IMG/VR virus record: IMGVR_UViG_2882837327_000001
Location: 21,907 to 85,906 of that record
Strand: one strand, 5' to 3'
DNA length: 64,000 bases
DNA from: a virus
Taxonomy: Duplodnaviria; Caudoviricetes
Shown: piece after piece, positions 1 to 64,000 of the stretch
Numbering within the stretch: position 1 is the stretch's first letter
Layout: each line of letters begins with the position of its first letter
The notes under the pieces: model-generated
What the model was told of the DNA's origin: nothing
Seen by the model: only the letters and a program-made list of their open reading frames with translations
The model's database searches: none
Position numbers and translations under genes: made by a program

Positions 1-17
1 AGCGGACCGAGGAGCGC

Positions 18-467
18 GTGGGGGGGTCTCAGAAGTGCCCCTGGTGCCGGCAGTGGACCCATATGTCGCCCGGCTGGGGACTGACGGAATGGGCCGAAGA
101 TCCAAGCCTGGATGTCCTGACCTGCGGCGTCTGCGGCGGAACCAGCGCCTGGCTGTTCGGCCCGGTCATGATCGCGATGGGGCCCCTTGTCCCTCCTGCG
201 CCGGAGCCGGACTTCCCCGATGAGCTGCGGCGCAAGCCGCCAATCATGGCACCCGAGCTGAGCGACGATCTGCGACGTGCGGTATGGCGGGCCCAATACG
301 AGCACAAGCGGGCGGAGAAGTACCCCAACGTTACCGACGAAGAGATCGCGGCACTGGTGGAGGCGAGGATTGCTGACGCTGGCCAGGCCGCCATGGACCG
401 CGCGGCGTATGCGGCTCAGCTCGCGTTCGTGCAGCGGGCGTCTCTGCCGGGAGGCGAGCATGGGTGA
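18..467 (+). CDS. Hypothetical protein with N-terminal Zn-ribbon (CPWC...CGVC)
   Basis: 149-aa ORF (GTG start) with two CxxC pairs; stop overlaps the next start. Confidence 0.6.
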   Translation: MGGSQKCPWCRQWTHMSPGWGLTEWAEDPSLDVLTCGVCGGTSAWLFGPVMIAMGPLVPPAPEPDFPDELRRKPPIMAPELSDDLRRAVWRAQYEHKRAEKYPNVTDEEIAALVEARIADAGQAAMDRAAYAAQLAFVQRASLPGGEHG

Positions 468-906
468 TCCGGTCCTTGAGGCGGGCAGGCGTCCCGTCCT
501 ACGCGCGCTCCTTCGCTGCTACGAATGTGCCGAGGACGGGCAGGATACCGATGTCGGCCGAGACATGCTCGGGAAGCTGGTGGCCGCCGGCTGGCTCACG
601 AAGGACGGCAGGAATCGGTGGCAATTCACAATCGCCGGGCAAGCCATCGTTACAGCCATCGACGCCATCCCCGGCATGCGGGATGTGGTCGAAGAACGCG
701 CGGTCGTGTTGCCGATCGGGTCGAAAACTCCCGTGGCGGATATGCTCGAAGCCTGCGCGCGTGAGGGCCGTGTCGTCCCGCCTGGCACCTATCATCCCGA
801 GCGAGACCTGAACCTGCATGGGGCCACCCTCATAGGCTCCGGTCCTGGCAGGAGCGTAATTCGCTTCTTTCCGCCCTTCGAGGACTGGGGTGGGAACCTT
901 GGCTAA
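460..906 (+). CDS. Hypothetical protein; C-terminus resembles the start of a pectate-lyase-3 beta-helix (VPPGTY...LIGSGPGRSVI)
   Basis: ATG at 460 overlaps the upstream stop and is in frame with track ORF 277..906. Confidence 0.55.
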   Translation: MGDPVLEAGRRPVLRALLRCYECAEDGQDTDVGRDMLGKLVAAGWLTKDGRNRWQFTIAGQAIVTAIDAIPGMRDVVEERAVVLPIGSKTPVADMLEACAREGRVVPPGTYHPERDLNLHGATLIGSGPGRSVIRFFPPFEDWGGNLG

Positions 907-1096
907 GGCGTCGCGGCATAGAGAGGCGTCGGGCCACCTCGTCCGCCACCGCGTGGTCATTAAGCCGCTGTGCCTCCTGATAGGCGTGGGCGCCCTGCTG
1001 GCTGTGCCTTGGCACCCCGAGCTCGCGCCGATGTTGTGGCTCGGGGGCGGTCTGGCGCTGCTCGACTTCATCATCGGGCTGGTCTGGGGCAGATAG
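890..1096 (+). CDS. Small two-TM membrane protein (start uncertain)
   Basis: Two hydrophobic stretches LCLLIGVGALLAV and MLWLGGGLALLDFIIGLV. Confidence 0.5.
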   Translation: MGTLAKASRHREASGHLVRHRVVIKPLCLLIGVGALLAVPWHPELAPMLWLGGGLALLDFIIGLVWGR

Positions 1097-1114
1097 CCCC
1101 AGCGCCGCCTTCCA

Positions 1115-1501
1115 ATGGACTTTCGTAAACATGACATTCGGCATGAAGACTTTCGGATTGGCACCTGTGAGGGTTCTGCCCCGGTGATCGAGCAAACCCT
1201 TGCCGAACTCAGGGCTGCCGGGTGGCGCCTGAACAACCTGTATGAGCATGACAATGGCCAATGGGTGGCGAACGCCCGCCGCCCGGCTGCTGACGGCGGC
1301 ACGGACATCGACTTCGCGCGCGGCGACTGTGCGGTCGAAGCGTTGCGGACGCTGACCGCTAAGCTGGGCATGGCGCAGCACGCGCCCGCCTTCCACGTGC
1401 CGGCGGTCGCCGCGGTCTCGCCGCATCCTCAGCGACCAGCGTCACCTGCACCACCTGCACCACCTGCACCCGGAGCCATCGCGCAGGGCGAGCTGTTCTA
1501 G
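1115..1501 (+). CDS. Hypothetical phage protein with Pro-rich tail ending QGELF
   Basis: 128-aa ORF in the same-strand early cluster. Confidence 0.65.
   Translation: MDFRKHDIRHEDFRIGTCEGSAPVIEQTLAELRAAGWRLNNLYEHDNGQWVANARRPAADGGTDIDFARGDCAVEALRTLTAKLGMAQHAPAFHVPAVAAVSPHPQRPASPAPPAPPAPGAIAQGELF
1443..1469 (+). repeat. Tandem repeat (CACCTGCAC)x3 encoding the PAP-PAP-PAP tract
   Basis: Three exact 9-bp units. Confidence 0.9.
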
Positions 1502-1506
1502 GGACC

Positions 1507-1809
1507 ATGGGAATGCGAGCACATGCCGCCCTCGCTCTGATGGGCCTCGCCCTCGTCGCTTGGTCCACCGCCGCGGCCTTCGGGCCGAGCGGTGAGATGA
1601 TCGCCTTCATCTCCACGCTGGTCTGCTGCCTGCTGGCGGTGCTGGTCCTCCCGATCAACGGTCCGGCCGCAGATCCGGCGTGCCCGGCCCGCGCCCGGCC
1701 GATTTCTCAATTTCGCCGGCCAGATCCCCGGCTTGCCCGGAAATTCCCGCCCCGCCGTGCGGTCGCGACCGGGAACCGCCCGGACACGGCCGGGCACAGG
1801 CCGGTCTAG
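1507..1809 (+). CDS. Small membrane protein (two N-terminal TM segments, basic tail)
   Basis: 100-aa ORF with a hydrophobic N-terminal half. Confidence 0.5.
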   Translation: MGMRAHAALALMGLALVAWSTAAAFGPSGEMIAFISTLVCCLLAVLVLPINGPAADPACPARARPISQFRRPDPRLARKFPPRRAVATGNRPDTAGHRPV

Positions 1810-1914
1810 GCGAAGCGGGCAGGAAGAGCGCAGCATGCTGGCCTCCATGCAGGCAGATTGTCCAGAAATCGGGAAAGTGGCGGAAATCGGCGGACGGCCC
1901 GCCGTGGCGCGGCC

Positions 1915-2190
1915 ATGAGCGCATCCGCTAACGACCAGCCGCCCGCCGGCGCCAGCACCACCGATTCCACCCACGCGGAGGAGATGGCCGCCTTCGACGC
2001 GCTCCCGGGCCGAGTGCGCTGGAAGCTCGACAATGCGCTTCGCCCTTGGTCGGCGGTGAATCTGCTAGCGCGCTGGCAGCGGTGCGCGTCGGTTTATGGC
2101 CGGCAGCGGGCAACGGAGCGCGCGGTAGCGGAGATCGAAAGGGCGGATCTCCAGGAGATCGAAGCGCGGCGCCGCCACGGGCGCGACTGA
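1915..2190 (+). CDS. DUF6525-like hypothetical protein
   Basis: MAAFDALPGRVRWKLDNALRPWS resembles the alphaproteobacterial DUF6525 pattern as recalled; ATG 1915 is in frame with track ORF 1858..2190. Confidence 0.5.
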   Translation: MSASANDQPPAGASTTDSTHAEEMAAFDALPGRVRWKLDNALRPWSAVNLLARWQRCASVYGRQRATERAVAEIERADLQEIEARRRHGRD

Positions 2191-2609
2191 AAAGAGCCCC
2201 CTGGAGGGACCACGCTTGTTCACCATTCGTTTCTATATGGTGCACTACCGCATCCACAAGCATGGGGGTGGTGAGCCCTCATACCAATCGGCTAACGTGA
2301 CCTGCGTGTGCTTGTTGTGCAGTCGAATCCCCGGCGTAGCGTGAACAAGCTCCGCAGCAACGAAAGGAGCAACTGCCTTGTTAGGGCAGATCTGGATCAA
2401 GCTGGCCGAGAGGGCCCTTGAAGCGTTAACGGCGCTTCTCTGGTTCCTCTCGGCTCTGCTCTCTTAACCCAGGCCTAACCCGAGGCTCAGTTTCCAGGCC
2501 GTGTCTCAGGGTAGTCCCAAAGCTGGCGGCGGCGACGCTGCCGCCGGCACCAACTGCTGCGAAAGATCGTGCGGAACGTCGATTTCGTCAATTGAAACTG
2601 GAAATGGGC

Positions 2610-2909
2610 CTATTCCGGTCCTATCGCGTGTCGGCCCTTCCGCGTGTGCGAAGTGGACAGTTCATGAGCTCTGCTTGGTCCGCCGCGCCCCACCGGGAAG
2701 CGATCAGCGTCTTCGGCCAACAGTCCCTCTTCAATGCTCAGGCTGCGCATGAAGAAGTAGGCCTGCTTCCGGCCGTCATCGCTCATCTCATCCCAGAGTC
2801 GGATGAACTCGGCGCGGTCGGCGGGCCCGGGCTTACGCCCCGGGATGCGCTTCTTCACCGTGCCGTCTTCGGGCTTGGCGGTTGGTATCGTGCGGGGCTT
2901 GGTGACCAT
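2610..2909 (-). CDS. Hypothetical protein
   Basis: 99-aa ORF downstream of the holin-like gene, with a helical core RAEFIRLWDEMSDDGRKQAYFFMRSL. Confidence 0.55.
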   Translation of the reverse strand: MVTKPRTIPTAKPEDGTVKKRIPGRKPGPADRAEFIRLWDEMSDDGRKQAYFFMRSLSIEEGLLAEDADRFPVGRGGPSRAHELSTSHTRKGRHAIGPE

Positions 2910-2959
2910 CTGAGCTCCATCCCTTCGGCGGCGGAGCCAAGACTATACCCGATGGTGCG

Positions 2960-3238
2960 TCAGAACAGGCGCATGGCCTGCGCGGCCGCGGCGCGTATCG
3001 GCGCCAGCAGGGGCAGCAGGTGCGGGGCCAGATAGGTGAGCATGGCGGTGCCGATCGCCAACAGCACGGTCAGAATGCGGCGCAGCAGCTTATCCTGGGC
3101 GGTCAGCCGCTCGTCTATCTTGTCGTCCCAGTCCTTGAACTGCTTCTGCATCAGCCGCCAGCGATAGCCCGCCATCTCGACATGGATGGCCAGGTCGCTC
3201 TTTTCCTGTTCGAGCACGGCACGCTCATGGTCGGTCAT
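2960..3238 (-). CDS. XhlA/holin-like protein (coiled coil plus C-terminal TM)
   Basis: 92 aa from MTDHERAV; hydrophobic ILTVLLAIGTAMLTYLAPHLL; follows the tail fibres. Confidence 0.6.
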   Translation of the reverse strand: MTDHERAVLEQEKSDLAIHVEMAGYRWRLMQKQFKDWDDKIDERLTAQDKLLRRILTVLLAIGTAMLTYLAPHLLPLLAPIRAAAAQAMRLF

Positions 3239-3285
3239 GGGTGATTCGCTGCTCGGCAGGTCTGGATCGATGGCACGCGCGTCAT

Positions 3286-3309
3286 GCACCAGCTTTAGGG
3301 TCACGACGC
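3286..3309 (-). promoter_or_regulatory. Late-promoter motif copy 1 (GTCGTGAC at 3300-3307; ATG of a 16-codon uORF 14 nt downstream)
   Basis: Minus strand GCGTCGTGAC CCTAAAGCTGGTGC ATG. Confidence 0.7.
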
Positions 3310-3339
3310 CCCGGGCGGGATGCCGCAGCGCCGCGGCCA

Positions 3340-5232
3340 TCACAGCTTCACCATGACGTTGAGGGCGATCGAGGGCTGGACGTTGGGGTGTGCCTCGTTC
3401 CCGCCGGCGGCGGCGATGGTGTGCCTGTGCGCTGGGGCCGCGCTGACCGTCGCCGTGTGGGCGTGCACCCCGCCGACAGAGACGGTGATGGAGTGGGTGT
3501 GCGCGCCGGCGTTGCCCAGGGTGATCTGATGGGCGTGCTTCCCGGCGGTGCTGGTGCGCGACCACTGATAGACATCGTAGTAGATGCCGCTGACCGGGCT
3601 ATAGTTCCAGTTGCGCGGCCCAATCAGGATGCCACCGCCGTGCATGTCATACATGCCCTCATGGCCATCGGTGTGCCAATGGTCGCCGTCCTGGCTGCAG
3701 GCTGCCGAGTGCACATGGGTGCCGGCGCTGCCGGTGGAAGCGTCGTGCGCATGCCCGCCGCCTTCCGAAACGGTGACGGTGTGGTCATGGGCGCCGGCGG
3801 CTCCTGTCTCGGCCCCGTGGTCGTGCTGCGGCATCTGGGCGTAGGTCAGCACATGGGTTTCGGTGCCGAAGGTGCTGCCCAGAGCGCGCGCGGTCAGGCC
3901 GGTGCCCTGCCCTGCCCCCACCACCGCGCGGCCGCGCATGTCGGGGAGGGTGATGCGCTTGCCGGCGGTGAAGTCGGCTGCCGCGCTGGCGCCGCGCCCG
4001 CCCACCACCGGGGCCTGGGCATCGGCCAGGTTGTTCCAGAGCAGAGTGAAGAGGTCGGCCGTATCCGCGTTGGCTCGGGCCGTGCCGCTGGAAGCGGCGT
4101 TGCCGATGGTGCCGCCGGTCAGCATCAGCCAGCCGGGATCCGCCGCGGCCTTCAGGGTTAGCTTGGTGTCGCCGGTGGTGTAGACCGCCTGCCCGGCCAG
4201 CAGGGCACGCACCCATTCGGTGGTGACGAGCTCGGTGTTGTTGGCCGAGGGGCTGGGGGTAACGGCGGTGCTGGTGCCGCGCAGCGCCACGCCTTCCAGC
4301 TCGGTCGGGCTGCCCGCCACGCTGCTGCCATCGGTCCAGATGAGGCGGCTGCGGCCGCTGGTGACGGCCACGCCCCCGCTCTGGCCGGCGGTTCGCACGG
4401 TGACGGTCTGGGTGCTGCCGTTCAGCAGGATCCAGTCGGCGGCTTCGCCCGGCAGGATGAGCGTGGTGGCGGCGCCAGGCGAGCCCGTCAGGGAGATGAT
4501 GGGCCCGGTCAGTGCGGTATCAGCCGGGGTGATCGTGCCGCCGGCGGACACGTCGATCTCGGCGCGCCCCCTGCCCCACTGCCGCGCGAAGGCGGTGGTG
4601 GCGAGCTGGGTGGTGGCGGTGCCGGCCGGCGCCGTAGGCGCGGTAGGGGTGCCGGTCAGAGAGAGATTCCGGGCCTCGGTGGTGGTCGGCAGCATGTCGG
4701 TGCCGTCGCACCAAACCTGCTGGGATTTTCCCTGAGCCAGCAGCACACCGCCACCGCCTGCCGCGCGGAAGGTGACGGTGAAGCCGCCCGTGGTGCGGTT
4801 GGTGACGGTCCAGCGCCCATTGGCAGCCGGCACGCTTACGGTTGCGTCGCCCGTGAGGTTGCCTGTCAGGATGATGGCGCTCTTGCCGGCCTCGATCGCC
4901 GTCAGCGCGGTGTTGCCTGCGGCGATATTCTTCGTGGTCTGCCCGCGGATCAGACCCTGCACCCATTCGGTGGTGGCCAGGCGGCGCGTGCTGTCGCCGT
5001 CCGCCGGCGTGACCGCCATGGCCGAGCCGGTGAAGTCCGGGCTGTTCAGCGGAGCCTTGGTCGGCAGCGCCTCTTCCAGCGTATCCACATGAGCCTTGAG
5101 GTAGGCGGTGCGGTTGGCCAGGTTCAGGAGCGGCGTGTTCGACGGGCCTTCCGGGCCGCCCAGCACCGGGGTGGTGGTTTCAAGCTGGAAGACGCCGGGC
5201 GCCCAGACGGCAGTTTCGGTCAGGTTGCTCAT
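3340..5232 (-). CDS. Tail fibre 2 with tail-collar domain and HxH metal-binding needle tip
   Basis: N-terminal anchor shared with fibre 1; collar motif YTTGDTKL...DPGWLMLTG; LPDMRGR; nine HxH motifs; ends NVQPSIALNVMVKL. Confidence 0.9.
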   Translation of the reverse strand: MSNLTETAVWAPGVFQLETTTPVLGGPEGPSNTPLLNLANRTAYLKAHVDTLEEALPTKAPLNSPDFTGSAMAVTPADGDSTRRLATTEWVQGLIRGQTTKNIAAGNTALTAIEAGKSAIILTGNLTGDATVSVPAANGRWTVTNRTTGGFTVTFRAAGGGGVLLAQGKSQQVWCDGTDMLPTTTEARNLSLTGTPTAPTAPAGTATTQLATTAFARQWGRGRAEIDVSAGGTITPADTALTGPIISLTGSPGAATTLILPGEAADWILLNGSTQTVTVRTAGQSGGVAVTSGRSRLIWTDGSSVAGSPTELEGVALRGTSTAVTPSPSANNTELVTTEWVRALLAGQAVYTTGDTKLTLKAAADPGWLMLTGGTIGNAASSGTARANADTADLFTLLWNNLADAQAPVVGGRGASAAADFTAGKRITLPDMRGRAVVGAGQGTGLTARALGSTFGTETHVLTYAQMPQHDHGAETGAAGAHDHTVTVSEGGGHAHDASTGSAGTHVHSAACSQDGDHWHTDGHEGMYDMHGGGILIGPRNWNYSPVSGIYYDVYQWSRTSTAGKHAHQITLGNAGAHTHSITVSVGGVHAHTATVSAAPAHRHTIAAAGGNEAHPNVQPSIALNVMVKL

Positions 5233-7763
5233 CGGGCGGCCTCCAACGCGGCCAGGCGCGCGGTCAAGGTGGCGATCTGCTGTTCGAGCTGCTGGATCCC
5301 CAGCACGGTGTAGGGGGCGAGCTCATCCGGCTTCAGCATGAGCGGCAGGGGCTTCCCATCCGCCCCCAGCGCCTCGATCACGGCTTCAGGCACGGAGCGG
5401 CGCAGGTTCTGGGCGATGAAGCCGGCCCGCTTGTGGATGCGATCCCCGGACAGGCGCTGCATGGCGATGCCGCGCTCATTGAAGCTGAAGGTGGAGATCT
5501 CGATGCCGCGCAAAACCGCCAGCGCATCGACCTCGGCGGGGCGAATGTTGTCCTTCAACTCCTCGTCCGAATAGGCCGAGGGATAGAAGATCATGTTGGT
5601 GTCGTCCTGCTGGTGCACCAGCATGGAATACGTGCCACCCCAATCGCGACCGTCGATGTAGTTGAGGTTCGGCGAGTGGATCATCCACGTTTCGGAAGCC
5701 TCGTTAAGCCGCAGCTTCCAGTGCCCGGCATCATAGCGCCAGCAGATGGTGTCGTTGCTGCCCCAGGCCTTCAGCACGCCGGCGTCATTCGCGCCTGCCC
5801 CGCCCTTCAGCAGGGAGGCACGCACATTGCCGGCGGAGATGACATCACCGGGGACGATGAAGCTGCCATCGTTCTTGAAGTCCCAATTGTTTGAGCCCGC
5901 GAAGACGCGATACCCGAACCAGTTGCCCGGGACATGCACGGCCTGCGCACCAATGTCATTGCCGGTCGCAGCCTGGCCTGAATGGAAATCGTGGAAGTAG
6001 TTGCCCCCAGCTTCCCGTGCCGAAGAGTGGTAGATGCCCCAATCCGTGTGCTGAGACTGAATACGGCCGTTCATCCGCAGCCAGTTGGCGAGGGTAACGG
6101 TGCCGGTGCTCTCCGCGATGGAGATCGCTGTCAGCACCACGTTGGAGGCATTCTGCCGGAAGATGCGCAGGGCATTCGCATCGTCCACGTCGATATTCCA
6201 GGTGGAGGCCGACTGCCCCAGCACGGCCGTGTTGCCGGCGTAGCCCAGCACGAGCTGGCCACCCTCCGACCCGTTGCCACGCAGCACCAGGTTTCCTTGG
6301 GCAATCAGATCGTCCGAGAAGAAGAACCGGCCCCAGCTATGGATCTCACGGCCCTGACCGCTGACGGTCTGCGTGCCGACGATGTTCAGGCCGGAATCGA
6401 AGAGGCCGGCGGCGATCGTGCCATCATCGGCATCGAGCTGGTTGGCGTGCCCGAAGCGCAGGCGGGCGCCGGACGCAAATTGATGGCCGCCGGTGTAGCT
6501 GTCCCCGCCCTTCAGCGCCCGCAGTGCATCGGCGGTGTCCACATAGCCCTTGTTGGTGCCATGCACGGCGTTCGTCGGCGCGGTGGGCATGTCGAGCGTT
6601 GAGGTGAAGAACACCTTGCCGTTCGTCGGGTCGATGCGGAACGGGGCGTCCTGATAGACGCCGGCGGTGTAACGCTCGATCTGGAACCAACCATCGGTAT
6701 TCGGCATGCGCAGCGCCCAGCTATCGGTGCCATCGCGGCGCCCGATCAGGCCGGCCCTGGTGCTGCTTCCCCTGGAGTTGATGTAGATGGTGCCGTTGGA
6801 ATTGGCGGTTCGCGGATCAATGCTCAGGTAGGCGTCGCCGCTGAGGGGTTCCACCGCGACATTACCGCCGTGGACCGTCAGGAAGTCACTGCGCCGGACG
6901 AACAGGGCCTCGCCGATCCAATCCCCAGCGTTGGAGAAGCCCCCCAGGCGGGCGTTCGAGCCGCCAGCATAGCCGCTCTCGGGGTCTTCGTCGCCGAGAT
7001 CCCAGAGCCAGCGCGGCGAGGTGCCATTGCGGGCGGTGATGCGCGATGCCCGCCCAGAGCCGGAGCCGCCCTTATCCAGGAAGAGTTGGGCAGCGGCGCC
7101 GGTGGGGGCGAGCACACTGAAATTCGCCACACGCACATTCACGCTCTCGGGCGTGATCTCAACCGTGTCGTACTGCGTGCCGTCCGAGAATGTGCTGAGG
7201 AGGAGCCGCCCGCCGGTGCCGCTGCCGATGCGCTGCCCTCGGATCAGGCCGCGCATGACCTGGCCGGAGCCGTCGCCCGTGTAGAACCCGATTGCGATGT
7301 TGTCCCACGGCAGGTTGTCCGGGTTCCGGAGCGCCAGTGCCTGGGCATTGCCGGCCAGATCGAAGGTGATCGGCCCCGTCATGGTGCCGCCGGCGAGATC
7401 CAGCTTGTTGGCATCGCGCGGGTGCACATGGTCGGCGCGGGCGTAGCGGAGCGACGTGCCTGCAGCCGCCGTGCCGGGTGCGGCCGGCGTTACGGCGCTC
7501 GCCTGCCCCAGCACAAAGGCGGTGGTGGCGAGCTGGCTGGTGTTGGTGTCCTGGGCAGGCGTGGGCGCGATCGGGATCCCGGTGAACTGCGGACTGGCAA
7601 TGGCCGCGCGCAGCTCCACCTGGGCCTTCAGCCATGCGGTGCGATTGGCCAGGGTCTGAGCCTGGCTGTTCATCACGCCACCGGGACCGGCGAGCGCTTC
7701 CGTGTTGGTTTCGAGCTGGAACACGCCAGCGGCCCAGGTAGAGGTCTCGGTCAGGTATGCCAT
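5229..7763 (-). CDS. Tail fibre 1 with C-terminal intramolecular chaperone (peptidase S74-like)
   Basis: SPQFTGIPIAPT/NTSQLATTAFV repeat; SDEELKDNI...AGFIAQ...LGIQQLEQQIATL coiled coil. Confidence 0.9.
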   Translation of the reverse strand: MAYLTETSTWAAGVFQLETNTEALAGPGGVMNSQAQTLANRTAWLKAQVELRAAIASPQFTGIPIAPTPAQDTNTSQLATTAFVLGQASAVTPAAPGTAAAGTSLRYARADHVHPRDANKLDLAGGTMTGPITFDLAGNAQALALRNPDNLPWDNIAIGFYTGDGSGQVMRGLIRGQRIGSGTGGRLLLSTFSDGTQYDTVEITPESVNVRVANFSVLAPTGAAAQLFLDKGGSGSGRASRITARNGTSPRWLWDLGDEDPESGYAGGSNARLGGFSNAGDWIGEALFVRRSDFLTVHGGNVAVEPLSGDAYLSIDPRTANSNGTIYINSRGSSTRAGLIGRRDGTDSWALRMPNTDGWFQIERYTAGVYQDAPFRIDPTNGKVFFTSTLDMPTAPTNAVHGTNKGYVDTADALRALKGGDSYTGGHQFASGARLRFGHANQLDADDGTIAAGLFDSGLNIVGTQTVSGQGREIHSWGRFFFSDDLIAQGNLVLRGNGSEGGQLVLGYAGNTAVLGQSASTWNIDVDDANALRIFRQNASNVVLTAISIAESTGTVTLANWLRMNGRIQSQHTDWGIYHSSAREAGGNYFHDFHSGQAATGNDIGAQAVHVPGNWFGYRVFAGSNNWDFKNDGSFIVPGDVISAGNVRASLLKGGAGANDAGVLKAWGSNDTICWRYDAGHWKLRLNEASETWMIHSPNLNYIDGRDWGGTYSMLVHQQDDTNMIFYPSAYSDEELKDNIRPAEVDALAVLRGIEISTFSFNERGIAMQRLSGDRIHKRAGFIAQNLRRSVPEAVIEALGADGKPLPLMLKPDELAPYTVLGIQQLEQQIATLTARLAALEAAR

Positions 7764-7776
7764 CGCCCGGCGTTCC

Positions 7777-8232
7777 TCAGTTGTAGGTGATGGTCCAGGT
7801 GCCGCTGAAGCTGAGATCCGAGGCCTTGACCAAGGCGCCCGTGCGCACCCGCCGCGCGAACAGCGTGTCGTTGTTGCAGATCAGCCCGAACTCGATGATC
7901 GAGAGGCCATTGCCCTCGCCGGTGCCCAGCGTGAAGGCGAACTGCACGCTGTTCCACGCGGGATAGGTCACGCCCGACAGGGCCTTCTTGAAGGCGTTGG
8001 TCAGGCCGGAATTGCTGGCGTCAGCCGCGCCACTGCCTTCGCCGAAGCCGATTTGCGTGATCGAGCGGCCGACGACATCCCCGCCGATCAGCCGGGCCTG
8101 CTGCGTCCGCGCGCCGTTGACGATGATGTTGGGATGGTCATCCACCTCCACCAGCACGCCGCGGCGCCGCACTTCGAGGCGGAAATGGCCACGCGGGCCA
8201 GGAACGGGTTCGGAGAGGGCAAGGCTCGTCAT
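7777..8232 (-). CDS. Baseplate/fibre-attachment protein
   Basis: HPNIIVNGA...IGFGEG...GEGNGLSIIEFGL...LFARR pattern; lies between wedge and fibres. Confidence 0.75.
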   Translation of the reverse strand: MTSLALSEPVPGPRGHFRLEVRRRGVLVEVDDHPNIIVNGARTQQARLIGGDVVGRSITQIGFGEGSGAADASNSGLTNAFKKALSGVTYPAWNSVQFAFTLGTGEGNGLSIIEFGLICNNDTLFARRVRTGALVKASDLSFSGTWTITYN

Positions 8233-8254
8233 GCCGGCAGGGTGCCGTCACGAC
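8233..8254 (-). promoter_or_regulatory. Late-promoter motif copy 2 (8247-8254; ATG 8232 at 14 nt)
   Basis: TGTCGTGAC GGC A CCC T GCCGGC ATG. Confidence 0.8.
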
Positions 8255-8274
8255 ATCCGCAAGGTGGCCGCCGT

Positions 8275-9387
8275 TCAGAGGCCTTCGTTCATGGTCAGGC
8301 CCGAGGAGAGCGGGCGGGTGCCGTTCAGCGTCCAGCTACCGTCAAGCGTGTGCGTGAAGGCGATCGCCAGGTCGCCAGCATCATCCGGCGCCAGGCTGTC
8401 ATCGGCCAGGTTGGTTTCGAGGTTCGCGCCCATCGCGGAATCCGTCGCCTCGCTCGCCTCCGCCATGGGCAAACCGATGGTCATGCCGAGATCCGCGATA
8501 CCACCAGGCTCGGCGGCGGGCCCTGCGGCAGCGTCCGCCATGCTACCGCCGGTGATGGCAACGCTGCGCAGGCTCGTGCCGGCCGCGCGCAGGCGCTTCG
8601 CCTGGGCGCTGATGGTGGCGATGAACTCGGTCAGACCGGTGCCGCCTTCCAGCGCGAAACCCGTCTCCACATCGAAGACGCCATGCAGGGCTTTCGCGTC
8701 GGCGTCGTGCTGGTAGGCGCCATCGTGGGTGATCGCGCCATCGTATAGCGGCACGGTCGGGCCATAGAGGGTGACATCGCGCACCGAGGTGGCCTGGCCG
8801 GTCGCACGCTCGATCACGGCGGCCATGGCTAGGTTGTTCGACTTCGGCTGGATGAGCTCGGCAATGATGCGCGCCCGGTAGTCCTCCACCGCCTCGCTGG
8901 GCAGGCGAGGGATGCCATATTGGTCGCCCAGCTCGACAAGCCAGATCTCGTCGGCCGAAGTCACCGAAAGCTGAACGCCGACGCTGGCGGCAACTTCTGC
9001 GACGGCCGCCAGCTCGACGGCGTTGGCGTCTAGGTGCGCGAAGATCGGGTTGTCATAGGCCAGCAGCGTGCCGCCCGGCCGATCGGCGGGGGTAACGGTC
9101 TCCTCGATGAGGCAGATGGCGCCGCGGTCGCGATGCTCCGGATGCAGGTCTTCGACGTTCCAGCCCAGGTCGGTGATGGCGGCGGCCAGGGTGCGCAGGG
9201 TATGGGCGCGGAGGTCCAGCACGCTGGCCACCGGCAGCGGGTCACTCAGCGGCTGAAGCGTGATCGAGGCCTCGGCGACGGTCCAGCTCCCGCCGTCCGG
9301 ATGGCGGATGCGCATCGCCGCGATGGCGTCGGGGTCGCTGCTGGCCGCGCTGTAGAGGTTGGAGAGGAGCTTGCGGAGGAAGCGCAT
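8275..9387 (-). CDS. Baseplate wedge subunit
   Basis: LGDQYGIPRLPSEAVEDYRARII motif typical of wedge proteins; follows the J-like gene. Confidence 0.75.
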   Translation of the reverse strand: MRFLRKLLSNLYSAASSDPDAIAAMRIRHPDGGSWTVAEASITLQPLSDPLPVASVLDLRAHTLRTLAAAITDLGWNVEDLHPEHRDRGAICLIEETVTPADRPGGTLLAYDNPIFAHLDANAVELAAVAEVAASVGVQLSVTSADEIWLVELGDQYGIPRLPSEAVEDYRARIIAELIQPKSNNLAMAAVIERATGQATSVRDVTLYGPTVPLYDGAITHDGAYQHDADAKALHGVFDVETGFALEGGTGLTEFIATISAQAKRLRAAGTSLRSVAITGGSMADAAAGPAAEPGGIADLGMTIGLPMAEASEATDSAMGANLETNLADDSLAPDDAGDLAIAFTHTLDGSWTLNGTRPLSSGLTMNEGL

Positions 9388-9389
9388 GG

Positions 9390-10514
9390 TCAGGTCACGG
9401 TGATGGCGCCAGGCGCCAGCTTCTCGTGGTTGGCAGGGACGATGTTCGCCGCCGGCTCCGAAAGGACGATATCGGTCACGCCCGCCACCGCCTTCGCCCG
9501 GGCAATGACTTCGCTGCGGTAGAAGGTCGCACCGACCGGCAGGGTGGAGAGGTAGGAGAAGATCACGCCGCTGACCGTCGCCTTGATGGCCGTGGCGTCA
9601 TAGCCGGTGGCCACGACCAAGGCGGCATCGACATCCACCAGGGTGCGAGTGGCCTTCTTTACCGTGATGGGCACCCCGGCGGCCTTCCAGCCCGTCACCT
9701 TCTCGCCGGTGCTGGGGTCAATGTAGCCGTCGATGATTTGCTGGCAGCGAACCATGAGGGCGGATGAGGGATCACCCACCCGGTTCTCAATGTAGAGCCA
9801 GGCCTGCCCGGGGGCATAGGTGATGGGGTCCACCTCCCACGGATTGACGACGCGGGCGCTGGTGACGCGCTCGATGACCGTGCCGCTGGCGTCCTTCACA
9901 TTGGCCAGGGTGGCGGCATATTCCACGGCGCGATCGGTGCTGCGTTCCAGGCTGGCGATATACTGCTGGAAGCGGGCCTTGCGCTGGTCAGGGGTCTCGC
10001 CATCGTCACCGCCGGACAGGCCCCCAGGCGCAGCGGCTGACACGAAGGCGAGCGGCTGGGGGGTCAGGGTGAAGGTGGTGCCGCCCACCACATTGCCGGC
10101 GCTGCCCGTGCTGGTGGCGCTGACCGCCACATCCACGAAGCTGGCGGTGGCGGCAATGATGGTGTCGGCCGTGCTGACATACTGCACGGTGCCGCTGCCC
10201 ACCGGGGAGAACACGCTGCCCGCCGGGATGAGGGTGTCGGTGGAAATCGGGGTGATGCTGACGCGGATGAGGCCGCCGGCGCCGGAAGCTGCCAGCGGCT
10301 CGAAGCGGAAGGTGCGATAGGTTGCGACCGGGATGGCCTCGCGGATCCCCACGAACATCATCTGGTAGAGCTGGTCGATCTCCTGAGCGACGGCTTCCAA
10401 CATGCTGCGCACGATGCTGCCGATCTCGAAATCGGTCACGCGGCGCTGCGCGGCCCGCATCCAATTGAGCATGGAAGCCGTGATGGAGGCGAAATCTTTG
10501 ATCTGGAATGCCAT
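9390..10514 (-). CDS. Baseplate J-like wedge protein
   Basis: Start MAFQIKDF (10514); TDFEIGSIVRSMLEAVA; GGDDGETPDQRKARF. Confidence 0.9.
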   Translation of the reverse strand: MAFQIKDFASITASMLNWMRAAQRRVTDFEIGSIVRSMLEAVAQEIDQLYQMMFVGIREAIPVATYRTFRFEPLAASGAGGLIRVSITPISTDTLIPAGSVFSPVGSGTVQYVSTADTIIAATASFVDVAVSATSTGSAGNVVGGTTFTLTPQPLAFVSAAAPGGLSGGDDGETPDQRKARFQQYIASLERSTDRAVEYAATLANVKDASGTVIERVTSARVVNPWEVDPITYAPGQAWLYIENRVGDPSSALMVRCQQIIDGYIDPSTGEKVTGWKAAGVPITVKKATRTLVDVDAALVVATGYDATAIKATVSGVIFSYLSTLPVGATFYRSEVIARAKAVAGVTDIVLSEPAANIVPANHEKLAPGAITVT

Positions 10515-10516
10515 GG

Positions 10517-11152
10517 TCAGGCCTCCGCGCTGATGGTGGTGACGGCGGCGGAGCCGATGGGGGTCACGCTGGCCTCGATCGGGGCGCGGTGGCCGGCGGC
10601 GCTGACCACGACACGACCGACCTCCTGCACGCGGGGATCCTGCAGAAGGGCCCGGCGCACCGCGCGGCCGGCCAGCGCGGCGCCGGTTGGGCCGTTCACT
10701 GAGCCGATGATGGAGCGCACCGCGCACCCGTAGCTGGGATGGAAGGGCAGCTCGCCGAGCTCGATGCTCAGGCGGCGAGCGAGCGAGGCCTTGAAGTTTT
10801 CCATCCCGCTGACCGTGCCATAGTCGCCGTTCTCGACGGTCAGGCGGCCGGCCACCAGCGCCAGATCGGTCAGGAACACCTCTTCCGGGTCGGTCTGCGC
10901 GTCGGCTGTGGCGCTGGCAGCGAACACCCGGATGGAGGCGCCGTAGGCCAGCACCCGCCCGCCGCTCGCCGTCACCTCGGCCGGATCGCCCGACAGGTAT
11001 GGCGGCACCAGGTCGTTCAGGCTGGCCAGGTCCGCCCAGCGCGAGGCGCTGCCCAGGTGGCGCAGAGCAAGCGCCTGCAGGGTGTCGCCGTGGCGGATGG
11101 CCACGAAGCGCCAACCGGCGGCATAGCGGGTGGTGGAATAGCTCCCGCTCAT
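10517..11152 (-). CDS. LysM plus gp25/gpW-like baseplate wedge protein
   Basis: IRHGDTLQALALRHLG (LysM); GELPFHPSYG...ALLQDPRV (gp25-like); ATGA overlap at 11149-11152. Confidence 0.85.
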   Translation of the reverse strand: MSGSYSTTRYAAGWRFVAIRHGDTLQALALRHLGSASRWADLASLNDLVPPYLSGDPAEVTASGGRVLAYGASIRVFAASATADAQTDPEEVFLTDLALVAGRLTVENGDYGTVSGMENFKASLARRLSIELGELPFHPSYGCAVRSIIGSVNGPTGAALAGRAVRRALLQDPRVQEVGRVVVSAAGHRAPIEASVTPIGSAAVTTISAEA

Positions 11153-12369
11153 GCTGCCTCGCTGGCGATGCTCGCCCCGTCCTGCACATCGGTAAGGGCG
11201 TCTTCGAGCTGGTTGTCGTTCAGCGGGTGCAGCACCGGATCCGAACTGGCGAGGGTGATGATGCCGGCGCGAGCGGCAGGGCTCAGCGAGATCCCGAGCG
11301 TCGAAGCCTCTGGGTTGGAGAGGCTTTCCCAGGCGCTGCTGGTGGTGAAGATGCTGGCCGGCCGGCCACCGCTGATGGAGGAACAGCCGGAGGCCCCGTA
11401 GAACCCGGCATAATCCCCATAGGCCAGGCGCGTGGAGCGGGCGCGAAGCAGCCAGCACAGCAGGTTGCTGAAGGCGCTGGCGGTGGCCATGACATCGTTC
11501 CTGATGGCCATGGGGAGGCTGACCACGGCGCCGATGGTGTGGAAGAGGTTCACCCCTGCCTGCGCCAGCATGGTCGGCACCGCCAGAACGGACGCCACCA
11601 GGTTGCGCACGCTGCGCACCACGCCCACCACCGCGGTGAACACCCGGTTCGCGAGGTTCAAGAAGTTGCGCACGGGCGCGATGAGGTTGGTCTGCACCCA
11701 TGCGCTGGCGCGTGTGATCGCGGATCGCACCGCGCTGATGGACTGCACCACGGAGCTGAAGAAGCCGCCCTCCTCGCCTGGCGTCTTCGTGGCGTCGCCG
11801 CCCTGCAGGAACTGGATCTGCCCGGCGTTCTGGTCCACCACGGTCAGGTTGAGCTGATACTGGATCAGCAGCGGCCGCGACTTCGAGCGGCGGAGCGTCA
11901 GCGTCATCGGCGCCACCTCCACCACGAAATCCGACAGGGCATCGGTGTAGATCAGCTTGACGGTGGAGGGGTCGCGGCCCTCCTGGACGGCCTGCTTGCG
12001 CAAGCTCGCCCAGCGGTTCCACACCTGGTCGCGAAGCGCCACCCACCGCTCTTCGCCGTTGCCGTCGCTGCCGCCGCGCCAGCCGGTGTGGCCTGCGATG
12101 TTGATGACGGGCAGCCCCTGACCGAAGCTATCCACGAAGGCGCCGCCGAGCGTGTGGTGCACGGTGGTGCGCATCTGGTCGGTGCGGGTCATATCCTCGG
12201 GCCGCAGGCCCAGGGTCACGCTGCTGACGATCGCGCCATTGTCTTCAAGGGTGAAGCCGATGGGGCGGTTCTTCTGCGAAGGCGGTGGGCCGGCATAGCC
12301 AAGCGCACCGGAGACCGCCCCGATGGCGCTGCTTACGCTATTGGCCGCATCTGAGAGGGATCCCGACAT
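11149..12369 (-). CDS. Baseplate/tail-tube initiator-type structural protein
   Basis: 406 aa; HHTLGGAFVDSFGQGLPVINIAGHTGW pattern; lies between spike and wedge. Confidence 0.7.
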   Translation of the reverse strand: MSGSLSDAANSVSSAIGAVSGALGYAGPPPSQKNRPIGFTLEDNGAIVSSVTLGLRPEDMTRTDQMRTTVHHTLGGAFVDSFGQGLPVINIAGHTGWRGGSDGNGEERWVALRDQVWNRWASLRKQAVQEGRDPSTVKLIYTDALSDFVVEVAPMTLTLRRSKSRPLLIQYQLNLTVVDQNAGQIQFLQGGDATKTPGEEGGFFSSVVQSISAVRSAITRASAWVQTNLIAPVRNFLNLANRVFTAVVGVVRSVRNLVASVLAVPTMLAQAGVNLFHTIGAVVSLPMAIRNDVMATASAFSNLLCWLLRARSTRLAYGDYAGFYGASGCSSISGGRPASIFTTSSAWESLSNPEASTLGISLSPAARAGIITLASSDPVLHPLNDNQLEDALTDVQDGASIASEAA

Positions 12370-12719
12370 ACCGCCAGGGTGGCGTCACGACGCGCCAGGG
12401 GGTTCACCCCAGCAGGGATCGGGCTCTGCCGCCGCCCGCGGCTGGCGGCTATGAAGGCTTCCAGGTCGCGGGCAGTCGCGTGGAAGGTGGCGAGCTCGAC
12501 ATCTGAGAGCCCCGTGGATTCCTGGTCCAGGCCTTCAAGCGCGCGGCGGAACCGTGCGGCGATGCCCTGGACGGTGGTGGCCGGGGTCTCCACGATCCGG
12601 CATTCCAGCTCTATCAGCTCGTCGGCACTCAGGTGCGGTGCCCCTTCGGCTTGCTCTTGGTCCATGGCAAGCAGCGCGAGAACCGGATCTGCAACGCAGT
12701 CGGCGGCGGTCAGGCTCAT
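12333..12719 (-). CDS. Hypothetical protein of the inserted moron (alternative start 12806)
   Basis: ADPVLALLA...LECRIVETPATTVQGIAARFR resembles small alphaproteobacterial phage proteins. Confidence 0.55.
   Translation of the reverse strand: MSLTAADCVADPVLALLAMDQEQAEGAPHLSADELIELECRIVETPATTVQGIAARFRRALEGLDQESTGLSDVELATFHATARDLEAFIAASRGRRQSPIPAGVNPLARRDATLAVCRDPSQMRPIA
12370..12393 (-). promoter_or_regulatory. Late-promoter motif copy 3 (12384-12391; ATG 12369 at 14 nt)
   Basis: GCGTCGTGAC GCC A CCC T GGCGGT ATG. Confidence 0.8.
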
Positions 12720-12864
12720 AAGGGAATGTCCCCTCGGGGGCGGGGTTCGGAGGCGGGAAAGCAATATCATTTTCTCGAACTCGGACTCGGCTGGGGGGAT
12801 GAACATTTCTTCTTGGGGCGGCGCAACCAGTGGTTGTTTCCGGCTTCACCTCCCATTCATCTAG

Positions 12865-13063
12865 ATGGCGGCATTTCCTCCATTCGGTCTAGCGTCACTC
12901 ACGGTTTCGCCAGGAACATTACAACAGAATCATTTTATGGATTGCCAGACAATGCATTGCGCCACTACGGAGAACGGCGCTTCGCTAGGCTTGGCTCCAC
13001 GTCTATCATTCGTTTGCGCTACGCCCCTTAAATGACATCCTCGTAATTACTCATTTCCTCCGC
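12865..13063. promoter_or_regulatory. Operator-like cluster A (ATGGCGG-CATTT-CCTCCAT at 12865-12883; half-sites at 13034-13045 and 13052-13063)
   Basis: 19-bp imperfect palindrome and related half-sites in an AT-richer divergent intergenic region. Confidence 0.6.
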
Positions 13064-13166
13064 GCATTCAGGCGTTGGCATTCAATTCTGCGTTGCATCG
13101 CTGTCACCTTGGGCTTGCTGGCCCGCCGTGATTTCCAGCATTATGCGTCCACGCTCGGGAGTGATG

Positions 13167-13532
13167 ATGATGATCCGCCTCGCCGCCGCATTGGCGGTCA
13201 TCGGGATGGCAGCCGGCAGCCAGAATGCAGGCGCCCAGCCTGCCTCAACCGCCTCCGCACGCCCGGCAGCGCCGGCGAGCATCTGGTTTTCGGCGAGCGA
13301 GAACCTGGACCGCTGCGTGCGCAGCACCTCCCCTGCCGAGGCCCTGATGGCCCTGCGCCGGCGGGGCCGTGATGACGCCTGGATTGATGATCGGCCCGTG
13401 GCCAGCGACCGTGAGCGGGTCATGGTCGGGTGGGGCACGTCCGACTACATGGGCCTCATGATCTGGCGCAATCAGGGCGCATGCGAAGCCGAGCTCCGCG
13501 CCAGCCAACGCATCCCGGATCGCTACCGCTAG
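13167..13532 (+). CDS. Exported protein with signal peptide (moron, opposite strand)
   Basis: GGGAG SD at 13157; MMIRLAAALAVIGMAAGSQNAGAQ; two Cys in the mature part. Confidence 0.65.
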   Translation: MMIRLAAALAVIGMAAGSQNAGAQPASTASARPAAPASIWFSASENLDRCVRSTSPAEALMALRRRGRDDAWIDDRPVASDRERVMVGWGTSDYMGLMIWRNQGACEAELRASQRIPDRYR

Positions 13533-14233
13533 ATCGGCGTGCCGGTATTGCCGGCGCCGCCCTGCACGCCGCTGTGGCGGTGTCCCTGCAGGCTGATACC
13601 GCCGGCCGTCACGTCGCCGGCGGCCTCGATCGAGCCACTGAACTTCGCCACCGGCACATCGAATGTAGCCTCCCCGATCGCCTTCACAGCCAGCTTTCCA
13701 TCGGTGTCGATCGTAAAGCTGGCGCCAGATGGCATCGCCACATGCAAGCCGACCTGAGCGGCAGCCGCGGCCCCGCCGTGGCGCCACTGACCATCGACAT
13801 CGCCCCCCACTGGGTTGGTCGGGGCGAGGTTCGGCCCGAACACCACCACCGCGCCGCTGGGATGGCCAATTGTCACCGTGCCATCTGGGGCAATCATGCT
13901 CCATGCGCCGCTGCTGTGCCGCGTCACCTGGCGGCCCGGCTCCGCGCTCAGCACGCCATTCACCTGCGGGAAGAGGAAGCCTACGCACACCCAATTGCCA
14001 CCTGCCGTGGGTGCCAGCATCGCCACCGCATCATTGCTACCGCGGGCGGGGACGTTCCAACGCGCCTCGCCCGCGGGCGCGTCCACTGGTGGAAGGTTGC
14101 TGGTGCCGGTGTTGGTGCTGGCGCCTGGCGCCGCCACCTGCACCCCCACGCATCGCTGTCCGGTGCGGATGATGGCGCAGTCGATGCTGTGGTCTTCGGG
14201 ATGGATCGCGACGACGCGCGCGAGCTCAATCAT
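13529..14233 (-). CDS. Baseplate central spike (gpV-like)
   Basis: OB-fold-like N-terminus, beta-repeat body, apex ISLQGHRHSGVQGG. Confidence 0.9.
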   Translation of the reverse strand: MIELARVVAIHPEDHSIDCAIIRTGQRCVGVQVAAPGASTNTGTSNLPPVDAPAGEARWNVPARGSNDAVAMLAPTAGGNWVCVGFLFPQVNGVLSAEPGRQVTRHSSGAWSMIAPDGTVTIGHPSGAVVVFGPNLAPTNPVGGDVDGQWRHGGAAAAAQVGLHVAMPSGASFTIDTDGKLAVKAIGEATFDVPVAKFSGSIEAAGDVTAGGISLQGHRHSGVQGGAGNTGTPI

Positions 14234-14242
14234 GGTCGGCCT

Positions 14243-16093
14243 TCAGTCGATCGAGGCGCTGGGCTGCGCCGAGGTGGAAGGTAGGGCGCCGCCTTCGGTC
14301 AGGGGGCTGGCGCCGCCGGCGGCCGTGCCAGGCTCGCCGGTCTGGCCCATGCTGCGCTCGCCGTCGCCGGCGTTGCCTGTGCCGCTGCGCGCCGGATCCT
14401 GCGAGGCGGCCGCCCCCGCGCCCATCTCGATCAGCCAGGGGCTGATATCGCCCGTCGCCTGGATCCTGCGCGCGAAGCCCTGCCCACGCTCAAGCGGCAA
14501 AGAGGTGAAGAAGCCCACGAATGGGATGTATTCGTGGGTGACGCTCGGGACGTAATACGGCGCGGCCAGCGCGCCCTCGCCGATCATGACGTGGCTGCCC
14601 GCCCGGGCATTCTCATTGCCCGCGATGCGGCACTCGCCGGATTCGAGCAGCATGTTGTCCTTGTTCGTCTCGCTGAGGATGCGGCGGCGATCGTCCAGCC
14701 ATTCCATGGTCTGCATCTCGCGCTGACTGGTGACGGCGGCGCTCTGTCCGCTCGTCATGACCTCGCTGGCCCCCATCTGCGTGCTGACGATCATGGGTCG
14801 CATGCCGAAGATCGCCGGGCTGTTGTTCGGATAGTCGGTCATGTAGACCGTCTGCTGCTGCGCGCCGGTGGCGGCCATGTAGCGGGCCGGCAGGTCCGAA
14901 ACCAGCTCGAAGCGCGGCCCCTCAACCCAGAAGTAGTTCGCCACGTTCTCATCGCCGCGGCTCAGCTCCAAGCTCATGATGTCCATAGCCGGGATGCTCA
15001 GCCTGGTGGGCAGCGCCGGCGTCTCCGGATCCGTAGCCACCGCTTCCGTTGCGGTCAGGGGCGTGTCCTGAACCGAAAGCTCCGGGATCGCGATGGCGCC
15101 TGCCGGCGTCGGGATGGTCTCGGTGCCCGGGGTCTCGGTCAGCGGGGGCGTGGCGGGGGTAGCCGCAGGCGGGGCAGCTTCTGGCTGCACGGCGGCGGGT
15201 TGCTGGATCGGCCGGCCGCTCAGGTCGATCGCCGGATTGGGCCGGTAGACCACCACCACCTGGTCTTCACGGTCCTCGATGAACAGCTCGTTGAAGCCGA
15301 CCGTCACGTCCAGGAACTGCGCCAGGATGCTGTAGATGGAGCCTTCGCTGTTCTGCGGCCCTGTCAGGCTGGTGACGCCACGGTCGGCGACGGCCTCCAC
15401 CGCCAGGCTGCGCGGCATCGGCCAATCCTCTGGCAGCATGGTCGCCAGATGCGGGTTGATCACCTTCTCCACCACCTCGCGCACCAGCTCGTCGCCCCGC
15501 TTGCCGGTGGCGATGGCCAGGCCGAAGCGCTCGAACAGCGGGAAGGAGGAGATGAAGGCCTCGCCCATCACGTTGTGCGGGTGCCAGGAGACGCGCAGCA
15601 TCTCCCAGATCTTCCCGTAGTCGTGCCCGGTGACGCTGACGGTGCGCATCGGCGCGCCGGTGTTCTGGTTCACGCTCTGACCGCGCGAGGGCCGCGATAC
15701 GAAGCCGCGCATGACGATTGGCGGCCGGCGGCCGGTCAGGTGGTTCCGGGCCAGGCGGATCTCGATGCCGTCATTCGGCTCGATCAGGCCGTAGAGCGTT
15801 TCGAGCGCGCGCCAATTCTGATCCCGCTGCGCGGCGCTCGGTGCATCCTGGTTCCCCGCCAGGGCGCCAAAGGGGATATCGGCAAATTGAAGCGTGAAGC
15901 CGCCAGCCCCGCCACGAACGGATTTCCGGGTGCTGATGCTGCCCAGATCCGAAAAGTAGCTGCTGATGTCGATGGTGCGACCGGTCTGCTGGAAGCGGGT
16001 GCTGGCGGGGATGTTGCTGGACACGACTTCCCGGCGGGTCAGCTTGTGCAGCTTCACCTGGAACTGCGGCTGGAAGATCCGGGCGGCGCTCAT
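14243..16093 (-). CDS. Baseplate hub (gp27/gp44-like)
   Basis: Start MSAARIF; hub-like features (LLESGECRIAGNENARAGSHV; YYVPSVTHEY); follows tape measure. Confidence 0.75.
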   Translation of the reverse strand: MSAARIFQPQFQVKLHKLTRREVVSSNIPASTRFQQTGRTIDISSYFSDLGSISTRKSVRGGAGGFTLQFADIPFGALAGNQDAPSAAQRDQNWRALETLYGLIEPNDGIEIRLARNHLTGRRPPIVMRGFVSRPSRGQSVNQNTGAPMRTVSVTGHDYGKIWEMLRVSWHPHNVMGEAFISSFPLFERFGLAIATGKRGDELVREVVEKVINPHLATMLPEDWPMPRSLAVEAVADRGVTSLTGPQNSEGSIYSILAQFLDVTVGFNELFIEDREDQVVVVYRPNPAIDLSGRPIQQPAAVQPEAAPPAATPATPPLTETPGTETIPTPAGAIAIPELSVQDTPLTATEAVATDPETPALPTRLSIPAMDIMSLELSRGDENVANYFWVEGPRFELVSDLPARYMAATGAQQQTVYMTDYPNNSPAIFGMRPMIVSTQMGASEVMTSGQSAAVTSQREMQTMEWLDDRRRILSETNKDNMLLESGECRIAGNENARAGSHVMIGEGALAAPYYVPSVTHEYIPFVGFFTSLPLERGQGFARRIQATGDISPWLIEMGAGAAASQDPARSGTGNAGDGERSMGQTGEPGTAAGGASPLTEGGALPSTSAQPSASID

Positions 16094-19062
16094 CCGAAGC
16101 TGCCCGCCGGGCGCGGCTGGCCCCACGCCGTCTGCACGCGCAGGGGGTTGGCCAGCTCGCGGCCTCGCGGATCCTGAAGCACAAAGACACCCTCGAAATT
16201 GCCGCTGACTCGCTGCGGTGGCGCAGCGGGGCGGCCGGCATCCTCAACCGCGTTCGGCGGCGCGCCAGGTGGCAATGGTGTGCCGGCCGCTGCCTCTGGC
16301 GGGATGGGCGGGGTCGGAAGACGGTTGAAGCGGCTCGCCACGCCGCCCAGGCTCGTGGCGAACCGCGGGTCAGTGGCATAGCCGCCGGCCTGCAGCCTCC
16401 GGCCATAAACGGTGGCGGAGGAGCTTCCGATGGCGTTAGAGGCGCGCCGCTGCACCCAACTGACATAGGCGCGCATGAAGTCCTCTCGGGTCTCGAAATC
16501 ACGAAAGCGCTGAGTGATGCGGTTGCCGGCTCCATCCCGGTCAGCTCCTGGCGTAGCAGGCTGGCTGGCGAGCGCCGTCATGTTCCCGAGGTTGTTGCGC
16601 CCGGCAAAGGCTCGCCCGTTGTTGGTTTCCAGGCTCCAATGCGCCAGGACGGTTTCGGCCGGCACACCAAGCTGGGCTGCCGCTTGTGCCGCCAGGGGGC
16701 CAAACTCCTCCCGGAACTGCGCGTCGCTCCGTTCACGGCGCGAGATATCGCCCTCTCCACCGGCGCCTCCACCGGCCGCAATGGCTTCGGCATTCCGACG
16801 CGCCTGGCTGACGCGCTCCGCCCCGCGAGCTTCAGCGCGGCCGTCGCGGATCACGCCCTGCCGGCGCGCGTCGTGGTCGGTGATGATCTGGCCGCGCCGC
16901 TCCTGAAGAGCCTCATAGCGCTGCTGCGCCTCCGCCGCGCGGCGCTGAAGATCCTCATCACCCGGATTGTTGTTGGCCAGACCCACCGCGCGGGCATGCG
17001 CTTCCGACGCGGTGCGGATCTCGCCATCAACCGCCGCAAGCTGGTCGCGCTGGCTCTCATCCACCTCGGCCAGTGCGCCAGCCAGCACCCGGCGCCGAAC
17101 CTCGCCGGCAGTCAGTGCACGGCCGTCCCGCCCTGCCAGCACCAGCAGAGCGTCGCGCGCGGTGTTCATGGGACCGACAAAAGCCGTCGCCATGTCACGA
17201 ATGGCCTTCTCGACATCCTGGACCGTGCGGCGGGTCCGGCCACCCTCGGTCTCCTCCTGCTGCCGGCCGGCAGCGATCTCGGCAAGAACCCGCCTGAGCT
17301 GCTGCACCGCCTCGCTGTCGCCGGACAGCGCCGCGGTGCGGGCTTCGGACAGGCGGCGGCTCTCCGCCGGGGTCAGCGCATCCCGCCCGGTGCGTCCTGC
17401 GAACTCGTCGGCGATGCTGTTCAGCTCGGGCATGCCGCCGCGCCCGATGCGCGCGAGGGACTGGATCCCGGTGGCGGAGAGCGTGCGGATGCCATCAGCA
17501 CCCAACAGGCCCTCGATGGAGTTGAGCTCCGCCGGCTGCAGCCGCGACAAGGCATCGGCCTGGCGCATGTTCAGGCCGAACATGTTGGCCGTTGCGTTCA
17601 GCCGCAGGACCGGGTTGCTGTAGCGGCTGCGCAGGCCTTCCGTGACCATCTGGAAGACGGTGGTGTCGCTTCCAGCCGCGCGCCCCGGGATGCTCACGCC
17701 GGAAGCCCGCAGGGAATCGCCCAAGGCGGTGCCGGCACCAAAGGTGTTCCGGCCGGTGGCGAACATGCCCCCTTCCTGCAACATCGTGGCCATGAGCGGA
17801 TCCAGCCCGAGGCGCCGCCCCACGGTGGACCACATGAAGCTCTGCCCCGCCTCGCCGGCCGCGCCGCCGCGCTCGATCGCGCTGTTGGCGCGCGACAGCA
17901 GGTTGGCCGCACCAGAAACGTCCAGGCCCGGCTGGCGCATGGCCAGCAGCCCAGCCAGCGCGCCGGTGTAGCCCTCCACATTCGCCCGCGAGAGGCTAGA
18001 ACGGGTCTGCTGCTCCGAGAACCCCGCGATCTCGGCCAGGAACTCCTCCGCCTTGGCGAACACACCGCCGTGGGCGATGCCCTCCGCGATCATGAGGCCC
18101 AGGCGGCGGCCCTCCTCGGCGTTGCTGGTGATCCCCATGCCCCGCATGGAGGCGAAGGCAGCCACACCGGAAGAGGGATCGAAACCGAAGGAGCGCGCGA
18201 AGCCGCCGGCCTGCGTCACGTCATCGGCGATGCCGAGGCTGTTGCTGTTGCCGCGCCGGGCGAAGAGGCCGGCAAGCGCCTGCGTCTCCTCATAGGTGGT
18301 GGCCGTCTCGAAGCTGCTGGCGCGCAGGCGGTCGCGCAGGCGGTTGAAGCCGATGCCGCTGCCGGTACCGCCGAGCTGGTTCCGCAGCGTGTCGTAGACG
18401 ATGCTCTCCTGCTGAGCCGCCCCGATCTCCTGGCGCACGGCGCCGATCAGGGAGGAGAGCGCGAAGGCGCCCATGGCGCCGGCTGCCCCCATCACGCCGG
18501 CACCGAAGCCCCCGGCGGCGCCCGCGCGCAGGCCGGTGGCGGCCACACCGCCGAGCGGGCCCGCAGCCTGCAGGCCCTGCCGAAAGACATCGCCAGCCGT
18601 CTGCCCTACCGAGGGAGGCTGTGGCCCGGCAGGCCGGCCAGATCCGGGCGGACGGTTCGGTGGCGGCGGCGGAACGGCCGGGGGCTTGGGCGGCGGCGCT
18701 GGCGGAGCGGGCGCGTCGATGAAGCCCAGGCCGGTGGCCATCTCGAAGACGCCACGCTGCGCGCGCTTCCGCGCATGGGCATTCGCGTATGCCTTGCCCC
18801 AATCCACATCGAGGAGGGGCGTGCCTTCCTGGCCAGAACCCTTCAGGTGGCGGGCGATCTCGGGCGCGAGCTGGCGGATGTTGCGCAGGGTGCGCTCCAC
18901 CCGCTGCAGCATCTCCACGCTGGCCTTGTCGATCGGGTTGAACTGCACGCCATGGGTGCTGGCGATGCTCTTCCCCATGCCGTTGATCTTGCGCGTGAGC
19001 TCATCGACGCGCCGGCCGATATCGGGGTCAAGCTGGGCCCCGATCTTCACATTGACGGTCAT
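16090..19062 (-). CDS. Tape measure protein with C-terminal GH73/FlgJ-like glucosaminidase
   Basis: About 990 aa, Ala/Gly-rich helical; LAHWSLETNNG...NNLGNM...LQAGGYATDP. Confidence 0.85.
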   Translation of the reverse strand: MTVNVKIGAQLDPDIGRRVDELTRKINGMGKSIASTHGVQFNPIDKASVEMLQRVERTLRNIRQLAPEIARHLKGSGQEGTPLLDVDWGKAYANAHARKRAQRGVFEMATGLGFIDAPAPPAPPPKPPAVPPPPPNRPPGSGRPAGPQPPSVGQTAGDVFRQGLQAAGPLGGVAATGLRAGAAGGFGAGVMGAAGAMGAFALSSLIGAVRQEIGAAQQESIVYDTLRNQLGGTGSGIGFNRLRDRLRASSFETATTYEETQALAGLFARRGNSNSLGIADDVTQAGGFARSFGFDPSSGVAAFASMRGMGITSNAEEGRRLGLMIAEGIAHGGVFAKAEEFLAEIAGFSEQQTRSSLSRANVEGYTGALAGLLAMRQPGLDVSGAANLLSRANSAIERGGAAGEAGQSFMWSTVGRRLGLDPLMATMLQEGGMFATGRNTFGAGTALGDSLRASGVSIPGRAAGSDTTVFQMVTEGLRSRYSNPVLRLNATANMFGLNMRQADALSRLQPAELNSIEGLLGADGIRTLSATGIQSLARIGRGGMPELNSIADEFAGRTGRDALTPAESRRLSEARTAALSGDSEAVQQLRRVLAEIAAGRQQEETEGGRTRRTVQDVEKAIRDMATAFVGPMNTARDALLVLAGRDGRALTAGEVRRRVLAGALAEVDESQRDQLAAVDGEIRTASEAHARAVGLANNNPGDEDLQRRAAEAQQRYEALQERRGQIITDHDARRQGVIRDGRAEARGAERVSQARRNAEAIAAGGGAGGEGDISRRERSDAQFREEFGPLAAQAAAQLGVPAETVLAHWSLETNNGRAFAGRNNLGNMTALASQPATPGADRDGAGNRITQRFRDFETREDFMRAYVSWVQRRASNAIGSSSATVYGRRLQAGGYATDPRFATSLGGVASRFNRLPTPPIPPEAAAGTPLPPGAPPNAVEDAGRPAAPPQRVSGNFEGVFVLQDPRGRELANPLRVQTAWGQPRPAGSFG

Positions 19063-19377
19063 GACGGCAGGTCTTCCCAATCCTCGGGAGGCGTGGCCGC
19101 TGCCGCGGCCCGCGCCGCCTCCGCGGCTTCACCCTCTTCCTCGGCCCGGCGGATCTCGGCCGCCAGGTCGAAATCGCCGTCCTCGAACTCCTCGCTGCCG
19201 GCTTTCCCGTCTGCGTATTGGTGCATCCAGAAGTCGGCCTCGATCATCTCGACGGTCGCGCTCAGAAAGCGCGGGTCATTCGGCGGCAGGCTGTACTTGC
19301 GGCGGAACCACGCTTCCAGCGTCTGCGACTGAGCCTTGCCCAAGCGCTTTGAATCGCCTTTGGCCTTCCGGGCGAAA
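19059..19377 (-). CDS. Tail assembly chaperone T-segment (probably reached by +1 frameshift from the G gene)
   Basis: WFRRKYSLPPNDPRFLSAT motif; overlaps the G ORF in the +1 frame; no SD-supported start seen. Confidence 0.6.
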
Positions 19378-19680
19378 CACGTCCTCCCGTAGGCAAAACG
19401 CCCCATGCACGCGAAGCAGGTCTTTGATGCGGTCGTCCATGACCGCGTCCATCTCCTTCACCTCGGCCGGGGCCCAGCCCCCCGGCCAAGTGTTGGCCAG
19501 CACCGTATAGGTGGCCATCGCCGTCGCCAGGCTGTCGAGATAGGAACTCGGCTCGGCCAGACCGCCCACCATCTCGTCGTAGGCGGCCTGGATCTTGATC
19601 TCGTCGCCGATGGTGCGGCGACGGAACGTGAAGGCGCCGATGCCATCGACCTTGACCGGGAATACAGTGCTCTGGCTCAT
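19276..19680 (-). CDS. Tail assembly chaperone G
   Basis: 134 aa between tube and tape measure; FTFRRRTIGDEIKI. Confidence 0.8.
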   Translation of the reverse strand: MSQSTVFPVKVDGIGAFTFRRRTIGDEIKIQAAYDEMVGGLAEPSSYLDSLATAMATYTVLANTWPGGWAPAEVKEMDAVMDDRIKDLLRVHGAFCLREDVFRPEGQRRFKALGQGSVADAGSVVPPQVQPAAE

Positions 19681-20102
19681 GCGCCGTACCCGGTCACGTT
19701 CAGCGCGTTAAACACGCCGGACTGCATCAGGATGGAGTGCTTGTTGATCTCAAGCCCACCGCTGGCATAGCTGCACCCGTGGTAGGTGCGCAGGATAGCG
19801 CCGGTCTCCTTGTCCGCGCTCACGATATCGAACACCAGGCCGCGCAGCATCGCGTCGCCATTCTCCGGGATGATGCCGAGCTCCAGCAGGCTGTTCTTGC
19901 GCAGCACCATCGCGGTCACGTTGAGGGAGTGCCGGGCCATGGTCGGCACGTATTCCTCGACGTGGATATCCCCGATGCCGCTGGCCGGCTCCGGCGAGTA
20001 GTCGTCCTGCATGCTGACGCTCTGCATCAGCCCGACCTGGACGCCATCCAGCAGCACCAGGATGTGGTTGCCGGAGCGGACCTTGTGATTGACGGTTGCC
20101 AT
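19677..20102 (-). CDS. Tail tube protein (Twort/K-like)
   Basis: VRSGNHILVLLDGVQVG...GIGDIHVEEYV...YHGCS resembles the recalled phage K tube (VHTGNTVLLMIKGKPVG...YHGCS). Confidence 0.9.
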   Translation of the reverse strand: MATVNHKVRSGNHILVLLDGVQVGLMQSVSMQDDYSPEPASGIGDIHVEEYVPTMARHSLNVTAMVLRKNSLLELGIIPENGDAMLRGLVFDIVSADKETGAILRTYHGCSYASGGLEINKHSILMQSGVFNALNVTGYGA

Positions 20103-20114
20103 GGACGCGCCTCC

Positions 20115-21830
20115 TTACGCCGCGACCGAGCCGGAATACGGCTGCGCGAAAATGACGATGGGGATGTAGTTGATCGGGATGACCGGGCTGGCCTGGACTT
20201 CCAGGCGCAGAACGTCGCCGCTGATGGAAATCTTCAGCCCCTTCCAGGCCGGGTTGTCGGCATCGCCAGCCAGCACGCCCAGGCCCTGCGGCTCCGCACG
20301 CGCCAGCTCATTCAGCACGGTGGTGGCGCGGGCCTTGGCTTCCGCCAGGCGCGCGGCGTTGCCGTTCTTGCCGATGATGGGCTGCATGGCTTCGCGAAGC
20401 GCGCGCGCGGCGTAGTCCAGGGCCGCACCCGTGCTCAGCTCGCGCCGGTTGTAGTTGGTGTTGGTCAGCCAGGTGCTGATCGACTGGACCACGAAGTAGC
20501 CGGTCGGGCGGTCTTCCAGCGGGATGACGCCGCCGCGCAGCAGCACATCGGTATCGGTCGGGTTCCGCAGCTTACGTTCCAGCCCGCGCACCGACAGCGC
20601 CTTGTTGGTCAGCGCGGTGCCCGGGTTCACGCCGGCGAAGCCGCCGCCCAGGATCGCCGCGGCGATGTAGGGGCTGAAGAGGGTCAGCTTGCCGGCGGTA
20701 TTGTAGTCGTAGACCCCGAGATGCACGAGGCCCACGCGATCGCTGTTGATGGCCTTGGCGGCCGCGATGGCAGCGGCGTCCGTGGTGCTCAGTGCGGTGC
20801 CGACGATGGCGCGGCGCTCCTTCGCCATCACGTCGCTCATGAACTTCACATGGGCGGCTACCAGCGCGTGCACGGCGGCATCGCCCGAGACCGGGACCAC
20901 CCACTGAGTGTCCTCGCTCTGCAGCATGGTCAGCGCCTCGGCCCAATCCGAGACTTGGGTGTTGCCGTTGCTGCCGCCGGCCAGGAAGGAGCTGGTAATG
21001 TTCGTCGGCACATTGCCGGCGCCGGCCACCTTGGTGGCGGTCATCAGCGGCTCGGCCGTGCCATTGATCCAGTCCACCACCGCCTGAAGGTCGGCGTAGA
21101 GCGGCAGGTCGGCGGTCTTCGCATCCACGCCCGTCAGGAAGTCGAGCGCGCCGGCGGTCGGATGCTCGCCGCTGCCATCGGCCACACTGGCCGTCCAGCC
21201 GCTGACCAGGCTGATGCGGTCCACCAGATCCGCGACGGTGGCGAAGGTGGCCAGGTCCAGCGTCGCCACCGTGGTGCCGGTGGGGGCCGAAAGCGTCAGC
21301 GTGGTGGAGTTGATGGTCACGGTCGCGGAGGCGGCGTTGCCCGAATAGCGGATGTTGGCCACCTGGCGGCCCACGTTGTCCGCCTCATAGGTCTCGCTGT
21401 CGAGCTTGGTGGTGATCTTCTTGCCGCGGGTGGTGGCGGCCGCGATAGCGATCTGCAGCCGGTTCGCCAGCGTGCCGTAGACGCTGGAAGCCAGGTTGAT
21501 CACTGTGGCGTCGCCACTGTCCTTCAGCGCGAGGGTGGAGCCGGTGGCCGGCTGCACGCGCACGGCAATGATCTCGCTCGGGCCTGGCGTTTCGGTCATG
21601 CCGCCGAAGGCGCGGCTCACCGCGTCCAGCAGCTCGCCACCGCGCAACACGGCGGCCGCCTCGCTGGCGCTCCCGAAGCGGAGCGCCTTCTTCGGCTCGC
21701 CGGCATCGGCGCGGCCGAGAATGGTCAGAACGTTGCCCACGGCGGGGTTGGCATTGAACATGGCGCTGTCGTCCACCCGGCTTGCGACGGTCGGGGTGGT
21801 GATGAGGCGCCCATTGAAGAAAATCGGCAT
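20115..21830 (-). CDS. Tail sheath protein (Twort/K-like)
   Basis: 571 aa; LGRADAGEP...LRGGELLDA; GGSNG; ERRAIVG. Confidence 0.93.
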   Translation of the reverse strand: MPIFFNGRLITTPTVASRVDDSAMFNANPAVGNVLTILGRADAGEPKKALRFGSASEAAAVLRGGELLDAVSRAFGGMTETPGPSEIIAVRVQPATGSTLALKDSGDATVINLASSVYGTLANRLQIAIAAATTRGKKITTKLDSETYEADNVGRQVANIRYSGNAASATVTINSTTLTLSAPTGTTVATLDLATFATVADLVDRISLVSGWTASVADGSGEHPTAGALDFLTGVDAKTADLPLYADLQAVVDWINGTAEPLMTATKVAGAGNVPTNITSSFLAGGSNGNTQVSDWAEALTMLQSEDTQWVVPVSGDAAVHALVAAHVKFMSDVMAKERRAIVGTALSTTDAAAIAAAKAINSDRVGLVHLGVYDYNTAGKLTLFSPYIAAAILGGGFAGVNPGTALTNKALSVRGLERKLRNPTDTDVLLRGGVIPLEDRPTGYFVVQSISTWLTNTNYNRRELSTGAALDYAARALREAMQPIIGKNGNAARLAEAKARATTVLNELARAEPQGLGVLAGDADNPAWKGLKISISGDVLRLEVQASPVIPINYIPIVIFAQPYSGSVAA

Positions 21831-21842
21831 GCGTCTGCTCCT

Positions 21843-22055
21843 TTAGGCCGGCTGCGCGCCGAAGGCGGCGTAGGCCACACCCCACTCGGTGGCGGTGCGC
21901 GTGAAGATCCCGGCGGCGCGCTGCGTCGCCACGAAGGCGTTCAGCAGCTCGACGCGGCGGTCGGTTTTGCTGAGGGCCTGCGCCCACTGATCGAGGGTCA
22001 GAGGCTCCGTGGCCGGATCGGGCTGCGGAAGGGTGTCGGGCGTGGTCTTAGCCAT
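21843..22055 (-). CDS. Small hypothetical virion protein
   Basis: 70 aa from MAKTTPD, coupled to the upstream stop. Confidence 0.65.
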   Translation of the reverse strand: MAKTTPDTLPQPDPATEPLTLDQWAQALSKTDRRVELLNAFVATQRAAGIFTRTATEWGVAYAAFGAQPA

Positions 22056-22893
22056 TGGTGGACTCCAGGGCGGTGATGACGGTCTCGATGCCCACGCCCG
22101 CGGCGGTCGCATCCGAGGAAGCCAGGCAGTTGAAGCTGGCCGTGGCGAGGTAGAGCGCGGCCGCATTCGTCTCGGGCAGCAGCTCGGTGTGGCTGACGGA
22201 AAGGGTCGGGTTCTGCAGGCCCTGCTGCTCGAAGATGTCGAGATTGGTCACGACGATGTGGCTCAGCAGCCGGCCAAGGGCGTTGCGCTCGTCGGGATTG
22301 AGGCTGACGGCGATGATGTTGACGGTGACGCGCGTGAGGTTGCCTTCAGTCTCGTCGCTGCCGATGCCTTCCAGGGGCTCCGTTTCCAGAAGTCCGGACA
22401 GGCCGAACTCGCTGGGCTGCTGGCTGTCCAGGTGGATCGTCACCATGGGCAGCTCGGTCTTCCCGGGATCCACGAAGGGGGCGCACAACACCTGCACGCG
22501 CCCGCTCTTTGGCCGGATCTTCCCTGCATCAACAGCCTGGGCCAGGCCCTTGCTGAAGCGGTCGGACAGCACCGCCAGCACGTCCACGGAGGTATCGCGG
22601 GCGGTGTAGGAGGGGATGGCGACGGCGGAGGGTGCGCGCGGCAGGATCTCGGCGCCTGCGGCATCGCGATAGAACACCGCGTAGTAGACCTCTGTGCCGT
22701 TCAGCAGACCCTGGATGTCCGTGAAGCCTTCCTCGCGCCCCCACTCGGCCACCACCACCGCGCCCGTGTCGTCGGGGCCGGTGATGGTGTCGGTGGTGCG
22801 CCGAAGCACGCGCCAGCTTGCCGCGCCCGAGGGCGGGGCCAGGATGACACGCACGGCGTTGCCGGCGGGATGGGCTTGCAGCAGGGCGAACAT
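22048..22893 (-). CDS. Tail terminator/neck protein with N-terminal Fn3-like domain
   Basis: Position before the sheath; DIQGLLNGTEVYYAVFY (Fn3-like); LPMVTIHLDS. Confidence 0.65.
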   Translation of the reverse strand: MFALLQAHPAGNAVRVILAPPSGAASWRVLRRTTDTITGPDDTGAVVVAEWGREEGFTDIQGLLNGTEVYYAVFYRDAAGAEILPRAPSAVAIPSYTARDTSVDVLAVLSDRFSKGLAQAVDAGKIRPKSGRVQVLCAPFVDPGKTELPMVTIHLDSQQPSEFGLSGLLETEPLEGIGSDETEGNLTRVTVNIIAVSLNPDERNALGRLLSHIVVTNLDIFEQQGLQNPTLSVSHTELLPETNAAALYLATASFNCLASSDATAAGVGIETVITALESTNG

Positions 22894-22920
22894 TGCCCCG
22901 CCAGGGTGTCGTCACGACGC
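22894..22920 (-). promoter_or_regulatory. Late-promoter motif copy 4 (22911-22918; ATG 22893 at 17 nt)
   Basis: GCGTCGTGAC GAC A CCC T GGCGGGGCA ATG. Confidence 0.8.
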
Positions 22921-22931
22921 CCGGCGCGGGA

Positions 22932-23822
22932 TTATCCGATCCTCAGCAGGGCCTGCACATCGGCCTCCACCGCCTTGCCGAAGGCCTTCTCCGCCAGCGG
23001 CTCGATCTGCTTGCCCACGGTCTCGGCGATATGCAGGCCTGGCCGCGCGGGAGCACGCCAGCCCTTGCTGCCCTCCATCATCACCCGGAAGTTGATGAAC
23101 TGGCTGTGGCCGCCACCGCTCTTGCCTTCCGAGGCGGGCTTGTCGAAGCGATACATGCCAGCGAACCGCCGCACCGCCTCCTTGCCCAGGCCCATGCGCT
23201 CGATGTCGCCCTTGGTCAGCTTGCTGCCGTAGGAGTAGTTGCGCTTCGTGACATCCACGATCTCGCCGCGCCGTTCCCGGATGCCACCGCCCTCCTGGTT
23301 GCGGAACGCGATGGCGCCGGTCCCCGAGGCGCGCCAGCCTACCGAGGTGATGTGCGAATTGGTGCGATCCCCGCCCTTCCACCAGTCGTGGATAGCCTGC
23401 GGCATGCGGGCGCCGATGTTGCTGGTCGGGCCGTAGCTCCGAAAGGGGATGATGAGGTAGCGCTTACCCTGCTTGCTGATGCGGACCTTGAGCGAACGGC
23501 CCAGGATCTGCGTCATGTCGCGGGCCGGTGCGCCGTACTCGATCACCCTGGCATAGGGCAGCTCGGTATAGACCTCGCCCTCGAACTCGCCGAGCTGGCG
23601 GAGCATAATGGAACGGGCATAGGTGCCGGTCCTATTGGAGACGCTGCGGCCGTTTGGCAGCGGTGCGCCACTGGCGTAGGCCACCCACTGGCTGTGGGCA
23701 TGTTCCGTCAGCGTCTTCACCGCGAAGGCTAGGTTGGGGAACGCGCCCTGCCCGCCCCCCTGCAGGGCGGCGCCCGTGGGGATCAGGTGGGCGATGTCGA
23801 TGCTGATGCGGAAGTCGCCCAT
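22932..23822 (-). CDS. Neck/tail-completion protein
   Basis: TGTYARSI...YARVIEYGAPARDM...RYLIIPFR pattern; position in the neck cluster. Confidence 0.7.
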   Translation of the reverse strand: MGDFRISIDIAHLIPTGAALQGGGQGAFPNLAFAVKTLTEHAHSQWVAYASGAPLPNGRSVSNRTGTYARSIMLRQLGEFEGEVYTELPYARVIEYGAPARDMTQILGRSLKVRISKQGKRYLIIPFRSYGPTSNIGARMPQAIHDWWKGGDRTNSHITSVGWRASGTGAIAFRNQEGGGIRERRGEIVDVTKRNYSYGSKLTKGDIERMGLGKEAVRRFAGMYRFDKPASEGKSGGGHSQFINFRVMMEGSKGWRAPARPGLHIAETVGKQIEPLAEKAFGKAVEADVQALLRIG

Positions 23823-23828
23823 GGCTCC

Positions 23829-24482
23829 TCACTCCTTCTGCCCAGCGCCGAAGAGCTCGAAGCGGCGCCCGACCACGCGGCGCGGGAGATCCTTGCCGCC
23901 ATGGTGTGCCCTGTCCTGCGGAAGGTTCTTGAAGATGAAGAAGGTCGGCCGCCGGCGGGCGCGAATGCTGTATTGCTGCCCCTCGGCCGGCCCCTGTCCA
24001 TCTGGCCAGATCGGCGCCCCGCCGGCCTGCATCGACGCCAGGCCTGGCCGGGCCACGGTCTCGGGCCCATTGCCGGTCAGCACGAACACATCCTCGATCT
24101 TCACCAGGTAAGCGGGCAGCCGCTCATCCGGCGCACCGCGCGTGAGCGTGCCGTTCCAGGTCTCCTCGCTGTTGATCATGACCACCTGGTCGCTTTCGCC
24201 GGCGCCGTAGAGCGCGGAATCGGATGGCACCGACCACACCACGTCGCCGCTCTCCCACATGCCGAAGGAGGCCCATTCGCGTGCCGTCTTCAGGCCGGTC
24301 AGCCCGGTGTGCGCCTCGATATGCTTGGTCCAGAAGGTGCCCAGGCCATTGCAGTTGGGACAGAGGTGGTCCGCCGCGCCGCTGTATGGCGTGCGACAAG
24401 GGCACAGGAAGGCGCGCCGCCAGTGGCAGGCCTGGCCCATGTCGCCGAGAAGGCGGTTGAAGGCGGCCGGCTGAAGCTGCAT
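23829..24482 (-). CDS. Head-tail connector/neck protein (head-closure type)
   Basis: WRRAFLCPCR...CPNCNGLG motif. Confidence 0.75.
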   Translation of the reverse strand: MQLQPAAFNRLLGDMGQACHWRRAFLCPCRTPYSGAADHLCPNCNGLGTFWTKHIEAHTGLTGLKTAREWASFGMWESGDVVWSVPSDSALYGAGESDQVVMINSEETWNGTLTRGAPDERLPAYLVKIEDVFVLTGNGPETVARPGLASMQAGGAPIWPDGQGPAEGQQYSIRARRRPTFFIFKNLPQDRAHHGGKDLPRRVVGRRFELFGAGQKE

Positions 24483-25543
24483 CAGACGAACACCAGGCGC
24501 GGGCCCTGGATGGCGTCGCGCAGCTTGTCCAGCTTGGTCTCGATCGTATCGCGGTGCTTGTCCGCCTCGAAGCTGATGCTCTGGCTCAGGCCATCCGCCG
24601 ACACGCTGCCGGACTGCGGCATCAGCATGTCATCCACGATGGAGAGCAACGCCATGCGCTTCACGATCTGGGCCAGGTCGGGATAGCGCCGGTTCACGTC
24701 CTCGATGCCGGCGCGGTAGGCCACCGCCAGCATGAAAGGCACGCGGTTGCCACCGCCGAGGATCGACATGATGAAGGTGTTGAGCGGTAGGCTGACCGTG
24801 CCGGTGCTCGGCACGATGTTCACCTTGTTGGTGGTGCCTTCCGGCCGGAGCCAGTTGGCCGGGATCTCGCTCAGATTGCTGCCAGGGTTCGGGTAGGCGA
24901 AGCGGACCCACCGGACCACGCTGATGGGTCGCTGGCGCAGTTCCAGCAGGCCCCAACGCGAGCCGTCGAACAGGGCTGGATCGTAATCATAGCCGGGCTC
25001 TCGCTCCACGCGCTCGCCGGCAGCGGCCAGGGCAGCGGCGTCGGCATCATAGACCGGATCCGCTGGCAGGACTTCGCGCGGCGCAAGCCACACCCGCAGA
25101 TGGCGCTCCGCCTCGGCCTCGGCCGCGAGGATCTTGCCCCAGATCACGTCATCGGTGAGCTCGTCGCCACCGAGATGGGACTTCGCCAGCTTCACCAGCC
25201 GATCGCGCCGGATCCCTGCCACCGCGTCGGGTGGGAATGGGAAAAGCGCGCTGCCGGTGGTGGGAAGGCCGGCCGTGAACAGGAGCATGAAGGTGCGGCA
25301 GCGCACCTGGCCGCCGGGCAGCTCCACGGTGTTGGTGACGCCATACCAGCGCCCGGCCTCGCCGCCGGAGATCAGCGCTTCCGTCTCGTTGCCCGAACGC
25401 TCGGCCACGATCGCCAGGCCTTCGGGCTTGCACGTCCAGATGGAGGTGCTGGGCACGCTGTCCCAGCTGAAGGCGTAGCGGGCTGTCTCGCCTGGCAACT
25501 GCTCAGCCCAGGCGCCCCCGGCGGTTTCGCGGATCGTGCCCAT
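24482..25543 (-). CDS. Neck adaptor with an extra N-terminal Ig-like fibre-adaptor domain
   Basis: N-terminal about 95 aa (ETARYAFSW...ISGGEAGRWYGVTNTV) fused to AEAEAERHL...SADGLSQS adaptor body. Confidence 0.65.
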   Translation of the reverse strand: MGTIRETAGGAWAEQLPGETARYAFSWDSVPSTSIWTCKPEGLAIVAERSGNETEALISGGEAGRWYGVTNTVELPGGQVRCRTFMLLFTAGLPTTGSALFPFPPDAVAGIRRDRLVKLAKSHLGGDELTDDVIWGKILAAEAEAERHLRVWLAPREVLPADPVYDADAAALAAAGERVEREPGYDYDPALFDGSRWGLLELRQRPISVVRWVRFAYPNPGSNLSEIPANWLRPEGTTNKVNIVPSTGTVSLPLNTFIMSILGGGNRVPFMLAVAYRAGIEDVNRRYPDLAQIVKRMALLSIVDDMLMPQSGSVSADGLSQSISFEADKHRDTIETKLDKLRDAIQGPRLVFV

Positions 25544-25551
25544 GGCTCAGC

Positions 25552-25794
25552 TCAGGAGCGGCTGGCCAGGTCGGCGACGACAGCCGGCAGCGTCGCGTTC
25601 GCCGTGGTGGTGTAGTTGGTGTCGGTTACGCCGGCGTCGGTATCGAGCTTGGCGGTCAGGGCCAGCACGGTGGCGCGCAGCGCGTTGTTCGAGGCGATCA
25701 GATCGAGCACAGCCTGGCCGAGATCCGCATCACGCGCGGCGGGCCCAAGGCGGGCGAGATCTTTGCGGTGCTGGGCGTTCGTCTTCTTGGGCAT
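25552..25794 (-). CDS. Small virion protein (LTAKLDTDAGVTDTNY)
   Basis: 80 aa with GGAG SD and its own late motif. Confidence 0.7.
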   Translation of the reverse strand: MPKKTNAQHRKDLARLGPAARDADLGQAVLDLIASNNALRATVLALTAKLDTDAGVTDTNYTTTANATLPAVVADLASRS

Positions 25795-25824
25795 GGGCGG
25801 GATCTCCGGAAGGAAGGGTCAGGA

Positions 25825-25848
25825 GCGCCCATGCTGGCGTCACGACGC
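25825..25848 (-). promoter_or_regulatory. Late-promoter motif copy 5 (25839-25846), leadered, with an SD/AUG-sequestering hairpin at 25791-25834
   Basis: GCGTCGTGAC GCC A GCA T; GCATGGGCG pairs with CGCCCATGC. Confidence 0.8.
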
Positions 25849-25875
25849 GCCCCGCAGGGCGCGCCATGGTTGGCG

Positions 25876-26274
25876 TCAGGCGCCTTCGGGGTCATCGCCC
25901 TTCTGGTCGGCCTCGCCCTCGGCGCCGCCCTGCTGGCCCTGGTCGGTGCCCTCGCCGCCGTCCTGGCCGGATTGGCCACTTTGCTGCTGGCCGGCCGCCG
26001 CCTGCTCGGCCTGCTTACGGGCACGGGTGGCGGCAGCCTTCTGCGCAGCGGTCAGCGGTGGCTCGCCCCCCGGCGTCGCGCCACCAGTGGCTGGCGTCGT
26101 GGTGGCCGGCGGCTTGGCCGGCACTGCGATGGTCTGAAAGCCGTGGAGGGTGGCGAGCCGCGCCGCTGCCTCGTCGCTGATCTCGTCGCTGACGAGCTGG
26201 CCGCGATCCTCGTTGAAGCGGATGCCGTCGATTTCGCCGCCGGGAAGCGGCAGGGTGTAGATCACACGCGCCAT
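25876..26274 (-). CDS. Hypothetical virion protein with low-complexity C-terminus
   Basis: 132 aa from MARVIYTL; follows the capsid gene. Confidence 0.7.
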   Translation of the reverse strand: MARVIYTLPLPGGEIDGIRFNEDRGQLVSDEISDEAAARLATLHGFQTIAVPAKPPATTTPATGGATPGGEPPLTAAQKAAATRARKQAEQAAAGQQQSGQSGQDGGEGTDQGQQGGAEGEADQKGDDPEGA

Positions 26275-26311
26275 GGTGTGGCCTTTCACTCGGTTGGGTG
26301 GGGAGAAGACG

Positions 26312-26339
26312 AAAAAGGCCGACGCTTTCGCGCCGGCCT
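26312..26339 (-). terminator. Intrinsic terminator after the major capsid gene
   Basis: Minus strand AGGCCGGCGC-GAAA-GCGTCGGCCT followed by TTTT. Confidence 0.85.
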
Positions 26340-26368
26340 CGGTCAGCGGGCCGGGCCCGCTGCGCTGG

Positions 26369-27826
26369 TCAGCCGAACGGCTTCCAGGTGGCGTTGTTCG
26401 GCAGGATGTTGTCGAACATCGCGTGGTGCTTCAGCTTCGAGATGCGAAGGTAGCCGAACAGCATCTGCGCCCACGGCAGCACCGGCTGGCTGGTCGGGAA
26501 GAGCTCAAACTTGAACATCGGCAGCAACTGGCGCCAGGTGATGGCGGTGTCGCCCGGCGTCAGGTTCAGCATATAGGCGCGCGTGGTGCCCGGGATGAAC
26601 ACGTTCCGGTCCACGAAGGTGGTGGTGGCACCGGCCTTCGCCACGCGCTTCAGCAGCCGGAAATCGGCCGGCGCGTTGGTCCCGCCCTTGCGGCTCCGGT
26701 AAACGGCGTAGCCCGTCTCCTGACCGCCGGCGGAAGCGGTGATGGTCAGCGTCACGGACTCGCCGGTCGCGATGGACTTCGCGGCGCTGACGACGCCGGT
26801 GCTCTGCCCCTTCGCATTCAGGCCGCACACCAGCCAGTAATAGGCACCGGCATGCGCGGCCTCAAAGCGGGACGCGGCATCGGCCGCCGCGTTGGCCACG
26901 GCCAGGGTGGGCTTCAGGCTGTCGTTCTTGGAGGCCGACGCGGCGTAGATCGCGCCGCGGGCCTCATAGGGCGCCAGCATCTTGTCGTTCGGGATGAACA
27001 CGTCCTTGTTCACCTTCACGTCGCCATCGGACAGGGCGATGCCCTTCACCGGGGAGCCCAGCTTGATGGCTTCGGAGTTGCCGGTCAGGTTCACGCGGAA
27101 GGCCGGGTCCAGGTTGGCATCCATGTCGGCCTGCACGCCCTGCGACCAGAACACGTCCGTGGGCACGCCGAAGGAGCCATAGCTGGAAACCGCGGCGCCA
27201 GCCCGGGTGAACGGCTCCACGCTGTTCAGCGGACCACCGCGCATGTCGATGACATGATCGTTGTCCACCTGGCCGGAGGTGACGGCCGCCTTGAGCTGCG
27301 CGGCGATGCCGTCGAACTCGGTGGGGACCACGCTGGAATCGCCTTCGTAGGAGAGGAAATTCGCGTCGCTCAGCAGCTGCACGGCCCCGTTCGAGTGCTC
27401 GGTCGCCTTCGCATCCACGATGTTCTGGGTGATGTTGGCCACCAGGCTCACGCTGCGCCGGGTCATGAGGTACTTGACCATGCCGACGCGCCGGTCGTAC
27501 TGGCCCGTCGCATCCTGGATGTCGCCGGTTTCGGTGTTGGTGCTGCCGCCCAGCACGCCGCCGGCTTCACTCTGCTCGGTCCATTCGTCCACCGTGCTGC
27601 CGATCTTGGGCTTCGGCAGGCGGTTGAACAGCACGAAATGCTTGGACTGCGCGATGGTCGCCTGCATCGTCGTGTCCAGGGACTGCACGCGCAGCGCGCC
27701 GCCGCCGGTCAGCGTCGCGGAATCGGTGCCGTAGCCCATCTCCAGCGCCTTCTGCAGGGCGCCCAGGGCGTTCTCGTTGACGGCGCCGGTGCTGCCGCCA
27801 TCGAAGTCGATGTTCATCGGGTTCAT
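26369..27826 (-). CDS. Major capsid protein (HK97 fold, Twort/K-like)
   Basis: LQKALEMGYGTDSATLTGGGALRVQSLD parallels recalled phage K VVKSFQTGYG...GALRREILD; EFDGI; FVDRN. Confidence 0.93.
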   Translation of the reverse strand: MNPMNIDFDGGSTGAVNENALGALQKALEMGYGTDSATLTGGGALRVQSLDTTMQATIAQSKHFVLFNRLPKPKIGSTVDEWTEQSEAGGVLGGSTNTETGDIQDATGQYDRRVGMVKYLMTRRSVSLVANITQNIVDAKATEHSNGAVQLLSDANFLSYEGDSSVVPTEFDGIAAQLKAAVTSGQVDNDHVIDMRGGPLNSVEPFTRAGAAVSSYGSFGVPTDVFWSQGVQADMDANLDPAFRVNLTGNSEAIKLGSPVKGIALSDGDVKVNKDVFIPNDKMLAPYEARGAIYAASASKNDSLKPTLAVANAAADAASRFEAAHAGAYYWLVCGLNAKGQSTGVVSAAKSIATGESVTLTITASAGGQETGYAVYRSRKGGTNAPADFRLLKRVAKAGATTTFVDRNVFIPGTTRAYMLNLTPGDTAITWRQLLPMFKFELFPTSQPVLPWAQMLFGYLRISKLKHHAMFDNILPNNATWKPFG

Positions 27827-27856
27827 GGTGTGTCGTGTTCCTCAGAGAGAAGGGGA

Positions 27857-28489
27857 TCAGGCCTTGTTGACGGCGGCCAGAAGGTCGTCGGGGATGGGCA
27901 GGCGGTCGTTCAGGCGCGCCTCGATGCGCGCCACATCGTTCCAGCCGATGCGGCCTTCCTTGGCGGCACTCAGGGACTTCGCCATGAGGTCGCCTCCGGT
28001 CGGCATCTGCTGGGCCGGATCCTGCTTCGCGGGGGCCTGCAGCGTGCTCTGGCGCCCGCCGGGCTGCTCGCGCAGCGAGTTGATCATCTCGCCATGCTTG
28101 CCGCTGGCGTCGGTCAGCGCCTTCAGGATGGGGGCGAGATCGGCAGTCGCGCCGGCGAAGCCGTCGAAGCGCGCGGTCAGCGCCTTCAGCGCTGCGTCCT
28201 GAGCCGTGATGAGGGTGTGCATGGCCTTCATCATCTCAGTGCCGTCATAGGCATCGGTCTCGGTGCCGTCTTCCAGCTTCACCCGAAAGGACTTCACGAA
28301 CTCGTCGCTCGGCGGGGCATCGCCACCCTTGCCAGCCGCGCCATCCTGGGTGGCTCCGCCGGCAGGGTCATTCTTGTCGGCGCCATCGGCGGCCTGCTCG
28401 ATCTTCTTGTCGTCGCTGAGCTGGTCGATGCCCTGCGCCTTCAGAAGCACGTCGCCGAGCTCGGCTTTCAGCTTGTCATAGTCGGTCAC
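27857..28489 (-). CDS. Putative scaffolding protein
   Basis: Between protease and capsid; helical; several hydrophobic-x-K-[AS] sites. Confidence 0.65.
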   Translation of the reverse strand: MTDYDKLKAELGDVLLKAQGIDQLSDDKKIEQAADGADKNDPAGGATQDGAAGKGGDAPPSDEFVKSFRVKLEDGTETDAYDGTEMMKAMHTLITAQDAALKALTARFDGFAGATADLAPILKALTDASGKHGEMINSLREQPGGRQSTLQAPAKQDPAQQMPTGGDLMAKSLSAAKEGRIGWNDVARIEARLNDRLPIPDDLLAAVNKA

Positions 28490-28493
28490 GCGG

Positions 28494-29378
28494 TTACTCC
28501 TTCGCGTTGTTGGACGGGGAGGCGGTGCCGGGAAGGCTCGCCAGAAAGCGCTCGGTCCACTCGGCCGCCTCGTCGGGATCGAGGCCGAGCTGTTCGCCGT
28601 GCGAGCTGATGGCGCGGGCGTTCATGGCGAGACCGCCCTTGCGGATCTCGCGCGCCGCGCGGTTACGAAAATCGAAGTAGGAGGAGACGCCGCGATCGAG
28701 GCTCTGCTTGACCAGGGCCGCGCTACCGGAAAGGCTGGCTGCGTCGCTACCTGCGCCCGCCATGGTCAGCGCCTTGGTCAGATCCAGCCCGTCCACCCCC
28801 CAGCTCTTCGCGAGCACGCCGTAGGGCACCGTGCTGACGGTCGGCACCGACAGGTTCACGGGGGTCTTCGAGAGGCCGATGTTCACCCACCGCGTCCGCG
28901 TCACCACCGTGCGGCGGTTGCCTTGGGCGTCGATCTCGTTGGAGCGTTCCAGAACGGCGCCACCCACGCTCGGATACCAGCGCTGCGGCGGGTTGAGCCG
29001 AGTGAGGCTGTCCCAAACCAGGTTGGCGTTGATCGCGGTGGGGCCCGTGCCGGTGAAGAGCTCGCCCTTCACCATCACGCGGCTGCGCTCGGCCTTCACA
29101 TCCACCGGCCGGCCAATCTCGTAGAGGGCGTAGTCGGCGGGCCCGCGGCGCGGCCCGGTGACGGTCACATGGTCCAGGTCCAGGTTGCCGTATCGCAGAT
29201 AGTATTCAGCGCTGGCGGACAGGGCCCGGGCCAGGATCACCTCGCCCTGGTAGTCCACGCTCTCATTGCTGGCCTCGATATAAAGGTAGCGTCGGCCGCT
29301 CTCCTCGGCCGGGCGCGCCTTCAGCATCCCGCCAATCGACAGGAACTCGCAGGCCTCAGCGGCGGCAGCGTCGAACAT
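28494..29378 (-). CDS. Prohead protease
   Basis: Start MFDAAA with GAGGGGG SD; IEASNESVDYQGE, NLDLDH, YPSVGG, IGLSKTPVN. Confidence 0.88.
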   Translation of the reverse strand: MFDAAAAEACEFLSIGGMLKARPAEESGRRYLYIEASNESVDYQGEVILARALSASAEYYLRYGNLDLDHVTVTGPRRGPADYALYEIGRPVDVKAERSRVMVKGELFTGTGPTAINANLVWDSLTRLNPPQRWYPSVGGAVLERSNEIDAQGNRRTVVTRTRWVNIGLSKTPVNLSVPTVSTVPYGVLAKSWGVDGLDLTKALTMAGAGSDAASLSGSAALVKQSLDRGVSSYFDFRNRAAREIRKGGLAMNARAISSHGEQLGLDPDEAAEWTERFLASLPGTASPSNNAKE

Positions 29379-29389
29379 GAACCCCCTCG

Positions 29390-29445
29390 AAAACGACAAA
29401 GCCGCCCGCCCCGCGCCGGGGGATCCGGGCGGGTGGGGCGGCTCA
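29390..29445 (-). terminator. Terminator-like hairpin within the protease 5' leader
   Basis: AGCCGCCC...GGGCGGCT outer stem with inner CCCGC/CCGG stems, followed by TTTGTCGTTTT. Confidence 0.5.
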
Positions 29446-29484
29446 TGGAAAAGCCCTTGACTGGCGCCTGGCGGGCGCCGCGAT

Positions 29485-29508
29485 GCGATTAGCCTGCCGT
29501 CACGACGC
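29485..29508 (-). promoter_or_regulatory. Late-promoter motif copy 6 (29499-29506), leadered; supplies the stop codon of the Acb1-like gene
   Basis: GCGTCGTGAC GGC A GGC T AATCGC. Confidence 0.8.
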
Positions 29509-30012
29509 GCGGGGGGCGAACACCAGAAGCCGTGGCGGCAGGGCCAGCGGCGTCTCGACGTGCTCCTTGTTCGCGCTCTCCCGGACCTCCTGGAAGCGTT
29601 CAGGTCCTAGGATCAGCGGGCCGGCGTAGGGCTGCATCTGCTCGGGCGGCGTCGGCCAGCCACCAGGTGGCGCGCGATAGCTGACGGTCACATGCGGGTG
29701 GTAGCTGTCGTGATCCCAGCTCGCCCCAGCCTGCCGGAAGCGGCGCCAGCGCTGTTCGAGCGCCGAGGAGTGGAAGCGCAGCACCACAGCCTTGCCCAAC
29801 TCCATCACCTTGGTGCTGCGGTCGGGCGGGAGCTGCAACGCGAGCTGGTCGGTGGCGGGAGGCACCTTGTGCCAGTCCACCGCCTCCTTGGAGAAGGCGA
29901 CGGTGACGTGCATGTCGTCTGCCGGCAGCGCAGTGCTGAAGCCGGCCACGCGCGCCCAGGCGCGTATCGCGGCGGCATTTAGCACCGGGCGGCAGACATA
30001 CAGGCTGCGCAT
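29500..30012 (-). CDS. 2H phosphoesterase, Acb1/T4 57B-like (candidate anti-CBASS nuclease)
   Basis: Two HxT motifs (MHVTVAFS, PHVTVSY); GASWDHDSYHPHVT and LGPERF match the recalled Acb1-family pattern. Confidence 0.8.
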   Translation of the reverse strand: MRSLYVCRPVLNAAAIRAWARVAGFSTALPADDMHVTVAFSKEAVDWHKVPPATDQLALQLPPDRSTKVMELGKAVVLRFHSSALEQRWRRFRQAGASWDHDSYHPHVTVSYRAPPGGWPTPPEQMQPYAGPLILGPERFQEVRESANKEHVETPLALPPRLLVFAPRAS

Positions 30013-30497
30013 CAGGCTGCCGCGATGCCGCCGGCGATCGCGGCGCCGAAGACGCATTCAGCGCTCTCGACGGGGTATCGGTCGGTGATCTGCCAGCAGA
30101 TGGCGTAGATCACGCCACAGGTGCCGCCGACCAGCAGCAGCCAGGTGCCGTCGCCCGTGCCAGTCAGCACGAACAGCAGCGCCGCCGGGCCCGTCCAGAT
30201 GAAGCCCCGGAGCGTGTGCCAGGCGATATCACCCCAAAGGGTGCCGTGCTGCCGGCCCATGTCCAGGGATCCCCACCAGGGGGCGAGGGCGCCGACATAG
30301 AGGGCGAGCGCGAGCTGAGGCGCGAAGATCAGGGGGATGCCGGCGAGCGGCACAGCCGCGAAGGCAACGCTCGTGGCCCACATGATGCGGGCGGTGGTGG
30401 CGCCGCGGCCGGCCAGCCGCTCGAATGTCTGGGATCCGCGGAGGCGGAAGGTCGCGGCGCCGAGCGCGAGGAGGATCAGGATGAAAAGGAATTGCAT
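30012..30497 (-). CDS. Multi-pass membrane protein
   Basis: 161 aa from MQFLFIL; four to five hydrophobic segments; ATGA overlap with the Acb1-like gene. Confidence 0.75.
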   Translation of the reverse strand: MQFLFILILLALGAATFRLRGSQTFERLAGRGATTARIMWATSVAFAAVPLAGIPLIFAPQLALALYVGALAPWWGSLDMGRQHGTLWGDIAWHTLRGFIWTGPAALLFVLTGTGDGTWLLLVGGTCGVIYAICWQITDRYPVESAECVFGAAIAGGIAAA

Positions 30498-30516
30498 GGG
30501 AAGCTCCGGGGTGGAG

Positions 30517-30540
30517 CCTCCCATGCTGTTGTCACGACGC
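30517..30540 (-). promoter_or_regulatory. Late-promoter motif copy 7 (30531-30538), leadered, with a 14-bp hairpin at 30494-30526
   Basis: GCGTCGTGAC AAC A GCA T; GCATGGGAGGCTCC pairs with GGAGCTTCCCATGC. Confidence 0.8.
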
Positions 30541-30542
30541 CG

Positions 30543-31829
30543 TTAAACGGGGTCGGTCGCGCCCTTGGCGGCCCAGATACCCTGGTGGACGATCATGTTC
30601 GCGGCGCTCGCCCAGCGCGGATTGGTCGCACCATAGTCCCAGTTGTTCGCATGCATATTGACGAACGCCCAGTGGGCGTTGGGGCTGTTGTTCTCGAAGG
30701 CATACCAGGTGCCGCCCCAGCCCAGGCAGTTCATGCCCATGCGATCGCCGGAGAGGGTCTGGATGTCCACGCGATGGCCGCTGCCGCCGAAGCCGACCCA
30801 GCCGACCGGGCACATCTCGCCATGCAGGTGGTTGATGACGAAGTAGCAGCTCGAACCCTCGGCGAGGTGGATCGGGTAGCCCCAGGTGAAGCGAGCGCCG
30901 ACTTCCTCGCCGACTTCACGGATCGGCTTCTCCGCCTGGTGCTTCATCTCGTGGATGTTCACCGTCGCGTTGGTCTGCGTGCAGTGGATGCCCAGCATGC
31001 TCAGGTCCGAGAAGAAGTGCTTGATCGTGAGATCGCGCACCGGGGCGGACCCACCGGCGGCCAGGACCACGCCGATCTGATAGCCGAAGGTGAACAGGCT
31101 CTCGATGACCAGGCCATCGGCGCGATACAGCACGATGCCGCGGCCGCTCTGCTGACGGTACTTCTTCGTGTCGTAGGTCGGCGTGCCCGGGCCGGGGCGC
31201 GTGGCATCCGCCTCGCTCTTGTCGTAGCCGTAGTTGAACGGCCAGAAGTGGATGCGACCCATGTGGATCACGTCCATCGCTTCCTCGACCTGGATGCCGG
31301 TCAGCATCGGATCGCCGAAGATGGCGTCCAGGTGCGAACGGCCGGCCTTGTAGAGGCGGATGCCCTGGGCCAGGCGATGCAGGCCCACGTTGAAGACGGT
31401 GATCATGCCGTTCAGCGGGCTGACCGTATCGGTGTCGATGGCGAATGCCATCATGCCGCTGGTCGGCACATTGCCCATGGACTCATCGCCGATCTGGCCG
31501 TCGATGATGAGATCGGTCACGCCGCCGCCGCGGGCATTCTCGGTGCTGAACAGGAACACCGGCTGCGCGCCGTTATAGAGGATGCGCGTGCCGCCCGGGG
31601 CGCCCACCCATTCCCGGCGGCCAGCGCCCTGGAACGTCACCGGCTTGGTCACGGTGATCGTGGTGTTCATGAAGTGCTCGCCGGCGGGCAGGATCACGCG
31701 GCCGCCGCTGGCGGGAAGGGCGGCGACAGCCAGCGCTACAGCGCCGGAGATATCGGTGTAATCGACGCCAGGGTGAGCAACGGTGACGGTGGGCAGCTTG
31801 ATTGCGGTATCGGGCACGAAGGGCTCCAT
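30543..31829 (-). CDS. Right-handed beta-helix (pectate-lyase-like) protein, possible depolymerase
   Basis: AVALAVAAL...GGRVILPAGEHFMNTTITVTKPVTFQGAG; repeated beta-strand periodicity. Confidence 0.8.
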   Translation of the reverse strand: MEPFVPDTAIKLPTVTVAHPGVDYTDISGAVALAVAALPASGGRVILPAGEHFMNTTITVTKPVTFQGAGRREWVGAPGGTRILYNGAQPVFLFSTENARGGGVTDLIIDGQIGDESMGNVPTSGMMAFAIDTDTVSPLNGMITVFNVGLHRLAQGIRLYKAGRSHLDAIFGDPMLTGIQVEEAMDVIHMGRIHFWPFNYGYDKSEADATRPGPGTPTYDTKKYRQQSGRGIVLYRADGLVIESLFTFGYQIGVVLAAGGSAPVRDLTIKHFFSDLSMLGIHCTQTNATVNIHEMKHQAEKPIREVGEEVGARFTWGYPIHLAEGSSCYFVINHLHGEMCPVGWVGFGGSGHRVDIQTLSGDRMGMNCLGWGGTWYAFENNSPNAHWAFVNMHANNWDYGATNPRWASAANMIVHQGIWAAKGATDPV

Positions 31830-31839
31830 GGTTGGTGGA

Positions 31840-31863
31840 GCCCCTAAACTTTCGTCACGACGC
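31840..31863 (-). promoter_or_regulatory. Late-promoter motif copy 8 (31854-31861), with hairpin at 31821-31843; supplies the stop of the upstream gene
   Basis: GCGTCGTGAC GAA A GTT T; GGGCTCCA pairs with TGGAGCCC. Confidence 0.8.
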
Positions 31864-32250
31864 GCTCGGGGGAGGAGGGGGGCGGCCGTAGAAGGCCTCA
31901 TTTCGAGCTCGCCGCTCCGCCATGTCGTCCAGCATCCGGCGGTTCTTAGCGTCGTATTCGCGCCGGGCCTGCTCCTCGCTGGCGCGCAGCATTTCGGTCA
32001 CGCGCTCGATCACCTTGCGGAGCTGGACGCGGGCGATGAAAGGAACCTCCCAACGCCGGTGATGCGGGTTCCACCGGGCGCCCTCGATCGCGTTGATGAG
32101 GCGGGCGGTCTCGGCGGTGTGGTGCAGGGTGATGAGGTGCATGCGGTCTTCGCGCCGGCGGCGCACCTTCACCTCGTCAGTAGACATGGGCTGGCCGCTG
32201 GCCAGATCGGCCTCCGCGCGGGCCAGGGTCTGGGACATGAGCTTACTCAT
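31855..32250 (-). CDS. Hypothetical protein with HARP-like motif
   Basis: LINAIEGARWNPHHRRWEVP. Confidence 0.65.
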   Translation of the reverse strand: MSKLMSQTLARAEADLASGQPMSTDEVKVRRRREDRMHLITLHHTAETARLINAIEGARWNPHHRRWEVPFIARVQLRKVIERVTEMLRASEEQARREYDAKNRRMLDDMAERRARNEAFYGRPPPPPSAS

Positions 32251-32488
32251 GGGCGCTGCCTTCCGCCGGTGATGCTGCCCGCGCTCGTGGGGCGTTCCCT
32301 TTGAAGACCAGGAGGAGGCGCGCGCTGAGCGCCTTGGCCAGTTCCCCCTCGACCGGCACGTCGCCCTTGCACTTCGGGCAGATCATGGACACGCCCTCTG
32401 CCTTCAGCAGGATGCCCCGGCTACGGATCAGCGGCTCGCCGGTGGCGGAGATCTGGCCGAGGTTCGCAGCGCAATGCCGGCACTTCAT
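32243..32488 (-). CDS. Small Zn-finger protein (CRHC...CPKC)
   Basis: 81 aa with two CxxC pairs. Confidence 0.7.
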   Translation of the reverse strand: MKCRHCAANLGQISATGEPLIRSRGILLKAEGVSMICPKCKGDVPVEGELAKALSARLLLVFKGNAPRARAASPAEGSAHE

Positions 32489-32775
32489 GGCGAGGCCTCG
32501 TCGGCGCTGCCGAGGAGGGTGTTCGCGCGGTCGATCACATTGAGGAGGCGGGCGCGCTCGCTGGTCAGGGCCAGATAGGCGTCGCCGGCGCCGTCATGGA
32601 GGATGGCGCGCGGGCGAGCCTTGGCCAGATCTTCATCGACCACGGCCAGGCGCTTCATGGCCGCATCGCGGATCTTCCGTTCGGCTTCGTCGGTGCTGCT
32701 GTCCAGCGCGGCCAGGTGGCCCAGGCGCCGGCGTGCGGCGGCCATGTGCTGGTCAGGGGATGGGGCGCGTTCCAT
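32485..32775 (-). CDS. Small helical protein
   Basis: 96 aa; ATG exactly 14 nt from a late motif. Confidence 0.75.
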   Translation of the reverse strand: MERAPSPDQHMAAARRRLGHLAALDSSTDEAERKIRDAAMKRLAVVDEDLAKARPRAILHDGAGDAYLALTSERARLLNVIDRANTLLGSADEASP

Positions 32776-32799
32776 CCCTATGTTGTGCTGTCACGACGC
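32776..32799 (-). promoter_or_regulatory. Late-promoter motif copy 9 (32790-32797; ATG 32775 at 14 nt)
   Basis: GCGTCGTGAC AGCACAACATAGGG ATG. Confidence 0.75.
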
Positions 32800-32839
32800 G
32801 CCCTCGGCTCATCCGCCGGGGCGCGCCGGCCGGCGTGGG

Positions 32840-32992
32840 CTACCCGATCAACTTCTGCGGGATAAAGATGGTAGCCCCTTCATCGGAAGTGCTCACCTTA
32901 ACGCCCTCGTTGAGGGCGCCGGGCTGGCTAACAATGTGAATCCAGTATTTCATCCACTCATTCGGGGGTGCATTTTCAGCGGGTTTTTGCAT
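32840..32992 (-). CDS. 50-aa small ORF below the ORF-track cutoff
   Basis: GGAG-6nt-ATG; MQKPAENAPPNEWMKYWIHIVSQPGALNEGVKVSTSDEGATIFIPQKLIG; AT-richer than flanks. Confidence 0.55.
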   Translation of the reverse strand: MQKPAENAPPNEWMKYWIHIVSQPGALNEGVKVSTSDEGATIFIPQKLIG

Positions 32993-33101
32993 AACAAACT
33001 CCAGACCTCGGAATTGAGGTCAAAGTCGCCATAGAGATTATCCTGGCGGAGTTCCATTTTCTTTTGCCGGAAAGAGATCGGCCCCAGAAGGGTGCGTTCG
33101 G

Positions 33102-36100
33102 TCAGAAGAGCGCACCTTGCCCCACATCCGCCGGTTCGGCATGAGCCCGCCTGCCCTCCTCCGGTGGCCTGACGCCTTCACCCCGCACTGGATGCCGCGA
33201 CGCCTCAGGAAGGTCAGGGTCTCGGCCAGCCCTGATCCGATGCAGCATCCCCGCCAGGCCCGTGTCGTCCAGCCCGTCCAGGGGCGAGGTAACGATGCTG
33301 CGGAGCTCGTATTTCCGTGCCAGGCGGTCACGGTTCCTCCGCTCGGCCGGGTGATTGGCCACCAGGTCCAGCAGCTCCACATCCTCGGTCTGGCCAACGC
33401 GGTCGATGCGGCCATTGCGCTGGGCGTGCACCATGGCGGTCTGTGGCGTGTCGAACTGCGCCAGCCATTTGCCCTTCTGCAGGTTGGCCCCCACCGCACC
33501 AGCATCCGAAACAACCAGCACGTCATGGTCGCCGCGCTGGAAGGCGCGCTTGATGCCGTCCTTCTCTTTGGAGGAATTGCCGCCGGTCATCGTGCTGACG
33601 CGCAGGCCCTGCCCTTTTAGCCGCTCGCTGAGATCCTGCACCCGGTCCAGGTGATGGCAGAACACAATGCCCGGCTTTCCCTTCCTGGCCGTCGCCTGCT
33701 GCACCAGGGCGTCCATCTTGCCCCGCCCGTCGATGGCGTGGCGAATGGCACTGTCACGCACCACGCCGATGGCGTTCTGCAGCCGCCGCGCCACCTCGCC
33801 GTGCTGATCGGCCGGAACGCCGGCAAAGCTGTTGGGGGAGAGCACCTTCATGGCGGCGATGTCGGTGCGGCCCTCCATCCGGGCGATCCGCGCGGCGCCG
33901 GCGGCGCGGTTCACTGCCTCGATCCGGGCGTGATCGTCGGCGTGCAGCTCCACCGGCACTTCCTTCTTGTGGGCGGCCACGCCGGAGGAGATGGAGCTGG
34001 TGTAGTAGTGGCGCGCCATCTCGCGGCGCAGCCCGTCCTTCGCGGATTCCGTGTCCACGCCATACCGCCGCATGAAGGCGTCCCGGTCGCTGTAGCGCTC
34101 GGGATCCATCTTCGCGAGGGTGTCGAACACCTCGCTGGCATCGTTCTTTACCGGGTCGGCGGTCATGTTCACATAGGTGCCCATGCCATGCGCCACGCCG
34201 TCGATGACGTGCGCCATGCCGCTGTCTTCCTTGCCACGGCGGTTCAGCAGGTTGTGGCCCTCATCCACGGCCAGATAGTCGTGGTCGATGCCCTCCTTGT
34301 GCAGCACCTCCTTGATGAAGCTGGCGCGCTCCATCGGTTTCATGCCGGCCAGCCGGGCCTTGATGGCATCGGGCGTGGTGCCGTGCTGCTGGGATGCCAA
34401 GTGCAGCACGTCATCCCGAAAGGCCTGGTGCGTGACCACGTTGAAGTGCTTGCTCGGATCCTTCAGAGCGGCGATCCGCTCCTCGCGCGACGCGCCCGGG
34501 TTGGCGTGCCAGTCGTATTTGCCGGGCTCCAGCATGGCCAGAGCTTCGCCGTGGAACTGCCCCTGCACCACGCTCGGCACCACCATAAGGCCACGCTTCG
34601 CCTTGCCCTGGTCGTGCAGGTGGGTGAAGGCGGCCAGGCTGATGCTCGTCTTCCCGCTGCCAACGCCCATGCCCAGCATAGTCCGGCGATTGCGGGCGAT
34701 CAGCTTCACCGCGCGCTGTCGCGCCACGAACTTGCCGTCCATCGTCGGTGCGAAGATCCCGACCGGCTGGCCGGGCTTGAAGTTGCCGCCGATTCGGCGG
34801 GCCATGCCGGCCAGGGTTCGCTCGGCCGCGTGGCCGATGGTGTGGCGCTCGCCCGTCCCCATGGGGGCGGTATTCTCCGGCAGAGCATCGTCGGTGGTGG
34901 CCGCCGCGGGCTCGTCGCCGAACAGGCCCATCTGGCTTTGCGCCGCTGCCTCCTCCGCCTCTCGCGCGGCCGCCATCTTGTCGCTGACCGAGCCGGAGGC
35001 GTAGCGGCCGGCGGTGCGTTCCCGCAGCCGGTCCACCAGGCCGCGGTGCTCGGCCAGGCGGCGCTCGCGTGCATCGGGATCCAGCGCGTCCAGATGGTTC
35101 AGGTCGCCGGCGATGTTGGTCCGGCCCATGCGCAAGGGCGCGTCCGGGCGGAGCTGGTTGTGGATCTGGCCAAACTCGCCGACCACCCTGCCCTTCACCA
35201 CGTCCTGCATGGCCAGATAGGCGGCCTGCGGGCTGCCCATGTGCTCGACATACCGAGGCCAGTTCATCTCGGCCGAGCTAGCAGCGGTGGCGGCCGCGTC
35301 GTGGTCGCGCTTCCAGTCGCCCCACAGCGGGTTCTCCTGGCGCCCGAACATGCCATCCGTCTCACGCTCCGGCTCCTCGGCCTTCAGCTTTTCCAGCGCC
35401 GTCCGCTTGTCCGCGGCCTGCGGATCGCTCGCGCCGAAGTCGCGGACGAACAGGGCGCGCAGCCCCGCCTGGTCCTGCGGTGTCAGCTCGCCCACCGGCT
35501 TGAAGGCGGCCGCGCCCTCCGGGATCTTCGCGAGGGCGCGGTGAAGCGCCTCCACGCTGGTGCTGTCCTCGGCGAGGGGCTGCTTGGCGATGGTGGTGCG
35601 CCGCCCGCCATGGTTGCGATCGGTGAAAGCATCGGCCAGCCGGTCGAAGGCGCCGGCGTGGGCCTCCGCGCGGATCATCTTGCCGTCCGCCCCGTAGAGC
35701 GGCGCCACTTCGTTGACGGCGGCCATGAAGGCGCTGCGGTCGCCGGCGCGCTGGATCAGATCCTCGGACAGCAGCCCGGCCATGATATCCGCCGGGCTGT
35801 CGCCGTCCGCCGCGCGGCCGCCGATGTAGTCTCGGACGGCCTGGCCCACATCCGCCGGTGCGGTAGGGAAGGCCTTGGCCAGTCGCGGCGCGGCGCCGGC
35901 CGGCAGGTCGCTGCCGAAATCCGGGCGACGCGCCACGCCGGCAGGCAGCCAGCCGGCCTCGTCTTCATGGCCCTGCATGATGGACAGGGCGCCGTTCACC
36001 CGGTCCAGGTCAGCGGGGTCGATGGGTGCGGTCAGCTTGCCGATGGCGTCGCCGTGGATCACCAGCAGCGTGCTGCGGCCCGCGCGCTCCATGGTGTAGT

Positions 36101-38468
36101 CGCCCTTCTGCAGGCCAATCGCCCGCAAGCGAGTGATGGCGTCCGCCACCGGCAGATTGCCGAGGGAGACACTGATGCGGTCGCGCTTCGGCTTCTCCAG
36201 CGCCGTCACCAGCGCGGCGTTCGTCTCCATCTCCCCCAGGGCCTGGGCCAGGATGGCCTTGCTGCGGCCGACCAGCTCGCGCCGGCGGGCGTTCAGCTCC
36301 TGCGCCACCGCCAAGTCATGGCCGGTGGCGGCCTCGCCAAGCTGGATCTCGCTGGCCTGTTCCTGAAGCTCCCGGGCCTCAGTCAGCGCATCGGTGCTGG
36401 TGGCCATGTAGTGCTGGACGTGGAAGCGGCTCATCGCCTCCCGGACATGGCCCAGCTCGTCGCTGGTCAGATCTCCGGCCAGCCGGTGAGCCAGCGCCTG
36501 GGCTGCGGCCTCGGGCCCCAGCACGTCCACCACGCTGCGATCCATCAGCGGCGCGCCGCCGGCGGCCAGCGCCAGGCTGTTCAGGGAGTTGAACGCCCCC
36601 ACGCTGACGTGCTTCGTCATGCCGGTGGCGCCAGCTTTCTCGGCCTCGTCCAGGAATCCGCGGGTGCGGATGGTGCGGAGCTCGTCTTCCACCCCGCGCA
36701 TCACCGCTTCATCCACGGCCTTGCCGTCCACCTCTATGACGAAGGCGTTGGGCTCGATAGCGCCGGCGTCCGCCGCCTTGTCGATGTCGCGCGTGCGCTC
36801 TCGCACCTGCTTCAGCTTCTCGCGCATCTCGCGCTCAGCGCGCAGCAGTGCCATGGCTTGCTTCGCGGTGGCCCGGCCCTTGGGGTCGATGCTCGGCCCG
36901 ATCGGCTCTCGCACCCGATTCAGCGCCTTCGCGGTGCCTTCGGCTATTGCCGGCGCACCACGCTCTTCCTGCTGCGCGGGGGTGGTGCTGGAAGTGGCGT
37001 CACCGGCGCCATCATCAGCCTGCGAGGCCGGCTTTTCCTCAGTTTCTGGCTTTGTAGGGGTGGTGCTGTCCACTCGCTGCGGCGGTGGCGGCGCCGTATC
37101 GAGGGCAGGTTGTTCCTGCTCCTCTGCGACCTTAGCCGACCGGCCTTTGACCTCTGAGGCCTCGGCCTTGATCTGCGCGGCGTCTCCGCCGCCCGCCGCC
37201 GCACGCTCGGCGTATTTCGGCTGGAAGCCCAGCCCTTTGCCGCCGTCGCTCTCAACCGGATCCAGATCCGCCACGCTGATCTGTGCAGGGTCGGCTGGCG
37301 CGGACAGCGGCACGGCGGACATGCCGCCCTCGGCACGCATATCGGCATCGGCCAGCAGCCGCTGGCGCTGCGTGTTCACCGCATCCTTCGCCGCGGCGAA
37401 CAGCTCCTGGAAATGCGCGTCTTGCAGCTTCGCTACCTCAGACGGGGCCTTGTCCTGGTGCTCCTCCTCCTTGAACCGCACATCTTCGGGCTTCCAGTCC
37501 AGCACCTTGGCCACCTGGCGCACGAAATCATCCTGCGCGGCGCGCCCGGCCAGGCGGAGGTTGTCCTTCGCCTGCTTCTTCATGCCGGCGGTGCCGGCCT
37601 CCCGATCGCGCGCGGCCTGCTGCCGCTTCTCGTCACGCCGCGCGGCTGCCCCCTCCTTCGCGCGCTGGGCATACTCGGCCTCGCTGCGCACCCCGGTCAG
37701 CTTCAGGTAGTTGAGCTTGCCTCCGGCGCCGCCGATCACGCGATAGGCGCCATCGCCGGCGGGCTGGATCATCACCGCGTGCCCCTCAGTGCCCGGGCCG
37801 TTAGGGCGCACGGTGATCCAGCGCGCGCCGGTGGGCAGCGCCTTCGTCATCCGGCCTTCCAAGAGATCCTTGAAGATCGTTCGGAGCGTGGCTATGTCTA
37901 CCGGACGCCGGGCGAGATGCACCGGGGTAGAACCGGTGGGTTGAGCGCGGCCATGTTCTCCACCGATTTCGTCCGGCGATTCCAGCAACCCAACTAAATC
38001 GTGGTGGTAGTGCAAGTGCCCGGCGCCGTCCTGGCGGACGCGCAGTAGCGCTGCATAGTCGCGGGTGCCAATGGATAGAGGCGCCGCCAGGGTGTGCCAC
38101 AGGTTCTTGCTGGTTTCGTCGTAGCGGTCGCCTTCGGTCGAGAGGTGAACCGCGTGGCGCAATAGATCTGGCAGGCCCGCAACTGATGCCGCTATCTCGG
38201 TATAAGTGTGCCCCTTAAGCGCGTGTCGCAGGCCGTTACCCGAAATCCCTATGCGGGCGCCAAGATGCGCGTTGTGCACCGAGAGCATGGTTGGGCCGTG
38301 TGGGCCGTGGCCGGTGACGAAGTGGCGACGTGCGTATTCCAGCGCGTTGGTTCGCAGCTCTTTCGGCGTATCCCCCGAGATTTCATCGCCACGAAGGGAA
38401 GTCCAGTGGGCAAAGCGCCCGCGCGCATCGTGCTGGGGATTGCTCTTCAGGAACAGGATAGGGCACAT
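33102..38468 (-). CDS. 1788-aa polyvalent protein: N-terminal LPD3-like module, long helical body, C-terminal SNF2-like helicase
   Basis: MGVGSGKT, VDEGH, QRNGRIDRVGQ; N-terminal ISGNGLRHAL...WHTLAAPLSIG...LLRVRQD. Confidence 0.85.
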   Translation of the reverse strand: MCPILFLKSNPQHDARGRFAHWTSLRGDEISGDTPKELRTNALEYARRHFVTGHGPHGPTMLSVHNAHLGARIGISGNGLRHALKGHTYTEIAASVAGLPDLLRHAVHLSTEGDRYDETSKNLWHTLAAPLSIGTRDYAALLRVRQDGAGHLHYHHDLVGLLESPDEIGGEHGRAQPTGSTPVHLARRPVDIATLRTIFKDLLEGRMTKALPTGARWITVRPNGPGTEGHAVMIQPAGDGAYRVIGGAGGKLNYLKLTGVRSEAEYAQRAKEGAAARRDEKRQQAARDREAGTAGMKKQAKDNLRLAGRAAQDDFVRQVAKVLDWKPEDVRFKEEEHQDKAPSEVAKLQDAHFQELFAAAKDAVNTQRQRLLADADMRAEGGMSAVPLSAPADPAQISVADLDPVESDGGKGLGFQPKYAERAAAGGGDAAQIKAEASEVKGRSAKVAEEQEQPALDTAPPPPQRVDSTTPTKPETEEKPASQADDGAGDATSSTTPAQQEERGAPAIAEGTAKALNRVREPIGPSIDPKGRATAKQAMALLRAEREMREKLKQVRERTRDIDKAADAGAIEPNAFVIEVDGKAVDEAVMRGVEDELRTIRTRGFLDEAEKAGATGMTKHVSVGAFNSLNSLALAAGGAPLMDRSVVDVLGPEAAAQALAHRLAGDLTSDELGHVREAMSRFHVQHYMATSTDALTEARELQEQASEIQLGEAATGHDLAVAQELNARRRELVGRSKAILAQALGEMETNAALVTALEKPKRDRISVSLGNLPVADAITRLRAIGLQKGDYTMERAGRSTLLVIHGDAIGKLTAPIDPADLDRVNGALSIMQGHEDEAGWLPAGVARRPDFGSDLPAGAAPRLAKAFPTAPADVGQAVRDYIGGRAADGDSPADIMAGLLSEDLIQRAGDRSAFMAAVNEVAPLYGADGKMIRAEAHAGAFDRLADAFTDRNHGGRRTTIAKQPLAEDSTSVEALHRALAKIPEGAAAFKPVGELTPQDQAGLRALFVRDFGASDPQAADKRTALEKLKAEEPERETDGMFGRQENPLWGDWKRDHDAAATAASSAEMNWPRYVEHMGSPQAAYLAMQDVVKGRVVGEFGQIHNQLRPDAPLRMGRTNIAGDLNHLDALDPDARERRLAEHRGLVDRLRERTAGRYASGSVSDKMAAAREAEEAAAQSQMGLFGDEPAAATTDDALPENTAPMGTGERHTIGHAAERTLAGMARRIGGNFKPGQPVGIFAPTMDGKFVARQRAVKLIARNRRTMLGMGVGSGKTSISLAAFTHLHDQGKAKRGLMVVPSVVQGQFHGEALAMLEPGKYDWHANPGASREERIAALKDPSKHFNVVTHQAFRDDVLHLASQQHGTTPDAIKARLAGMKPMERASFIKEVLHKEGIDHDYLAVDEGHNLLNRRGKEDSGMAHVIDGVAHGMGTYVNMTADPVKNDASEVFDTLAKMDPERYSDRDAFMRRYGVDTESAKDGLRREMARHYYTSSISSGVAAHKKEVPVELHADDHARIEAVNRAAGAARIARMEGRTDIAAMKVLSPNSFAGVPADQHGEVARRLQNAIGVVRDSAIRHAIDGRGKMDALVQQATARKGKPGIVFCHHLDRVQDLSERLKGQGLRVSTMTGGNSSKEKDGIKRAFQRGDHDVLVVSDAGAVGANLQKGKWLAQFDTPQTAMVHAQRNGRIDRVGQTEDVELLDLVANHPAERRNRDRLARKYELRSIVTSPLDGLDDTGLAGMLHRIRAGRDPDLPEASRHPVRGEGVRPPEEGRRAHAEPADVGQGALF

Positions 38469-38492
38469 AACCGCACTGTGCGGTCACGACGC
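38469..38492 (-). promoter_or_regulatory. Late-promoter motif copy 10 (38483-38490; ATG 38468 at 14 nt)
   Basis: GCGTCGTGAC CGC A CAG T GCGGTT ATG. Confidence 0.8.
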
Positions 38493-38521
38493 GGGCCAGG
38501 CGCTGGCCCGCGCAGGTGTGG

Positions 38522-39484
38522 TTAGCTGCCAATCTCGCTGAAACGCAAGTTGCGCCAGACCTGGCCACCGTCGCGCCAGGTCAGCGCTTCGATGCTCGGC
38601 GGGTTCGGGCGTGGCACGACGTGCGCCACCTCCTCCCGCTCTAAGAACCACCCATTGTCGAATAGAATGGACTGGATCGCGCCCTCCAACAGACGGGAGT
38701 GGGTCGCTACCATCATGAACTTAACCCGCTCGCTGACAAATCCGACAGAGCGGTTGAGCACGTTGAATTCGGCACCCTGGATATCGATGTGAACAAAGTC
38801 TATTAGCGACTTGTCCTTCAATAAGGTCTCAAGCGTCACCGCGGGAACTCGAACGTGCGCTGTATCGGCACCGCGGTAATCCACAGAGGCGCTTTTGTCA
38901 GTGTCGATCGCCTGGCCGCCTGAGTCGGCGATGCCGGTGGTAGGGAATAGAGCATCGCCGTCCTCATCCCAGATCACTGCATGCCTCAGATCCCAACTGA
39001 GCCCATCGTAACTTCCGACCATCTCTGCATCATGAGGTAGCAGCCGATTGTAAGCGAGGTGATTACGCATGCTTGCGGCGCGTTCCGCATCACCTTCAAC
39101 CCCGGTGATCGATACCGGACCAAGGCCCTTACGCCGAGCAAGAATCGCTGAGAGACCTAGCCACGGAGCGAAACCCGCACCTAGCTCAACCGCCGTAAAG
39201 CCGCCGTGTGCGTGCTTCAGGGCAAGCGCCAGCCCGACATATTCCACTGCTTCCGCCAGCCAAGAATCGCTTGGAAACGGCGGCTTGGTGATGACTTCAC
39301 CTAGTCGTCCGGCCACACTCGGCTCATTGCTCGGATGGATGCGCATGCCGAAATAGTCGGTCAATGCCCTGGCGTCAGCTTCGACTTTCGACGGCGCCAG
39401 GCTAACCACCAAGTCGATGTCGCTTGGCAGGAACCCACGAAAGTAATGCCAGAAATCTGGCGTATAATTATAGTGCTGCACCAT
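38522..39484 (-). CDS. FkbM-family SAM methyltransferase (lower GC)
   Basis: VELGAGFAPW; VEGDAER; IDFVHIDIQGAE; MVATHS. Confidence 0.85.
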   Translation of the reverse strand: MVQHYNYTPDFWHYFRGFLPSDIDLVVSLAPSKVEADARALTDYFGMRIHPSNEPSVAGRLGEVITKPPFPSDSWLAEAVEYVGLALALKHAHGGFTAVELGAGFAPWLGLSAILARRKGLGPVSITGVEGDAERAASMRNHLAYNRLLPHDAEMVGSYDGLSWDLRHAVIWDEDGDALFPTTGIADSGGQAIDTDKSASVDYRGADTAHVRVPAVTLETLLKDKSLIDFVHIDIQGAEFNVLNRSVGFVSERVKFMMVATHSRLLEGAIQSILFDNGWFLEREEVAHVVPRPNPPSIEALTWRDGGQVWRNLRFSEIGS

Positions 39485-39522
39485 TCGTTCCTTTGGCGCT
39501 CTTGGGGAAGGCTTTGCCGCGT

Positions 39523-39939
39523 TCAGCTTGCCGTCGAATTGATGGGGTGAAAAGAGCAGCCGGGTATTTCGGCTAATTGCTCGGGATAGATGCCCATTAG
39601 ATGGACAGCTATCAGCTTATGGAGCCGCCAGCGCTCAGCATTTGGTAGCAGCACCAAATTCGTCGCCCCCACGGGACCAACCATTCCAAACTGAGCGAGG
39701 GGCACCGTGATGCACGCGGCGCCGTTGGCGAGGAGACTACCACTCAGATCTCCCCAGGACTGCGGGAACGTGCAGAAACCAAGCTCTTCACCATGCAAGG
39801 AGAGGAGCATGAACGGCCCGGCAGATCGTCCATCATCACTCGGAATCGGGAGCATTCCATCACCCATTGCGATGCAGCAACTTAACGCCACAACTGGCGC
39901 GCGCCCATCCTTCATATCCAGGGATCTCATGAGGCTCAT
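39523..39939 (-). CDS. Hypothetical protein (lower GC)
   Basis: GAGGAG SD 7 nt before ATG 39939; 138 aa. Confidence 0.55.
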   Translation of the reverse strand: MSLMRSLDMKDGRAPVVALSCCIAMGDGMLPIPSDDGRSAGPFMLLSLHGEELGFCTFPQSWGDLSGSLLANGAACITVPLAQFGMVGPVGATNLVLLPNAERWRLHKLIAVHLMGIYPEQLAEIPGCSFHPINSTAS

Positions 39940-39958
39940 GTTTGTGCTCCTCAGCAGC

Positions 39959-40666
39959 TTAGATTTTCGGAATGAGCGGCACCGCCGGCGCGCAGCTAGG
40001 CCAGCGCCAAGCCCTGAAAGCGAATGACGGGAAGGTGCCTGCGGAGACGGGCATGGCGAGGGTCCAACCGAGGTCGTTGCCTTCGGCATCAAGGCCCGCG
40101 TGCACGACTGGAACCTGACGATCTGACCAAAGCGCCAGGTCGGTGCGGCGTGGGTCGGCGACAAGGCCGCCTTGGAAAGCCACCCAGACCGTGCGCCCGT
40201 CTCGCGGGGCCTTCGCCATGTCGGTGTTCCAGATCGGTCGGCGGCAGCGGACGGGTACGGCCTCCTCAACCTCATCCCCCCAATCATCATCAGGGTCTTC
40301 GTCGTCTTCGCGATCGCCCTCGCCGTGCTCCGGCATGGCGCGCTGCGCCTCGAATACTGCCACGCGGTGGTCGCGCAAGGCGTCAACATGCCTGGCGAAG
40401 GTGCGGGGCAAGGTAGGCGTCATGTCCGCCAGCAAGGCCAACTCATGGACGCCCGCGCACAGCTCCTCGATCGCGCTGCCAGAGATACGGCGCAGGCGCT
40501 CCATCATGGACACGATAGCGGGTGGCAGGCCTGGGCATTGATCGGCATGCAGGGCTGCCTCGAAAACGGCGTTCAGCATCTCCTTCTCGGCCTGGAGCAG
40601 TTGCTCGGTCTCGAAGCTCTCGCGCAGAGGGCGAGGCGCGAAGGAAATGGGGCGCGCGGTGCTCAT
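39959..40666 (-). CDS. Hypothetical protein
   Basis: ATGA-coupled start MSTARPIS; C-terminal WNTDMAKAPRDGRTVWV motif common in phage accessory proteins. Confidence 0.6.
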   Translation of the reverse strand: MSTARPISFAPRPLRESFETEQLLQAEKEMLNAVFEAALHADQCPGLPPAIVSMMERLRRISGSAIEELCAGVHELALLADMTPTLPRTFARHVDALRDHRVAVFEAQRAMPEHGEGDREDDEDPDDDWGDEVEEAVPVRCRRPIWNTDMAKAPRDGRTVWVAFQGGLVADPRRTDLALWSDRQVPVVHAGLDAEGNDLGWTLAMPVSAGTFPSFAFRAWRWPSCAPAVPLIPKI

Positions 40667-41223
40667 GCCACCACCTCGAAGGCGATGCGCTTCTCGGGAC
40701 CGCAGTGCTTCACCCGCGCATAGGCGTCCTCGAAGGGAAGCAGCCACGCTTCGACGCGCCGGTTATCGGTGTATCCGTGGCCACCGTCCCGCCAGTAGGC
40801 GCGATGCTCGCCAGACCAGATACGCACCAAGCGGCCAGCCAGCTTTACCCGGGTTCGCTCGCCGCCGGCGCGCTCGATGCTGGCCAGATTGCGGCGCCAG
40901 GCCTGCGGCCGCTTTATGCCGGCAAAGGCCAGCCAATCACCCAGGGACTCGATCCAGACATCACCGTTCCAGATTACTCGGGCGATGATGACGATCCGCT
41001 CGGTGGGCCCATAGGGCAGCAGCTCGCGAATGAAGCGCGGCAAATAGGCCTGGCTGAAAGGGCCCTTCTTCACCGGGCTCATACCGGGGTCTTTGATGAT
41101 GACCACCGTGTGGATCACGCCGCTGTCGTCCCGAGGGCGCGGCAGGCCGGCCAGGCGCCCGACTTCCTCGCGCAGGCGGCGGTTCTCTGCAAGCAGATCC
41201 TCCATGGTGCGCGGGTCACTCAT
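40663..41223 (-). CDS. Hypothetical phage protein
   Basis: Start MSDPRTME; C-terminal VRIWSGEHRAYWR...GYT...CGPEK domain. Confidence 0.7.
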   Translation of the reverse strand: MSDPRTMEDLLAENRRLREEVGRLAGLPRPRDDSGVIHTVVIIKDPGMSPVKKGPFSQAYLPRFIRELLPYGPTERIVIIARVIWNGDVWIESLGDWLAFAGIKRPQAWRRNLASIERAGGERTRVKLAGRLVRIWSGEHRAYWRDGGHGYTDNRRVEAWLLPFEDAYARVKHCGPEKRIAFEVVA

Positions 41224-42103
41224 GGCTGGCCGTCCCGGCCACAGTCGGGATGGCGATGTGCTCCACCCCGTCCAGCAGCCTGCCGGCGCGCTTCTTCCCG
41301 ATGGGGTGAACCGCCGCGGCGGTGGGGGAATAGGCGCCCTGGCCGCCGTCCAGCCGGATCCAATCGCGGCGCCATAGGTTGATCTGGCCAATCTCCCCGC
41401 CGGTCGGTTGGCCCTCCGGAAGCCAGTCACCCCATTGCTTGAACATGAAGGGCACACCGGCCTGGCTGCACTGGTCCCGGACCTCGCGCGCCCAGGCGGG
41501 GTGCATTGGCCGGGCGCCAGGGCCGCTCTCACCGCCGACAATGAGCCAATCCGGCGCCCCTTTGTCCTGAAAGCGAAGGTCTCCGAGTGGGCCAAGGGCC
41601 GGCTCGTAGCTCAGGAACCTCAGCGGGGCCGGCACTACGCTAAGGTGCCGCCAACGCTTCAGATAGTACTCCTCATCTTCCGCCGTGGTGCCGAGCCAGA
41701 CGTTCGGCCAACCGGCCTCGCCCCACTCCGGAGGCAGCATTTTTCTGACATTCTGCGGTCGCTTGGTCAGCAGAAACCACGTCAGCGCTGGGGTTTCACG
41801 GATGAGCCGCCACAGGTCCGCGCGCCAGGCCGGGTCCGCCTGGTTGTCGAACACATCAGCAAGGGAAGCGCAGAACACGCGACGTGGCGCGCCAGCAGCG
41901 GCCGCCTCGCGGTTCCAGCGGCGCGGGAGGTTCCAGTTCTGCACGCTGGTGCGGCGCAACGTGCCGCTCCACAAGCCGGCCTCGCCGGCTCGCTTCGCCC
42001 AGCCCTCTGCATAGCAGTTGTCGCAGGCGGGCGAGATCTTCGTGCATCCTACCCACGGGTTGAAGGTGCTGTCCGCCCATTCGATGCCAGTCGCTTCAGC
42101 CAT
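41216..42103 (-). CDS. Phage Gp37/Gp68 (DUF5131) protein with radical-SAM-like Cys motif
   Basis: IEWADSTFNPWVGCTKISPACDNCYA; FCASLADVF; LLTKRP; IVGGESG; FMFKQWG. Confidence 0.92.
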   Translation of the reverse strand: MAEATGIEWADSTFNPWVGCTKISPACDNCYAEGWAKRAGEAGLWSGTLRRTSVQNWNLPRRWNREAAAAGAPRRVFCASLADVFDNQADPAWRADLWRLIRETPALTWFLLTKRPQNVRKMLPPEWGEAGWPNVWLGTTAEDEEYYLKRWRHLSVVPAPLRFLSYEPALGPLGDLRFQDKGAPDWLIVGGESGPGARPMHPAWAREVRDQCSQAGVPFMFKQWGDWLPEGQPTGGEIGQINLWRRDWIRLDGGQGAYSPTAAAVHPIGKKRAGRLLDGVEHIAIPTVAGTASHE

Positions 42104-42287
42104 GGGCGGCCTCGCACTCGAAGACATAGGCGCCACGAGCCATGCGGATCCGGCCACCGGCATCGGCGCCCAGCACCCGCACCATCTCGGTGCAAGCGGC
42201 CATGGTGCGGTATTCAGCGTGGCTGCCCAGCAGCTCGGGCCGGCCGCTGCCGGCGGCGATGAAGTAGACGAGAAGCCAGACCGTCAT
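42096..42287 (-). CDS. Small hypothetical protein
   Basis: 63 aa overlapping neighbours in the operon. Confidence 0.55.
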   Translation of the reverse strand: MTVWLLVYFIAAGSGRPELLGSHAEYRTMAACTEMVRVLGADAGGRIRMARGAYVFECEAAHG

Positions 42288-42490
42288 GCCAGCGTCCCTT
42301 CGATCTCCTGAAGGGTGCGGCGGAGCGTCTTGGCCTTGGCGCGAGCCCAGGAATGGCGCCGCGATTCCGCGCCGGTGACGCGACCGAGGGCGTCGGCGAT
42401 CCGCCGGCGAACGATCTCGGCGCAGCGCTGGCGCTCGACGCGCGCACCGATCGCCATCAGCTCATCGTCGCGTGAAAGGGCGGCGCTCAT
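42284..42490 (-). CDS. Small hypothetical protein
   Basis: 68 aa from MSAALSRD; coupled overlaps at both ends. Confidence 0.55.
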   Translation of the reverse strand: MSAALSRDDELMAIGARVERQRCAEIVRRRIADALGRVTGAESRRHSWARAKAKTLRRTLQEIEGTLA

Positions 42491-43161
42491 GCCGTCACCT
42501 CGCCGGGCTCGAAGACGGGCGGCTCGTTGGCGGCCGGCAGGCTGCCCGGATAGGCCGCAGAATAGAGCTCGGCCAGGAAGGCGTTGAAGGTAATCTGGTC
42601 GCCGGCCCGCATGCCCTCTTCCGCCGGAGGGAGCGGGAGCCACGGGCGCGGGCATGCCACCATCAGGTCGCGCTTTTCGGTGGCCAAGGCGATCAGATCG
42701 GCCTGGTGGATCAGGCGCCGCCATTCGTCGGGCAGCTCCACCGGCAGCTTGACCCGGCGGTGGATGGCGGCCTGCACGCGCGCCTTCAGCGGACGGACGA
42801 TCTCCCGCATGCCCGGCAGCGCCATGATGGGGGAAATGATGTCACCGATGTAGGCCTCGTGCGCGTCATGCAGGATGGCGGCCAAGGTGATCTTGTTCAG
42901 GTTGGCGATGCCGTAGCCGCTGCGGCGCGCCAGGCTGACGGTGATGTCGCGAACCATGATGGAGTGGCTGGCGATGCTGCAGGGCAGGACGGTGTGGCCC
43001 AGAAAGCGGCGCTGATGCGACAGGGACCAGGCGATGTCGTGAAAATCCACCATCGCAGGGGTGGGCGCCAGCAGGTCGAAAGCAATGCCGGATATCGTCT
43101 GGCTCCACGGGGCGACGCCCTCGCTGCTATCCGGATTGTGGTCGGGTTCTAAGGCGTTCAT
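42487..43161 (-). CDS. HD-domain phosphohydrolase (YfbR-like 5'-deoxynucleotidase family)
   Basis: DIAWSLS...RFLGH...SIASHS...LHDAHEAYIGDI. Confidence 0.88.
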   Translation of the reverse strand: MNALEPDHNPDSSEGVAPWSQTISGIAFDLLAPTPAMVDFHDIAWSLSHQRRFLGHTVLPCSIASHSIMVRDITVSLARRSGYGIANLNKITLAAILHDAHEAYIGDIISPIMALPGMREIVRPLKARVQAAIHRRVKLPVELPDEWRRLIHQADLIALATEKRDLMVACPRPWLPLPPAEEGMRAGDQITFNAFLAELYSAAYPGSLPAANEPPVFEPGEVTA

Positions 43162-43183
43162 CAGCTTCCTCGCTGAGTGACCA

Positions 43184-43291
43184 ACGAAGGATTATCCTTC
43201 ATTCATGGGGTCATTTCCTCGATATCCTCCAAAATCGTGGTTTGCAAGTGACTTCATATCCTCTATCCATCCTCCATGAGGGAAATGGAGG
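43184..43291. promoter_or_regulatory. Operator-like cluster B in the divergent HD/MarR intergenic region
   Basis: ACGAAGG-ATTAT-CCTTCAT (43184), ATGGGGT-CATTT-CCTCGAT (43205), CATAT-CCTCTAT (43255), further half-sites at 43271 and 43285. Confidence 0.7.
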
Positions 43292-43740
43292 TTCCGGTGG
43301 CTTCAGCCGCTTCAGCGCCGCTCTCGGCACTGACACACGCCTTCGTCGCCGCTTCTGCGGTGGATGAGGTTTTCACTTGCCGCCAGGTGGCGCTCTTGGG
43401 CCTGCTGGTGGAGACCGGTGGCCACTCGGTCGCGCACTATGCCGATGCGATGTCCGTCTCGAAGGCGGTGGTCACGCGGGCCAGCTACAAGCTGGTGGCC
43501 CTGGGCCTTGGCAACTGCAGCAAGGCGAACAGCGATCGGCGCCTGGTGGTGCTGACCGCCACCGGCGAAGGGCGCGCAATGTGGAAGCGCCTTGGTGGGC
43601 TTCTGCACCAGGCGGGCGGCCTCGCCATGGCCAGCGAGATGCTGGCCTTCGCCCGCAGCGGCGCGGGCTTCGCCTACCCGGCCGGCGCGCTTCAGAAGCT
43701 GGCACGGCTGGTGGAAACGAAGGGGGCGAGCTGGGAATGA
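43276..43740 (+). CDS. MarR-like winged-helix regulator
   Basis: RQVALLGLL...VAHYADAMSVSKAVVTRASYKLVALGL...SDRRLVVLTATGEG. Confidence 0.8.
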   Translation: MREMEVPVASAASAPLSALTHAFVAASAVDEVFTCRQVALLGLLVETGGHSVAHYADAMSVSKAVVTRASYKLVALGLGNCSKANSDRRLVVLTATGEGRAMWKRLGGLLHQAGGLAMASEMLAFARSGAGFAYPAGALQKLARLVETKGASWE

Positions 43741-44039
43741 GCGTCGCCGAGCAGAGAGATGCGGGCTGGGCCTATACCGGGGGGTGGGCTTACATCGCCC
43801 GCACCACGGTCGCGACAGCTAAGCACCCCGCGGGACGGGTGGTCGCGGCGACGGTGGATTCCGCCGAGCGTCAGTCCTCCAATGCCAAGGACGTGGCGAA
43901 GTGGATCAGGGCCGGCCTGACTGTCGAGCGTGTTCCTGTGCCTTGGGTGCGCGAGCACTTCTTCACAACCACCCCTTACATTCCCGGCAAGGTGCCTTGC
44001 TTAGCGCCCCCGGAGCCATTTGCGAGCGGGGAGAGCTGA
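43737..44039 (+). CDS. Hypothetical protein
   Basis: ATGA-coupled; 100 aa from MSVAEQRD. Confidence 0.6.
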   Translation: MSVAEQRDAGWAYTGGWAYIARTTVATAKHPAGRVVAATVDSAERQSSNAKDVAKWIRAGLTVERVPVPWVREHFFTTTPYIPGKVPCLAPPEPFASGES

Positions 44040-44041
44040 CG

Positions 44042-44578
44042 ATGCGCCCGATAAACTGCGATGACCTCGGCGGCTGGATCCCGCTCCGGCCGACTTATAG
44101 GGATCCGGCGGTGGTGGCCGAGGCCTGCGAAAGCACCGTGGCTTCCTTGGTCCGGCATGGGCTGCTGCAGAAAGAGGAAGCCGACGATGCCGCCTATGAG
44201 CTGGCGCGCTACGCCGACTATCTGGAGGACGGCTATCAGCTTGCCAAGAAGCTGGAAGACCGAGCCCATTGGGATCCGTCCGCTCAGATGGTGGAAGTTC
44301 TGGGCGGCCATGCCAGCTCGTGGGTGGGAGCGCTGATCCGGCAGGTACAGGAATGGGTGCGGCTCTACGAGATCTGGCCCCCGTTCAGTGTGGGCACGCG
44401 GGTAGCAGTGCCCTGGCGCCGAAGGGTTGAACCGGGGACCATCGCGCGGATATTCCCTGAGAGCGGTGAATGCGCTGTCCGGCTCGATATCGAGACCCGC
44501 AGCGACTGCTACGCCGCGGTCGCGTATGAGGCGATCGACCTGCTTGCCACGGATCAGGTCTCGATATCGGCGTCGTAG
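44042..44578 (+). CDS. Hypothetical protein with C-terminal SH3/Tudor-like motif
   Basis: GGAG SD; PPFSVGTRVAVPW...PGTIARI. Confidence 0.65.
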   Translation: MRPINCDDLGGWIPLRPTYRDPAVVAEACESTVASLVRHGLLQKEEADDAAYELARYADYLEDGYQLAKKLEDRAHWDPSAQMVEVLGGHASSWVGALIRQVQEWVRLYEIWPPFSVGTRVAVPWRRRVEPGTIARIFPESGECAVRLDIETRSDCYAAVAYEAIDLLATDQVSISAS

Positions 44579-44928
44579 ATCCGGATCATGTCGCCGTCCG
44601 GCGTCTCCACCCAATCCTGGTGGCGGGCCAGCCGGGCGGCATATTGGTAATGGGCCAGGCCTTCGGCCAGCACCTGGCCCGGTTCCAGCGGCCGCGGCAG
44701 CGTCGCCAGCGCCTCGGAATCCATGTAGTGCCGGAGCATCGGCAGGTTGGGCCCATACCCTGCTCCCAGCAGCAGCACCTTGATGGGCCACCACCACACC
44801 CCGAACCAGCGGTAGCGCAGCACCTGGCCCTGCAGGTCGCGGGCGATGTTGCCCAGCACCTCCGGCACACCATCGGCAGGAATCGGCGCCACGGTTTCGG
44901 GCGGGGTGTTCGTCAGCGCGTCGAGCAT
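44554..44928 (-). CDS. Hypothetical protein coupled to the DarB-like gene
   Basis: Start overlaps the DarB-like stop; 124 aa. Confidence 0.75.
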   Translation of the reverse strand: MLDALTNTPPETVAPIPADGVPEVLGNIARDLQGQVLRYRWFGVWWWPIKVLLLGAGYGPNLPMLRHYMDSEALATLPRPLEPGQVLAEGLAHYQYAARLARHQDWVETPDGDMIRIYDADIET

Positions 44929-47900
44929 CAGGCGGCCTTTCGGGGATCGTCCAGCACGCTGCCAGCGATGCGGATGGTTTCGGGGTGGCCCGGATGGGCG
45001 GTGCGGAGCGCATCCTTCAGCGTCTTGCCAACCGAGCTGACGTAATAGCCGCCGGCGCCGCTCAGCACCCGCCGCATGGCGCTGAGCGTGCTGTCGTCGC
45101 CCCGGGTGGCGGGGAGCGCGGTATCCACGCCGCGGTCCAGCACGCCATGCCTCTCGGCGGCATCATGGAGCGCGGCGAGGGTGTGCGGGCGCATGCTGCC
45201 GATGTTCATGCCCGGCATGACGCTGTCCCGGGCGCTGAGGCCGCCGGCGGCGTTGCGCACGGCATCGCGCCAGCTCGGCGCCGCCCGCACGGCATCAGCG
45301 GCCCGCCGGTCGGCGCGATCGGCCACGCCCGCCAGCAGCTCGGGGGCCTGCTTCGGCCAGAGGTTGCGGATCGCGATCGAGGACGGGCTGTCGTTCAGCA
45401 GGATGTCGGTACCGGCTGGGTTGTCGCGCTTGGCCCCAGCATATTCGGTCTGACCGCTGCGCGTGCGCGGTACCGGCCGATAGTGGTTCCGCAGCGGGCT
45501 GGTCAGCCGGTGCTCCTCCTCCTGGGCCAGCAGCTTGTCGCGCAGCGCGGTGGTGGGCAGGGCGACGCGGTGGTCGGCGGGCGCCTTGGTCGCCTGATAG
45601 GCGGAGACGACATAGGGCTTGCCGCCGGCGTCCGTCATCACCGCATGCGTCGCATAGCCCGCGCGGCCGCTGCGCTGGCTCTCGATCAGGCGGGAATGCA
45701 GCGCCTCGCCGTGCTGCTGCAGCCAGTCATCGCCCATGGCGGCCAGATCGGCGGCATGACCATGGGCGGTGCCGTTCAGGATCCCTTCAGCCTTCGACGC
45801 GGCCGCGCGGCGTTCCTCGCTGGCCTGGGCCTCCTGGGCGGCCCGCCGGGCCGCTTCTGCCGCCTCGGCCGCTGCCTTGTCCCGCGCCGCCTGGCGCTCA
45901 TAGGCGGCATCCCGGTCCACCTTGGTATCGCTGACCCCATCGCGCAGCTTCGAGATCTCGACCGTGCGGGCGAAGCGGTCAGCGCCATCCAGGGTGGCAT
46001 AGCCAGCCGGCAGCAGACTGACGGTGCCACCGACATCATCCACGGCCTGCACCACATAAGCCTCCGGCTCCTTGGACATCGTGTTGAACTTGCCGCCAGG
46101 CTGGATCTCCACCTCCTGACCAGGCCGCCACACGCGGCCGCTGCGGTGGTCGATCGCCACCGATGACGGGTCAGCGTCCAGCACGTCGCCGTGAAGGAAG
46201 GCCGGGTTGGCGGCCAGCGAAGCCTTCAGCCGCTTCGCGCGGAGCCGCATGCCCTTCTCGGTCTCGCCCTCCTCCACCTTCGGCGCCGCGCCATAGCGGT
46301 AGGCGTTCTTCCGGTCGCGCTTCAGGCGCATGGCTTCGATCTGTCGCATGGTGTCGCGGTAGCGCGCCCAGGTCTGCACGGCCTTGATGCTCTCGCCGGC
46401 AGCGCGGCGGGCCTTGGCGTCTTCGAGCTGGGTGGCGAACTTCTCGCGCGCGGCCGCAGGATCCGCCGAGGCCATGATGAGCATTTCCAGCCGGCCGAGG
46501 GAGCCGCGCTGCATGTTGTCCAGCCGATCGCCTCCGCCCCAGAACGCCGTCTGCCAGTCGCCCTTGGCCGCCATGGACTGCCAGCGGTAGCCGTCGAAAC
46601 TGCCCTTGGTGAGATAGGTGTGCAGCCCGACCGTCTCGCGGGTATTGCCCTGGCGCAGGCCGCGCCCATTGCGCTGGATCACACTGGCCGGCTCCCAAGG
46701 GGTGTCGGCGTGGTGGATATCGCTGGTGGTCTCCTGCAGGTTCAGGCCTTCGCCCATGGTCGCCGTGTTACCGATCACCACGTCCAGATGGCCGGCATTG
46801 AAGGCGTCGGCAACGCGCTGGCGGCTGGTGCTGGTCGGCGTGACCTGCGCGTTGATGATGCCGATCCGCTTCGGGTCCATCCCGCCGGCCACCAGCGCAT
46901 CGCGCATCATGCCATGGGCATCCACATAGTCGCTGAACACGATCTGGCCGCCGTTCGCCGCCAGGCGGGCCACATTCTCGGCGATGTCGCGCATCTTGGG
47001 CGACGGCGCGTGTTCACCCCCCGGGTGCAGGAGCCGCATGTCGGTGGCGGCCTTCTGCATGTCGCTGATGACGCTGAACGGGTGGTCGCTGCCCTCGGCA
47101 TCGCGCTGGGCCAGCGCCTGCTCCAGCTTCGGGCGGAGCACCGCGTAAGCCTCAGCCTGGGCCGGATCCATCTCCACCATGTGCTGCTGCATTTCAGGCA
47201 GCGGGATCTTGAGCCCAACATCGGCAGCGGTCTGCCGGTGGATCCAGCGCGTCGCGATGCCGCGCACCTCGTCCATGTTGCGGAAGCCGGTAACAACGGT
47301 GGCCTCCACCGCCTGGCCGTTCGCGCTCAGGATGGTGTCGGTTTCGCGCTCCACGAAGCGGTCAACGAAGTCGTCGGGGTTGTTGATCCCGATCGAGGTC
47401 CAGGCCTCCGGCGCGATGTGCCGGATCATGGAGTAGATTTCGAGCGGGCTGTTCTTCGTGGGCGTGGCGGTCAGCATGTAGACGTTGCCGCCGTTCGCCG
47501 CGTTCTCGCGGATCCAGCGGAACTTGTGCTCTGTCGCCACCGCCTGCTTCGAGGGGGTGCCCGGCGCGCCGAGGAACTTCAGCTCCTGGAACTGGCCAGC
47601 TTCCGGGCTGGCCAGGTTCTTCATGCTATGCGCCTCGTCCATCAGCACCGCGTCGATACCGGTGTCTTCGAGGGTAATGTTGCGCTCGCCCGTGGCCACG
47701 AACTTGCTGGCGGCCACCTTGCCCTCATGACGGTCCTTCAGCTTGCGGGCCTTCTTCTCCTTTGCCTCGTCCAGGGCCTCGCGGCGCTGGGTATAGAAGT
47801 CCTCATCCTCCCACCGCTTCTGGCGCGCCTCATCGAGGTTGATGCGGTTCCAGGTCGGAAGGGTGATGAAAACGAAATCGAAATCGTTCTGCTTCAGCTC

Positions 47901-50900
47901 CGCCAGCTTGCGCCGGCGGGTCTGCTCGTCGTCCTCGCGGCTGGTGACGGTGCCATCCTTCTTCGTCACCAGCGTTTCGCCGATGGCCAGGATCCGCGCA
48001 TCGGGGAACATGGCCTGCTGGGCCTTCACCCAATTGGCCAGCAGGCTCTTCGGCACCACGATCGCGGGCTTCTTCGCCCGGCCGGTGGCGCGCAGCATCG
48101 CGTTCAGCAGCAGGCCGCGGGGCGTCTTGCCCACGCCCACATCGGCGGCACAGATCCCGCGCCCATCGTCCAGCAGCCGCCGCACGCCCGCCCAATGGTA
48201 GGCGTTGACGCTGAAATCGGGCGAGAGACCAGGAACCGGGATCGGCTCCTCGCTATATGCCCGGGGCACGAAGCCGCGGAAGTCGCGGTTGTATCGCTCC
48301 TCGGTGGCGGCGCGCCACGTCTCGTCGGTCAGTAGCCATTCGCGGAAACCGGCCTGCAGGCGGTCCACCTGCGCCGCCTCATCCTTTCGGACGCCACGCC
48401 GCATCAGGACGGCGGCCAGCAGCTCATCGTTCGGCCGCTCGCCGTAGCCGCGATAGCGGCCGCGCACCTGGATGGCACCGCGATCGTCCAGGATCTCCCA
48501 CGGCCCGTCATTGGGGTGGGTCGCGTTCAGCCAGGCCTCGATCGCCGCATGGCTGACGAACGGGCTGCCGAGCTCGATGTTCTCGACATCGCCGAGATCC
48601 TTGGGCGCGATGGCCTGGTGCAGCTCATCAGCCTGGCGCTGAAGCCGTGCACGCTCTGGCCCGACCCGGCCCTCATCGCCGGCGGCTGCACGCGCCGCGT
48701 CGTATTTCGGCCAGAGCGCTCCGGACAGGTATTGGTCGCGGCTGGTCCACTGGCCCGGCTGGTCGGGCAGCATGGCAAAGGCGGGATCCGCGAACAGCTC
48801 CTCCTCCACCCCTTCCGCATCGGCGCGCCCGGCCGCCTGGGCAAGCTGTTCAATGCTGAACTGCCCTTCCCTGCCGGCCAGCTCGGTGGCCACCGCTGCC
48901 AGCGGGGCATGTTGCGCCCGGCTGGTGCCCATGACGGCATCGGAATAGCTGCCGTCGCTGCCCACGGCGCCGAGGAGCTGGGCCACCTGTTTCGCGGCGG
49001 CCGCCGTGCGCTGCGCATGGTCGCCGGCATCCGCGCCGCCAGTGGGAAGCTGGGGCTGGCTGGTCCAGTCCAGCAGCTCGCGGTTCCGGCCAGGCGCGCC
49101 GTGCTTCCCCACAAAGTCGTCCAGCGCCTCGATGAGGTTCACCCGGGCCAGGGCAGTACCTGCAGCGTCGCCGCGCAACACCCCGTCCAGCAGCTCGCCG
49201 ACCTGCAGCGCATCCTGGACCACCGCCGGGATGTCCTGCTCGGCCCGATGCCAGCGCCCGCCTCGCAGGACATACATGATGCCGTCGCGCACCAGCGTAT
49301 CGCCCTCGTGCCGCTCGGGATAAGGCGCACGATCTGCGGCGCGCTCCACCCGCGCAGCATCGTCGCCGGCGGCGGCCAGGATGGCGGCCATGCTGGGGGT
49401 GTTGTCCGCCAGGCTGTCAGTGGGCGGCTGCCACGCCGCAATGTGCTCGGCCACCCCATCCATGCTGCCGCTGACGGTGATGTCGTCGCCGATGCCAGCC
49501 TTGGCGCGCCAGCCAGGTTCCAGCGTGCCCATGACGTGCGCCGCGCCGGCGCCCTCGGTCATGTAGCGGCCGGCCACGAAGTCCGGATCCCAATGCGGCA
49601 GCGCCGCCTGCTGCTGCGTGTTCAGCGCCCCCAGCGCGCCCGCCAGGGCCTGCGGCCGCTTGCGCATGACCAGCAGGTCGGTTGTCACCTCGGTCTGGCT
49701 ATCGGCGAAGGCCGTGTTCGGCAGGCGGAAGGCGGCCATCACCTGGCCCTTGGCCAAAATGCGCTCGCGGAAAGCCCGCGCGCTGCTGGCGTCCAGCACA
49801 CCGGAGGGCAGCACCAGCGCCACCAGGCCGCCGTCCTTCGCCTTGTCGAGAGCGGTATCCAGGAAATACTGCTCGGCGCGGGTGATGTCCGTCTTGGTGA
49901 CATCCTGCTGCCGGAAGGCGTTGCGCGCGCCGAAGGGGGGATTGCCGATCACCAGGTCAAAGCGCCGGGGGTCATAGGTGGCGAAGCCCTCGAAGCTGTC
50001 GGTGACCACCTCGTCGCGGGCGCCGTGCAGGATCCGGTTCACCCGCCCGCTGTCGGTGGACAACTCCACTGCAGTGATCTGCGCGTCCCCTGGCGCGGTA
50101 TGCTGAAACACGCCTGCGCCAGCCGAGGGTTCCAGCACCGCGCCCCCGGTGAAGCCCAGCTTGCGCACCAGGCTCCACGCCGCCTGAGCCACGTCGCGAG
50201 GCGTGTAATACTCGTTGGGCGAGGTGCCGACCCCCTGCCCGCCCCAGCCGGTGTAGCGCGCCAGCCGATCGCGGTCCCCATCGGTCATGGCGTCGTCGGC
50301 CTTGGCAGCGAGGATGGCTTCCGCCTCCTTGTTCGCCTTGATGCGGGCTTTCGCCTTCACGCCGGCGGGCATGCCCCAGGCAGCCGGGCGATAGATCTCG
50401 GCCTGGGGCGGCACCTCCGGGTGCAGAACTGCCACCTCAGCATGAACAGCACCACGCGCGGGCGCCGCGGCGGGCTCGGCGGGGCCTGCATCGGTAGCGT
50501 TTTCCTCCTGCCGTGCCAGCATCGCCGTCACATCGCCGGCCAGCTCGTGCACGGTGGTGGCCGAGATCTCCGGCGCCACGCTGCCGAGGGCGCGCTTGAT
50601 CGCCACGCGGACGCGGGCCCGGCCGCTGTCGCTGGCGGACCAATCGAGCGTGCGCGCAGCCAGGGCAGCATCCAGAACCTGCTGCGTCTTCTCCGCGTCG
50701 AGGTGCAGGATGAACCCCGCCTCGGCCAGCATCGGATCCGCTGCGGGTGGCGGCTCGGTGGCGGCCGGAGCCTCCATCGGCGGTGGATCCAGCGTGAGCT
50801 GCTGCTGAACGGGCGGCTGGGTAAGCGCGGCCGGTGCCGGAGCGAATAGGTCGGGCTGCGCCACCGGCCGATGCGTCTCGATGGTGGCGATGCGCTTTCG

Positions 50901-51032
50901 CCGATGGCTTGCATGCGGGGCGACGAACACGCCCTTCTTGCTCAGGTAGCCCCCAACCATCACGGGGCTGTTGAGCAGGTCGCCAGCGGCGCCGCCCGGG
51001 ATGATGGCCTTCAGGAAGAGGATCACTGGCAT
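44928..51032 (-). CDS. 2034-aa DarB-like protein: N6-adenine methyltransferase plus SNF2 helicase
   Basis: NEYYTP, VLEPSAGAG, IGNPPF (MTase); ADVGVGKT, MDEAH, QRNGRGLRQGN (SF2). Confidence 0.9.
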   Translation of the reverse strand: MPVILFLKAIIPGGAAGDLLNSPVMVGGYLSKKGVFVAPHASHRRKRIATIETHRPVAQPDLFAPAPAALTQPPVQQQLTLDPPPMEAPAATEPPPAADPMLAEAGFILHLDAEKTQQVLDAALAARTLDWSASDSGRARVRVAIKRALGSVAPEISATTVHELAGDVTAMLARQEENATDAGPAEPAAAPARGAVHAEVAVLHPEVPPQAEIYRPAAWGMPAGVKAKARIKANKEAEAILAAKADDAMTDGDRDRLARYTGWGGQGVGTSPNEYYTPRDVAQAAWSLVRKLGFTGGAVLEPSAGAGVFQHTAPGDAQITAVELSTDSGRVNRILHGARDEVVTDSFEGFATYDPRRFDLVIGNPPFGARNAFRQQDVTKTDITRAEQYFLDTALDKAKDGGLVALVLPSGVLDASSARAFRERILAKGQVMAAFRLPNTAFADSQTEVTTDLLVMRKRPQALAGALGALNTQQQAALPHWDPDFVAGRYMTEGAGAAHVMGTLEPGWRAKAGIGDDITVSGSMDGVAEHIAAWQPPTDSLADNTPSMAAILAAAGDDAARVERAADRAPYPERHEGDTLVRDGIMYVLRGGRWHRAEQDIPAVVQDALQVGELLDGVLRGDAAGTALARVNLIEALDDFVGKHGAPGRNRELLDWTSQPQLPTGGADAGDHAQRTAAAAKQVAQLLGAVGSDGSYSDAVMGTSRAQHAPLAAVATELAGREGQFSIEQLAQAAGRADAEGVEEELFADPAFAMLPDQPGQWTSRDQYLSGALWPKYDAARAAAGDEGRVGPERARLQRQADELHQAIAPKDLGDVENIELGSPFVSHAAIEAWLNATHPNDGPWEILDDRGAIQVRGRYRGYGERPNDELLAAVLMRRGVRKDEAAQVDRLQAGFREWLLTDETWRAATEERYNRDFRGFVPRAYSEEPIPVPGLSPDFSVNAYHWAGVRRLLDDGRGICAADVGVGKTPRGLLLNAMLRATGRAKKPAIVVPKSLLANWVKAQQAMFPDARILAIGETLVTKKDGTVTSREDDEQTRRRKLAELKQNDFDFVFITLPTWNRINLDEARQKRWEDEDFYTQRREALDEAKEKKARKLKDRHEGKVAASKFVATGERNITLEDTGIDAVLMDEAHSMKNLASPEAGQFQELKFLGAPGTPSKQAVATEHKFRWIRENAANGGNVYMLTATPTKNSPLEIYSMIRHIAPEAWTSIGINNPDDFVDRFVERETDTILSANGQAVEATVVTGFRNMDEVRGIATRWIHRQTAADVGLKIPLPEMQQHMVEMDPAQAEAYAVLRPKLEQALAQRDAEGSDHPFSVISDMQKAATDMRLLHPGGEHAPSPKMRDIAENVARLAANGGQIVFSDYVDAHGMMRDALVAGGMDPKRIGIINAQVTPTSTSRQRVADAFNAGHLDVVIGNTATMGEGLNLQETTSDIHHADTPWEPASVIQRNGRGLRQGNTRETVGLHTYLTKGSFDGYRWQSMAAKGDWQTAFWGGGDRLDNMQRGSLGRLEMLIMASADPAAAREKFATQLEDAKARRAAGESIKAVQTWARYRDTMRQIEAMRLKRDRKNAYRYGAAPKVEEGETEKGMRLRAKRLKASLAANPAFLHGDVLDADPSSVAIDHRSGRVWRPGQEVEIQPGGKFNTMSKEPEAYVVQAVDDVGGTVSLLPAGYATLDGADRFARTVEISKLRDGVSDTKVDRDAAYERQAARDKAAAEAAEAARRAAQEAQASEERRAAASKAEGILNGTAHGHAADLAAMGDDWLQQHGEALHSRLIESQRSGRAGYATHAVMTDAGGKPYVVSAYQATKAPADHRVALPTTALRDKLLAQEEEHRLTSPLRNHYRPVPRTRSGQTEYAGAKRDNPAGTDILLNDSPSSIAIRNLWPKQAPELLAGVADRADRRAADAVRAAPSWRDAVRNAAGGLSARDSVMPGMNIGSMRPHTLAALHDAAERHGVLDRGVDTALPATRGDDSTLSAMRRVLSGAGGYYVSSVGKTLKDALRTAHPGHPETIRIAGSVLDDPRKAA

Positions 51033-51056
51033 CTGCCAATGGTCGCGTCACGACAC
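51033..51056 (-). promoter_or_regulatory. Late-promoter motif copy 11 (51047-51054; ATG 51032 at 14 nt)
   Basis: GTGTCGTGAC GCG A CCA T TGGCAG ATG. Confidence 0.8.
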
Positions 51057-51063
51057 ACGGCTG

Positions 51064-51122
51064 TTGCGAATTGGAGGAAATGGACGCATCATATCCTTCA
51101 TCAAGGAAGGATTTGATGCCGA
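51064..51122 (+). promoter_or_regulatory. Sigma70-like promoter (TTGCGA-17-CATCAT) overlapped by operator-like cluster C
   Basis: TTGGAGG-AAATG-GACGCAT (51071), CATAT-CCTTCAT (51090), AGGAAGG-ATTTG (51104). Confidence 0.6.
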
Positions 51123-51754
51123 ACTATCTGTATGTGATGGGCTACGGTGAGCGCGACACGAAGATCGGCATTTCAGTCGCTCCGGTGTCGCGCCTGGCAC
51201 AGCTTCGGCCAACCGGCGCCGCTGGCGTCGTAAAGGACTGGCTGCGCCCCGCTGGCGACGCGCAGCGGGTCGAAGCAATCGCACACCGCCTGCTGTCCAC
51301 ATATCGGCACCAGATCACCGGCCAGCGGGAGCGTTTCGCGGTGGGGGCTGAAGCTGCCTGCCAGGCGGTTGAACTGGCCATCACCCTGGCCGCCGAGGCG
51401 CGCGACACGGAACGGGAGGCCGATGCGCTGCAAGACGCATGCGCGGAAGCGATGGAAACTGCCACCGCACCGCCCGAGACGGCAGCGCACCAACGCACCT
51501 GGGGCTATGTCTTCCGCCCGACCGCCATGGAGGCAGGCGCCGAGGCCGATCTACTGACGCGGATGGGGGTGCCGGTGGCGGGGATCTACCGCGATGTCGG
51601 GCGGCGAGGCACCGGCCTGAAACGGGTGCTGGCCGCGCTCGAAGCCGGTGACGTGCTGGTGGTGGCCGATCATGACCGCGTGGACGACATCACCCTGCTG
51701 GACGTGCAGCAGCGCGGAGCTCGGCACCATGTCCTAGCGATCGCGCCCGGGTAG
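51116..51754 (+). CDS. T5orf172/GIY-YIG-like nuclease domain fused to a degenerate serine-resolvase-like domain
   Basis: YLYVMG...TKIGIS...SRLAQL...VEAIAHRLL...RERF; WGYV...IYRDVG...GLKRVLAALEAGDVLVVADHDRV; AAGGAAGG SD. Confidence 0.7.
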   Translation: MPNYLYVMGYGERDTKIGISVAPVSRLAQLRPTGAAGVVKDWLRPAGDAQRVEAIAHRLLSTYRHQITGQRERFAVGAEAACQAVELAITLAAEARDTEREADALQDACAEAMETATAPPETAAHQRTWGYVFRPTAMEAGAEADLLTRMGVPVAGIYRDVGRRGTGLKRVLAALEAGDVLVVADHDRVDDITLLDVQQRGARHHVLAIAPG

Positions 51755-51760
51755 CGCCTC

Positions 51761-51928
51761 AGTTTCTCCTGGTGGGAAGGGCCGTAGAGGTCAATCGCGC
51801 CCCCCACCCGCAAGGTTCAGTAGGGGCCGCCTACGCCCGGCACACGCAAGTGGGATGCCGGCAACGTCGCAAAGGCGGAGCGATGCCCGGGGAGAGCTGC
51901 CTGCGCATCGCACCCACCAGGGGAAACT
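51761..51928 (+). ncRNA. Candidate structured ncRNA (multibranch, 16-bp closing stem, three GCAA-containing hairpin loops)
   Basis: AGTTTCTCCTGGTGGG (51761-76) pairs with CCCACCAGGGGAAACT (51913-28); internal helices located by eye. Confidence 0.7.
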
Positions 51929-53123
51929 AAGTCGCTGCTGGATCGGGCTTGGCGGTGGTGACAGCCACCTTGGCCAACTCGCCATTGAGCCAGGCCATGA
52001 ACGCGGGATCCACACCCGCCGGCTTCGCCTCCGGCACATAGGTCCACGATCCCCGACAATGCGGGTGCTGCACGCCGGCGGCCACCCACCACCGCTCATC
52101 GGGCGAGCGCTCCACCATCACCCCGCCATCACGGCGTTTCGAGCTCGCCCTACGGCGGGCGTTGGTCTTCCCGACCCACACGTCGCTGTTGCCGTTCCGC
52201 TTCGGGTCGCCGGGCGCGACCACGCGGAACGTCTTGCCGTTGATGGATTTGCAGAAATCGCAGGCGCCCCGGTAGGCCTCGACGCGCCGCACCTTCGCCC
52301 CGAGGGGCTGGCCCGCGATGAAGCCGGTGTTGTGCGCCTCGCCGATCTCCGTGACCGCGATGCGGCGCCAGTCCCTGTTGAGCTGGCCGAACTCATCGAA
52401 CAGGGCACTGCGCAGATACTCCGGCGTGCCGCCCTGCTCGCCCAGCACCTGCATCTGAAGCCGTTCCAGCAGCACCGCCTTGATGCGCTTGCGCGTGTCG
52501 TCGGCGAGATCCGAGATGAACATGGCGGCACGCGCGGCCGCGATGTCCAGGATAGCGGATTCCACTCCGGTCAGCACCTTCGGCGGCAGGTCGCGCCGGC
52601 GCATCGGAAGCGCTGAAGCGATCGCCGCGGCGCCGGGGTTCGGCCTGGCGCTGCGGTCCATGGCGGCCTTGATCTTGCCCAGCAGCGCGGCCCGCACTGC
52701 CATGAAGTCCGCCATGCTGGTGATGACGCCTTCGGGCAGGTATTCGGCCAGCAGCAGGTCAGCCAGGTCCATCCAATCGCCGATACCGAAGTGGGCTGGC
52801 CCCTTGGCTTCCAGGCGCGCCCGCACCACGTCCAGCCGGGCCTGGCGCATGTCTTCCCAATCGGCGGCCTTCCGCAGCGCGCCGAGCGGCTTTCCACCCA
52901 TATAGGCGATCAGCTCATCCTGGATGGCCTGCAGGATGCGCTGCATCCATGCCGTCACGTCCTCGATGTGCTGGGCGATGAAGGGATCATGGTGGCGCTC
53001 CCAGATGGATGCATCGCCATCGCCGCGAGGATCGACGGCCATCGCCTTGAACAGGCCCTCGATGCAGTCGTTGCAGTGCGCTTCCGGGACCGCGCCGATG
53101 TCCAGCAGCAGGGGGCCAGTCAC
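51927..53123 (-). CDS. Head morphogenesis protein (Mu gpF/SPP1 gp7-like)
   Basis: RDWRRIAVTE; CDFC; HPHCRGSW. Confidence 0.85.
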   Translation of the reverse strand: MTGPLLLDIGAVPEAHCNDCIEGLFKAMAVDPRGDGDASIWERHHDPFIAQHIEDVTAWMQRILQAIQDELIAYMGGKPLGALRKAADWEDMRQARLDVVRARLEAKGPAHFGIGDWMDLADLLLAEYLPEGVITSMADFMAVRAALLGKIKAAMDRSARPNPGAAAIASALPMRRRDLPPKVLTGVESAILDIAAARAAMFISDLADDTRKRIKAVLLERLQMQVLGEQGGTPEYLRSALFDEFGQLNRDWRRIAVTEIGEAHNTGFIAGQPLGAKVRRVEAYRGACDFCKSINGKTFRVVAPGDPKRNGNSDVWVGKTNARRRASSKRRDGGVMVERSPDERWWVAAGVQHPHCRGSWTYVPEAKPAGVDPAFMAWLNGELAKVAVTTAKPDPAAT

Positions 53124-55030
53124 GGACGGCCCCAGCTCTTCAGGAAGAAGAGGGCCCGCCCTGGCCAGCCGCCTTTTTGGAAGCGAGGAGATCCTGCAGG
53201 TACTTGGGCAGCTTGGCCGTTGGTGTCCGAACGGGCGGCCGGCAGTCCTGGCTGTCCATCTTTTCCAGCATTTCCGCCGTCAGCTTGCTTTTCACGAGTT
53301 TGGTTGTCGCGTTCATTTTTGGGGCTCTCCGCAATTAGGGTGGGGCCGCTCCCGTCGCGGTTCTGATTATCGCGGAAGCTCCACGCATCCGCAATATCCT
53401 TCACCTGGTCGAACGCGGCTTCGTTCTGGGTGTTGCCCAAGATGACCGTGGGCGGGACATAGCGGCCAGTCGGGCCGAGGAAGCGTTTCACCGCACGCTT
53501 CGCTGCTTCAGCGCGCGGCAGGTGCATGTAATGAGCCTCCACGCGGTATCCGCCATCCTTGAATGCCTGGGCCAGCGCGACGGCCTTCTTGGGGGTCTTC
53601 ATGGTCGCGTCGTGGACAATGTTCAGCCCGAGATCCTGAGCCACCTGCGTGATCTGGTCGAACAGGTCGCCGGATTCCTCGTGGACCTGATAGGCATTCC
53701 ACCCCTCGTATTCGGGCAGCATGTGCTTGATCTCGTCGGCGTCCAGCACGATGGCCTTGGTCGGATCGTAGACTTTCCCGCTGAACCAGGATTTGCCTGA
53801 GCCACCGCGACCGCCCAGGATGGTGAAAGTCGGCTTCTCGCCAGCCGCAGGCGTGGCGGCAGCGATCTTCTCGGGTGAAAGGAAGTGCGCCACGATCTTA
53901 CCGTGGAGCTCCTTACGCTCCGGCGTGTAATCGCCGTCCTTGTAGTGCTGGGTCTTCGTCTCAGTGACCCCGGCCAGTTTGTTGTCGATGGCCGCCATCT
54001 TGCTGGCGGTATCAGGCGGGAAATTGGCCAGCACCGAATGCACCGTCGCATCGTCCGGCGCGTCGAACTTCGCGAAGTGCCCGGCAGCCGAGAAGCCCGC
54101 ACCACCCTTCGGATCGGCGCCAGCAGAGCCGGGCCGGTGGTCAGGGTAGTCCAGCTTGTCAGGATCGAGGGGCTTACCCTTCCCGTCCTTCTTCCCATCA
54201 TCGCCGCCGTCATTGCCGCCACCGCCACCGCCGCCGCCAGCGGCCGGCTTCGGCTTATCCAGCGCGTCATGAGTGACCTGGTGTGTCTGCCCAGCGGCAT
54301 CACGCAGGGTTACGCCATCCTTCCCGGAGGAGACGATCTTACCTTCGCCTCGCACGTCGCCGTGCTGAAAGCCCACGCTGTCGCCGATCTTATGGTGCGG
54401 CGCATTGGTGAAGTCTTCCAGGTCGGTCTGCCGAGGGTCATGGATCACCCCCTCATCCTGCTGGCCAGGCTTGCGTGGCTGTTTCGCGTCCGGCGCGCTG
54501 CGCACCCATCGCTTGGTCTGGTGCCCTGCCTTGTCGGTGGTGTCGCGCAGCGCCAGCCCGGGCCTGTTGGCAATGCCGGCCTTCAGGAACATCACCTGCT
54601 TCCCGCCACTCAGCGCCTTGGCCAGGCGATCGAGGCCGTCCATCAGCGGGTCAGCGATTGGGTGTGCAGGATTCGCCGCCGGCGCAGCGGCGTTGCCTCC
54701 CGCATCACCCGCGAGAAACCTGCGCCTGCCCTTATCGTCCTGCACGATGGAACCCTCTTGCCCCTTGTCGATAACGTCGAAATTCATCGCCACCCGGCTC
54801 TTGTGGCCAAGCATCGCGTTCCAGCGCAGCGGATGGCGCTTTCCATCAGCAGCCTCGCCGGTGAAGCCATCACGGCCATGCGCCAGCACGCGCACAGCCA
54901 TCGGCCCGCGCTCGGGGTGGTGCGCGTAAACTTCGTCGCCCACCTCCACGGTGCTGGCGCGCGGGTCGGGCTTCACGGTGGCGGCAGGTTTCCGCGGCTG
55001 CGCGCCAGCCTGGCGTGCGCCTGCCATCAC
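53120..55030 (-). CDS. Multidomain protein: two SH3/Tudor-like modules plus zeta-toxin-like P-loop kinase
   Basis: GGRGGSGKS; LDADEIK; IVHDATM; GGYRVEAHYMH; AVKRFLGPTGRYVP. Confidence 0.85.
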   Translation of the reverse strand: MMAGARQAGAQPRKPAATVKPDPRASTVEVGDEVYAHHPERGPMAVRVLAHGRDGFTGEAADGKRHPLRWNAMLGHKSRVAMNFDVIDKGQEGSIVQDDKGRRRFLAGDAGGNAAAPAANPAHPIADPLMDGLDRLAKALSGGKQVMFLKAGIANRPGLALRDTTDKAGHQTKRWVRSAPDAKQPRKPGQQDEGVIHDPRQTDLEDFTNAPHHKIGDSVGFQHGDVRGEGKIVSSGKDGVTLRDAAGQTHQVTHDALDKPKPAAGGGGGGGGNDGGDDGKKDGKGKPLDPDKLDYPDHRPGSAGADPKGGAGFSAAGHFAKFDAPDDATVHSVLANFPPDTASKMAAIDNKLAGVTETKTQHYKDGDYTPERKELHGKIVAHFLSPEKIAAATPAAGEKPTFTILGGRGGSGKSWFSGKVYDPTKAIVLDADEIKHMLPEYEGWNAYQVHEESGDLFDQITQVAQDLGLNIVHDATMKTPKKAVALAQAFKDGGYRVEAHYMHLPRAEAAKRAVKRFLGPTGRYVPPTVILGNTQNEAAFDQVKDIADAWSFRDNQNRDGSGPTLIAESPKNERDNQTREKQADGGNAGKDGQPGLPAARSDTNGQAAQVPAGSPRFQKGGWPGRALFFLKSWGRP

Positions 55031-56787
55031 TCGCCCCCGATCTGGTAGATCAGCGGGATGGACTTGCCGAAGTCACGGCCTTCGCCTGGCTGGCCGAAGT
55101 CGCCACCGCCAGGCGGCGGAGCATCCATGCTAGCCGGCTTGGCATCCATGCTATCCGCCCCCACCACCGCATCATCGTCCAGGCCGGGACTGCCGTTGTG
55201 ACCAGGGCCAGGGCCTTCGGCATCCGGGTCGCCGAAATCGCCTCCGCCACCGCCGAAATCGTCACCCTGGCCGGGCTGTTGTTGCAGCGTTCCCTGGTAG
55301 ACGGTCATCAGGGCGGGGTTCAGCGGTGCGGCGCCCAGCTTCGGATCCGGGTGCACGCCTAGGCCCTGCTCGGCGCGCAATTCATCGACGGTCATGGTCA
55401 GCTTCTTGCCTTCCCACTCCCGCGCCTGGTCGCGCTCATCGAGGCCAATCCAGCGGAAGCAGTATTTGTCGCTGAAGTCGGTGACGACGAAATCGGTCAG
55501 TGTCTGCTCGAAGTAGCTCAGCAGCGGGCGCAGGCCCTTGTCCTTCGAGGCGGCCAGCTTCTCGGTGGTGTCGCTGCCGGAGAGCGAGGAGCTGCCGTTG
55601 GTGAAGCTCTCGAAATTGATCTCGTCTGGCGCCATGCCATAGATCGCGCAGATGAGGCTGGTCAGGAAGGTCATCCACTTCGAGAAATACATCTCGTTGA
55701 ACTCGACGCCGAACCGCTCGAAGCTGGCCTTGCCGTCCGGATCCTTGTTGACCATCACGGGCAGGCCGAAGGCGTTTTTCGCCCCGGTGGTCATCTGCTT
55801 CCAGTAGCGCTTGAAGGCCGCCAGCTCGGCGTCACCGTAGTCGCCCACCAGGTGGAGCATGCCGCGCGGGATGCTGTTCTGCTCGAAGCCCGCGATGTTC
55901 AGCGTCATCGCGTTCAGGAAGCCGGTGACGGTCTGCACCAGCACCTCGGTCTCGCTGAAGCCGTAGCCGCCATACCGGACATCGGCGCAAGCGTTGCGCG
56001 GTTCGTAAATCAGCGCGTCGGGCTGGTAGGCGGTGGTGACGCGCCCGTTGACCACCTGGACCGCCACCGCGTCCGGATACTCGGGGTGCCCGTCATCGGT
56101 GCAGAGGCGGATGGTGCTGCCGTCGAGCGCATAGAGGCCGTCGATGCCGAGGCTCCGATCGCGCTTCATCTCCGTCTCGATCGCGGCCGCGTCCATGGCC
56201 AGGGTGTCGAAGACGAGCTTGCCCATGAAGGTGGGGAAGTTGTCCCGCTTCAGCGCCTTGCGCTTCCGAGGGCTCCACTCGAATCCGCAATGCTGGAAGA
56301 AGCGCGTCAGGCGCGCGATCGAGGCCTCTTCCTCCGGCGCCAGCTCGTGCTTCGGGTCCACATGACGGATCGCGAAGCCCAGGCCGCCATCCTCGGAAGG
56401 GCTGCAGAAGCGCGCGACCTGGCGCTGGCGCGTCCACACCACGGCGGAGAGGACGGGGGTGCGACGCACCATGTCGCGCATGGTCTCGGGGGAAAGCAGG
56501 CCCGGCCGGTCGTAGTAGCCGCCCTGCAACGCCAGTTGGAGGTCATCGCGATCAAGCGACTGCATCCCGCGCCGCTCGGGCATGTGGACGCGGGTGCCCG
56601 GGAACGGGATGACGTTCTGCGCCTTCAGCAAGTCGAGGGATTCGCGGATCTGGTCCACCACTTCAGGTGAGAACAGGTCGCCGGCGGCCGGCATGCTGGC
56701 CCGGGTTAGCTGCGTCTCCGCATCCCGAACCTCCATGGCGGGGGCGCGGGGATCGGTCGCGACACTGCGGGCATCATCGGAAGACAT
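55027..56787 (-). CDS. Portal protein
   Basis: LYALDGSTIR; YGGYGFSETE; NSIPRGML; MTVDELRAEQG. Confidence 0.92.
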   Translation of the reverse strand: MSSDDARSVATDPRAPAMEVRDAETQLTRASMPAAGDLFSPEVVDQIRESLDLLKAQNVIPFPGTRVHMPERRGMQSLDRDDLQLALQGGYYDRPGLLSPETMRDMVRRTPVLSAVVWTRQRQVARFCSPSEDGGLGFAIRHVDPKHELAPEEEASIARLTRFFQHCGFEWSPRKRKALKRDNFPTFMGKLVFDTLAMDAAAIETEMKRDRSLGIDGLYALDGSTIRLCTDDGHPEYPDAVAVQVVNGRVTTAYQPDALIYEPRNACADVRYGGYGFSETEVLVQTVTGFLNAMTLNIAGFEQNSIPRGMLHLVGDYGDAELAAFKRYWKQMTTGAKNAFGLPVMVNKDPDGKASFERFGVEFNEMYFSKWMTFLTSLICAIYGMAPDEINFESFTNGSSSLSGSDTTEKLAASKDKGLRPLLSYFEQTLTDFVVTDFSDKYCFRWIGLDERDQAREWEGKKLTMTVDELRAEQGLGVHPDPKLGAAPLNPALMTVYQGTLQQQPGQGDDFGGGGGDFGDPDAEGPGPGHNGSPGLDDDAVVGADSMDAKPASMDAPPPGGGDFGQPGEGRDFGKSIPLIYQIGGE

Positions 56788-56811
56788 GACCCCAGCGTCG
56801 CGTCACGACGC
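56788..56811 (-). promoter_or_regulatory. Late-promoter motif copy 12 (56802-56809; ATG 56787 at 14 nt); supplies the TerL stop
   Basis: GCGTCGTGAC GCG A CGC T GGGGTC ATG. Confidence 0.8.
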
Positions 56812-58848
56812 CGGGATGTATGCGAAGCAGGCGGGCGCATTCGCCTGCGTTCTGAACTCGCGCGCCGTGCAGTGCCCATCCCGGAACGCCTCGCACGCAC
56901 CGCAGGTGTTCGGCGCCGCCTCCTCGATCATGGCCTGGATGCTGGGCGGCAAGCCGGGCGTGTCCAGCAAGCTGGTCTGCTCGGGCGGCTTAAGCGGATC
57001 CGGCGCGCCATTCTCCAGGAGCATGAAGGTGGTGCCGCCGCCGTTGCGGATCCAGGCGATGTCGCACAGCATGTTGGCGAAGCTGAAGTGCGGGTCGAGC
57101 CCCACCTTCTGCACCTTGCCCACGGGCTTCCGGGTCTTTTCGTCCTGTTCCATCACCAGCGCCGTCTTGGTGAAGTGGTCGAACACCCAATCCTGGCAGA
57201 TAGGGATGCGGTGCTCGCCCTTGGTGTCCTGGACCATCTGTTCCAGCGCCGCTGGATCCGGGAACAGGCAGCCGCCGTCACGGAGGCGGAACAGGGCCAT
57301 CTGCATGGCCTTGTACTGCTGGATGGTGACGGTCCACCGGCTGCGGTCGCTCTCGGCCGTCCGGCGATCGCTCTTCGTGAGATCGTCACCCCAGACCAGC
57401 ATGTCGTCGCGAAGGTTCGCATAGCCGGCGAGATAGACGCGGCGCGGGAACCTGGCGGCCAGCTTTCGGGCCTCGTTGGCATTCGGGAGCTGTTCGATAA
57501 CGCAGAGCTGGACGCCATACTGGTCCATGAGCTCGGCGGTGCGCCCGAAGGCCTCGTTGCCGAACACCGCCTCCACATGCAGCACCCCCTGGCGGCCATC
57601 GGGCAGCCGGCCCTTGATGATGTGGACGTTGAAGCCGCCCATCTGGTCCACGCCCATGAAGGTGCCGCGTCCAGACTTCTGCCAGGTCAGCCCCATCTCC
57701 ATGCCCTTTCGGGCGGCCTCACGCAGGTGGGCCAGGGTGACGGGGAGCTGATCGGCGTCGATGTAGGGCCGCGCCAGCGTGCGGTTGTAGAAGCTCTTCT
57801 TCTGGTCGCCCGTCTTCGCCCGGTTGAAGTCCGTCACCAGGTCGCGGGCGGTCATCTTCGGGCTGATGGTGCGCGGAAGGAGGAAGCTGCGCACGCCGGT
57901 CAGCGCCAGGTTGCCGGGCTGCTGCGGAATGTAGCGCCCGATTTGGGCATCTCGGATCCAAGCCCGGCAGCGCGGGCAGACATAGACGAACTCGTTGTGG
58001 GGGGCGTGCGCCACCTGGCCGGTGTTGTAGGCGGTGGATTTGCCCGGGAAGATCCCGCCCGGGTCGGAAAGGTCGCTTTCCTCGCCGCATTCCAGGCAGC
58101 GGGTGTGCCACACCTCCTGGTTGCCTTGCAGATACCAGTAGTTGATGTCCAGCTCCGGCTGGTTGGCGGTGCTGAGCATGAGGGTGAACCGGAGATCGCT
58201 GTCGCCCATGCGGGCGATCACCTTGTCGATGTGGGCCAGGGCCATCTCCTGCACCTCATCGAGGCTCACGATGTCCATGGGCCGGCTCTCGGTGGTCACA
58301 CGGCCACTGGTCCAGAGGAACATCAGAAGCGATTCACCGAATTGGCGGGTCAGAACGTTGCCCTCGCCGATCTTCTTCTTGCTGCCGTCCACCTCCTGGC
58401 GGGTGATCAGCCGCTCATAGAGCATCGGCGCCGAGCGAAGGATGGCCATAAAGCGCTGCTCGGATTTGAAGCCGGCGGTGGACTGGTCGGGCATGAACAT
58501 GCCGATGTTCACCGGGCTGAACTTGAGGCTCATGTAGAGCTGGGCCAGCACCTCCCACACCGTCAGGCCAAGCTGCGTCGCCTTCTGGATCACCAGCTTC
58601 TGCTTGAAGGCCTCGGCGCGGGTGGTGGGGATGGCCTCATAGATCGGGCGCAGCGCGGGCCGATCGGCCAGGCTGAACGGGCGCCGATCGACCTTCAGGC
58701 CCTTCGAGCCAAGATCCTCCACCCACTGGATGAAGGTCATCTCCTCGGGGATGGATCCCGTCTGCGCGTAGCCCTTCTCGGCGGCGAACAGGGCCAGCCG
58801 CCGCGAGAACTGCTGAATAGCCTGGTCGGCAATGCTGGTGCGGGCCAT
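56803..58848 (-). CDS. terL: Terminase large subunit (GpA-like)
   Basis: QKATQLGLT (Walker A variant), VSLDEVQ (Walker B), LSTA, GVDQMG (RNase H fold), DPHFSFA. Confidence 0.92.
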   Translation of the reverse strand: MARTSIADQAIQQFSRRLALFAAEKGYAQTGSIPEEMTFIQWVEDLGSKGLKVDRRPFSLADRPALRPIYEAIPTTRAEAFKQKLVIQKATQLGLTVWEVLAQLYMSLKFSPVNIGMFMPDQSTAGFKSEQRFMAILRSAPMLYERLITRQEVDGSKKKIGEGNVLTRQFGESLLMFLWTSGRVTTESRPMDIVSLDEVQEMALAHIDKVIARMGDSDLRFTLMLSTANQPELDINYWYLQGNQEVWHTRCLECGEESDLSDPGGIFPGKSTAYNTGQVAHAPHNEFVYVCPRCRAWIRDAQIGRYIPQQPGNLALTGVRSFLLPRTISPKMTARDLVTDFNRAKTGDQKKSFYNRTLARPYIDADQLPVTLAHLREAARKGMEMGLTWQKSGRGTFMGVDQMGGFNVHIIKGRLPDGRQGVLHVEAVFGNEAFGRTAELMDQYGVQLCVIEQLPNANEARKLAARFPRRVYLAGYANLRDDMLVWGDDLTKSDRRTAESDRSRWTVTIQQYKAMQMALFRLRDGGCLFPDPAALEQMVQDTKGEHRIPICQDWVFDHFTKTALVMEQDEKTRKPVGKVQKVGLDPHFSFANMLCDIAWIRNGGGTTFMLLENGAPDPLKPPEQTSLLDTPGLPPSIQAMIEEAAPNTCGACEAFRDGHCTAREFRTQANAPACFAYIPAS

Positions 58849-59417
58849 CAGATGCCGAATTGGCGGGTGACGGCGCGCAGCCGGCCGAGCACGCGCGCCT
58901 GGAGCTCGGGGCTTTCTCGGTTCAGCTCTTCGAGCATCATGTTGATGAAGGTGTCGAGCCGGTGGGCGTCGTGGAGCTGGCTGTTCAGTGTCAGCGAGGC
59001 CTGGATGGCCCGGATCATCTTGTCCGCCGCCTGCAGCGTCAGCTTGGGATTTCTGGGCTTCGTCGCATCCTCACCGCGCGCATAGGCCAGAACGCCCTCG
59101 ATGGCCTGCAACGAGACGGACAGCTTATCGAAGACCGCGAGGTGCGAGAGGCTGATGGAACTGGCGGCCGCGCCGGACATCCCGCCGGCGGCACCAGCTT
59201 GGGCGTCCGCCGCGGCGCGCTTCACCTGGCCCGTTTTAAAGGCGTGGTCGATCCATCGGCCGATGGTGCTGCGCGGCAGGTCTTGAAACTGCCGGCAGAT
59301 GGCTGCCTTCAGCTTAGCAGGATCTGCCCCGTCTTCGAGATATTGGGCCACCGCCACAACCACCTGCGCTCGCTGGGCGGCGCGTTCGGCTTCGTCCCCG
59401 GCCGCGTCATCGGTCAT
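58848..59417 (-). CDS. Putative terminase small subunit (N-terminal HTH)
   Basis: Directly upstream of and overlapping TerL; LPRSTIGRWI helix. Confidence 0.7.
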   Translation of the reverse strand: MTDDAAGDEAERAAQRAQVVVAVAQYLEDGADPAKLKAAICRQFQDLPRSTIGRWIDHAFKTGQVKRAAADAQAGAAGGMSGAAASSISLSHLAVFDKLSVSLQAIEGVLAYARGEDATKPRNPKLTLQAADKMIRAIQASLTLNSQLHDAHRLDTFINMMLEELNRESPELQARVLGRLRAVTRQFGI

Positions 59418-59919
59418 TGCGTCGCTCGGTGGCGGCCGAGATGAAGGCCTTCACATCCGGCAGCCAGGCGCCGTAGCGGCGCACCACCTCGTTGAACTCC
59501 TCGATGTCGTGGGGTCGGATGGCCCAGACGGGGAGACCTTCAGCGTCGAAGCGGGGTTCGCCATCCTTATCCAGCGCCTGCATGCAGTGCATGAGCTCGT
59601 GGAAGATCAGCGCCTCGCGCTGGCGCTCGCTGGCTTCCTCCCAGAACTCGGCGTCCAGGGTCAGGATGAAGGCGGGGATGGAGCCGTGGAACTCTTCCAG
59701 CAGCCACATGCCGAGCTGGGCATAGGCACCCTGGAATCCAGGTAGACCCATGCTGCCGAGCTCGCGCTTCCCGCCGCGCAGCTTCGGCACATGGCGCATC
59801 AACACCAGGATGTCGGGCTTGGCGATCCGGAGCGTGTCGAAGTCCTCGGCGCACTCGATCAGCCGCTCCATGATGGGGCGAGGATCGTTCGGGCCTTCTG
59901 GGGCGGGGGCGAAGGTCAC
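59407..59919 (-). CDS. Phage putative metallopeptidase
   Basis: LIFHELMHC...HDIEEFNEVVRRYG. Confidence 0.85.
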   Translation of the reverse strand: MTFAPAPEGPNDPRPIMERLIECAEDFDTLRIAKPDILVLMRHVPKLRGGKRELGSMGLPGFQGAYAQLGMWLLEEFHGSIPAFILTLDAEFWEEASERQREALIFHELMHCMQALDKDGEPRFDAEGLPVWAIRPHDIEEFNEVVRRYGAWLPDVKAFISAATERRNDR

Positions 59920-59925
59920 GGCACC

Positions 59926-60207
59926 TCAGCACGCCACCCACACTACCGCGCGGCGGCCGGCCGCAGTCAGCCGGAAGCGGTCGGTGCGCTGGACCGAGCC
60001 CTTATCAAACAGCTCCACCCGCCGCGGGCGATAGGTGTTGCCGGAGAGGCCTAGAGCGTTCTGCCCTTCCTCGTCCGTGCAGCCGAGGGCGCCACAGCGG
60101 CGGATGTAGTCACCGACCAGGCGCCGAAGGCGGTTCGTGTCCGTCTCGATCGCATATGCGGCGGCCTGGGATGTGGGGCTGTTCGGCTGGAACGGCGCTT
60201 CGGTCAT
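59926..60207 (-). CDS. Winged-helix protein
   Basis: GCTDEEGQNALGLSGNTYRPRRVELFDKG...RLTAAGRRAVVW. Confidence 0.75.
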   Translation of the reverse strand: MTEAPFQPNSPTSQAAAYAIETDTNRLRRLVGDYIRRCGALGCTDEEGQNALGLSGNTYRPRRVELFDKGSVQRTDRFRLTAAGRRAVVWVAC

Positions 60208-60209
60208 GG

Positions 60210-60482
60210 TCAAGCCTTCACGGGCGCGGCGCGCCGAATGACGATCCTGGCAGGGCAGGCAGCGGTGGGGGTCGGGTTGACCTCGCAACGAAACGGAAAC
60301 AGCTTCGGCCCGGCCTTCAGCCCGCAGCCGCAGATCGCGCTGACGGCGCCGGTGGCGGCAGCACCGCAGTGGTGGCAGACCACCTCCCTGCCCCGCCCCA
60401 TGATGCGGCCGCCGCAAAACCGGCAGGCATGGTCGAGAGGGGCCCAGCCCCCCGCGCCCTCAGAAGAAGGCAAGCTGTTCAC
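60210..60482 (-). CDS. Small Cys-rich Zn-binding protein
   Basis: CRFC, CHHC, CGC motifs. Confidence 0.7.
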   Translation of the reverse strand: MNSLPSSEGAGGWAPLDHACRFCGGRIMGRGREVVCHHCGAAATGAVSAICGCGLKAGPKLFPFRCEVNPTPTAACPARIVIRRAAPVKA

Positions 60483-61104
60483 CCTTCAGCGCGTTGGCGA
60501 AAGTCGGGATCACCGTGTTTCCGAAGCCCGCCCGCCGCCACTGGCGCCGATAGCGGGGGCGCCGGCTGGCGCCAGCAAAGCCCGGCCCGAGCTCGGGCAG
60601 CGCGTCGTCGGGGATCGGGCCCAGCCGGTGAAATCCGATGACGGTAGCGGCGCCGGCGGTCTCTTTGGCCGCAATCAACATGGCCTCCACCCGCGACGAG
60701 ACCGATCCATAGCGGCGGTGCAGCGGCTGGGTGGAGGAAATGACAATGGAAATGGGGTGGAGGGCTGCCGCCAGCCCGGGCACCTTCCCCCGTGCGTCGC
60801 GCCCCCGCGCTACCTCGCGCTGCCGGTTGTAGCAGGAGATGCAGTAGAGGCCGCGGATGAGGCGCCGGTCGCCCGCCGTGCATCGCACGCACAGCGGTTC
60901 GAGCTCCCGGGCGCGGGCAGCAACTGCAGCTTTCTCGGGGTCTACGCCGGCGTGACGCGCGCCAATTGGGCACCCGATGCAGGCGTTCCGCGTCTCGCCT
61001 AGCTGAGGTGGGCGCTTCTCGACGGATAGCCAGAGGCGGGCACAGCCTGCCGTCGAGAGACGCGACCTGGTGCGCTCACATTGAAAGAATTCGAGCCCGA
61101 GCAT
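60460..61104 (-). CDS. Multi-CxxC Zn-binding protein
   Basis: CIGC, CVRC, CISC; ends EQLAFF. Confidence 0.75.
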   Translation of the reverse strand: MLGLEFFQCERTRSRLSTAGCARLWLSVEKRPPQLGETRNACIGCPIGARHAGVDPEKAAVAARARELEPLCVRCTAGDRRLIRGLYCISCYNRQREVARGRDARGKVPGLAAALHPISIVISSTQPLHRRYGSVSSRVEAMLIAAKETAGAATVIGFHRLGPIPDDALPELGPGFAGASRRPRYRRQWRRAGFGNTVIPTFANALKGEQLAFF

Positions 61105-61113
61105 GCCCCACCC

Positions 61114-61232
61114 CCGAAGGAATATCCCTCATGCTCATGGAGGAATACGCCGGCATCCTCCACGCCGCAAGATAAGATCTCCCCCCACATGGAGGTTCTG
61201 CAATCCTACACTTATGAAGGATTTGGACGAAT
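61114..61232. promoter_or_regulatory. Operator-like cluster D upstream of the terminase operon
   Basis: CCGAAGG-AATAT-CCCTCAT (61114), ATGGAGG-AATAC (61137), CCTCCAC (61157), ATGGAGG (61189), ATGAAGG-ATTTG-GACGAAT (61214). Confidence 0.7.
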
Positions 61233-61790
61233 GCGAACGGCGGTCGAAGTGGTCTGGACGTTACTCGTACTGCCCAGGCTGCTCCCTAGAAAGAAGTTAA
61301 CGGTATTGTTGTAGCCACCGATGGTCGCGCCCAGGATCACGTTGACCAGTGCCACCATGATGGAATCCGCACTCAGCATGATCGCCGTCACGCTGCCGGT
61401 GGCGGAGAGGATGAACACCACGATGGTGCTGATGGCCACGGTATCTCGCATGCGCGTGCTGCCACCCGCACGGACCACCTCCACGTCACGCGACCGGGCA
61501 TCAGCGGTGTTCTGAGCCTCGATCTCCAAGGTGGCGTTGCGCTGCTTCGCCAGCTCCACCTCATTCTCGGCCAGCACCCGCTGAAGCTGAACCCGAAGCT
61601 CCGTCACCGCGCCGGGATTGGTGTCCAGGAAGCGCTGCGCCTCGGCCGGGTCGCTGCTGCCGACAACCTGCTGCACCACGCCGGTCAGGCTCTCGGCCAC
61701 CGCGGCGCCGCGCTCGCCGGCTATCAGCTTGCCGATCCACTCGGCGGCCGAGGGCAGCACTCCCATAAGGAGCGGAAGGAGAGCGAACAT
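61212..61790 (-). CDS. Holin-like membrane protein
   Basis: Follows the endolysin; TM segments and FFLGSSLGS tail typical of 3TM holins. Confidence 0.75.
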   Translation of the reverse strand: MFALLPLLMGVLPSAAEWIGKLIAGERGAAVAESLTGVVQQVVGSSDPAEAQRFLDTNPGAVTELRVQLQRVLAENEVELAKQRNATLEIEAQNTADARSRDVEVVRAGGSTRMRDTVAISTIVVFILSATGSVTAIMLSADSIMVALVNVILGATIGGYNNTVNFFLGSSLGSTSNVQTTSTAVRIRPNPS

Positions 61791-62650
61791 CAGGAGGCCT
61801 CCCCATTAAGCGCGCGCCAGGTGGCTGGCCCGACCACGCCATCCGGGCGCAGGCCCTTGGACTGCTGGAACCGGACCACGGCGGCTTCGGTGGCGCGCCC
61901 GAAGATCCCGTCGATCTGAAGGTGGGACACGCCCAGCTTCGTCTGCACCAGGCGCACCAGCTCGCCCCGGTCGCCCACCTTCAGCATGTCGAAGACGGTG
62001 GTGGCTGCCTGCACGCTGGGCACGGTGTGTTCCGCAGCTTCGCTGATGACGAACCGTTCGTAGGCGCTTTCCAGCTTCTCGTCGTAGCGGTTCACCGCGT
62101 AGCTGGGCCCGTTGTAAGCACGGGCGAAGGCCGCCCAATCCTTGTCGCGGAGCGCGGTGGTCAGCCGATTGGCCTTCACGAATGAGCAGAAGGCCAGCAG
62201 GTGCTCACGCTCGCCCTTCAGCATCGAGGCGACAAAGACCTCCACGGAGGTGAAGCCGGCGGCCTGGAAGTTGCTGCCCAGGATCTGGAACAGACCCCAG
62301 CTCGCGGCGGACAGCGCGGCGCGGCGATCGAGCTCCACGGCGCGCAGCAGCCGGGTGTATTCGGCGGCGCCACCCAGGTAGAGGCCGGTGGTCCAGCTCG
62401 CGCGGCTGATGTCCGGATGTGAGACATTGAAGCGTCCACCGGTCAGCCGGCCGAAGATGTGGGCCTCGAACAGGATCCGGGGGCGCTTGCTGCCATCGGT
62501 CAGGAAGCCGCCGGCGCCGCCGGTCTCAACGGTCAGCACGGCCCGGATCGTCGCCAGGTCCGTCCCGAGGGTGGCAGCGGCCGCTTCGATGTCGGCCCGC
62601 GCCATGGGCGCTGCCGCGCCGGAGAGGGTGAGGAGGGTGCTGTCTGACAT
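61790..62650 (-). CDS. Endolysin: N-acetylmuramidase (DUF3380-like) plus C-terminal peptidoglycan-binding domain
   Basis: VETGG; ILFEAH; SASWGLFQILGSN; FARAYNGP; GDRGELV...DGIFGRAT...FQ...DGVVGPATW. Confidence 0.93.
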   Translation of the reverse strand: MSDSTLLTLSGAAAPMARADIEAAAATLGTDLATIRAVLTVETGGAGGFLTDGSKRPRILFEAHIFGRLTGGRFNVSHPDISRASWTTGLYLGGAAEYTRLLRAVELDRRAALSAASWGLFQILGSNFQAAGFTSVEVFVASMLKGEREHLLAFCSFVKANRLTTALRDKDWAAFARAYNGPSYAVNRYDEKLESAYERFVISEAAEHTVPSVQAATTVFDMLKVGDRGELVRLVQTKLGVSHLQIDGIFGRATEAAVVRFQQSKGLRPDGVVGPATWRALNGEAS

Positions 62651-62674
62651 GGCGGCAGGGTGTCGTCACGACAG
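62651..62674 (-). promoter_or_regulatory. Late-promoter motif copy 13 (62665-62672; ATG 62650 at 14 nt)
   Basis: CTGTCGTGAC GAC A CCC T GCCGCC ATG. Confidence 0.8.
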
Positions 62675-62699
62675 TTCGGGCGGGTGGCCGAGAAGGTAC

Positions 62700-62714
62700 G
62701 TTCGCGATATGTTC
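62700..62714 (+). promoter_or_regulatory. Alphaproteobacterial LexA (SOS) box
   Basis: GTTC-GCGATAT-GTTC, 4 nt before ATG 62719. Confidence 0.75.
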
Positions 62715-62718
62715 TCAT

Positions 62719-62955
62719 ATGGCCGCGGACATGTACCACCCGAAGCCGGTGGATCCCCTCTCCTACCGAATGCGCCTGGTCATCGCCGTGACATGCCCGC
62801 CGCCGTGCCACCACCGCCGGCAGGGCCGGCTGGATGAATGGGTCTGGCGCTTCAACCTGGACCTGTCGATGAAGCTCTATCAGTTCCACGCCAGGCTGAA
62901 ATGCTCGGTCTGCGGCCGGAAAGAGGCTCGCCTGGACTTTCCGCAATGGAGGTGA
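62719..62955 (+). CDS. Small Zn-ribbon protein, probably SOS-inducible
   Basis: CPPPC...CSVC; directly behind the LexA box. Confidence 0.7.
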   Translation: MAADMYHPKPVDPLSYRMRLVIAVTCPPPCHHRRQGRLDEWVWRFNLDLSMKLYQFHARLKCSVCGRKEARLDFPQWR

Positions 62956-62967
62956 GGTAATGGTCTT

Positions 62968-63579
62968 ATGGCATTGCTGCTCAACCTCGGCGCTTTTCTG
63001 ATTTCAGGCGCTTTGGCTGTCGCTTGGTGGCGCTGCCAGTTGGTAGCCAAACGGCGATATGAGGTTGCCGAACAACTGCTCATCGCGGCGGATGCAGCGG
63101 CCAACGGTCTGCGAAATGTGCGCCAATCACGCGCGGACGATTTAGACGCAGCGCGCATTCACCCAAACGGTTTCTCACCGTCGCCCTGGCAAACCTCCAC
63201 GAACAGGCTGCAAGAAGCGGATGAACTCATCAAAAAGCTTCGCCAAGCAACAACTCTCGCGGAATTTCACTTCGGCAGCCAGCTCACGGAGGCCCTTCGA
63301 GACCTTATCGCCATCTACCGCACGCTGGTGGACGCAAACCGCCAGCTCTATTTCGATCATCCTGCCAATAAGATGTATCCGGATCCTGAGCACACGGCAC
63401 GCCGTGCAGAATGGGAGGCCGCAATAGATGCCTTGAAAGGGGACAAACCCGATCTCCAGATCACTGCTGCGATGAAGGAAGCCACGGAAACCTTCGGCCC
63501 GTTGTTGCGCCCCGCACTGCTAAATTATCTTCTACCCTGCATAGAACGCTCGCCAAGAAGAAAGCGCTCTATCGCTTAG
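62968..63579 (+). CDS. Membrane-anchored hypothetical protein (lower GC moron)
   Basis: N-terminal TM segment; 203 aa; GAGG SD. Confidence 0.7.
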   Translation: MALLLNLGAFLISGALAVAWWRCQLVAKRRYEVAEQLLIAADAAANGLRNVRQSRADDLDAARIHPNGFSPSPWQTSTNRLQEADELIKKLRQATTLAEFHFGSQLTEALRDLIAIYRTLVDANRQLYFDHPANKMYPDPEHTARRAEWEAAIDALKGDKPDLQITAAMKEATETFGPLLRPALLNYLLPCIERSPRRKRSIA

Positions 63580-64000
63580 ACTTGGCGCGCTGGGCGTCGT
63601 CATACTCGATGCTGACGCGAGACGTGCCCGCCAGGAAGTCCTCGGCCCGCAGACCAAGGCGGCAATTCGGGCAGCATGGCCGCATCTTTCCACCCCGCCA
63701 GACAGACTCAAGCTCCTTCGCCGCGCGAAGATGCGGCTTGTAGCGGGCCGTCAGATTCCGGATCGCCACCATTCGCGCCCGGAGCTTGGCTAGCGCTCCC
63801 TCCTCCTTCTGGCGGCCCTCCGCCATCGTCAGGAGTGCGGCAAAGGGGGAGACGCTTCGATTGCAGTCGTCGCATTCCAAGGTGCCGAGCTTACCGTCGA
63901 TGGTCATCCGCCTGTGCTCGCACGCTGATTCCGGCCGGTGGTGGCGCCGGTCCATTCGCAGTTGGAAGGCCGCGAAGGAGACAATGTTGTCGTCGGTCAC
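63569..64000 (-). CDS. Zn-binding hypothetical phage protein (start at window edge, may be partial)
   Basis: CEH...CDDC...CPNC. Confidence 0.7.
   Translation of the reverse strand: MTDDNIVSFAAFQLRMDRRHHRPESACEHRRMTIDGKLGTLECDDCNRSVSPFAALLTMAEGRQKEEGALAKLRARMVAIRNLTARYKPHLRAAKELESVWRGGKMRPCCPNCRLGLRAEDFLAGTSRVSIEYDDAQRAKSKR

Follow-up and report, generated by a model that had tools for sequence, protein, structure and literature searches.

Hairpins that straddle the predicted start of transcription emerge from sequence comparison as a real statistical tendency, though not a universal one, among phages that share a compact promoter-like motif. We pooled 65 motif sites from 13 genomes, 27 of them leadered and 38 with leaderless geometry, and compared the cross-pairing energy of real promoter/gene pairs with that of chimeras in which promoters and genes were swapped. 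Complementarity straddling the predicted +1 was clearly above that of the chimeras. Leadered sites from the window and metagenomes averaged −10.7 versus −6.3 kcal/mol (n = 12, P = 5e-5), an independent replicate in isolates gave −10.75 versus −5.37 (n = 15, P < 5e-5), and leaderless sites reached −7.9 versus −5.8 (n = 38, P < 1e-4). The signal persisted under within-genome permutation (leaderless P = 3e-4); at control non-motif starts and random cuts the difference was only +0.28 to −0.57 kcal/mol and not significant. The best explanation is a gating of translation like that of phage T4, which we hold tentatively and with somewhat less than even confidence.

The window, a stretch of 64,000 nt of viral DNA, covers most of a roughly 90-kb PHB04-like myovirus prophage, and all its genes lie on the minus strand. 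The motif consists of GTCGTGAC, 2 nt and a −10-like hexamer (nAnnnT). The octamer has 14 matches in the window against 1.66 expected, 14 of 14 on the minus, coding strand, and of the nine copies of GTCGTGAC-N14-ATG in the 5.3-Mb genome eight fall within the prophage. The motif is also present in 12 related phages: metagenomic relatives (about 60% capsid identity) carry it on the coding strand only, and coding/other strand counts in isolates are 11/0 (PHB04), 10/1 (Dolphis), 9/0 (Touem01), 4/0 (fHe-Yen8-01), 3/0 (ST4), 7/0 (Jeremy) and 4/0 (ECML-606-1). Hexamer position 2 is A in 75 of 80 sites and position 6 is T in 70 of 80; in less GC-rich phages the hexamer nears TATAAT (for example AATAAT, TAGAAT, CACTAT and CACAAT). 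An ATG lies 13–17 nt past the GAC at 38 sites, exactly 14 nt at 26 of them, and a core Shine–Dalgarno (SD) sequence occurs in just two of these 38 and is missing from the other 36. In support of the original prediction, the motif looks like a compact promoter, with a geometry that would put +1 at the A of the ATG at most sites. At leadered sites purines are not favoured at the predicted +1, which leaves its position uncertain by 2–3 nt. The prophage contig encodes no sigma-factor domain, and no transcription factor was recognized among the small proteins scanned. Phages of different host classes share the octamer unchanged, pointing to a putative phage-encoded reader.

The matches in the window are listed below; sites are named by the upper coordinate of the motif.

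62640..62674 (minus): endolysin site; motif 62665-62672, hexamer CACCCT; ATG 62650, 14 nt past GAC; 286 aa, PHROG endolysin; weak 5+4 bp claimed stem
56758..56809 (minus): portal site; motif 56802-56809; portal ATG 56787, 14 nt past GAC
51024..51054 (minus): motif 51047-51054; ATG 51032, 14 nt past GAC; 2034-aa methylase/helicase DarB-like protein
38466..38490 (minus): motif 38483-38490; ATG 38468, 14 nt past GAC; 1788-aa helicase protein
32757..32797 (minus): motif 32790-32797; ATG 32775, 14 nt past GAC; 96 aa
31821..31861 (minus): leadered site; motif 31854-31861; ATG 31829, 24 nt past GAC; 428 aa
30494..30538 (minus): leadered site; motif 30531-30538; ATG 30497, 33 nt past GAC; 161-aa membrane protein without a match in Pfam and PHROG searches, of no known family
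29376..29506 (minus): motif 29499-29506; SD, then ATG 29378 of the head maturation protease
25791..25846 (minus): leadered site; motif 25839-25846; ATG 25794, 44 nt past GAC; 80 aa
22881..22918 (minus): motif 22911-22918; ATG 22893, 17 nt past GAC; 281 aa
22247..22254 (minus): fourteenth GTCGTGAC, intragenic, lacking both a −10-like hexamer (ATCTCG) and a nearby start; probably a chance copy
12369..12391 (minus): motif 12384-12391; ATG 12369, 14 nt past GAC; 406-aa virion protein
8228..8254 (minus): motif 8247-8254; ATG 8232, 14 nt past GAC; 151 aa
3278..3309 (minus): motif 3300-3307; ATG 3285, 14 nt past GAC, of an ORF of only 16 codons whose TGA overlaps ATG 3238 of a 92-codon ORF

Eleven hairpins over start regions had been claimed in the window. 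With coordinates and pairings verified on the minus strand, 10 of the 11 fold as described; the exception, at 62640-62674 (−8.4 kcal/mol; probability of AUG pairing with upstream sequence 0.58), is at chance level against shuffles (P = 0.19) and random windows (P = 0.56). Only three are individually striking. The 14-bp stem at 30494-30526 (one G–U, −27.4 kcal/mol) joins a 5′ arm at −10..+4 to a 3′ arm over GGAG and the AUG, and the z score of its 70-nt window, −5.3, is matched by no shuffle or random window. At 25791-25834 a 9+4 bp stem (−21.9 kcal/mol) likewise has its 3′ arm over GGAG and the AUG, and its 5′ arm (−10..+3) includes CUCC. An 8–9-bp stem at 31821-31843 (−14.0 kcal/mol) has a CUCC-containing 5′ arm at about −5..+4 and its 3′ arm over the AUG. 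Three of the remaining stems pair the AUG upstream: at 38466-38487 (9–10 bp) the motif's GUGAC and the spacer pair with it (probability 0.99), at 8228-8254 (6+5 bp, −14.3 kcal/mol) the motif pairs with CAUGAC (0.99), and at 3278-3309 an 8+3 bp stem (−16.4 kcal/mol) covers the first AUG (1.0). At 51024-51041 a 7-bp stem joins −9..−3 to +3..+9, its loop holding the A and U of the AUG (−8.8 kcal/mol; P = 0.01 versus random windows, for a segment with reader-chosen ends). The 7-bp stem at 22881-22901 (−12.4 kcal/mol for the isolated segment) also leaves the AUG in the loop and is missing from the 70-nt minimum-free-energy (MFE) fold (probability of AUG pairing 0.10). The long-range portal stem at 56758-56802 (10+3+4 bp, −26.6 kcal/mol) reaches +30 and has a competitor in a 13-bp hairpin inside the promoter; the portal AUG partners downstream bases (upstream probability 0.02). 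So does the AUG at 32757-32778 (upstream probability 0.01), where the 7-bp stem is GGGAUGG/CCAUCCC. Here, contrary to the description of 5′ arms lying mostly upstream of +1, only three of the seven 5′-arm bases do. Site 12391 has no stem on its start codon (z = +0.36).

Because the segment ends had been picked by eye, per-segment P values are flattered, and 70-nt windows centred on the AUG served as the unbiased test within the window. The mean z was −1.09 at 12 motif sites, −0.26 at 36 non-motif starts and −0.20 in 60 random windows (Mann–Whitney U, P = 0.034 and 0.025, respectively): the greater stem stability expected at motif sites is there, but modest (P about 0.03), and absolute MFEs equal those of random windows in this 67% GC DNA. 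In read-through RNA of the window, the ribosome site cost 16.7 kcal/mol to open at motif sites versus 13.8 at non-motif starts (P = 0.03); against random positions of this GC-rich DNA (16.1) the difference was not significant. Across the pooled sites, RNA beginning at the predicted +1 has less structure than shuffles and gains structure when 12–22 upstream nucleotides are added, with z falling from +0.38 to −1.62 at leadered and from +0.55 to −0.94 at leaderless sites. Site 30538 moves from −0.28 to −6.8, although an RNA whose start is shifted 1–2 nt upstream would retain a 6-bp stem over the SD; site 25846 moves from +0.76 to −3.1, and site 31861 from −0.05 to −2.65 (−12..AUG+25; −2.2 over 70 nt). 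A z of −2.4 or lower is reached at only 11 of 27 leadered sites, so that 'systematic' or 'genome-wide' gating overstates what is a strong stem in about 40% of them.

In the T4 genes e, soc, 49 and I-TevI, a hairpin silences the start region in early read-through RNA, and the start region is freed in late-promoter transcripts (PMC3014915), as the original prediction correctly quoted. By analogy, the phage family would own a compact promoter from which transcription is predicted to begin about 7 nt past the hexamer. In about half of its copies, the core predicted to stay untranscribed (mainly −12..−1, to about +4) is complementary to the early transcript: to the SD/AUG region at leadered sites and to codons 2–5 where the ATG is at +1. 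The hairpin would form only in RNA from an upstream promoter, burying the ribosome-loading site, whereas RNA from the gene's own promoter would lack the 5′ arm, so its ribosome site would stay open; translation of motif-headed genes would then depend on the firing of their own promoter. The sequences show the motif, its geometry, the surplus of start-straddling complementarity and the structural contrast predicted between the two RNAs; where +1 lies, that read-through RNA is made and that translation is affected are inferred. The likeness to the T4 genes lies in a hairpin that buries SD and/or AUG, a promoter within the DNA encoding the 5′ arm, promoter-initiated RNA without that arm and translation predicted only from the gene's own promoter; sites 30538, 25846 and 31861 closely resemble the T4 anatomy. 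Unlike T4, where the promoter is TATAAATA with gp55 and few genes are involved, the promoter here is GTCGTGAC plus a −10-like hexamer, the arrangement is repeated at many promoters in each genome and in phages of alpha-, beta- and gammaproteobacteria, half of the promoters are predicted to give leaderless mRNA with the stem on codons 2–5 rather than the AUG, and most read-through RNA would derive from other promoters of this class lying upstream. An early-versus-late rationale is weakened if much of the read-through would originate in this way. Leaderless genes lack an SD anyway, and a gate may be redundant there.

The distribution of pairing bears on whether the hairpins instead serve the upstream transcript, as intrinsic terminators, insulators or 3′-end stabilizers of read-through RNA, which we consider unlikely. 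Stem and promoter would then overlap because intergenic space is nil, with the TGA of the motif frequently doubling as the stop codon of the gene upstream (as at 31855-31857 and, for the Acb1-like gene, 29500-29502); RNA begun at the promoter would escape only through the absence of the 5′ arm, and ribosome sites would be covered because leaders are short. U-tracts do follow the stems of PHB04 L021 and Dolphis L031, both straddling +1, and of ST4 L028, and the window stem 30526-30494 has a U-rich tail and is flagged terminator-like; that L021, L031 and this stem may be terminators speaks against a strict gate. Compact phage genomes are known for intrinsic terminators that overlap promoters and stop upstream transcription, and the three or four family sites with a GC stem and U-tract where the next unit begins resemble these; in contrast to such overlaps, the 5′ arm here lies within the promoter core, the promoter's own RNA escapes, and most stems have no U-tract, including the strong ones at window sites 25846 and 31861, L009 6582, PHB04 L011, Dolphis L035 and L046, ST4 L032 and ECML-606-1 L069. 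Moreover, pooled leadered 3′ arms prefer the SD/AUG region: SD..AUG+5 is paired with upstream sequence at 0.40 versus 0.26 in chimeras (+0.14, P = 1e-4) and the AUG at 0.48 versus 0.29 (P = 8e-4), against 0.27 versus 0.23 (+0.04) for the rest of the transcript. The 5′ arm region has a surplus of anti-SD-like CUCC/CCUC, which lies at −6..+6 in 7 of 27 leadered sites compared with 5.5% in the background (P = 5e-4); the three leadered sites of the window all have it. Leadered sites just behind a T-run terminator have weaker stems (z = −0.33, n = 6, versus −1.83, n = 21; P = 0.08), which speaks for the terminator reading and is compatible with any read-through-blocking role.

T4-like gating had been expected to leave covariation, and orthologous hairpins appear and vanish without compensatory changes, so there is no classical covariation. 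At the site after the capsid gene the window stem is strong, those of L003 and L054 are weak, L009 has a strong stem with unrelated arms, and in L002, the closest relative (96% capsid identity), the 25791-25834 stem has decayed through non-compensatory changes. Such fast turnover would suit hairpins of no selected function, in read-through RNA that is not a translated species and whose start regions nothing keeps open, the stems found by eye being products of GC-rich sequence, a near-palindromic motif and motif–AUG complementarity; we regard this as quite improbable. It fits the opening costs and absolute MFEs no different from random DNA, the claimed stem at chance and the P of about 0.03 from the window alone. 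It also fits the leaderless AUGs: the motif's CGU can indeed pair with AUG, but this is generic, with upstream pairing of 0.31 at real leaderless sites, 0.34 in chimeras and 0.28–0.29 at random positions, and in overall pairing the leaderless AUG is slightly below the chimeras (0.54 versus 0.61); preferential sequestration of the AUG is not supported in this class. What relaxed selection predicts, however, is complementarity at the chimera level. The observed excess is large, recurs in both independent leadered sets (each at P ≤ 5e-5), is missing at random cuts and non-motif starts, and is position-specific, peaking at −6..−1 (paired with the transcript at 0.71 versus 0.39 in chimeras, pooled leadered sites) and landing on +4..+15 at leaderless sites. 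The straddling arms of PHB04 (CCUCCGU/ACGGAGG), ECML-606-1 (UUCUCCUGA/UCAGGAGA) and L009 (UCCGGGGCUG/CAGCCCCGGA) are mutually unrelated in sequence. The hairpins first noticed and the gating proposed for them are each partly borne out.

Were the motif an RNA-level processing signal, with the hairpins part of its substrate, the start region would be released by a cut some 15 nt downstream and not by initiation. Such a signal would account just as well for the constant 14-nt spacing and the strict strand specificity, and the failure to find a sigma-factor domain on the prophage contig or a transcription factor among the small proteins scanned agrees with it; the −10 signature of the hexamer, its approach to TATAAT in less GC-rich phages and the standard −10-to-+1 spacing from hexamer to ATG make it very improbable. 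More improbable still is the purely inferential proposal that the complementarity acts in DNA, the non-template bubble strand (−6..−1) pairing with scrunched +4..+15 to tune promoter escape: the leaderless excess does join −12..−1 to +4..+15, the range scrunching reaches, and places the AUG within the loop or close to it, but leadered 3′ arms lie 15–40 nt downstream, beyond the bubble's reach.

Leaderless mRNAs are known from lambda cI, transcribed from PRM, and Tn1721 tetR. As in these, the ATG coincides with the predicted +1 and most sites lack a core SD; here, however, the starts are predicted, and leaderlessness would be normal for about a dozen structural and lysis genes in a single phage, in hosts commonly regarded as translating leaderless mRNA inefficiently. 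Extended −10 (TGn) promoters are minimal promoters centred on the −10 element. The T4 late promoter is another (PMC3014915). Like both, the phage motif has no recognizable −35 and confines its conserved information to about 16 bp ending at the hexamer; unlike the extended −10, its 8-mer sits at about −22..−15, 3 bp upstream of the TGn position.

Site 29506, absent from the original prediction, differs in architecture from the other sites. Its conserved leader of about 110 nt ends in a long GC stem and T-run before the SD and ATG, and the consensus fold over seven phages has 16 pairs, four of them changed on both sides.

The window (G000:C2:21907-85906; GC 67%) contains the greater part of a myovirus-type prophage, whose genes lie almost without exception on the minus strand.

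Annotated genes of the prophage, by window position
20115-21830, tail sheath
26369-27826, major capsid
28494-29378, head protease
33102-38468, helicase protein, 1788 aa
44928-51032, DarB-like methylase/helicase, 2034 aa
55027-56787, portal
56803-58848, large terminase
61790-62650, endolysin

Public data contain about 1000 homologues of the capsid protein, many of them on ~90 kb contigs. The nearest isolated phages, which have gene order in common with the window at a capsid identity of 42-49%, are Bordetella phage PHB04 (genus Phabquatrovirus), Pseudomonas phages Dolphis, Jeremy and Touem01, Aeromonas phage ST4, Yersinia phage fHe-Yen8-01, Enterobacter phage phiT5282EW and Escherichia phage ECML-606-1. 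The group has among its members prophages found in GC-rich alphaproteobacteria as well as lytic phages that infect Bordetella, Pseudomonas, Aeromonas, Yersinia, Enterobacter and E. coli. Relatives were obtained through a protein database and the contigs of its entries, and by tblastn against phage records. The capsid query returned no close relative among 60 kin genomes and no match in the genome-contig and viral-contig collections; the viral-contig collection likewise gave no match to the motif-plus-ATG pattern, nor did any phage record match the 6-kb DarB-like gene by megablast.

The 8-mer GTCGTGAC, which ends in GAC, occurs 14 times in the window (1.66 expected), always on the minus strand, and 13 of these copies mark a gene junction or stand just 5′ of a start; the remaining one, at 22247-22254, falls inside a gene and has no downstream element. 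This element is a hexamer 2 bases 3′ of the 8-mer, with A at position 2 in 75 of 80 cases and T at position 6 in 70 of 80 (13 genomes); with its A2, its T6 and a distance of ~6 nt to the start, it corresponds to a sigma-70-type -10 element, and in less GC-rich phages it reads AATAAT, TAGAAT, CACTAT or CACAAT. In all relatives examined the motif keeps to the coding strand, and GTCGTGAC-N14-ATG occurs nine times in the entire 5.3-Mb genome, eight of them within the prophage. At 38 sites an ATG (once GTG) opening a real ORF lies 13-17 nt past GAC, at exactly 14 nt in 26 of them, so that the A of the start codon falls where the hexamer predicts +1; taking the ATG as +1, the gap from the hexamer is 6 nt in 26 sites and 5-9 nt in all 38. 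A core Shine-Dalgarno (SD) sequence is found at 2/38 of these short-distance sites, compared with 14/35 non-motif starts and 14/27 motif sites with longer leaders. These counts, together with the strand bias, the -10-like hexamer and the ATG spacing, lead us to accept the premise of the original prediction that the motif is a compact promoter, often placed, as judged from geometry only, for a predicted leaderless mRNA. At leadered sites, where the ATG lies well beyond the predicted +1 (7 nt past the hexamer), there is no purine preference at this position, which carries an uncertainty of 2-3 nt. The prophage contig encodes no Sigma70_r2 domain, ten proteins scanned with Pfam, for the most part small ones encoded near the terminase, gave no DNA-binding family, and a literature search returned nothing on this motif or on transcription of these phages.

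Eleven stems had been proposed to cover start codons at motif sites in the window. All fold roughly as drawn when the segment is folded alone, but that at 62640-62674 is at chance level, and we discarded per-segment p values as a measure because they are biased by the original choice of segment ends. Three stems stand out, all at leadered sites.

Outstanding stems in the window, minus strand
30494-30526, 14 bp, -27.4 kcal/mol
25791-25834, 9+4 bp, -21.9 kcal/mol
31821-31843, 8-9 bp, -14.0 kcal/mol

In these three the 5′ arm runs from within or just past the hexamer to about +4, and the 3′ arm lies over GGAG and/or AUG. At three 14-nt sites (38466-38487, 8228-8254 and 3278-3309) the AUG is paired with the motif region at a computed probability of about 1. 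The stem at 56758-56802 faces a stronger competing hairpin within the promoter, those at 22881-22901 and 51024-51041 leave the AUG wholly or partly in the loop, and that at 32757-32778 lies almost wholly downstream of +1; folding found no stem at site 12391. By prediction, the start regions at the minus-strand motif sites 30538, 25846, 31861, 38490, 8254 and 3307 fold as do those silenced in read-through RNA of T4. In an unbiased test within the window, motif sites are more structured than controls relative to dinucleotide shuffles (mean z -1.09 versus -0.26 and -0.20 for two controls, p about 0.03), but their absolute energies equal those of random windows. Taken from the window alone, the finding is weak.

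We pooled motif sites from the window, from seven metagenomic relatives (L002-L009) and from five isolated phages, cut each sequence at the predicted +1 and compared real pairs of promoter and transcript halves with all swapped combinations. At leadered sites, the cross-pairing energy was -10.7 kcal/mol for real pairs and -6.3 for chimeras in the window and metagenomes (n=12, p=5e-5), and -10.75 versus -5.37 in the isolates only (n=15, p<5e-5). In the pooled leadered set, pairing of positions -6 to -1 with the transcript was 0.71 versus 0.39 in chimeras (p<5e-5), and pairing with upstream sequence was raised for the segment from the SD to AUG+5 (0.40 versus 0.26, p=1e-4) and for the AUG itself (0.48 versus 0.29, p=8e-4), and slightly for the rest of the transcript (0.27 versus 0.23, p=0.03). 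Sites with leaderless geometry (n=38) also showed an excess (-7.9 versus -5.8, p<1e-4), here falling on +4 to +15 (0.36 versus 0.25, p=4e-4). The predicted burial of the start codon by upstream pairing is seen across leadered sites but not for leaderless ones as a class, where the AUG was paired with upstream sequence no more than in chimeras (0.31 versus 0.34, not significant) and was, if anything, slightly more often unpaired (0.54 versus 0.61). The signal was kept when halves were permuted within genomes (leadered, -11.15 versus -6.42, p<5e-5; leaderless, -7.79 versus -5.79, p=3e-4), and the window's eight leaderless sites alone gave p=0.04. The same test on non-motif gene starts and random cuts gave differences of +0.28 to -0.57 kcal/mol, none significant.

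Compared with its dinucleotide shuffles, RNA beginning at the predicted +1 has less structure (z +0.38 leadered, +0.55 leaderless); extended 5′ by 12 nt at leadered sites or 22 nt at leaderless ones, it has more (z -1.62 and -0.94, respectively). The 5′ arms end at about +1 to +4, and an anti-SD-like CUCC or CCUC lies within -6 to +6 at 7/27 leadered sites, including 3/3 in the window, against a background of 5.5%. Independent examples are built from unrelated sequences: CCUCCGU/ACGGAGG in PHB04, stems starting in the hexamer in Dolphis and ST4, UCCGGGGCUG/CAGCCCCGGA arms in the metagenomic relative L009, and UUCUCCUGA/UCAGGAGA arms forming a clear SD-masking stem in ECML-606-1.

The T4-like gating put forward in the original prediction, once narrowed, is the best reading of these data, although we hold it tentatively, at slightly less than an even chance. 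The promoter core would double as the 5′ arm of a hairpin that is present only in read-through RNA, that is, RNA arriving from an upstream promoter. The ribosome-loading site would be buried there, and the gene would be translated only from RNA started at its own promoter. At leaderless sites the stem would lie on codons 2-5 and add to the silence expected of an internal AUG without an SD. Leadered sites give the clearest picture. The T4 genes e, soc, 49 and I-TevI, whose translation starts are silenced in read-through RNA (PMC3014915), follow the same logic, and the anatomy of the three outstanding leadered sites of the window matches theirs. Unlike in T4, the arrangement in PHB04-like phages is tied to predicted leaderless mRNA and to a different type of promoter, and recurs at numerous promoters within a genome and in phages of different host classes, with gating predicted from sequence only. 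Indirect evidence for read-through is that all genes point the same way and that the motif commonly adjoins or overlaps the stop codon of the preceding gene, with no terminator in between. Much read-through would start at upstream promoters of the same class, and the effect would then be to insulate cistrons rather than to switch from early to late.

The claim that such a gate is applied genome-wide is too broad: straddling pairing is in excess over chimeras, but a strong stem is present at only ~40% of leadered sites. Terminator, insulator or 3′-stabiliser stems that merely overlap the promoter offer an unlikely alternative. Three or four stems do carry U-tracts and may terminate read-through instead; by eye these include PHB04 L021, Dolphis L031 and ST4 L028 among the relatives, and in the window the single stem flagged as terminator-like, 30526-30494, has an interrupted tail. 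Most stems lack the U-tract that directly follows the GC-rich stem of an intrinsic terminator. Where a terminator lies directly 5′ of the motif, the straddling stem tends to be absent (z -0.33 versus -1.83, p=0.08), which fits any role directed at read-through RNA.

Stems without a selected function are somewhat less likely still. The covariation across relatives to which the original prediction looked is not what we find. The stem at the orthologous site that follows the capsid gene is strong in the window, weak in L003 and L054, and strong in L009 with different, unrelated arms; in L002 (96% capsid identity) it has been lost through non-compensatory substitutions. Arms at orthologous sites are thus not homologous, and the history of the stems, as read from these comparisons, is one of repeated gain and loss. 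No Rfam family matches the window. To open the 28-nt ribosome site in read-through RNA of the window takes 16.7 kcal/mol at motif sites and 13.8 at non-motif starts (p=0.03), but the motif sites are not separated from random positions (16.1 kcal/mol); opening energies were computed in a 130-nt context, with a high baseline in DNA of 67% GC. Two further alternatives are improbable, namely that the motif is an RNA-processing signal and not a promoter and, more remotely, that the stems act at the DNA level in promoter escape. We rejected protein-binding inverted repeats, as complementarity alone, not sequence, recurs between sites, and N4-type hairpin promoters, as many motif sites have no hairpin.

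Extended to the group, the gating reading becomes a bolder and more doubtful proposal. PHB04-like myoviruses of alpha-, beta- and gammaproteobacteria might have in common an undescribed design in which a phage-specific 16-bp promoter serves leaderless or short-leader mRNAs and, at about half of its copies, supplies with its core the 5′ arm that blocks translation (in a few cases transcription) in RNA from upstream. Such cistrons would be expressed only through their own promoter, amounting to genome-wide translational insulation. If the gate works, a mechanism known from four T4 genes would become a recurrent design of a widespread, almost unstudied phage group; it would explain the silence of lysis and virion genes in read-through RNA of co-directional, terminator-poor genomes, and would tie control to predicted leaderless translation. 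Leaderless translation is thought to be poor in these hosts. A motif site would also be a very compact promoter-plus-insulator part. Because ECML-606-1, an E. coli phage, has both the motif and a clear SD-masking stem, the idea is testable in a standard host.

The TGA within GTCGTGAC is in frame with the downstream ATG at all 14-nt sites, and at 31855-31857 and 29500-29502 (minus strand) it is the stop codon of the upstream gene, so that the cistron before the promoter ends within it. Some 14-nt sites open a mini-ORF only: at 3235-3285 (minus strand) 16 codons end in a TGA overlapping the ATG of a 92-codon ORF, and at fHe-Yen8-01 locus L034 and ECML-606-1 locus L066 AUG-UUU-UGA precedes the real start by about 20 nt, which suggests leaderless loading followed by re-initiation. 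The motif can be used to correct start codons missed by annotation. In PHB04 (locus L010, about 24867-24901) an ATG 15 nt past the motif precedes the annotated start (locus position 24899) by 9 nt, and the gene probably begins at this ATG; a further copy at 12931 has an ATG 13 nt downstream and no annotated gene. The published PHB04 record seems to contain unannotated or mis-set starts. Morganella phage Mecenats66 (OL614104.1; capsid identity 42%) has no copy of GTCGTGAC or of a relaxed pattern on either strand, and may use a diverged promoter.

A conserved leader of ~110 nt separates the motif from the head-protease gene (29376-29506, minus strand) and recurs in relatives.

Protease leader in relatives
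L003:8327-8455
L004:8360-8465
L007:8330-8445
L009:3132-3260
L055:42-170
L056:540-655

In this leader the first hairpin varies, the CAAGGGCUU..AUGAGCCGCC box is conserved, and a long GC stem followed by a T-run comes just before the SD. It matches no Rfam family; its consensus fold over seven phages has 16 pairs, 4 of them changed on both sides. It might act as a transcription attenuator, or be a small RNA, preceding the genes for protease, scaffold and capsid.

Between the portal and giant methylase/helicase genes, a 635-aa protein (53120-55027, minus strand) carries a Zeta-toxin/AAA_33 kinase domain (Pfam E=2.7e-24). The stretch 38500-42200, located between the two giant genes, has a lower GC content (64%), a weaker third-position GC bias and no motif, and may represent inserted cargo. 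Both giant proteins (2034 aa, starting at 51032, and 1788 aa, starting at 38468) have in common a short N-terminal peptide, (M)..P-I-L-F-L-K, which also occurs in several relatives (L003:4832, L006:3531 and the PHB04 record at about 25654) and may serve to target or package proteins carried in the virion.

Follow-up and report, generated by a model that had tools for sequence, protein, structure and literature searches.

A probable late promoter of PHB04-like phages, built from a compact box and a minimal -10 element, with predicted leaderless start codons at about half of its copies

The late genes of this prophage raise a question of how they are read, as a short sequence recurs in front of many of them and often stands at one fixed, very short distance from the start codon. 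The window, by which we mean the whole 64,000-nucleotide stretch of DNA that was analyzed, belongs to a prophage that spans 85 kb or more and whose kin are Bordetella phage PHB04 and phages of E. coli, Pseudomonas, Aeromonas, and Yersinia. The clade to which the prophage belongs is a group of ~90-kb myoviruses, the PHB04 or Phabquatrovirus-like group. Relatives within the host's own family were sought through the portal in 150 sampled genomes and were not found there.

The recurrence itself is clear from counting. Exact copies of the 8-mer GTCGTGAC number 14 in the window, and all of them lie on the minus strand, with none on the plus strand, which was the opposite-strand comparison proposed in the preliminary description. 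Shuffled-sequence controls gave a mean of 1.66 and a largest count of 5, with none of 100 shuffles reaching 14. Just upstream of open reading frames stand 13 of the 14 copies, and these are the 13 that had been described before, every listed coordinate being recovered in the exact count; the total had to be raised by one, as an intragenic copy at 22247 to 22254 (minus strand) had been missed. This fourteenth copy carries no A/T continuation and is probably a chance copy; elsewhere in the genome the 8-mer occurs about once per 75 kb per strand. The continuation N3-A-N3-T follows 11 of the 13 pre-gene copies without a mismatch, the same eleven that had been claimed, and at 32790 and 3300 the A is present and the T is absent. 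Over the whole 5.28-Mb genome the extended pattern GTCGTGAC-N3-A-N3-T has 14 matches, 11 of which fall inside the window. A second, 19-bp operator-like motif was not recovered in either exact k-mer counting or a repeat search.

When the copies are placed into genomic context, two kinds of arrangement can be told apart, both on the minus strand throughout. In the first, the start codon lies exactly 14 nt past the motif. The putative endolysin promoter (62648 to 62674) has GTCGTGAC at 62665 to 62672 followed by the A/T box, with ATG 62650 at the predicted +1 of a gene (61790 to 62650) that encodes Muramidase and PG_binding_1 domains. The putative portal promoter (56785 to 56811) has a predicted leaderless ATG at 56787, where the portal gene (55027 to 56787) begins; the motif here contains the TGA at which translation of the large terminase gene (56803 to 58848) ends, and this arrangement is kept in most portal orthologues. 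The same geometry, with predicted leaderless starts, precedes the genes of a 2034-aa DarB-like methylase-helicase (44928 to 51032; promoter 51030 to 51056; ATG 51032), a 1788-aa LPD3/SNF2 polyvalent protein (33102 to 38468; promoter 38466 to 38492; ATG 38468), a 406-aa virion protein heading the baseplate operon (promoter 12367 to 12393; ATG 12369), and a 151-aa protein followed by tail-fibre genes (promoter 8230 to 8256; ATG 8232). A 96-aa protein (32485 to 32775; promoter 32773 to 32799) likewise has its ATG at 14 nt, position 32775, and has the A and no T at +8. At the last such site (3236 to 3309), ATG 3285 opens a mini-ORF of 16 codons, the TGA stop of which overlaps ATG 3238 of a 92-codon ORF. 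All eight of the ATGs previously assigned to this spacing are thus present, and since the one at 3285 opens a mere 16-codon ORF, the genes that start with an ATG exactly 14 nt past the motif number seven rather than eight.

In the second arrangement, the start codon lies further away. The putative promoter of a 281-aa protein heading the sheath/tube operon (22891 to 22920) has ATG 22893 at 17 nt past the motif, the gap first noted for it. Elsewhere in the prophage predicted leaders run from 10 to ~106 nt, and an SD sequence is mostly present: ~10 nt without an SD for a 428-aa protein (31827 to 31863; start 31829), ~19 nt with GGAG 6 nt before ATG 30497 for a 161-aa protein (30495 to 30540), ~30 nt to ATG 25794 for an 80-aa protein (25792 to 25848), and ~106 nt with a strong SD (GAGGGGG) before ATG 29378 for the prohead protease (29376 to 29508). 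A GC-rich hairpin adjoins the motif on its upstream side at the promoters of the 80-aa protein and the LPD3/SNF2 protein.

The element is not peculiar to this prophage. PHB04 has 11 copies, all on the late strand, before holin, portal, protease, helicase, and structural genes, and its early regions have none. The same element is found in phages ECML-606-1, Dolphis, ST4, and fHe-Yen8-01 and in most of 91 portal-anchored loci of 44 to 71% GC. A sequence logo built from 157 unique motif copies across the clade, nearly all of them on the sense strand of the gene, defines an 8-bp box with the consensus GTCGTGAC and the core TCGTGA, then 2 nt, and then a minimal -10 hexamer N-A-N-N-N-T. The A at +4 is present in 85% and the T at +8 in 84% of the copies, G is enriched directly after the T, and information content upstream of the box is close to zero, with no conserved -35. 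The hexamer is a weak one, position -12 being mostly C or G rather than T, and in the high-GC prophage the hexamer matches the sigma-70 consensus at the A and the T only; in AT-richer relatives it reads CACAAT, TAGAAT, or TATAAT. The TG of an extended -10 (-15/-14) is not a feature of the element, the TG of the box lying at -18/-17. Loci without GTCGTGAC hold minor variants only (GGCGTGAC, CTCGTGAC, GTCGTGAT). Promoters in the PHB04-like clade are not mentioned in the literature, as far as it could be searched, and a full-text search for the 8-mer returned primer noise only.

The spacing to the start codon is similarly a property of the clade. An ATG begins 14, 15, or 16 nt past the box in 56, 17, and 9 of the 157 copies, so that 82 have an ATG 7 to 9 nt after T(-7), and GTG or TTG occupies those offsets in just 7. 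An ATG at 14 to 17 nt with an ORF of 40 or more codons behind it follows 80 of the 157 copies (51%), against 3.9% at random positions. At offset 14, the A of the ATG stands exactly 7 nt after T(-7), and from this geometry we infer a transcription start at the A itself. In about half of the promoters, base +1 would then be the A of the ATG, and each such unit would have a leaderless mRNA from which its first gene is translated; in the prophage, this is predicted for the endolysin, the portal, both of the giant polyvalent proteins, two small proteins, and the virion protein with which the baseplate operon begins. At these predicted leaderless starts an SD is absent, and the merely 6 to 8 nt between the -10 and the ATG lie wholly upstream of the predicted +1. 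The preliminary description had proposed just this, a factor site beside a minimal -10 with +1 at the A of the ATG, and had named the portal, endolysin, baseplate, and both giant helicase genes as leaderless. Each of these points agrees with the comparative evidence, in which the motif, the A/T continuation, and the spacing of 14 to 16 nt are kept over 44 to 71% GC even though the portals are only ~50% identical. Translation in the host depends for the most part on SD sequences, and only ~1% of the host's genes have TANNNT 6 to 7 nt before the ATG, so it cannot be taken for granted that major structural genes would be translated efficiently without a leader.

That the element acts on transcription is suggested by what else it precedes. 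Among portal orthologues the box is kept as the start alternates between an ATG at +1 and leaders of 10 to 26 nt, often with an SD. Among relatives the box also stands before a tRNA-Asn/Ala/Thr cluster, with the predicted +1 two nt ahead of the tRNA, and before a tmRNA-like gene; the motif therefore signals transcription and not translation. We consider it likely that the element is a late promoter of the PHB04/Phabquatrovirus-like clade, consisting of the box and a minimal -10 read by the host holoenzyme together with a phage factor. Host RNA polymerase holoenzyme with the primary sigma factor would read A(-11) and T(-7), a phage-encoded factor bound at the box, at about -22 to -15, would stand in for the missing -35 contact, and transcription would start 7 nt past the T.

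A pair of overlapping genes on the minus strand presents itself as the source of such a factor. Candidate factor A (60460 to 61104) is a 214-aa protein with eight conserved cysteines and no named family, and its candidate partner B (60210 to 60482), a 90-aa zinc-ribbon protein, overlaps the end of A. These are the sole nonstructural genes common to the prophage and its complete relatives, with A present in five of five and B in three of five, and B is the next gene after A in 12 of 15 A-carrying loci. Gene A of the prophage lies downstream of the endolysin late promoter; a separate promoter for it was not found, nor was a consensus sigma-70 promoter upstream. In a different phage backbone, A sits at the early/late boundary, after RusA and before the terminase genes, and there three GTCGTGAC-GGCACnAT boxes occur, with N6-ATG after two of them. 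A relaxed form of the motif is found around A genes 28 times on the strand of A versus 9 times on the other strand. One other genome of 400 has A, and three of its six motif matches lie within 10 kb of A, on both strands. No box was seen in the fetched stretches of five A-carrying loci (L132, L133, L139, L142, and L146), and a search for covariation of protein A variants with box variants yielded no alternative motif in loci without GTCGTGAC. On balance, the A/B pair could well be the specificity factor for the box and is the best candidate that we can name.

The family of protein A comprises 874 cluster representatives. Its AlphaFold2 model has a mean pLDDT of 73, with ~85 to 90 over residues 1 to 155. 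No Pfam or PHROG match was obtained for the protein, the model had no significant fold match in a Foldseek search of the PDB, in a VIA-wide search, or in the ESM Atlas, and a profile search against PDB sequences gave only generic zinc-ribbon or LIM-like noise. As a separate observation, A and B belong to no known fold or family, and no tie of either to DNA or RNA polymerase was found.

An alternative in which the host primary sigma and an activator play no role is that a highly divergent sigma-like factor of the phage recognizes the element over all its 16 bp, as T4 gp55 does with gp33, perhaps A with B as cofactor. Such a reader would suit an element that is compact and continuous and has no -35, the conserved pair of small proteins does look like a two-part factor, and a box kept in hosts from Yersinia to Bordetella points to a reader that the phage brings along. 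However, all ten matches of the Sigma70_r2 domain fall in the host and outside the prophage contig, and five relatives have none, although a sigma as divergent as gp55 would be missed in such a search. The model of protein A matches no sigma fold, and both the positions of the A and T and the drift of the hexamer to TATAAT where relatives are AT-rich are as expected for the host primary sigma. We regard this alternative as unlikely. Polymerases of the T7 type were also sought: searches of the genome and of four relatives gave no match to RNA_pol (PF00940), control genomes likewise giving no positive, and no such polymerase appears among the Pfam matches or in the PHB04 annotation.

A much less plausible view makes the box an operator, merely overlapping ordinary weak promoters, at which a repressor or another DNA-binding protein with a role in immunity, replication, or packaging would bind. 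The imperfect palindrome GTC-GT-GAC has the size of a half-operator, but the box occurs only before late, structural, lysis, and virion-cargo genes, only on their strand, and not in the early regions of PHB04, and there is no -35 that could make the promoters active on their own. Least credible of all is an RNA-level element, that is, a processing site or a non-SD translation enhancer in transcripts from upstream promoters. In its favor, many copies share the fixed 14-nt distance, genes are separated by very short gaps, and the preceding gene sometimes ends at the TGA of the box. Yet the start codon lies from 14 to ~120 nt away with the box and A/T unchanged, tRNA and tmRNA-like genes are preceded too, the positions of the conserved A and T are those required in a -10, and the box shows no complementarity to the anti-SD sequence.

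Returning to the promoter read by host polymerase with a phage factor, it might be speculated, more tentatively than for the pairing of A/B with the box, that A and B form a new family of zinc-binding transcription factors through which a large group of beta- and gammaproteobacterial phages, most of them uncultured, steer the host RNA polymerase to GTCGTGAC-N2-NANNNT promoters, and that the first gene of about half of the late operons, portal included, is expressed from leaderless mRNA in hosts where such mRNAs are rare. If so, this would provide a compact, portable promoter of ~16 bp along with its factor, which appear to work in E. coli, Pseudomonas, Bordetella, and Aeromonas and could be useful for annotating and engineering these phages, as well as a first function for the orphan family of A. 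Leaderless late genes in SD-dominated hosts would also raise the question of how the phage secures translation.

Several known systems resemble the element in part. Late promoters of phage P1, which depend on the activator Lpa and on host SspA, were put forward in the preliminary description as a likeness, and this stands for the architecture and not for box, spacing, or activator. Both phages have about a dozen dispersed late promoters per ~90-kb genome, a -10 hexamer of the TANNNT type (here with mostly C/G instead of T at -12) without a -35, and a short imperfect inverted repeat immediately before the -10; the boxes have GTGAC in common, and anti-restriction genes of the DarB/Ulx type are expressed late in both phage types. 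In contrast, the P1 box is the 9-bp AAGTGACTT, 4 nt from TAnnAT, whereas here the 8-bp GTCGTGAC lies 2 nt from NANNNT, and P1 late genes have leaders of ~20 to 40 nt, whereas here about half of the promoters place the ATG at the predicted +1. Lpa (PF25716, phrog_1704) had no match in the window's own genome even at an E value of ≤10, and Pfam, PHROG, and hhalign likewise gave no homologue. Kinship of protein A with Lpa was rejected (hhalign probability, 0.2%), as was kinship with P1 through the portals, which are unrelated.

In phage T4, late promoters are read with gp55, gp33, and the sliding clamp and consist of a -10-like element only, and reading through small phage proteins is again a likeness. 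The T4 element is TATAAATA, without the upstream box found here, and T4 late messages have leaders; no homology to gp55 or gp33 is known here. A precedent for a 5'-terminal AUG used for initiation in a gammaproteobacterial host is the lambda cI mRNA from PRM, a single regulatory gene, whereas leaderless starts are predicted here as a routine design for major late genes.

A further parallel for such a design is offered by phages Lalka27a and phiYS40 of Thermus. These use a motif different from that of the clade, TAGGGT with a C at -25, and their host, unlike those considered here, commonly uses leaderless mRNAs; Lalka27b has no protein A and contains the 8-mer just once, and a Thermus-phage portal is 37% identical to the one in this prophage. 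Lalka27a has 16 late promoters without a -35, with the start mapped by small-RNA sequencing for half of them, and its transcripts are mostly leaderless (bioRxiv 10.64898/2026.04.20.719267). As in Lalka27a and phiYS40, late promoters here are numerous and have a special -10 without a -35, a phage factor is proposed, and antitermination would not be needed; leaderless transcripts prevail there and are predicted for about half of the promoters here. If this reading is correct, the PHB04-like phages would be the second case, after the Thermus phages, of routinely leaderless late genes, here in proteobacteria dominated by SD-led translation.

The 64-kb window contains 14 copies of the 8-mer box GTCGTGAC, without exception on the minus strand, against a chance expectation of 1.66 and a maximum of 5 in dinucleotide-preserving shuffles; the enrichment is real and far beyond chance. 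An exact search of the window recovered all 13 positions listed in the preliminary description and one further copy at 22247, which is intragenic and, in its printed context, lacks the continuation N3-A-N3-T. The remaining 13 copies lie directly upstream of minus-strand ORFs, and 11 of them carry this continuation, the number originally counted. The element had been proposed as a late promoter that fixes leaderless start codons 14 nt after the box. An ATG at exactly this distance is present at the eight places named, and that at 22893 lies 17 nt past its box, as stated; only seven of the eight open real genes, because the reading frame from 3285 is no more than 16 codons long. Its TGA stop shares bases with the start codon, at 3238, of a 92-codon ORF, and this arrangement suggests a leaderless mini-ORF translationally coupled to the longer one. 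In this segment (window 3235-3285), the mini-ORF begins at the predicted +1 and the stop/start overlap reads ATGA.

The other four promoters have leaders: counted from the predicted +1, approximately 10, 19, 30, and 106 nt precede the minus-strand ATGs at 31829, 30497, 25794, and 29378, respectively, the last three with an SD-like sequence before the ATG. The putative promoter can also overlap a gene end, since the TGA within GTCGTGAC also ends the reading frame of the gene upstream, as seen for the large terminase (window 56803-56805), a 185-aa protein (29500-29502), and a 131-aa protein (31855-31857). On the upstream side, GC-rich minus-strand hairpins end right at the box at 38491-38515, 32798-32830, and 25847-25870, with strengths of -23 to -30 kcal/mol versus a control 5th percentile of -21; as they lack a T-run, they may mark unit boundaries or stabilize RNA 3' ends.

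The functions behind the boxes are all late-type: endolysin, portal, prohead protease, a DarB-like methylase-helicase of 2034 aa, an LPD3/SNF2 polyvalent protein of 1788 aa, and the first genes of the sheath/tube, baseplate, and tail-fiber operons. Within the 5.28-Mb, 69%-GC source genome, where the window corresponds to G000:C2:21907-85906, the extended pattern has 14 matches, 11 of them in the window, and outside the window the 8-mer alone has a density of about one copy per 75 kb on each strand. A block of the late region devoid of the motif (43276-43740, plus; 41216-43161, minus) holds a plus-strand MarR-like gene, a DUF5131 protein, and an HD-domain nucleotidase.

Bordetella phage PHB04 (Phabquatrovirus, 94 kb; 55% portal identity) has a structural module syntenic with the one here, and further complete relatives are Aeromonas ST4, Pseudomonas Dolphis, E. 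coli ECML-606-1, and Yersinia fHe-Yen8-01. The gene immediately downstream of the portal encodes a 636-aa protein (53120-55030) that has a Zeta_toxin/AAA_33 kinase-like domain and is homologous to PHB04 gp034. Upstream of the window, genes of the integrase family lie on the contig together with a DNA methylase and small genes of early type, and the prophage therefore spans at least about 85 kb and seems to reach the contig end. The contig start (G000:C2:1-20000) encodes a recombinase zinc-ribbon fragment, a tyrosine integrase, a DUF1643 protein, and an N6/N4 DNA methylase common to all five complete relatives.

PHB04 contains 11 exact box copies, all on the late strand and with the same A/T continuation, preceding holin, portal, protease, helicase, and structural genes, and several of the annotated start codons are exactly 14 nt past the box. 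The element is also found in the other four phages, in some of them with variant boxes. Across 91 loci located through portal relatives (about 50% portal identity, GC 44 to 71%), the box is almost only on the sense strand. Among 157 unique box copies pooled, 85% have A at +4 and 84% have T at +8, and G is enriched over the 5 nt following the T. The 30 nt upstream of the box hold essentially zero information, so there is no conserved -35 element. An ATG stands at offset 14, 15, or 16 in 56, 17, and 9 copies, and GTG or TTG in 7; 80 of the 157 (51%) have an ATG 14 to 17 nt past the box opening an ORF of 40 codons or more, versus 3.9% at random positions. With an offset of 14, the ATG begins exactly 7 nt past the conserved T, the spacing normally found between T(-7) and +1 in sigma-70 promoters. 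The hexamer shifts toward CACAAT, TAGAAT, and TATAAT in AT-richer relatives. Such geometry is consistent with use of the host primary sigma factor and a start at the predicted +1.

A fixed distance to the start codon could also be expected of a translation signal. About 30 of 50 unique portal orthologues retain (G/T/A)TCGTGA(C/T/A)-N3-A-N3-T with an ATG at 14 to 16 nt. Most of the others retain the box with a leader of 10 to 26 nt, frequently with an SD. In a 44%-GC relative (comparison loci L141, L066, and L069), GTCGTGAC-AA-TATAAT precedes a tRNA-Asn/Ala/Thr cluster and would place +1 2 nt before the tRNA; in locus L081, the box is followed by a tmRNA-like gene that begins 8 nt after the predicted +1. 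As the register to the -10 is kept whether the unit that follows is an RNA gene or an ORF, leaderless or leadered, the element behaves as a promoter rather than a translation signal, and the proposed promoter with leaderless starts is supported as far as sequence comparison reaches. RNA genes of relatives (tRNA clusters and tmRNA-like) lie at L141 8072-8397, L081 8320-8662, and L101 45118-46432, two of these units directly behind a late-promoter box; the PHB04 tmRNA-like gene is in the early region and has no box.

Of candidate factors acting at the box, a T7-type polymerase was not found in a search that had no positive control. P1 Lpa was excluded when neither of two profiles matched, and a phage factor with a Sigma70_r2 domain was excluded, none being encoded on the prophage contig or in the five relatives. 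By tblastn with all prophage ORFs, the core common to the prophage and the five phages is structural apart from two minus-strand genes. Protein A (60460-61104; 214 aa), the nonstructural gene common to all five, has eight conserved cysteines (C9, C21, C42, C45 and C72, C75, C88, C91) and a YNRxRE motif; its neighbor B (60210-60482; 90 aa), common to three of five, is a zinc ribbon. Both lack a Pfam or PHROG family and a known fold. The A family comprises 874 cluster representatives in a 1.84-billion-protein library, and the confident model of residues 1-155 matches nothing in the PDB or ESM Atlas. B directly follows A in 12 of 15 A-bearing loci, even at 30 to 44% identity, and the overlapping pair (60210-61104) is kept across very divergent phages. 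On a different backbone (L135/L136), A occupies the classical late-regulator place, after RusA and ahead of baseplate and terminase genes, followed by three GTCGTGAC boxes with the hexamer GGCACnAT or AACACCAT, two of them with N6-ATG. Near A genes, the relaxed motif occurs 28 times on the A strand versus 9 on the other, and the box is absent from P1 and Thermus Lalka27b, phages without A. Several short or fragmentary A-bearing loci show no box. An A homologue is present in one other genome among 400 sampled from the class (G347:C1:5275826-5285074), and three of the six motif matches in this genome are within 10 kb of the homologue, on both strands. This is association, not proof, and A, with B, would be the candidate box factor.

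We found no discussion of promoters of this phage group in the accessible literature. P1 late promoters, eleven of which are activated by Lpa (PMC10695390), read AAGTGACTT-N4-TAnnAT in the annotated record, with leaders of about 20 to 40 nt. P1 and the prophage share a box directly upstream of the -10, no -35, and many dispersed units, whereas box, spacing, factor, and leader use all differ and no homology between the two systems is detectable. In Thermus phage Lalka27a, the 16 late promoters carry TAGGGT and a C at -25, and small-RNA sequencing mapped the starts for half of them; its transcripts are mostly leaderless, and its authors inferred a phage factor (bioRxiv 10.64898/2026.04.20.719267). 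Leaderless mRNAs are common in the host of Lalka27a, whereas the host here is SD-dominated; a TANNNT peak 6 to 7 nt upstream marks only about 55 of about 5200 candidate host starts (1%), and the host therefore has a few leaderless genes of its own. The prophage would combine activator-type late promoters lacking a -35 with leaderless late messages, and Lalka27a is the closest functional precedent.
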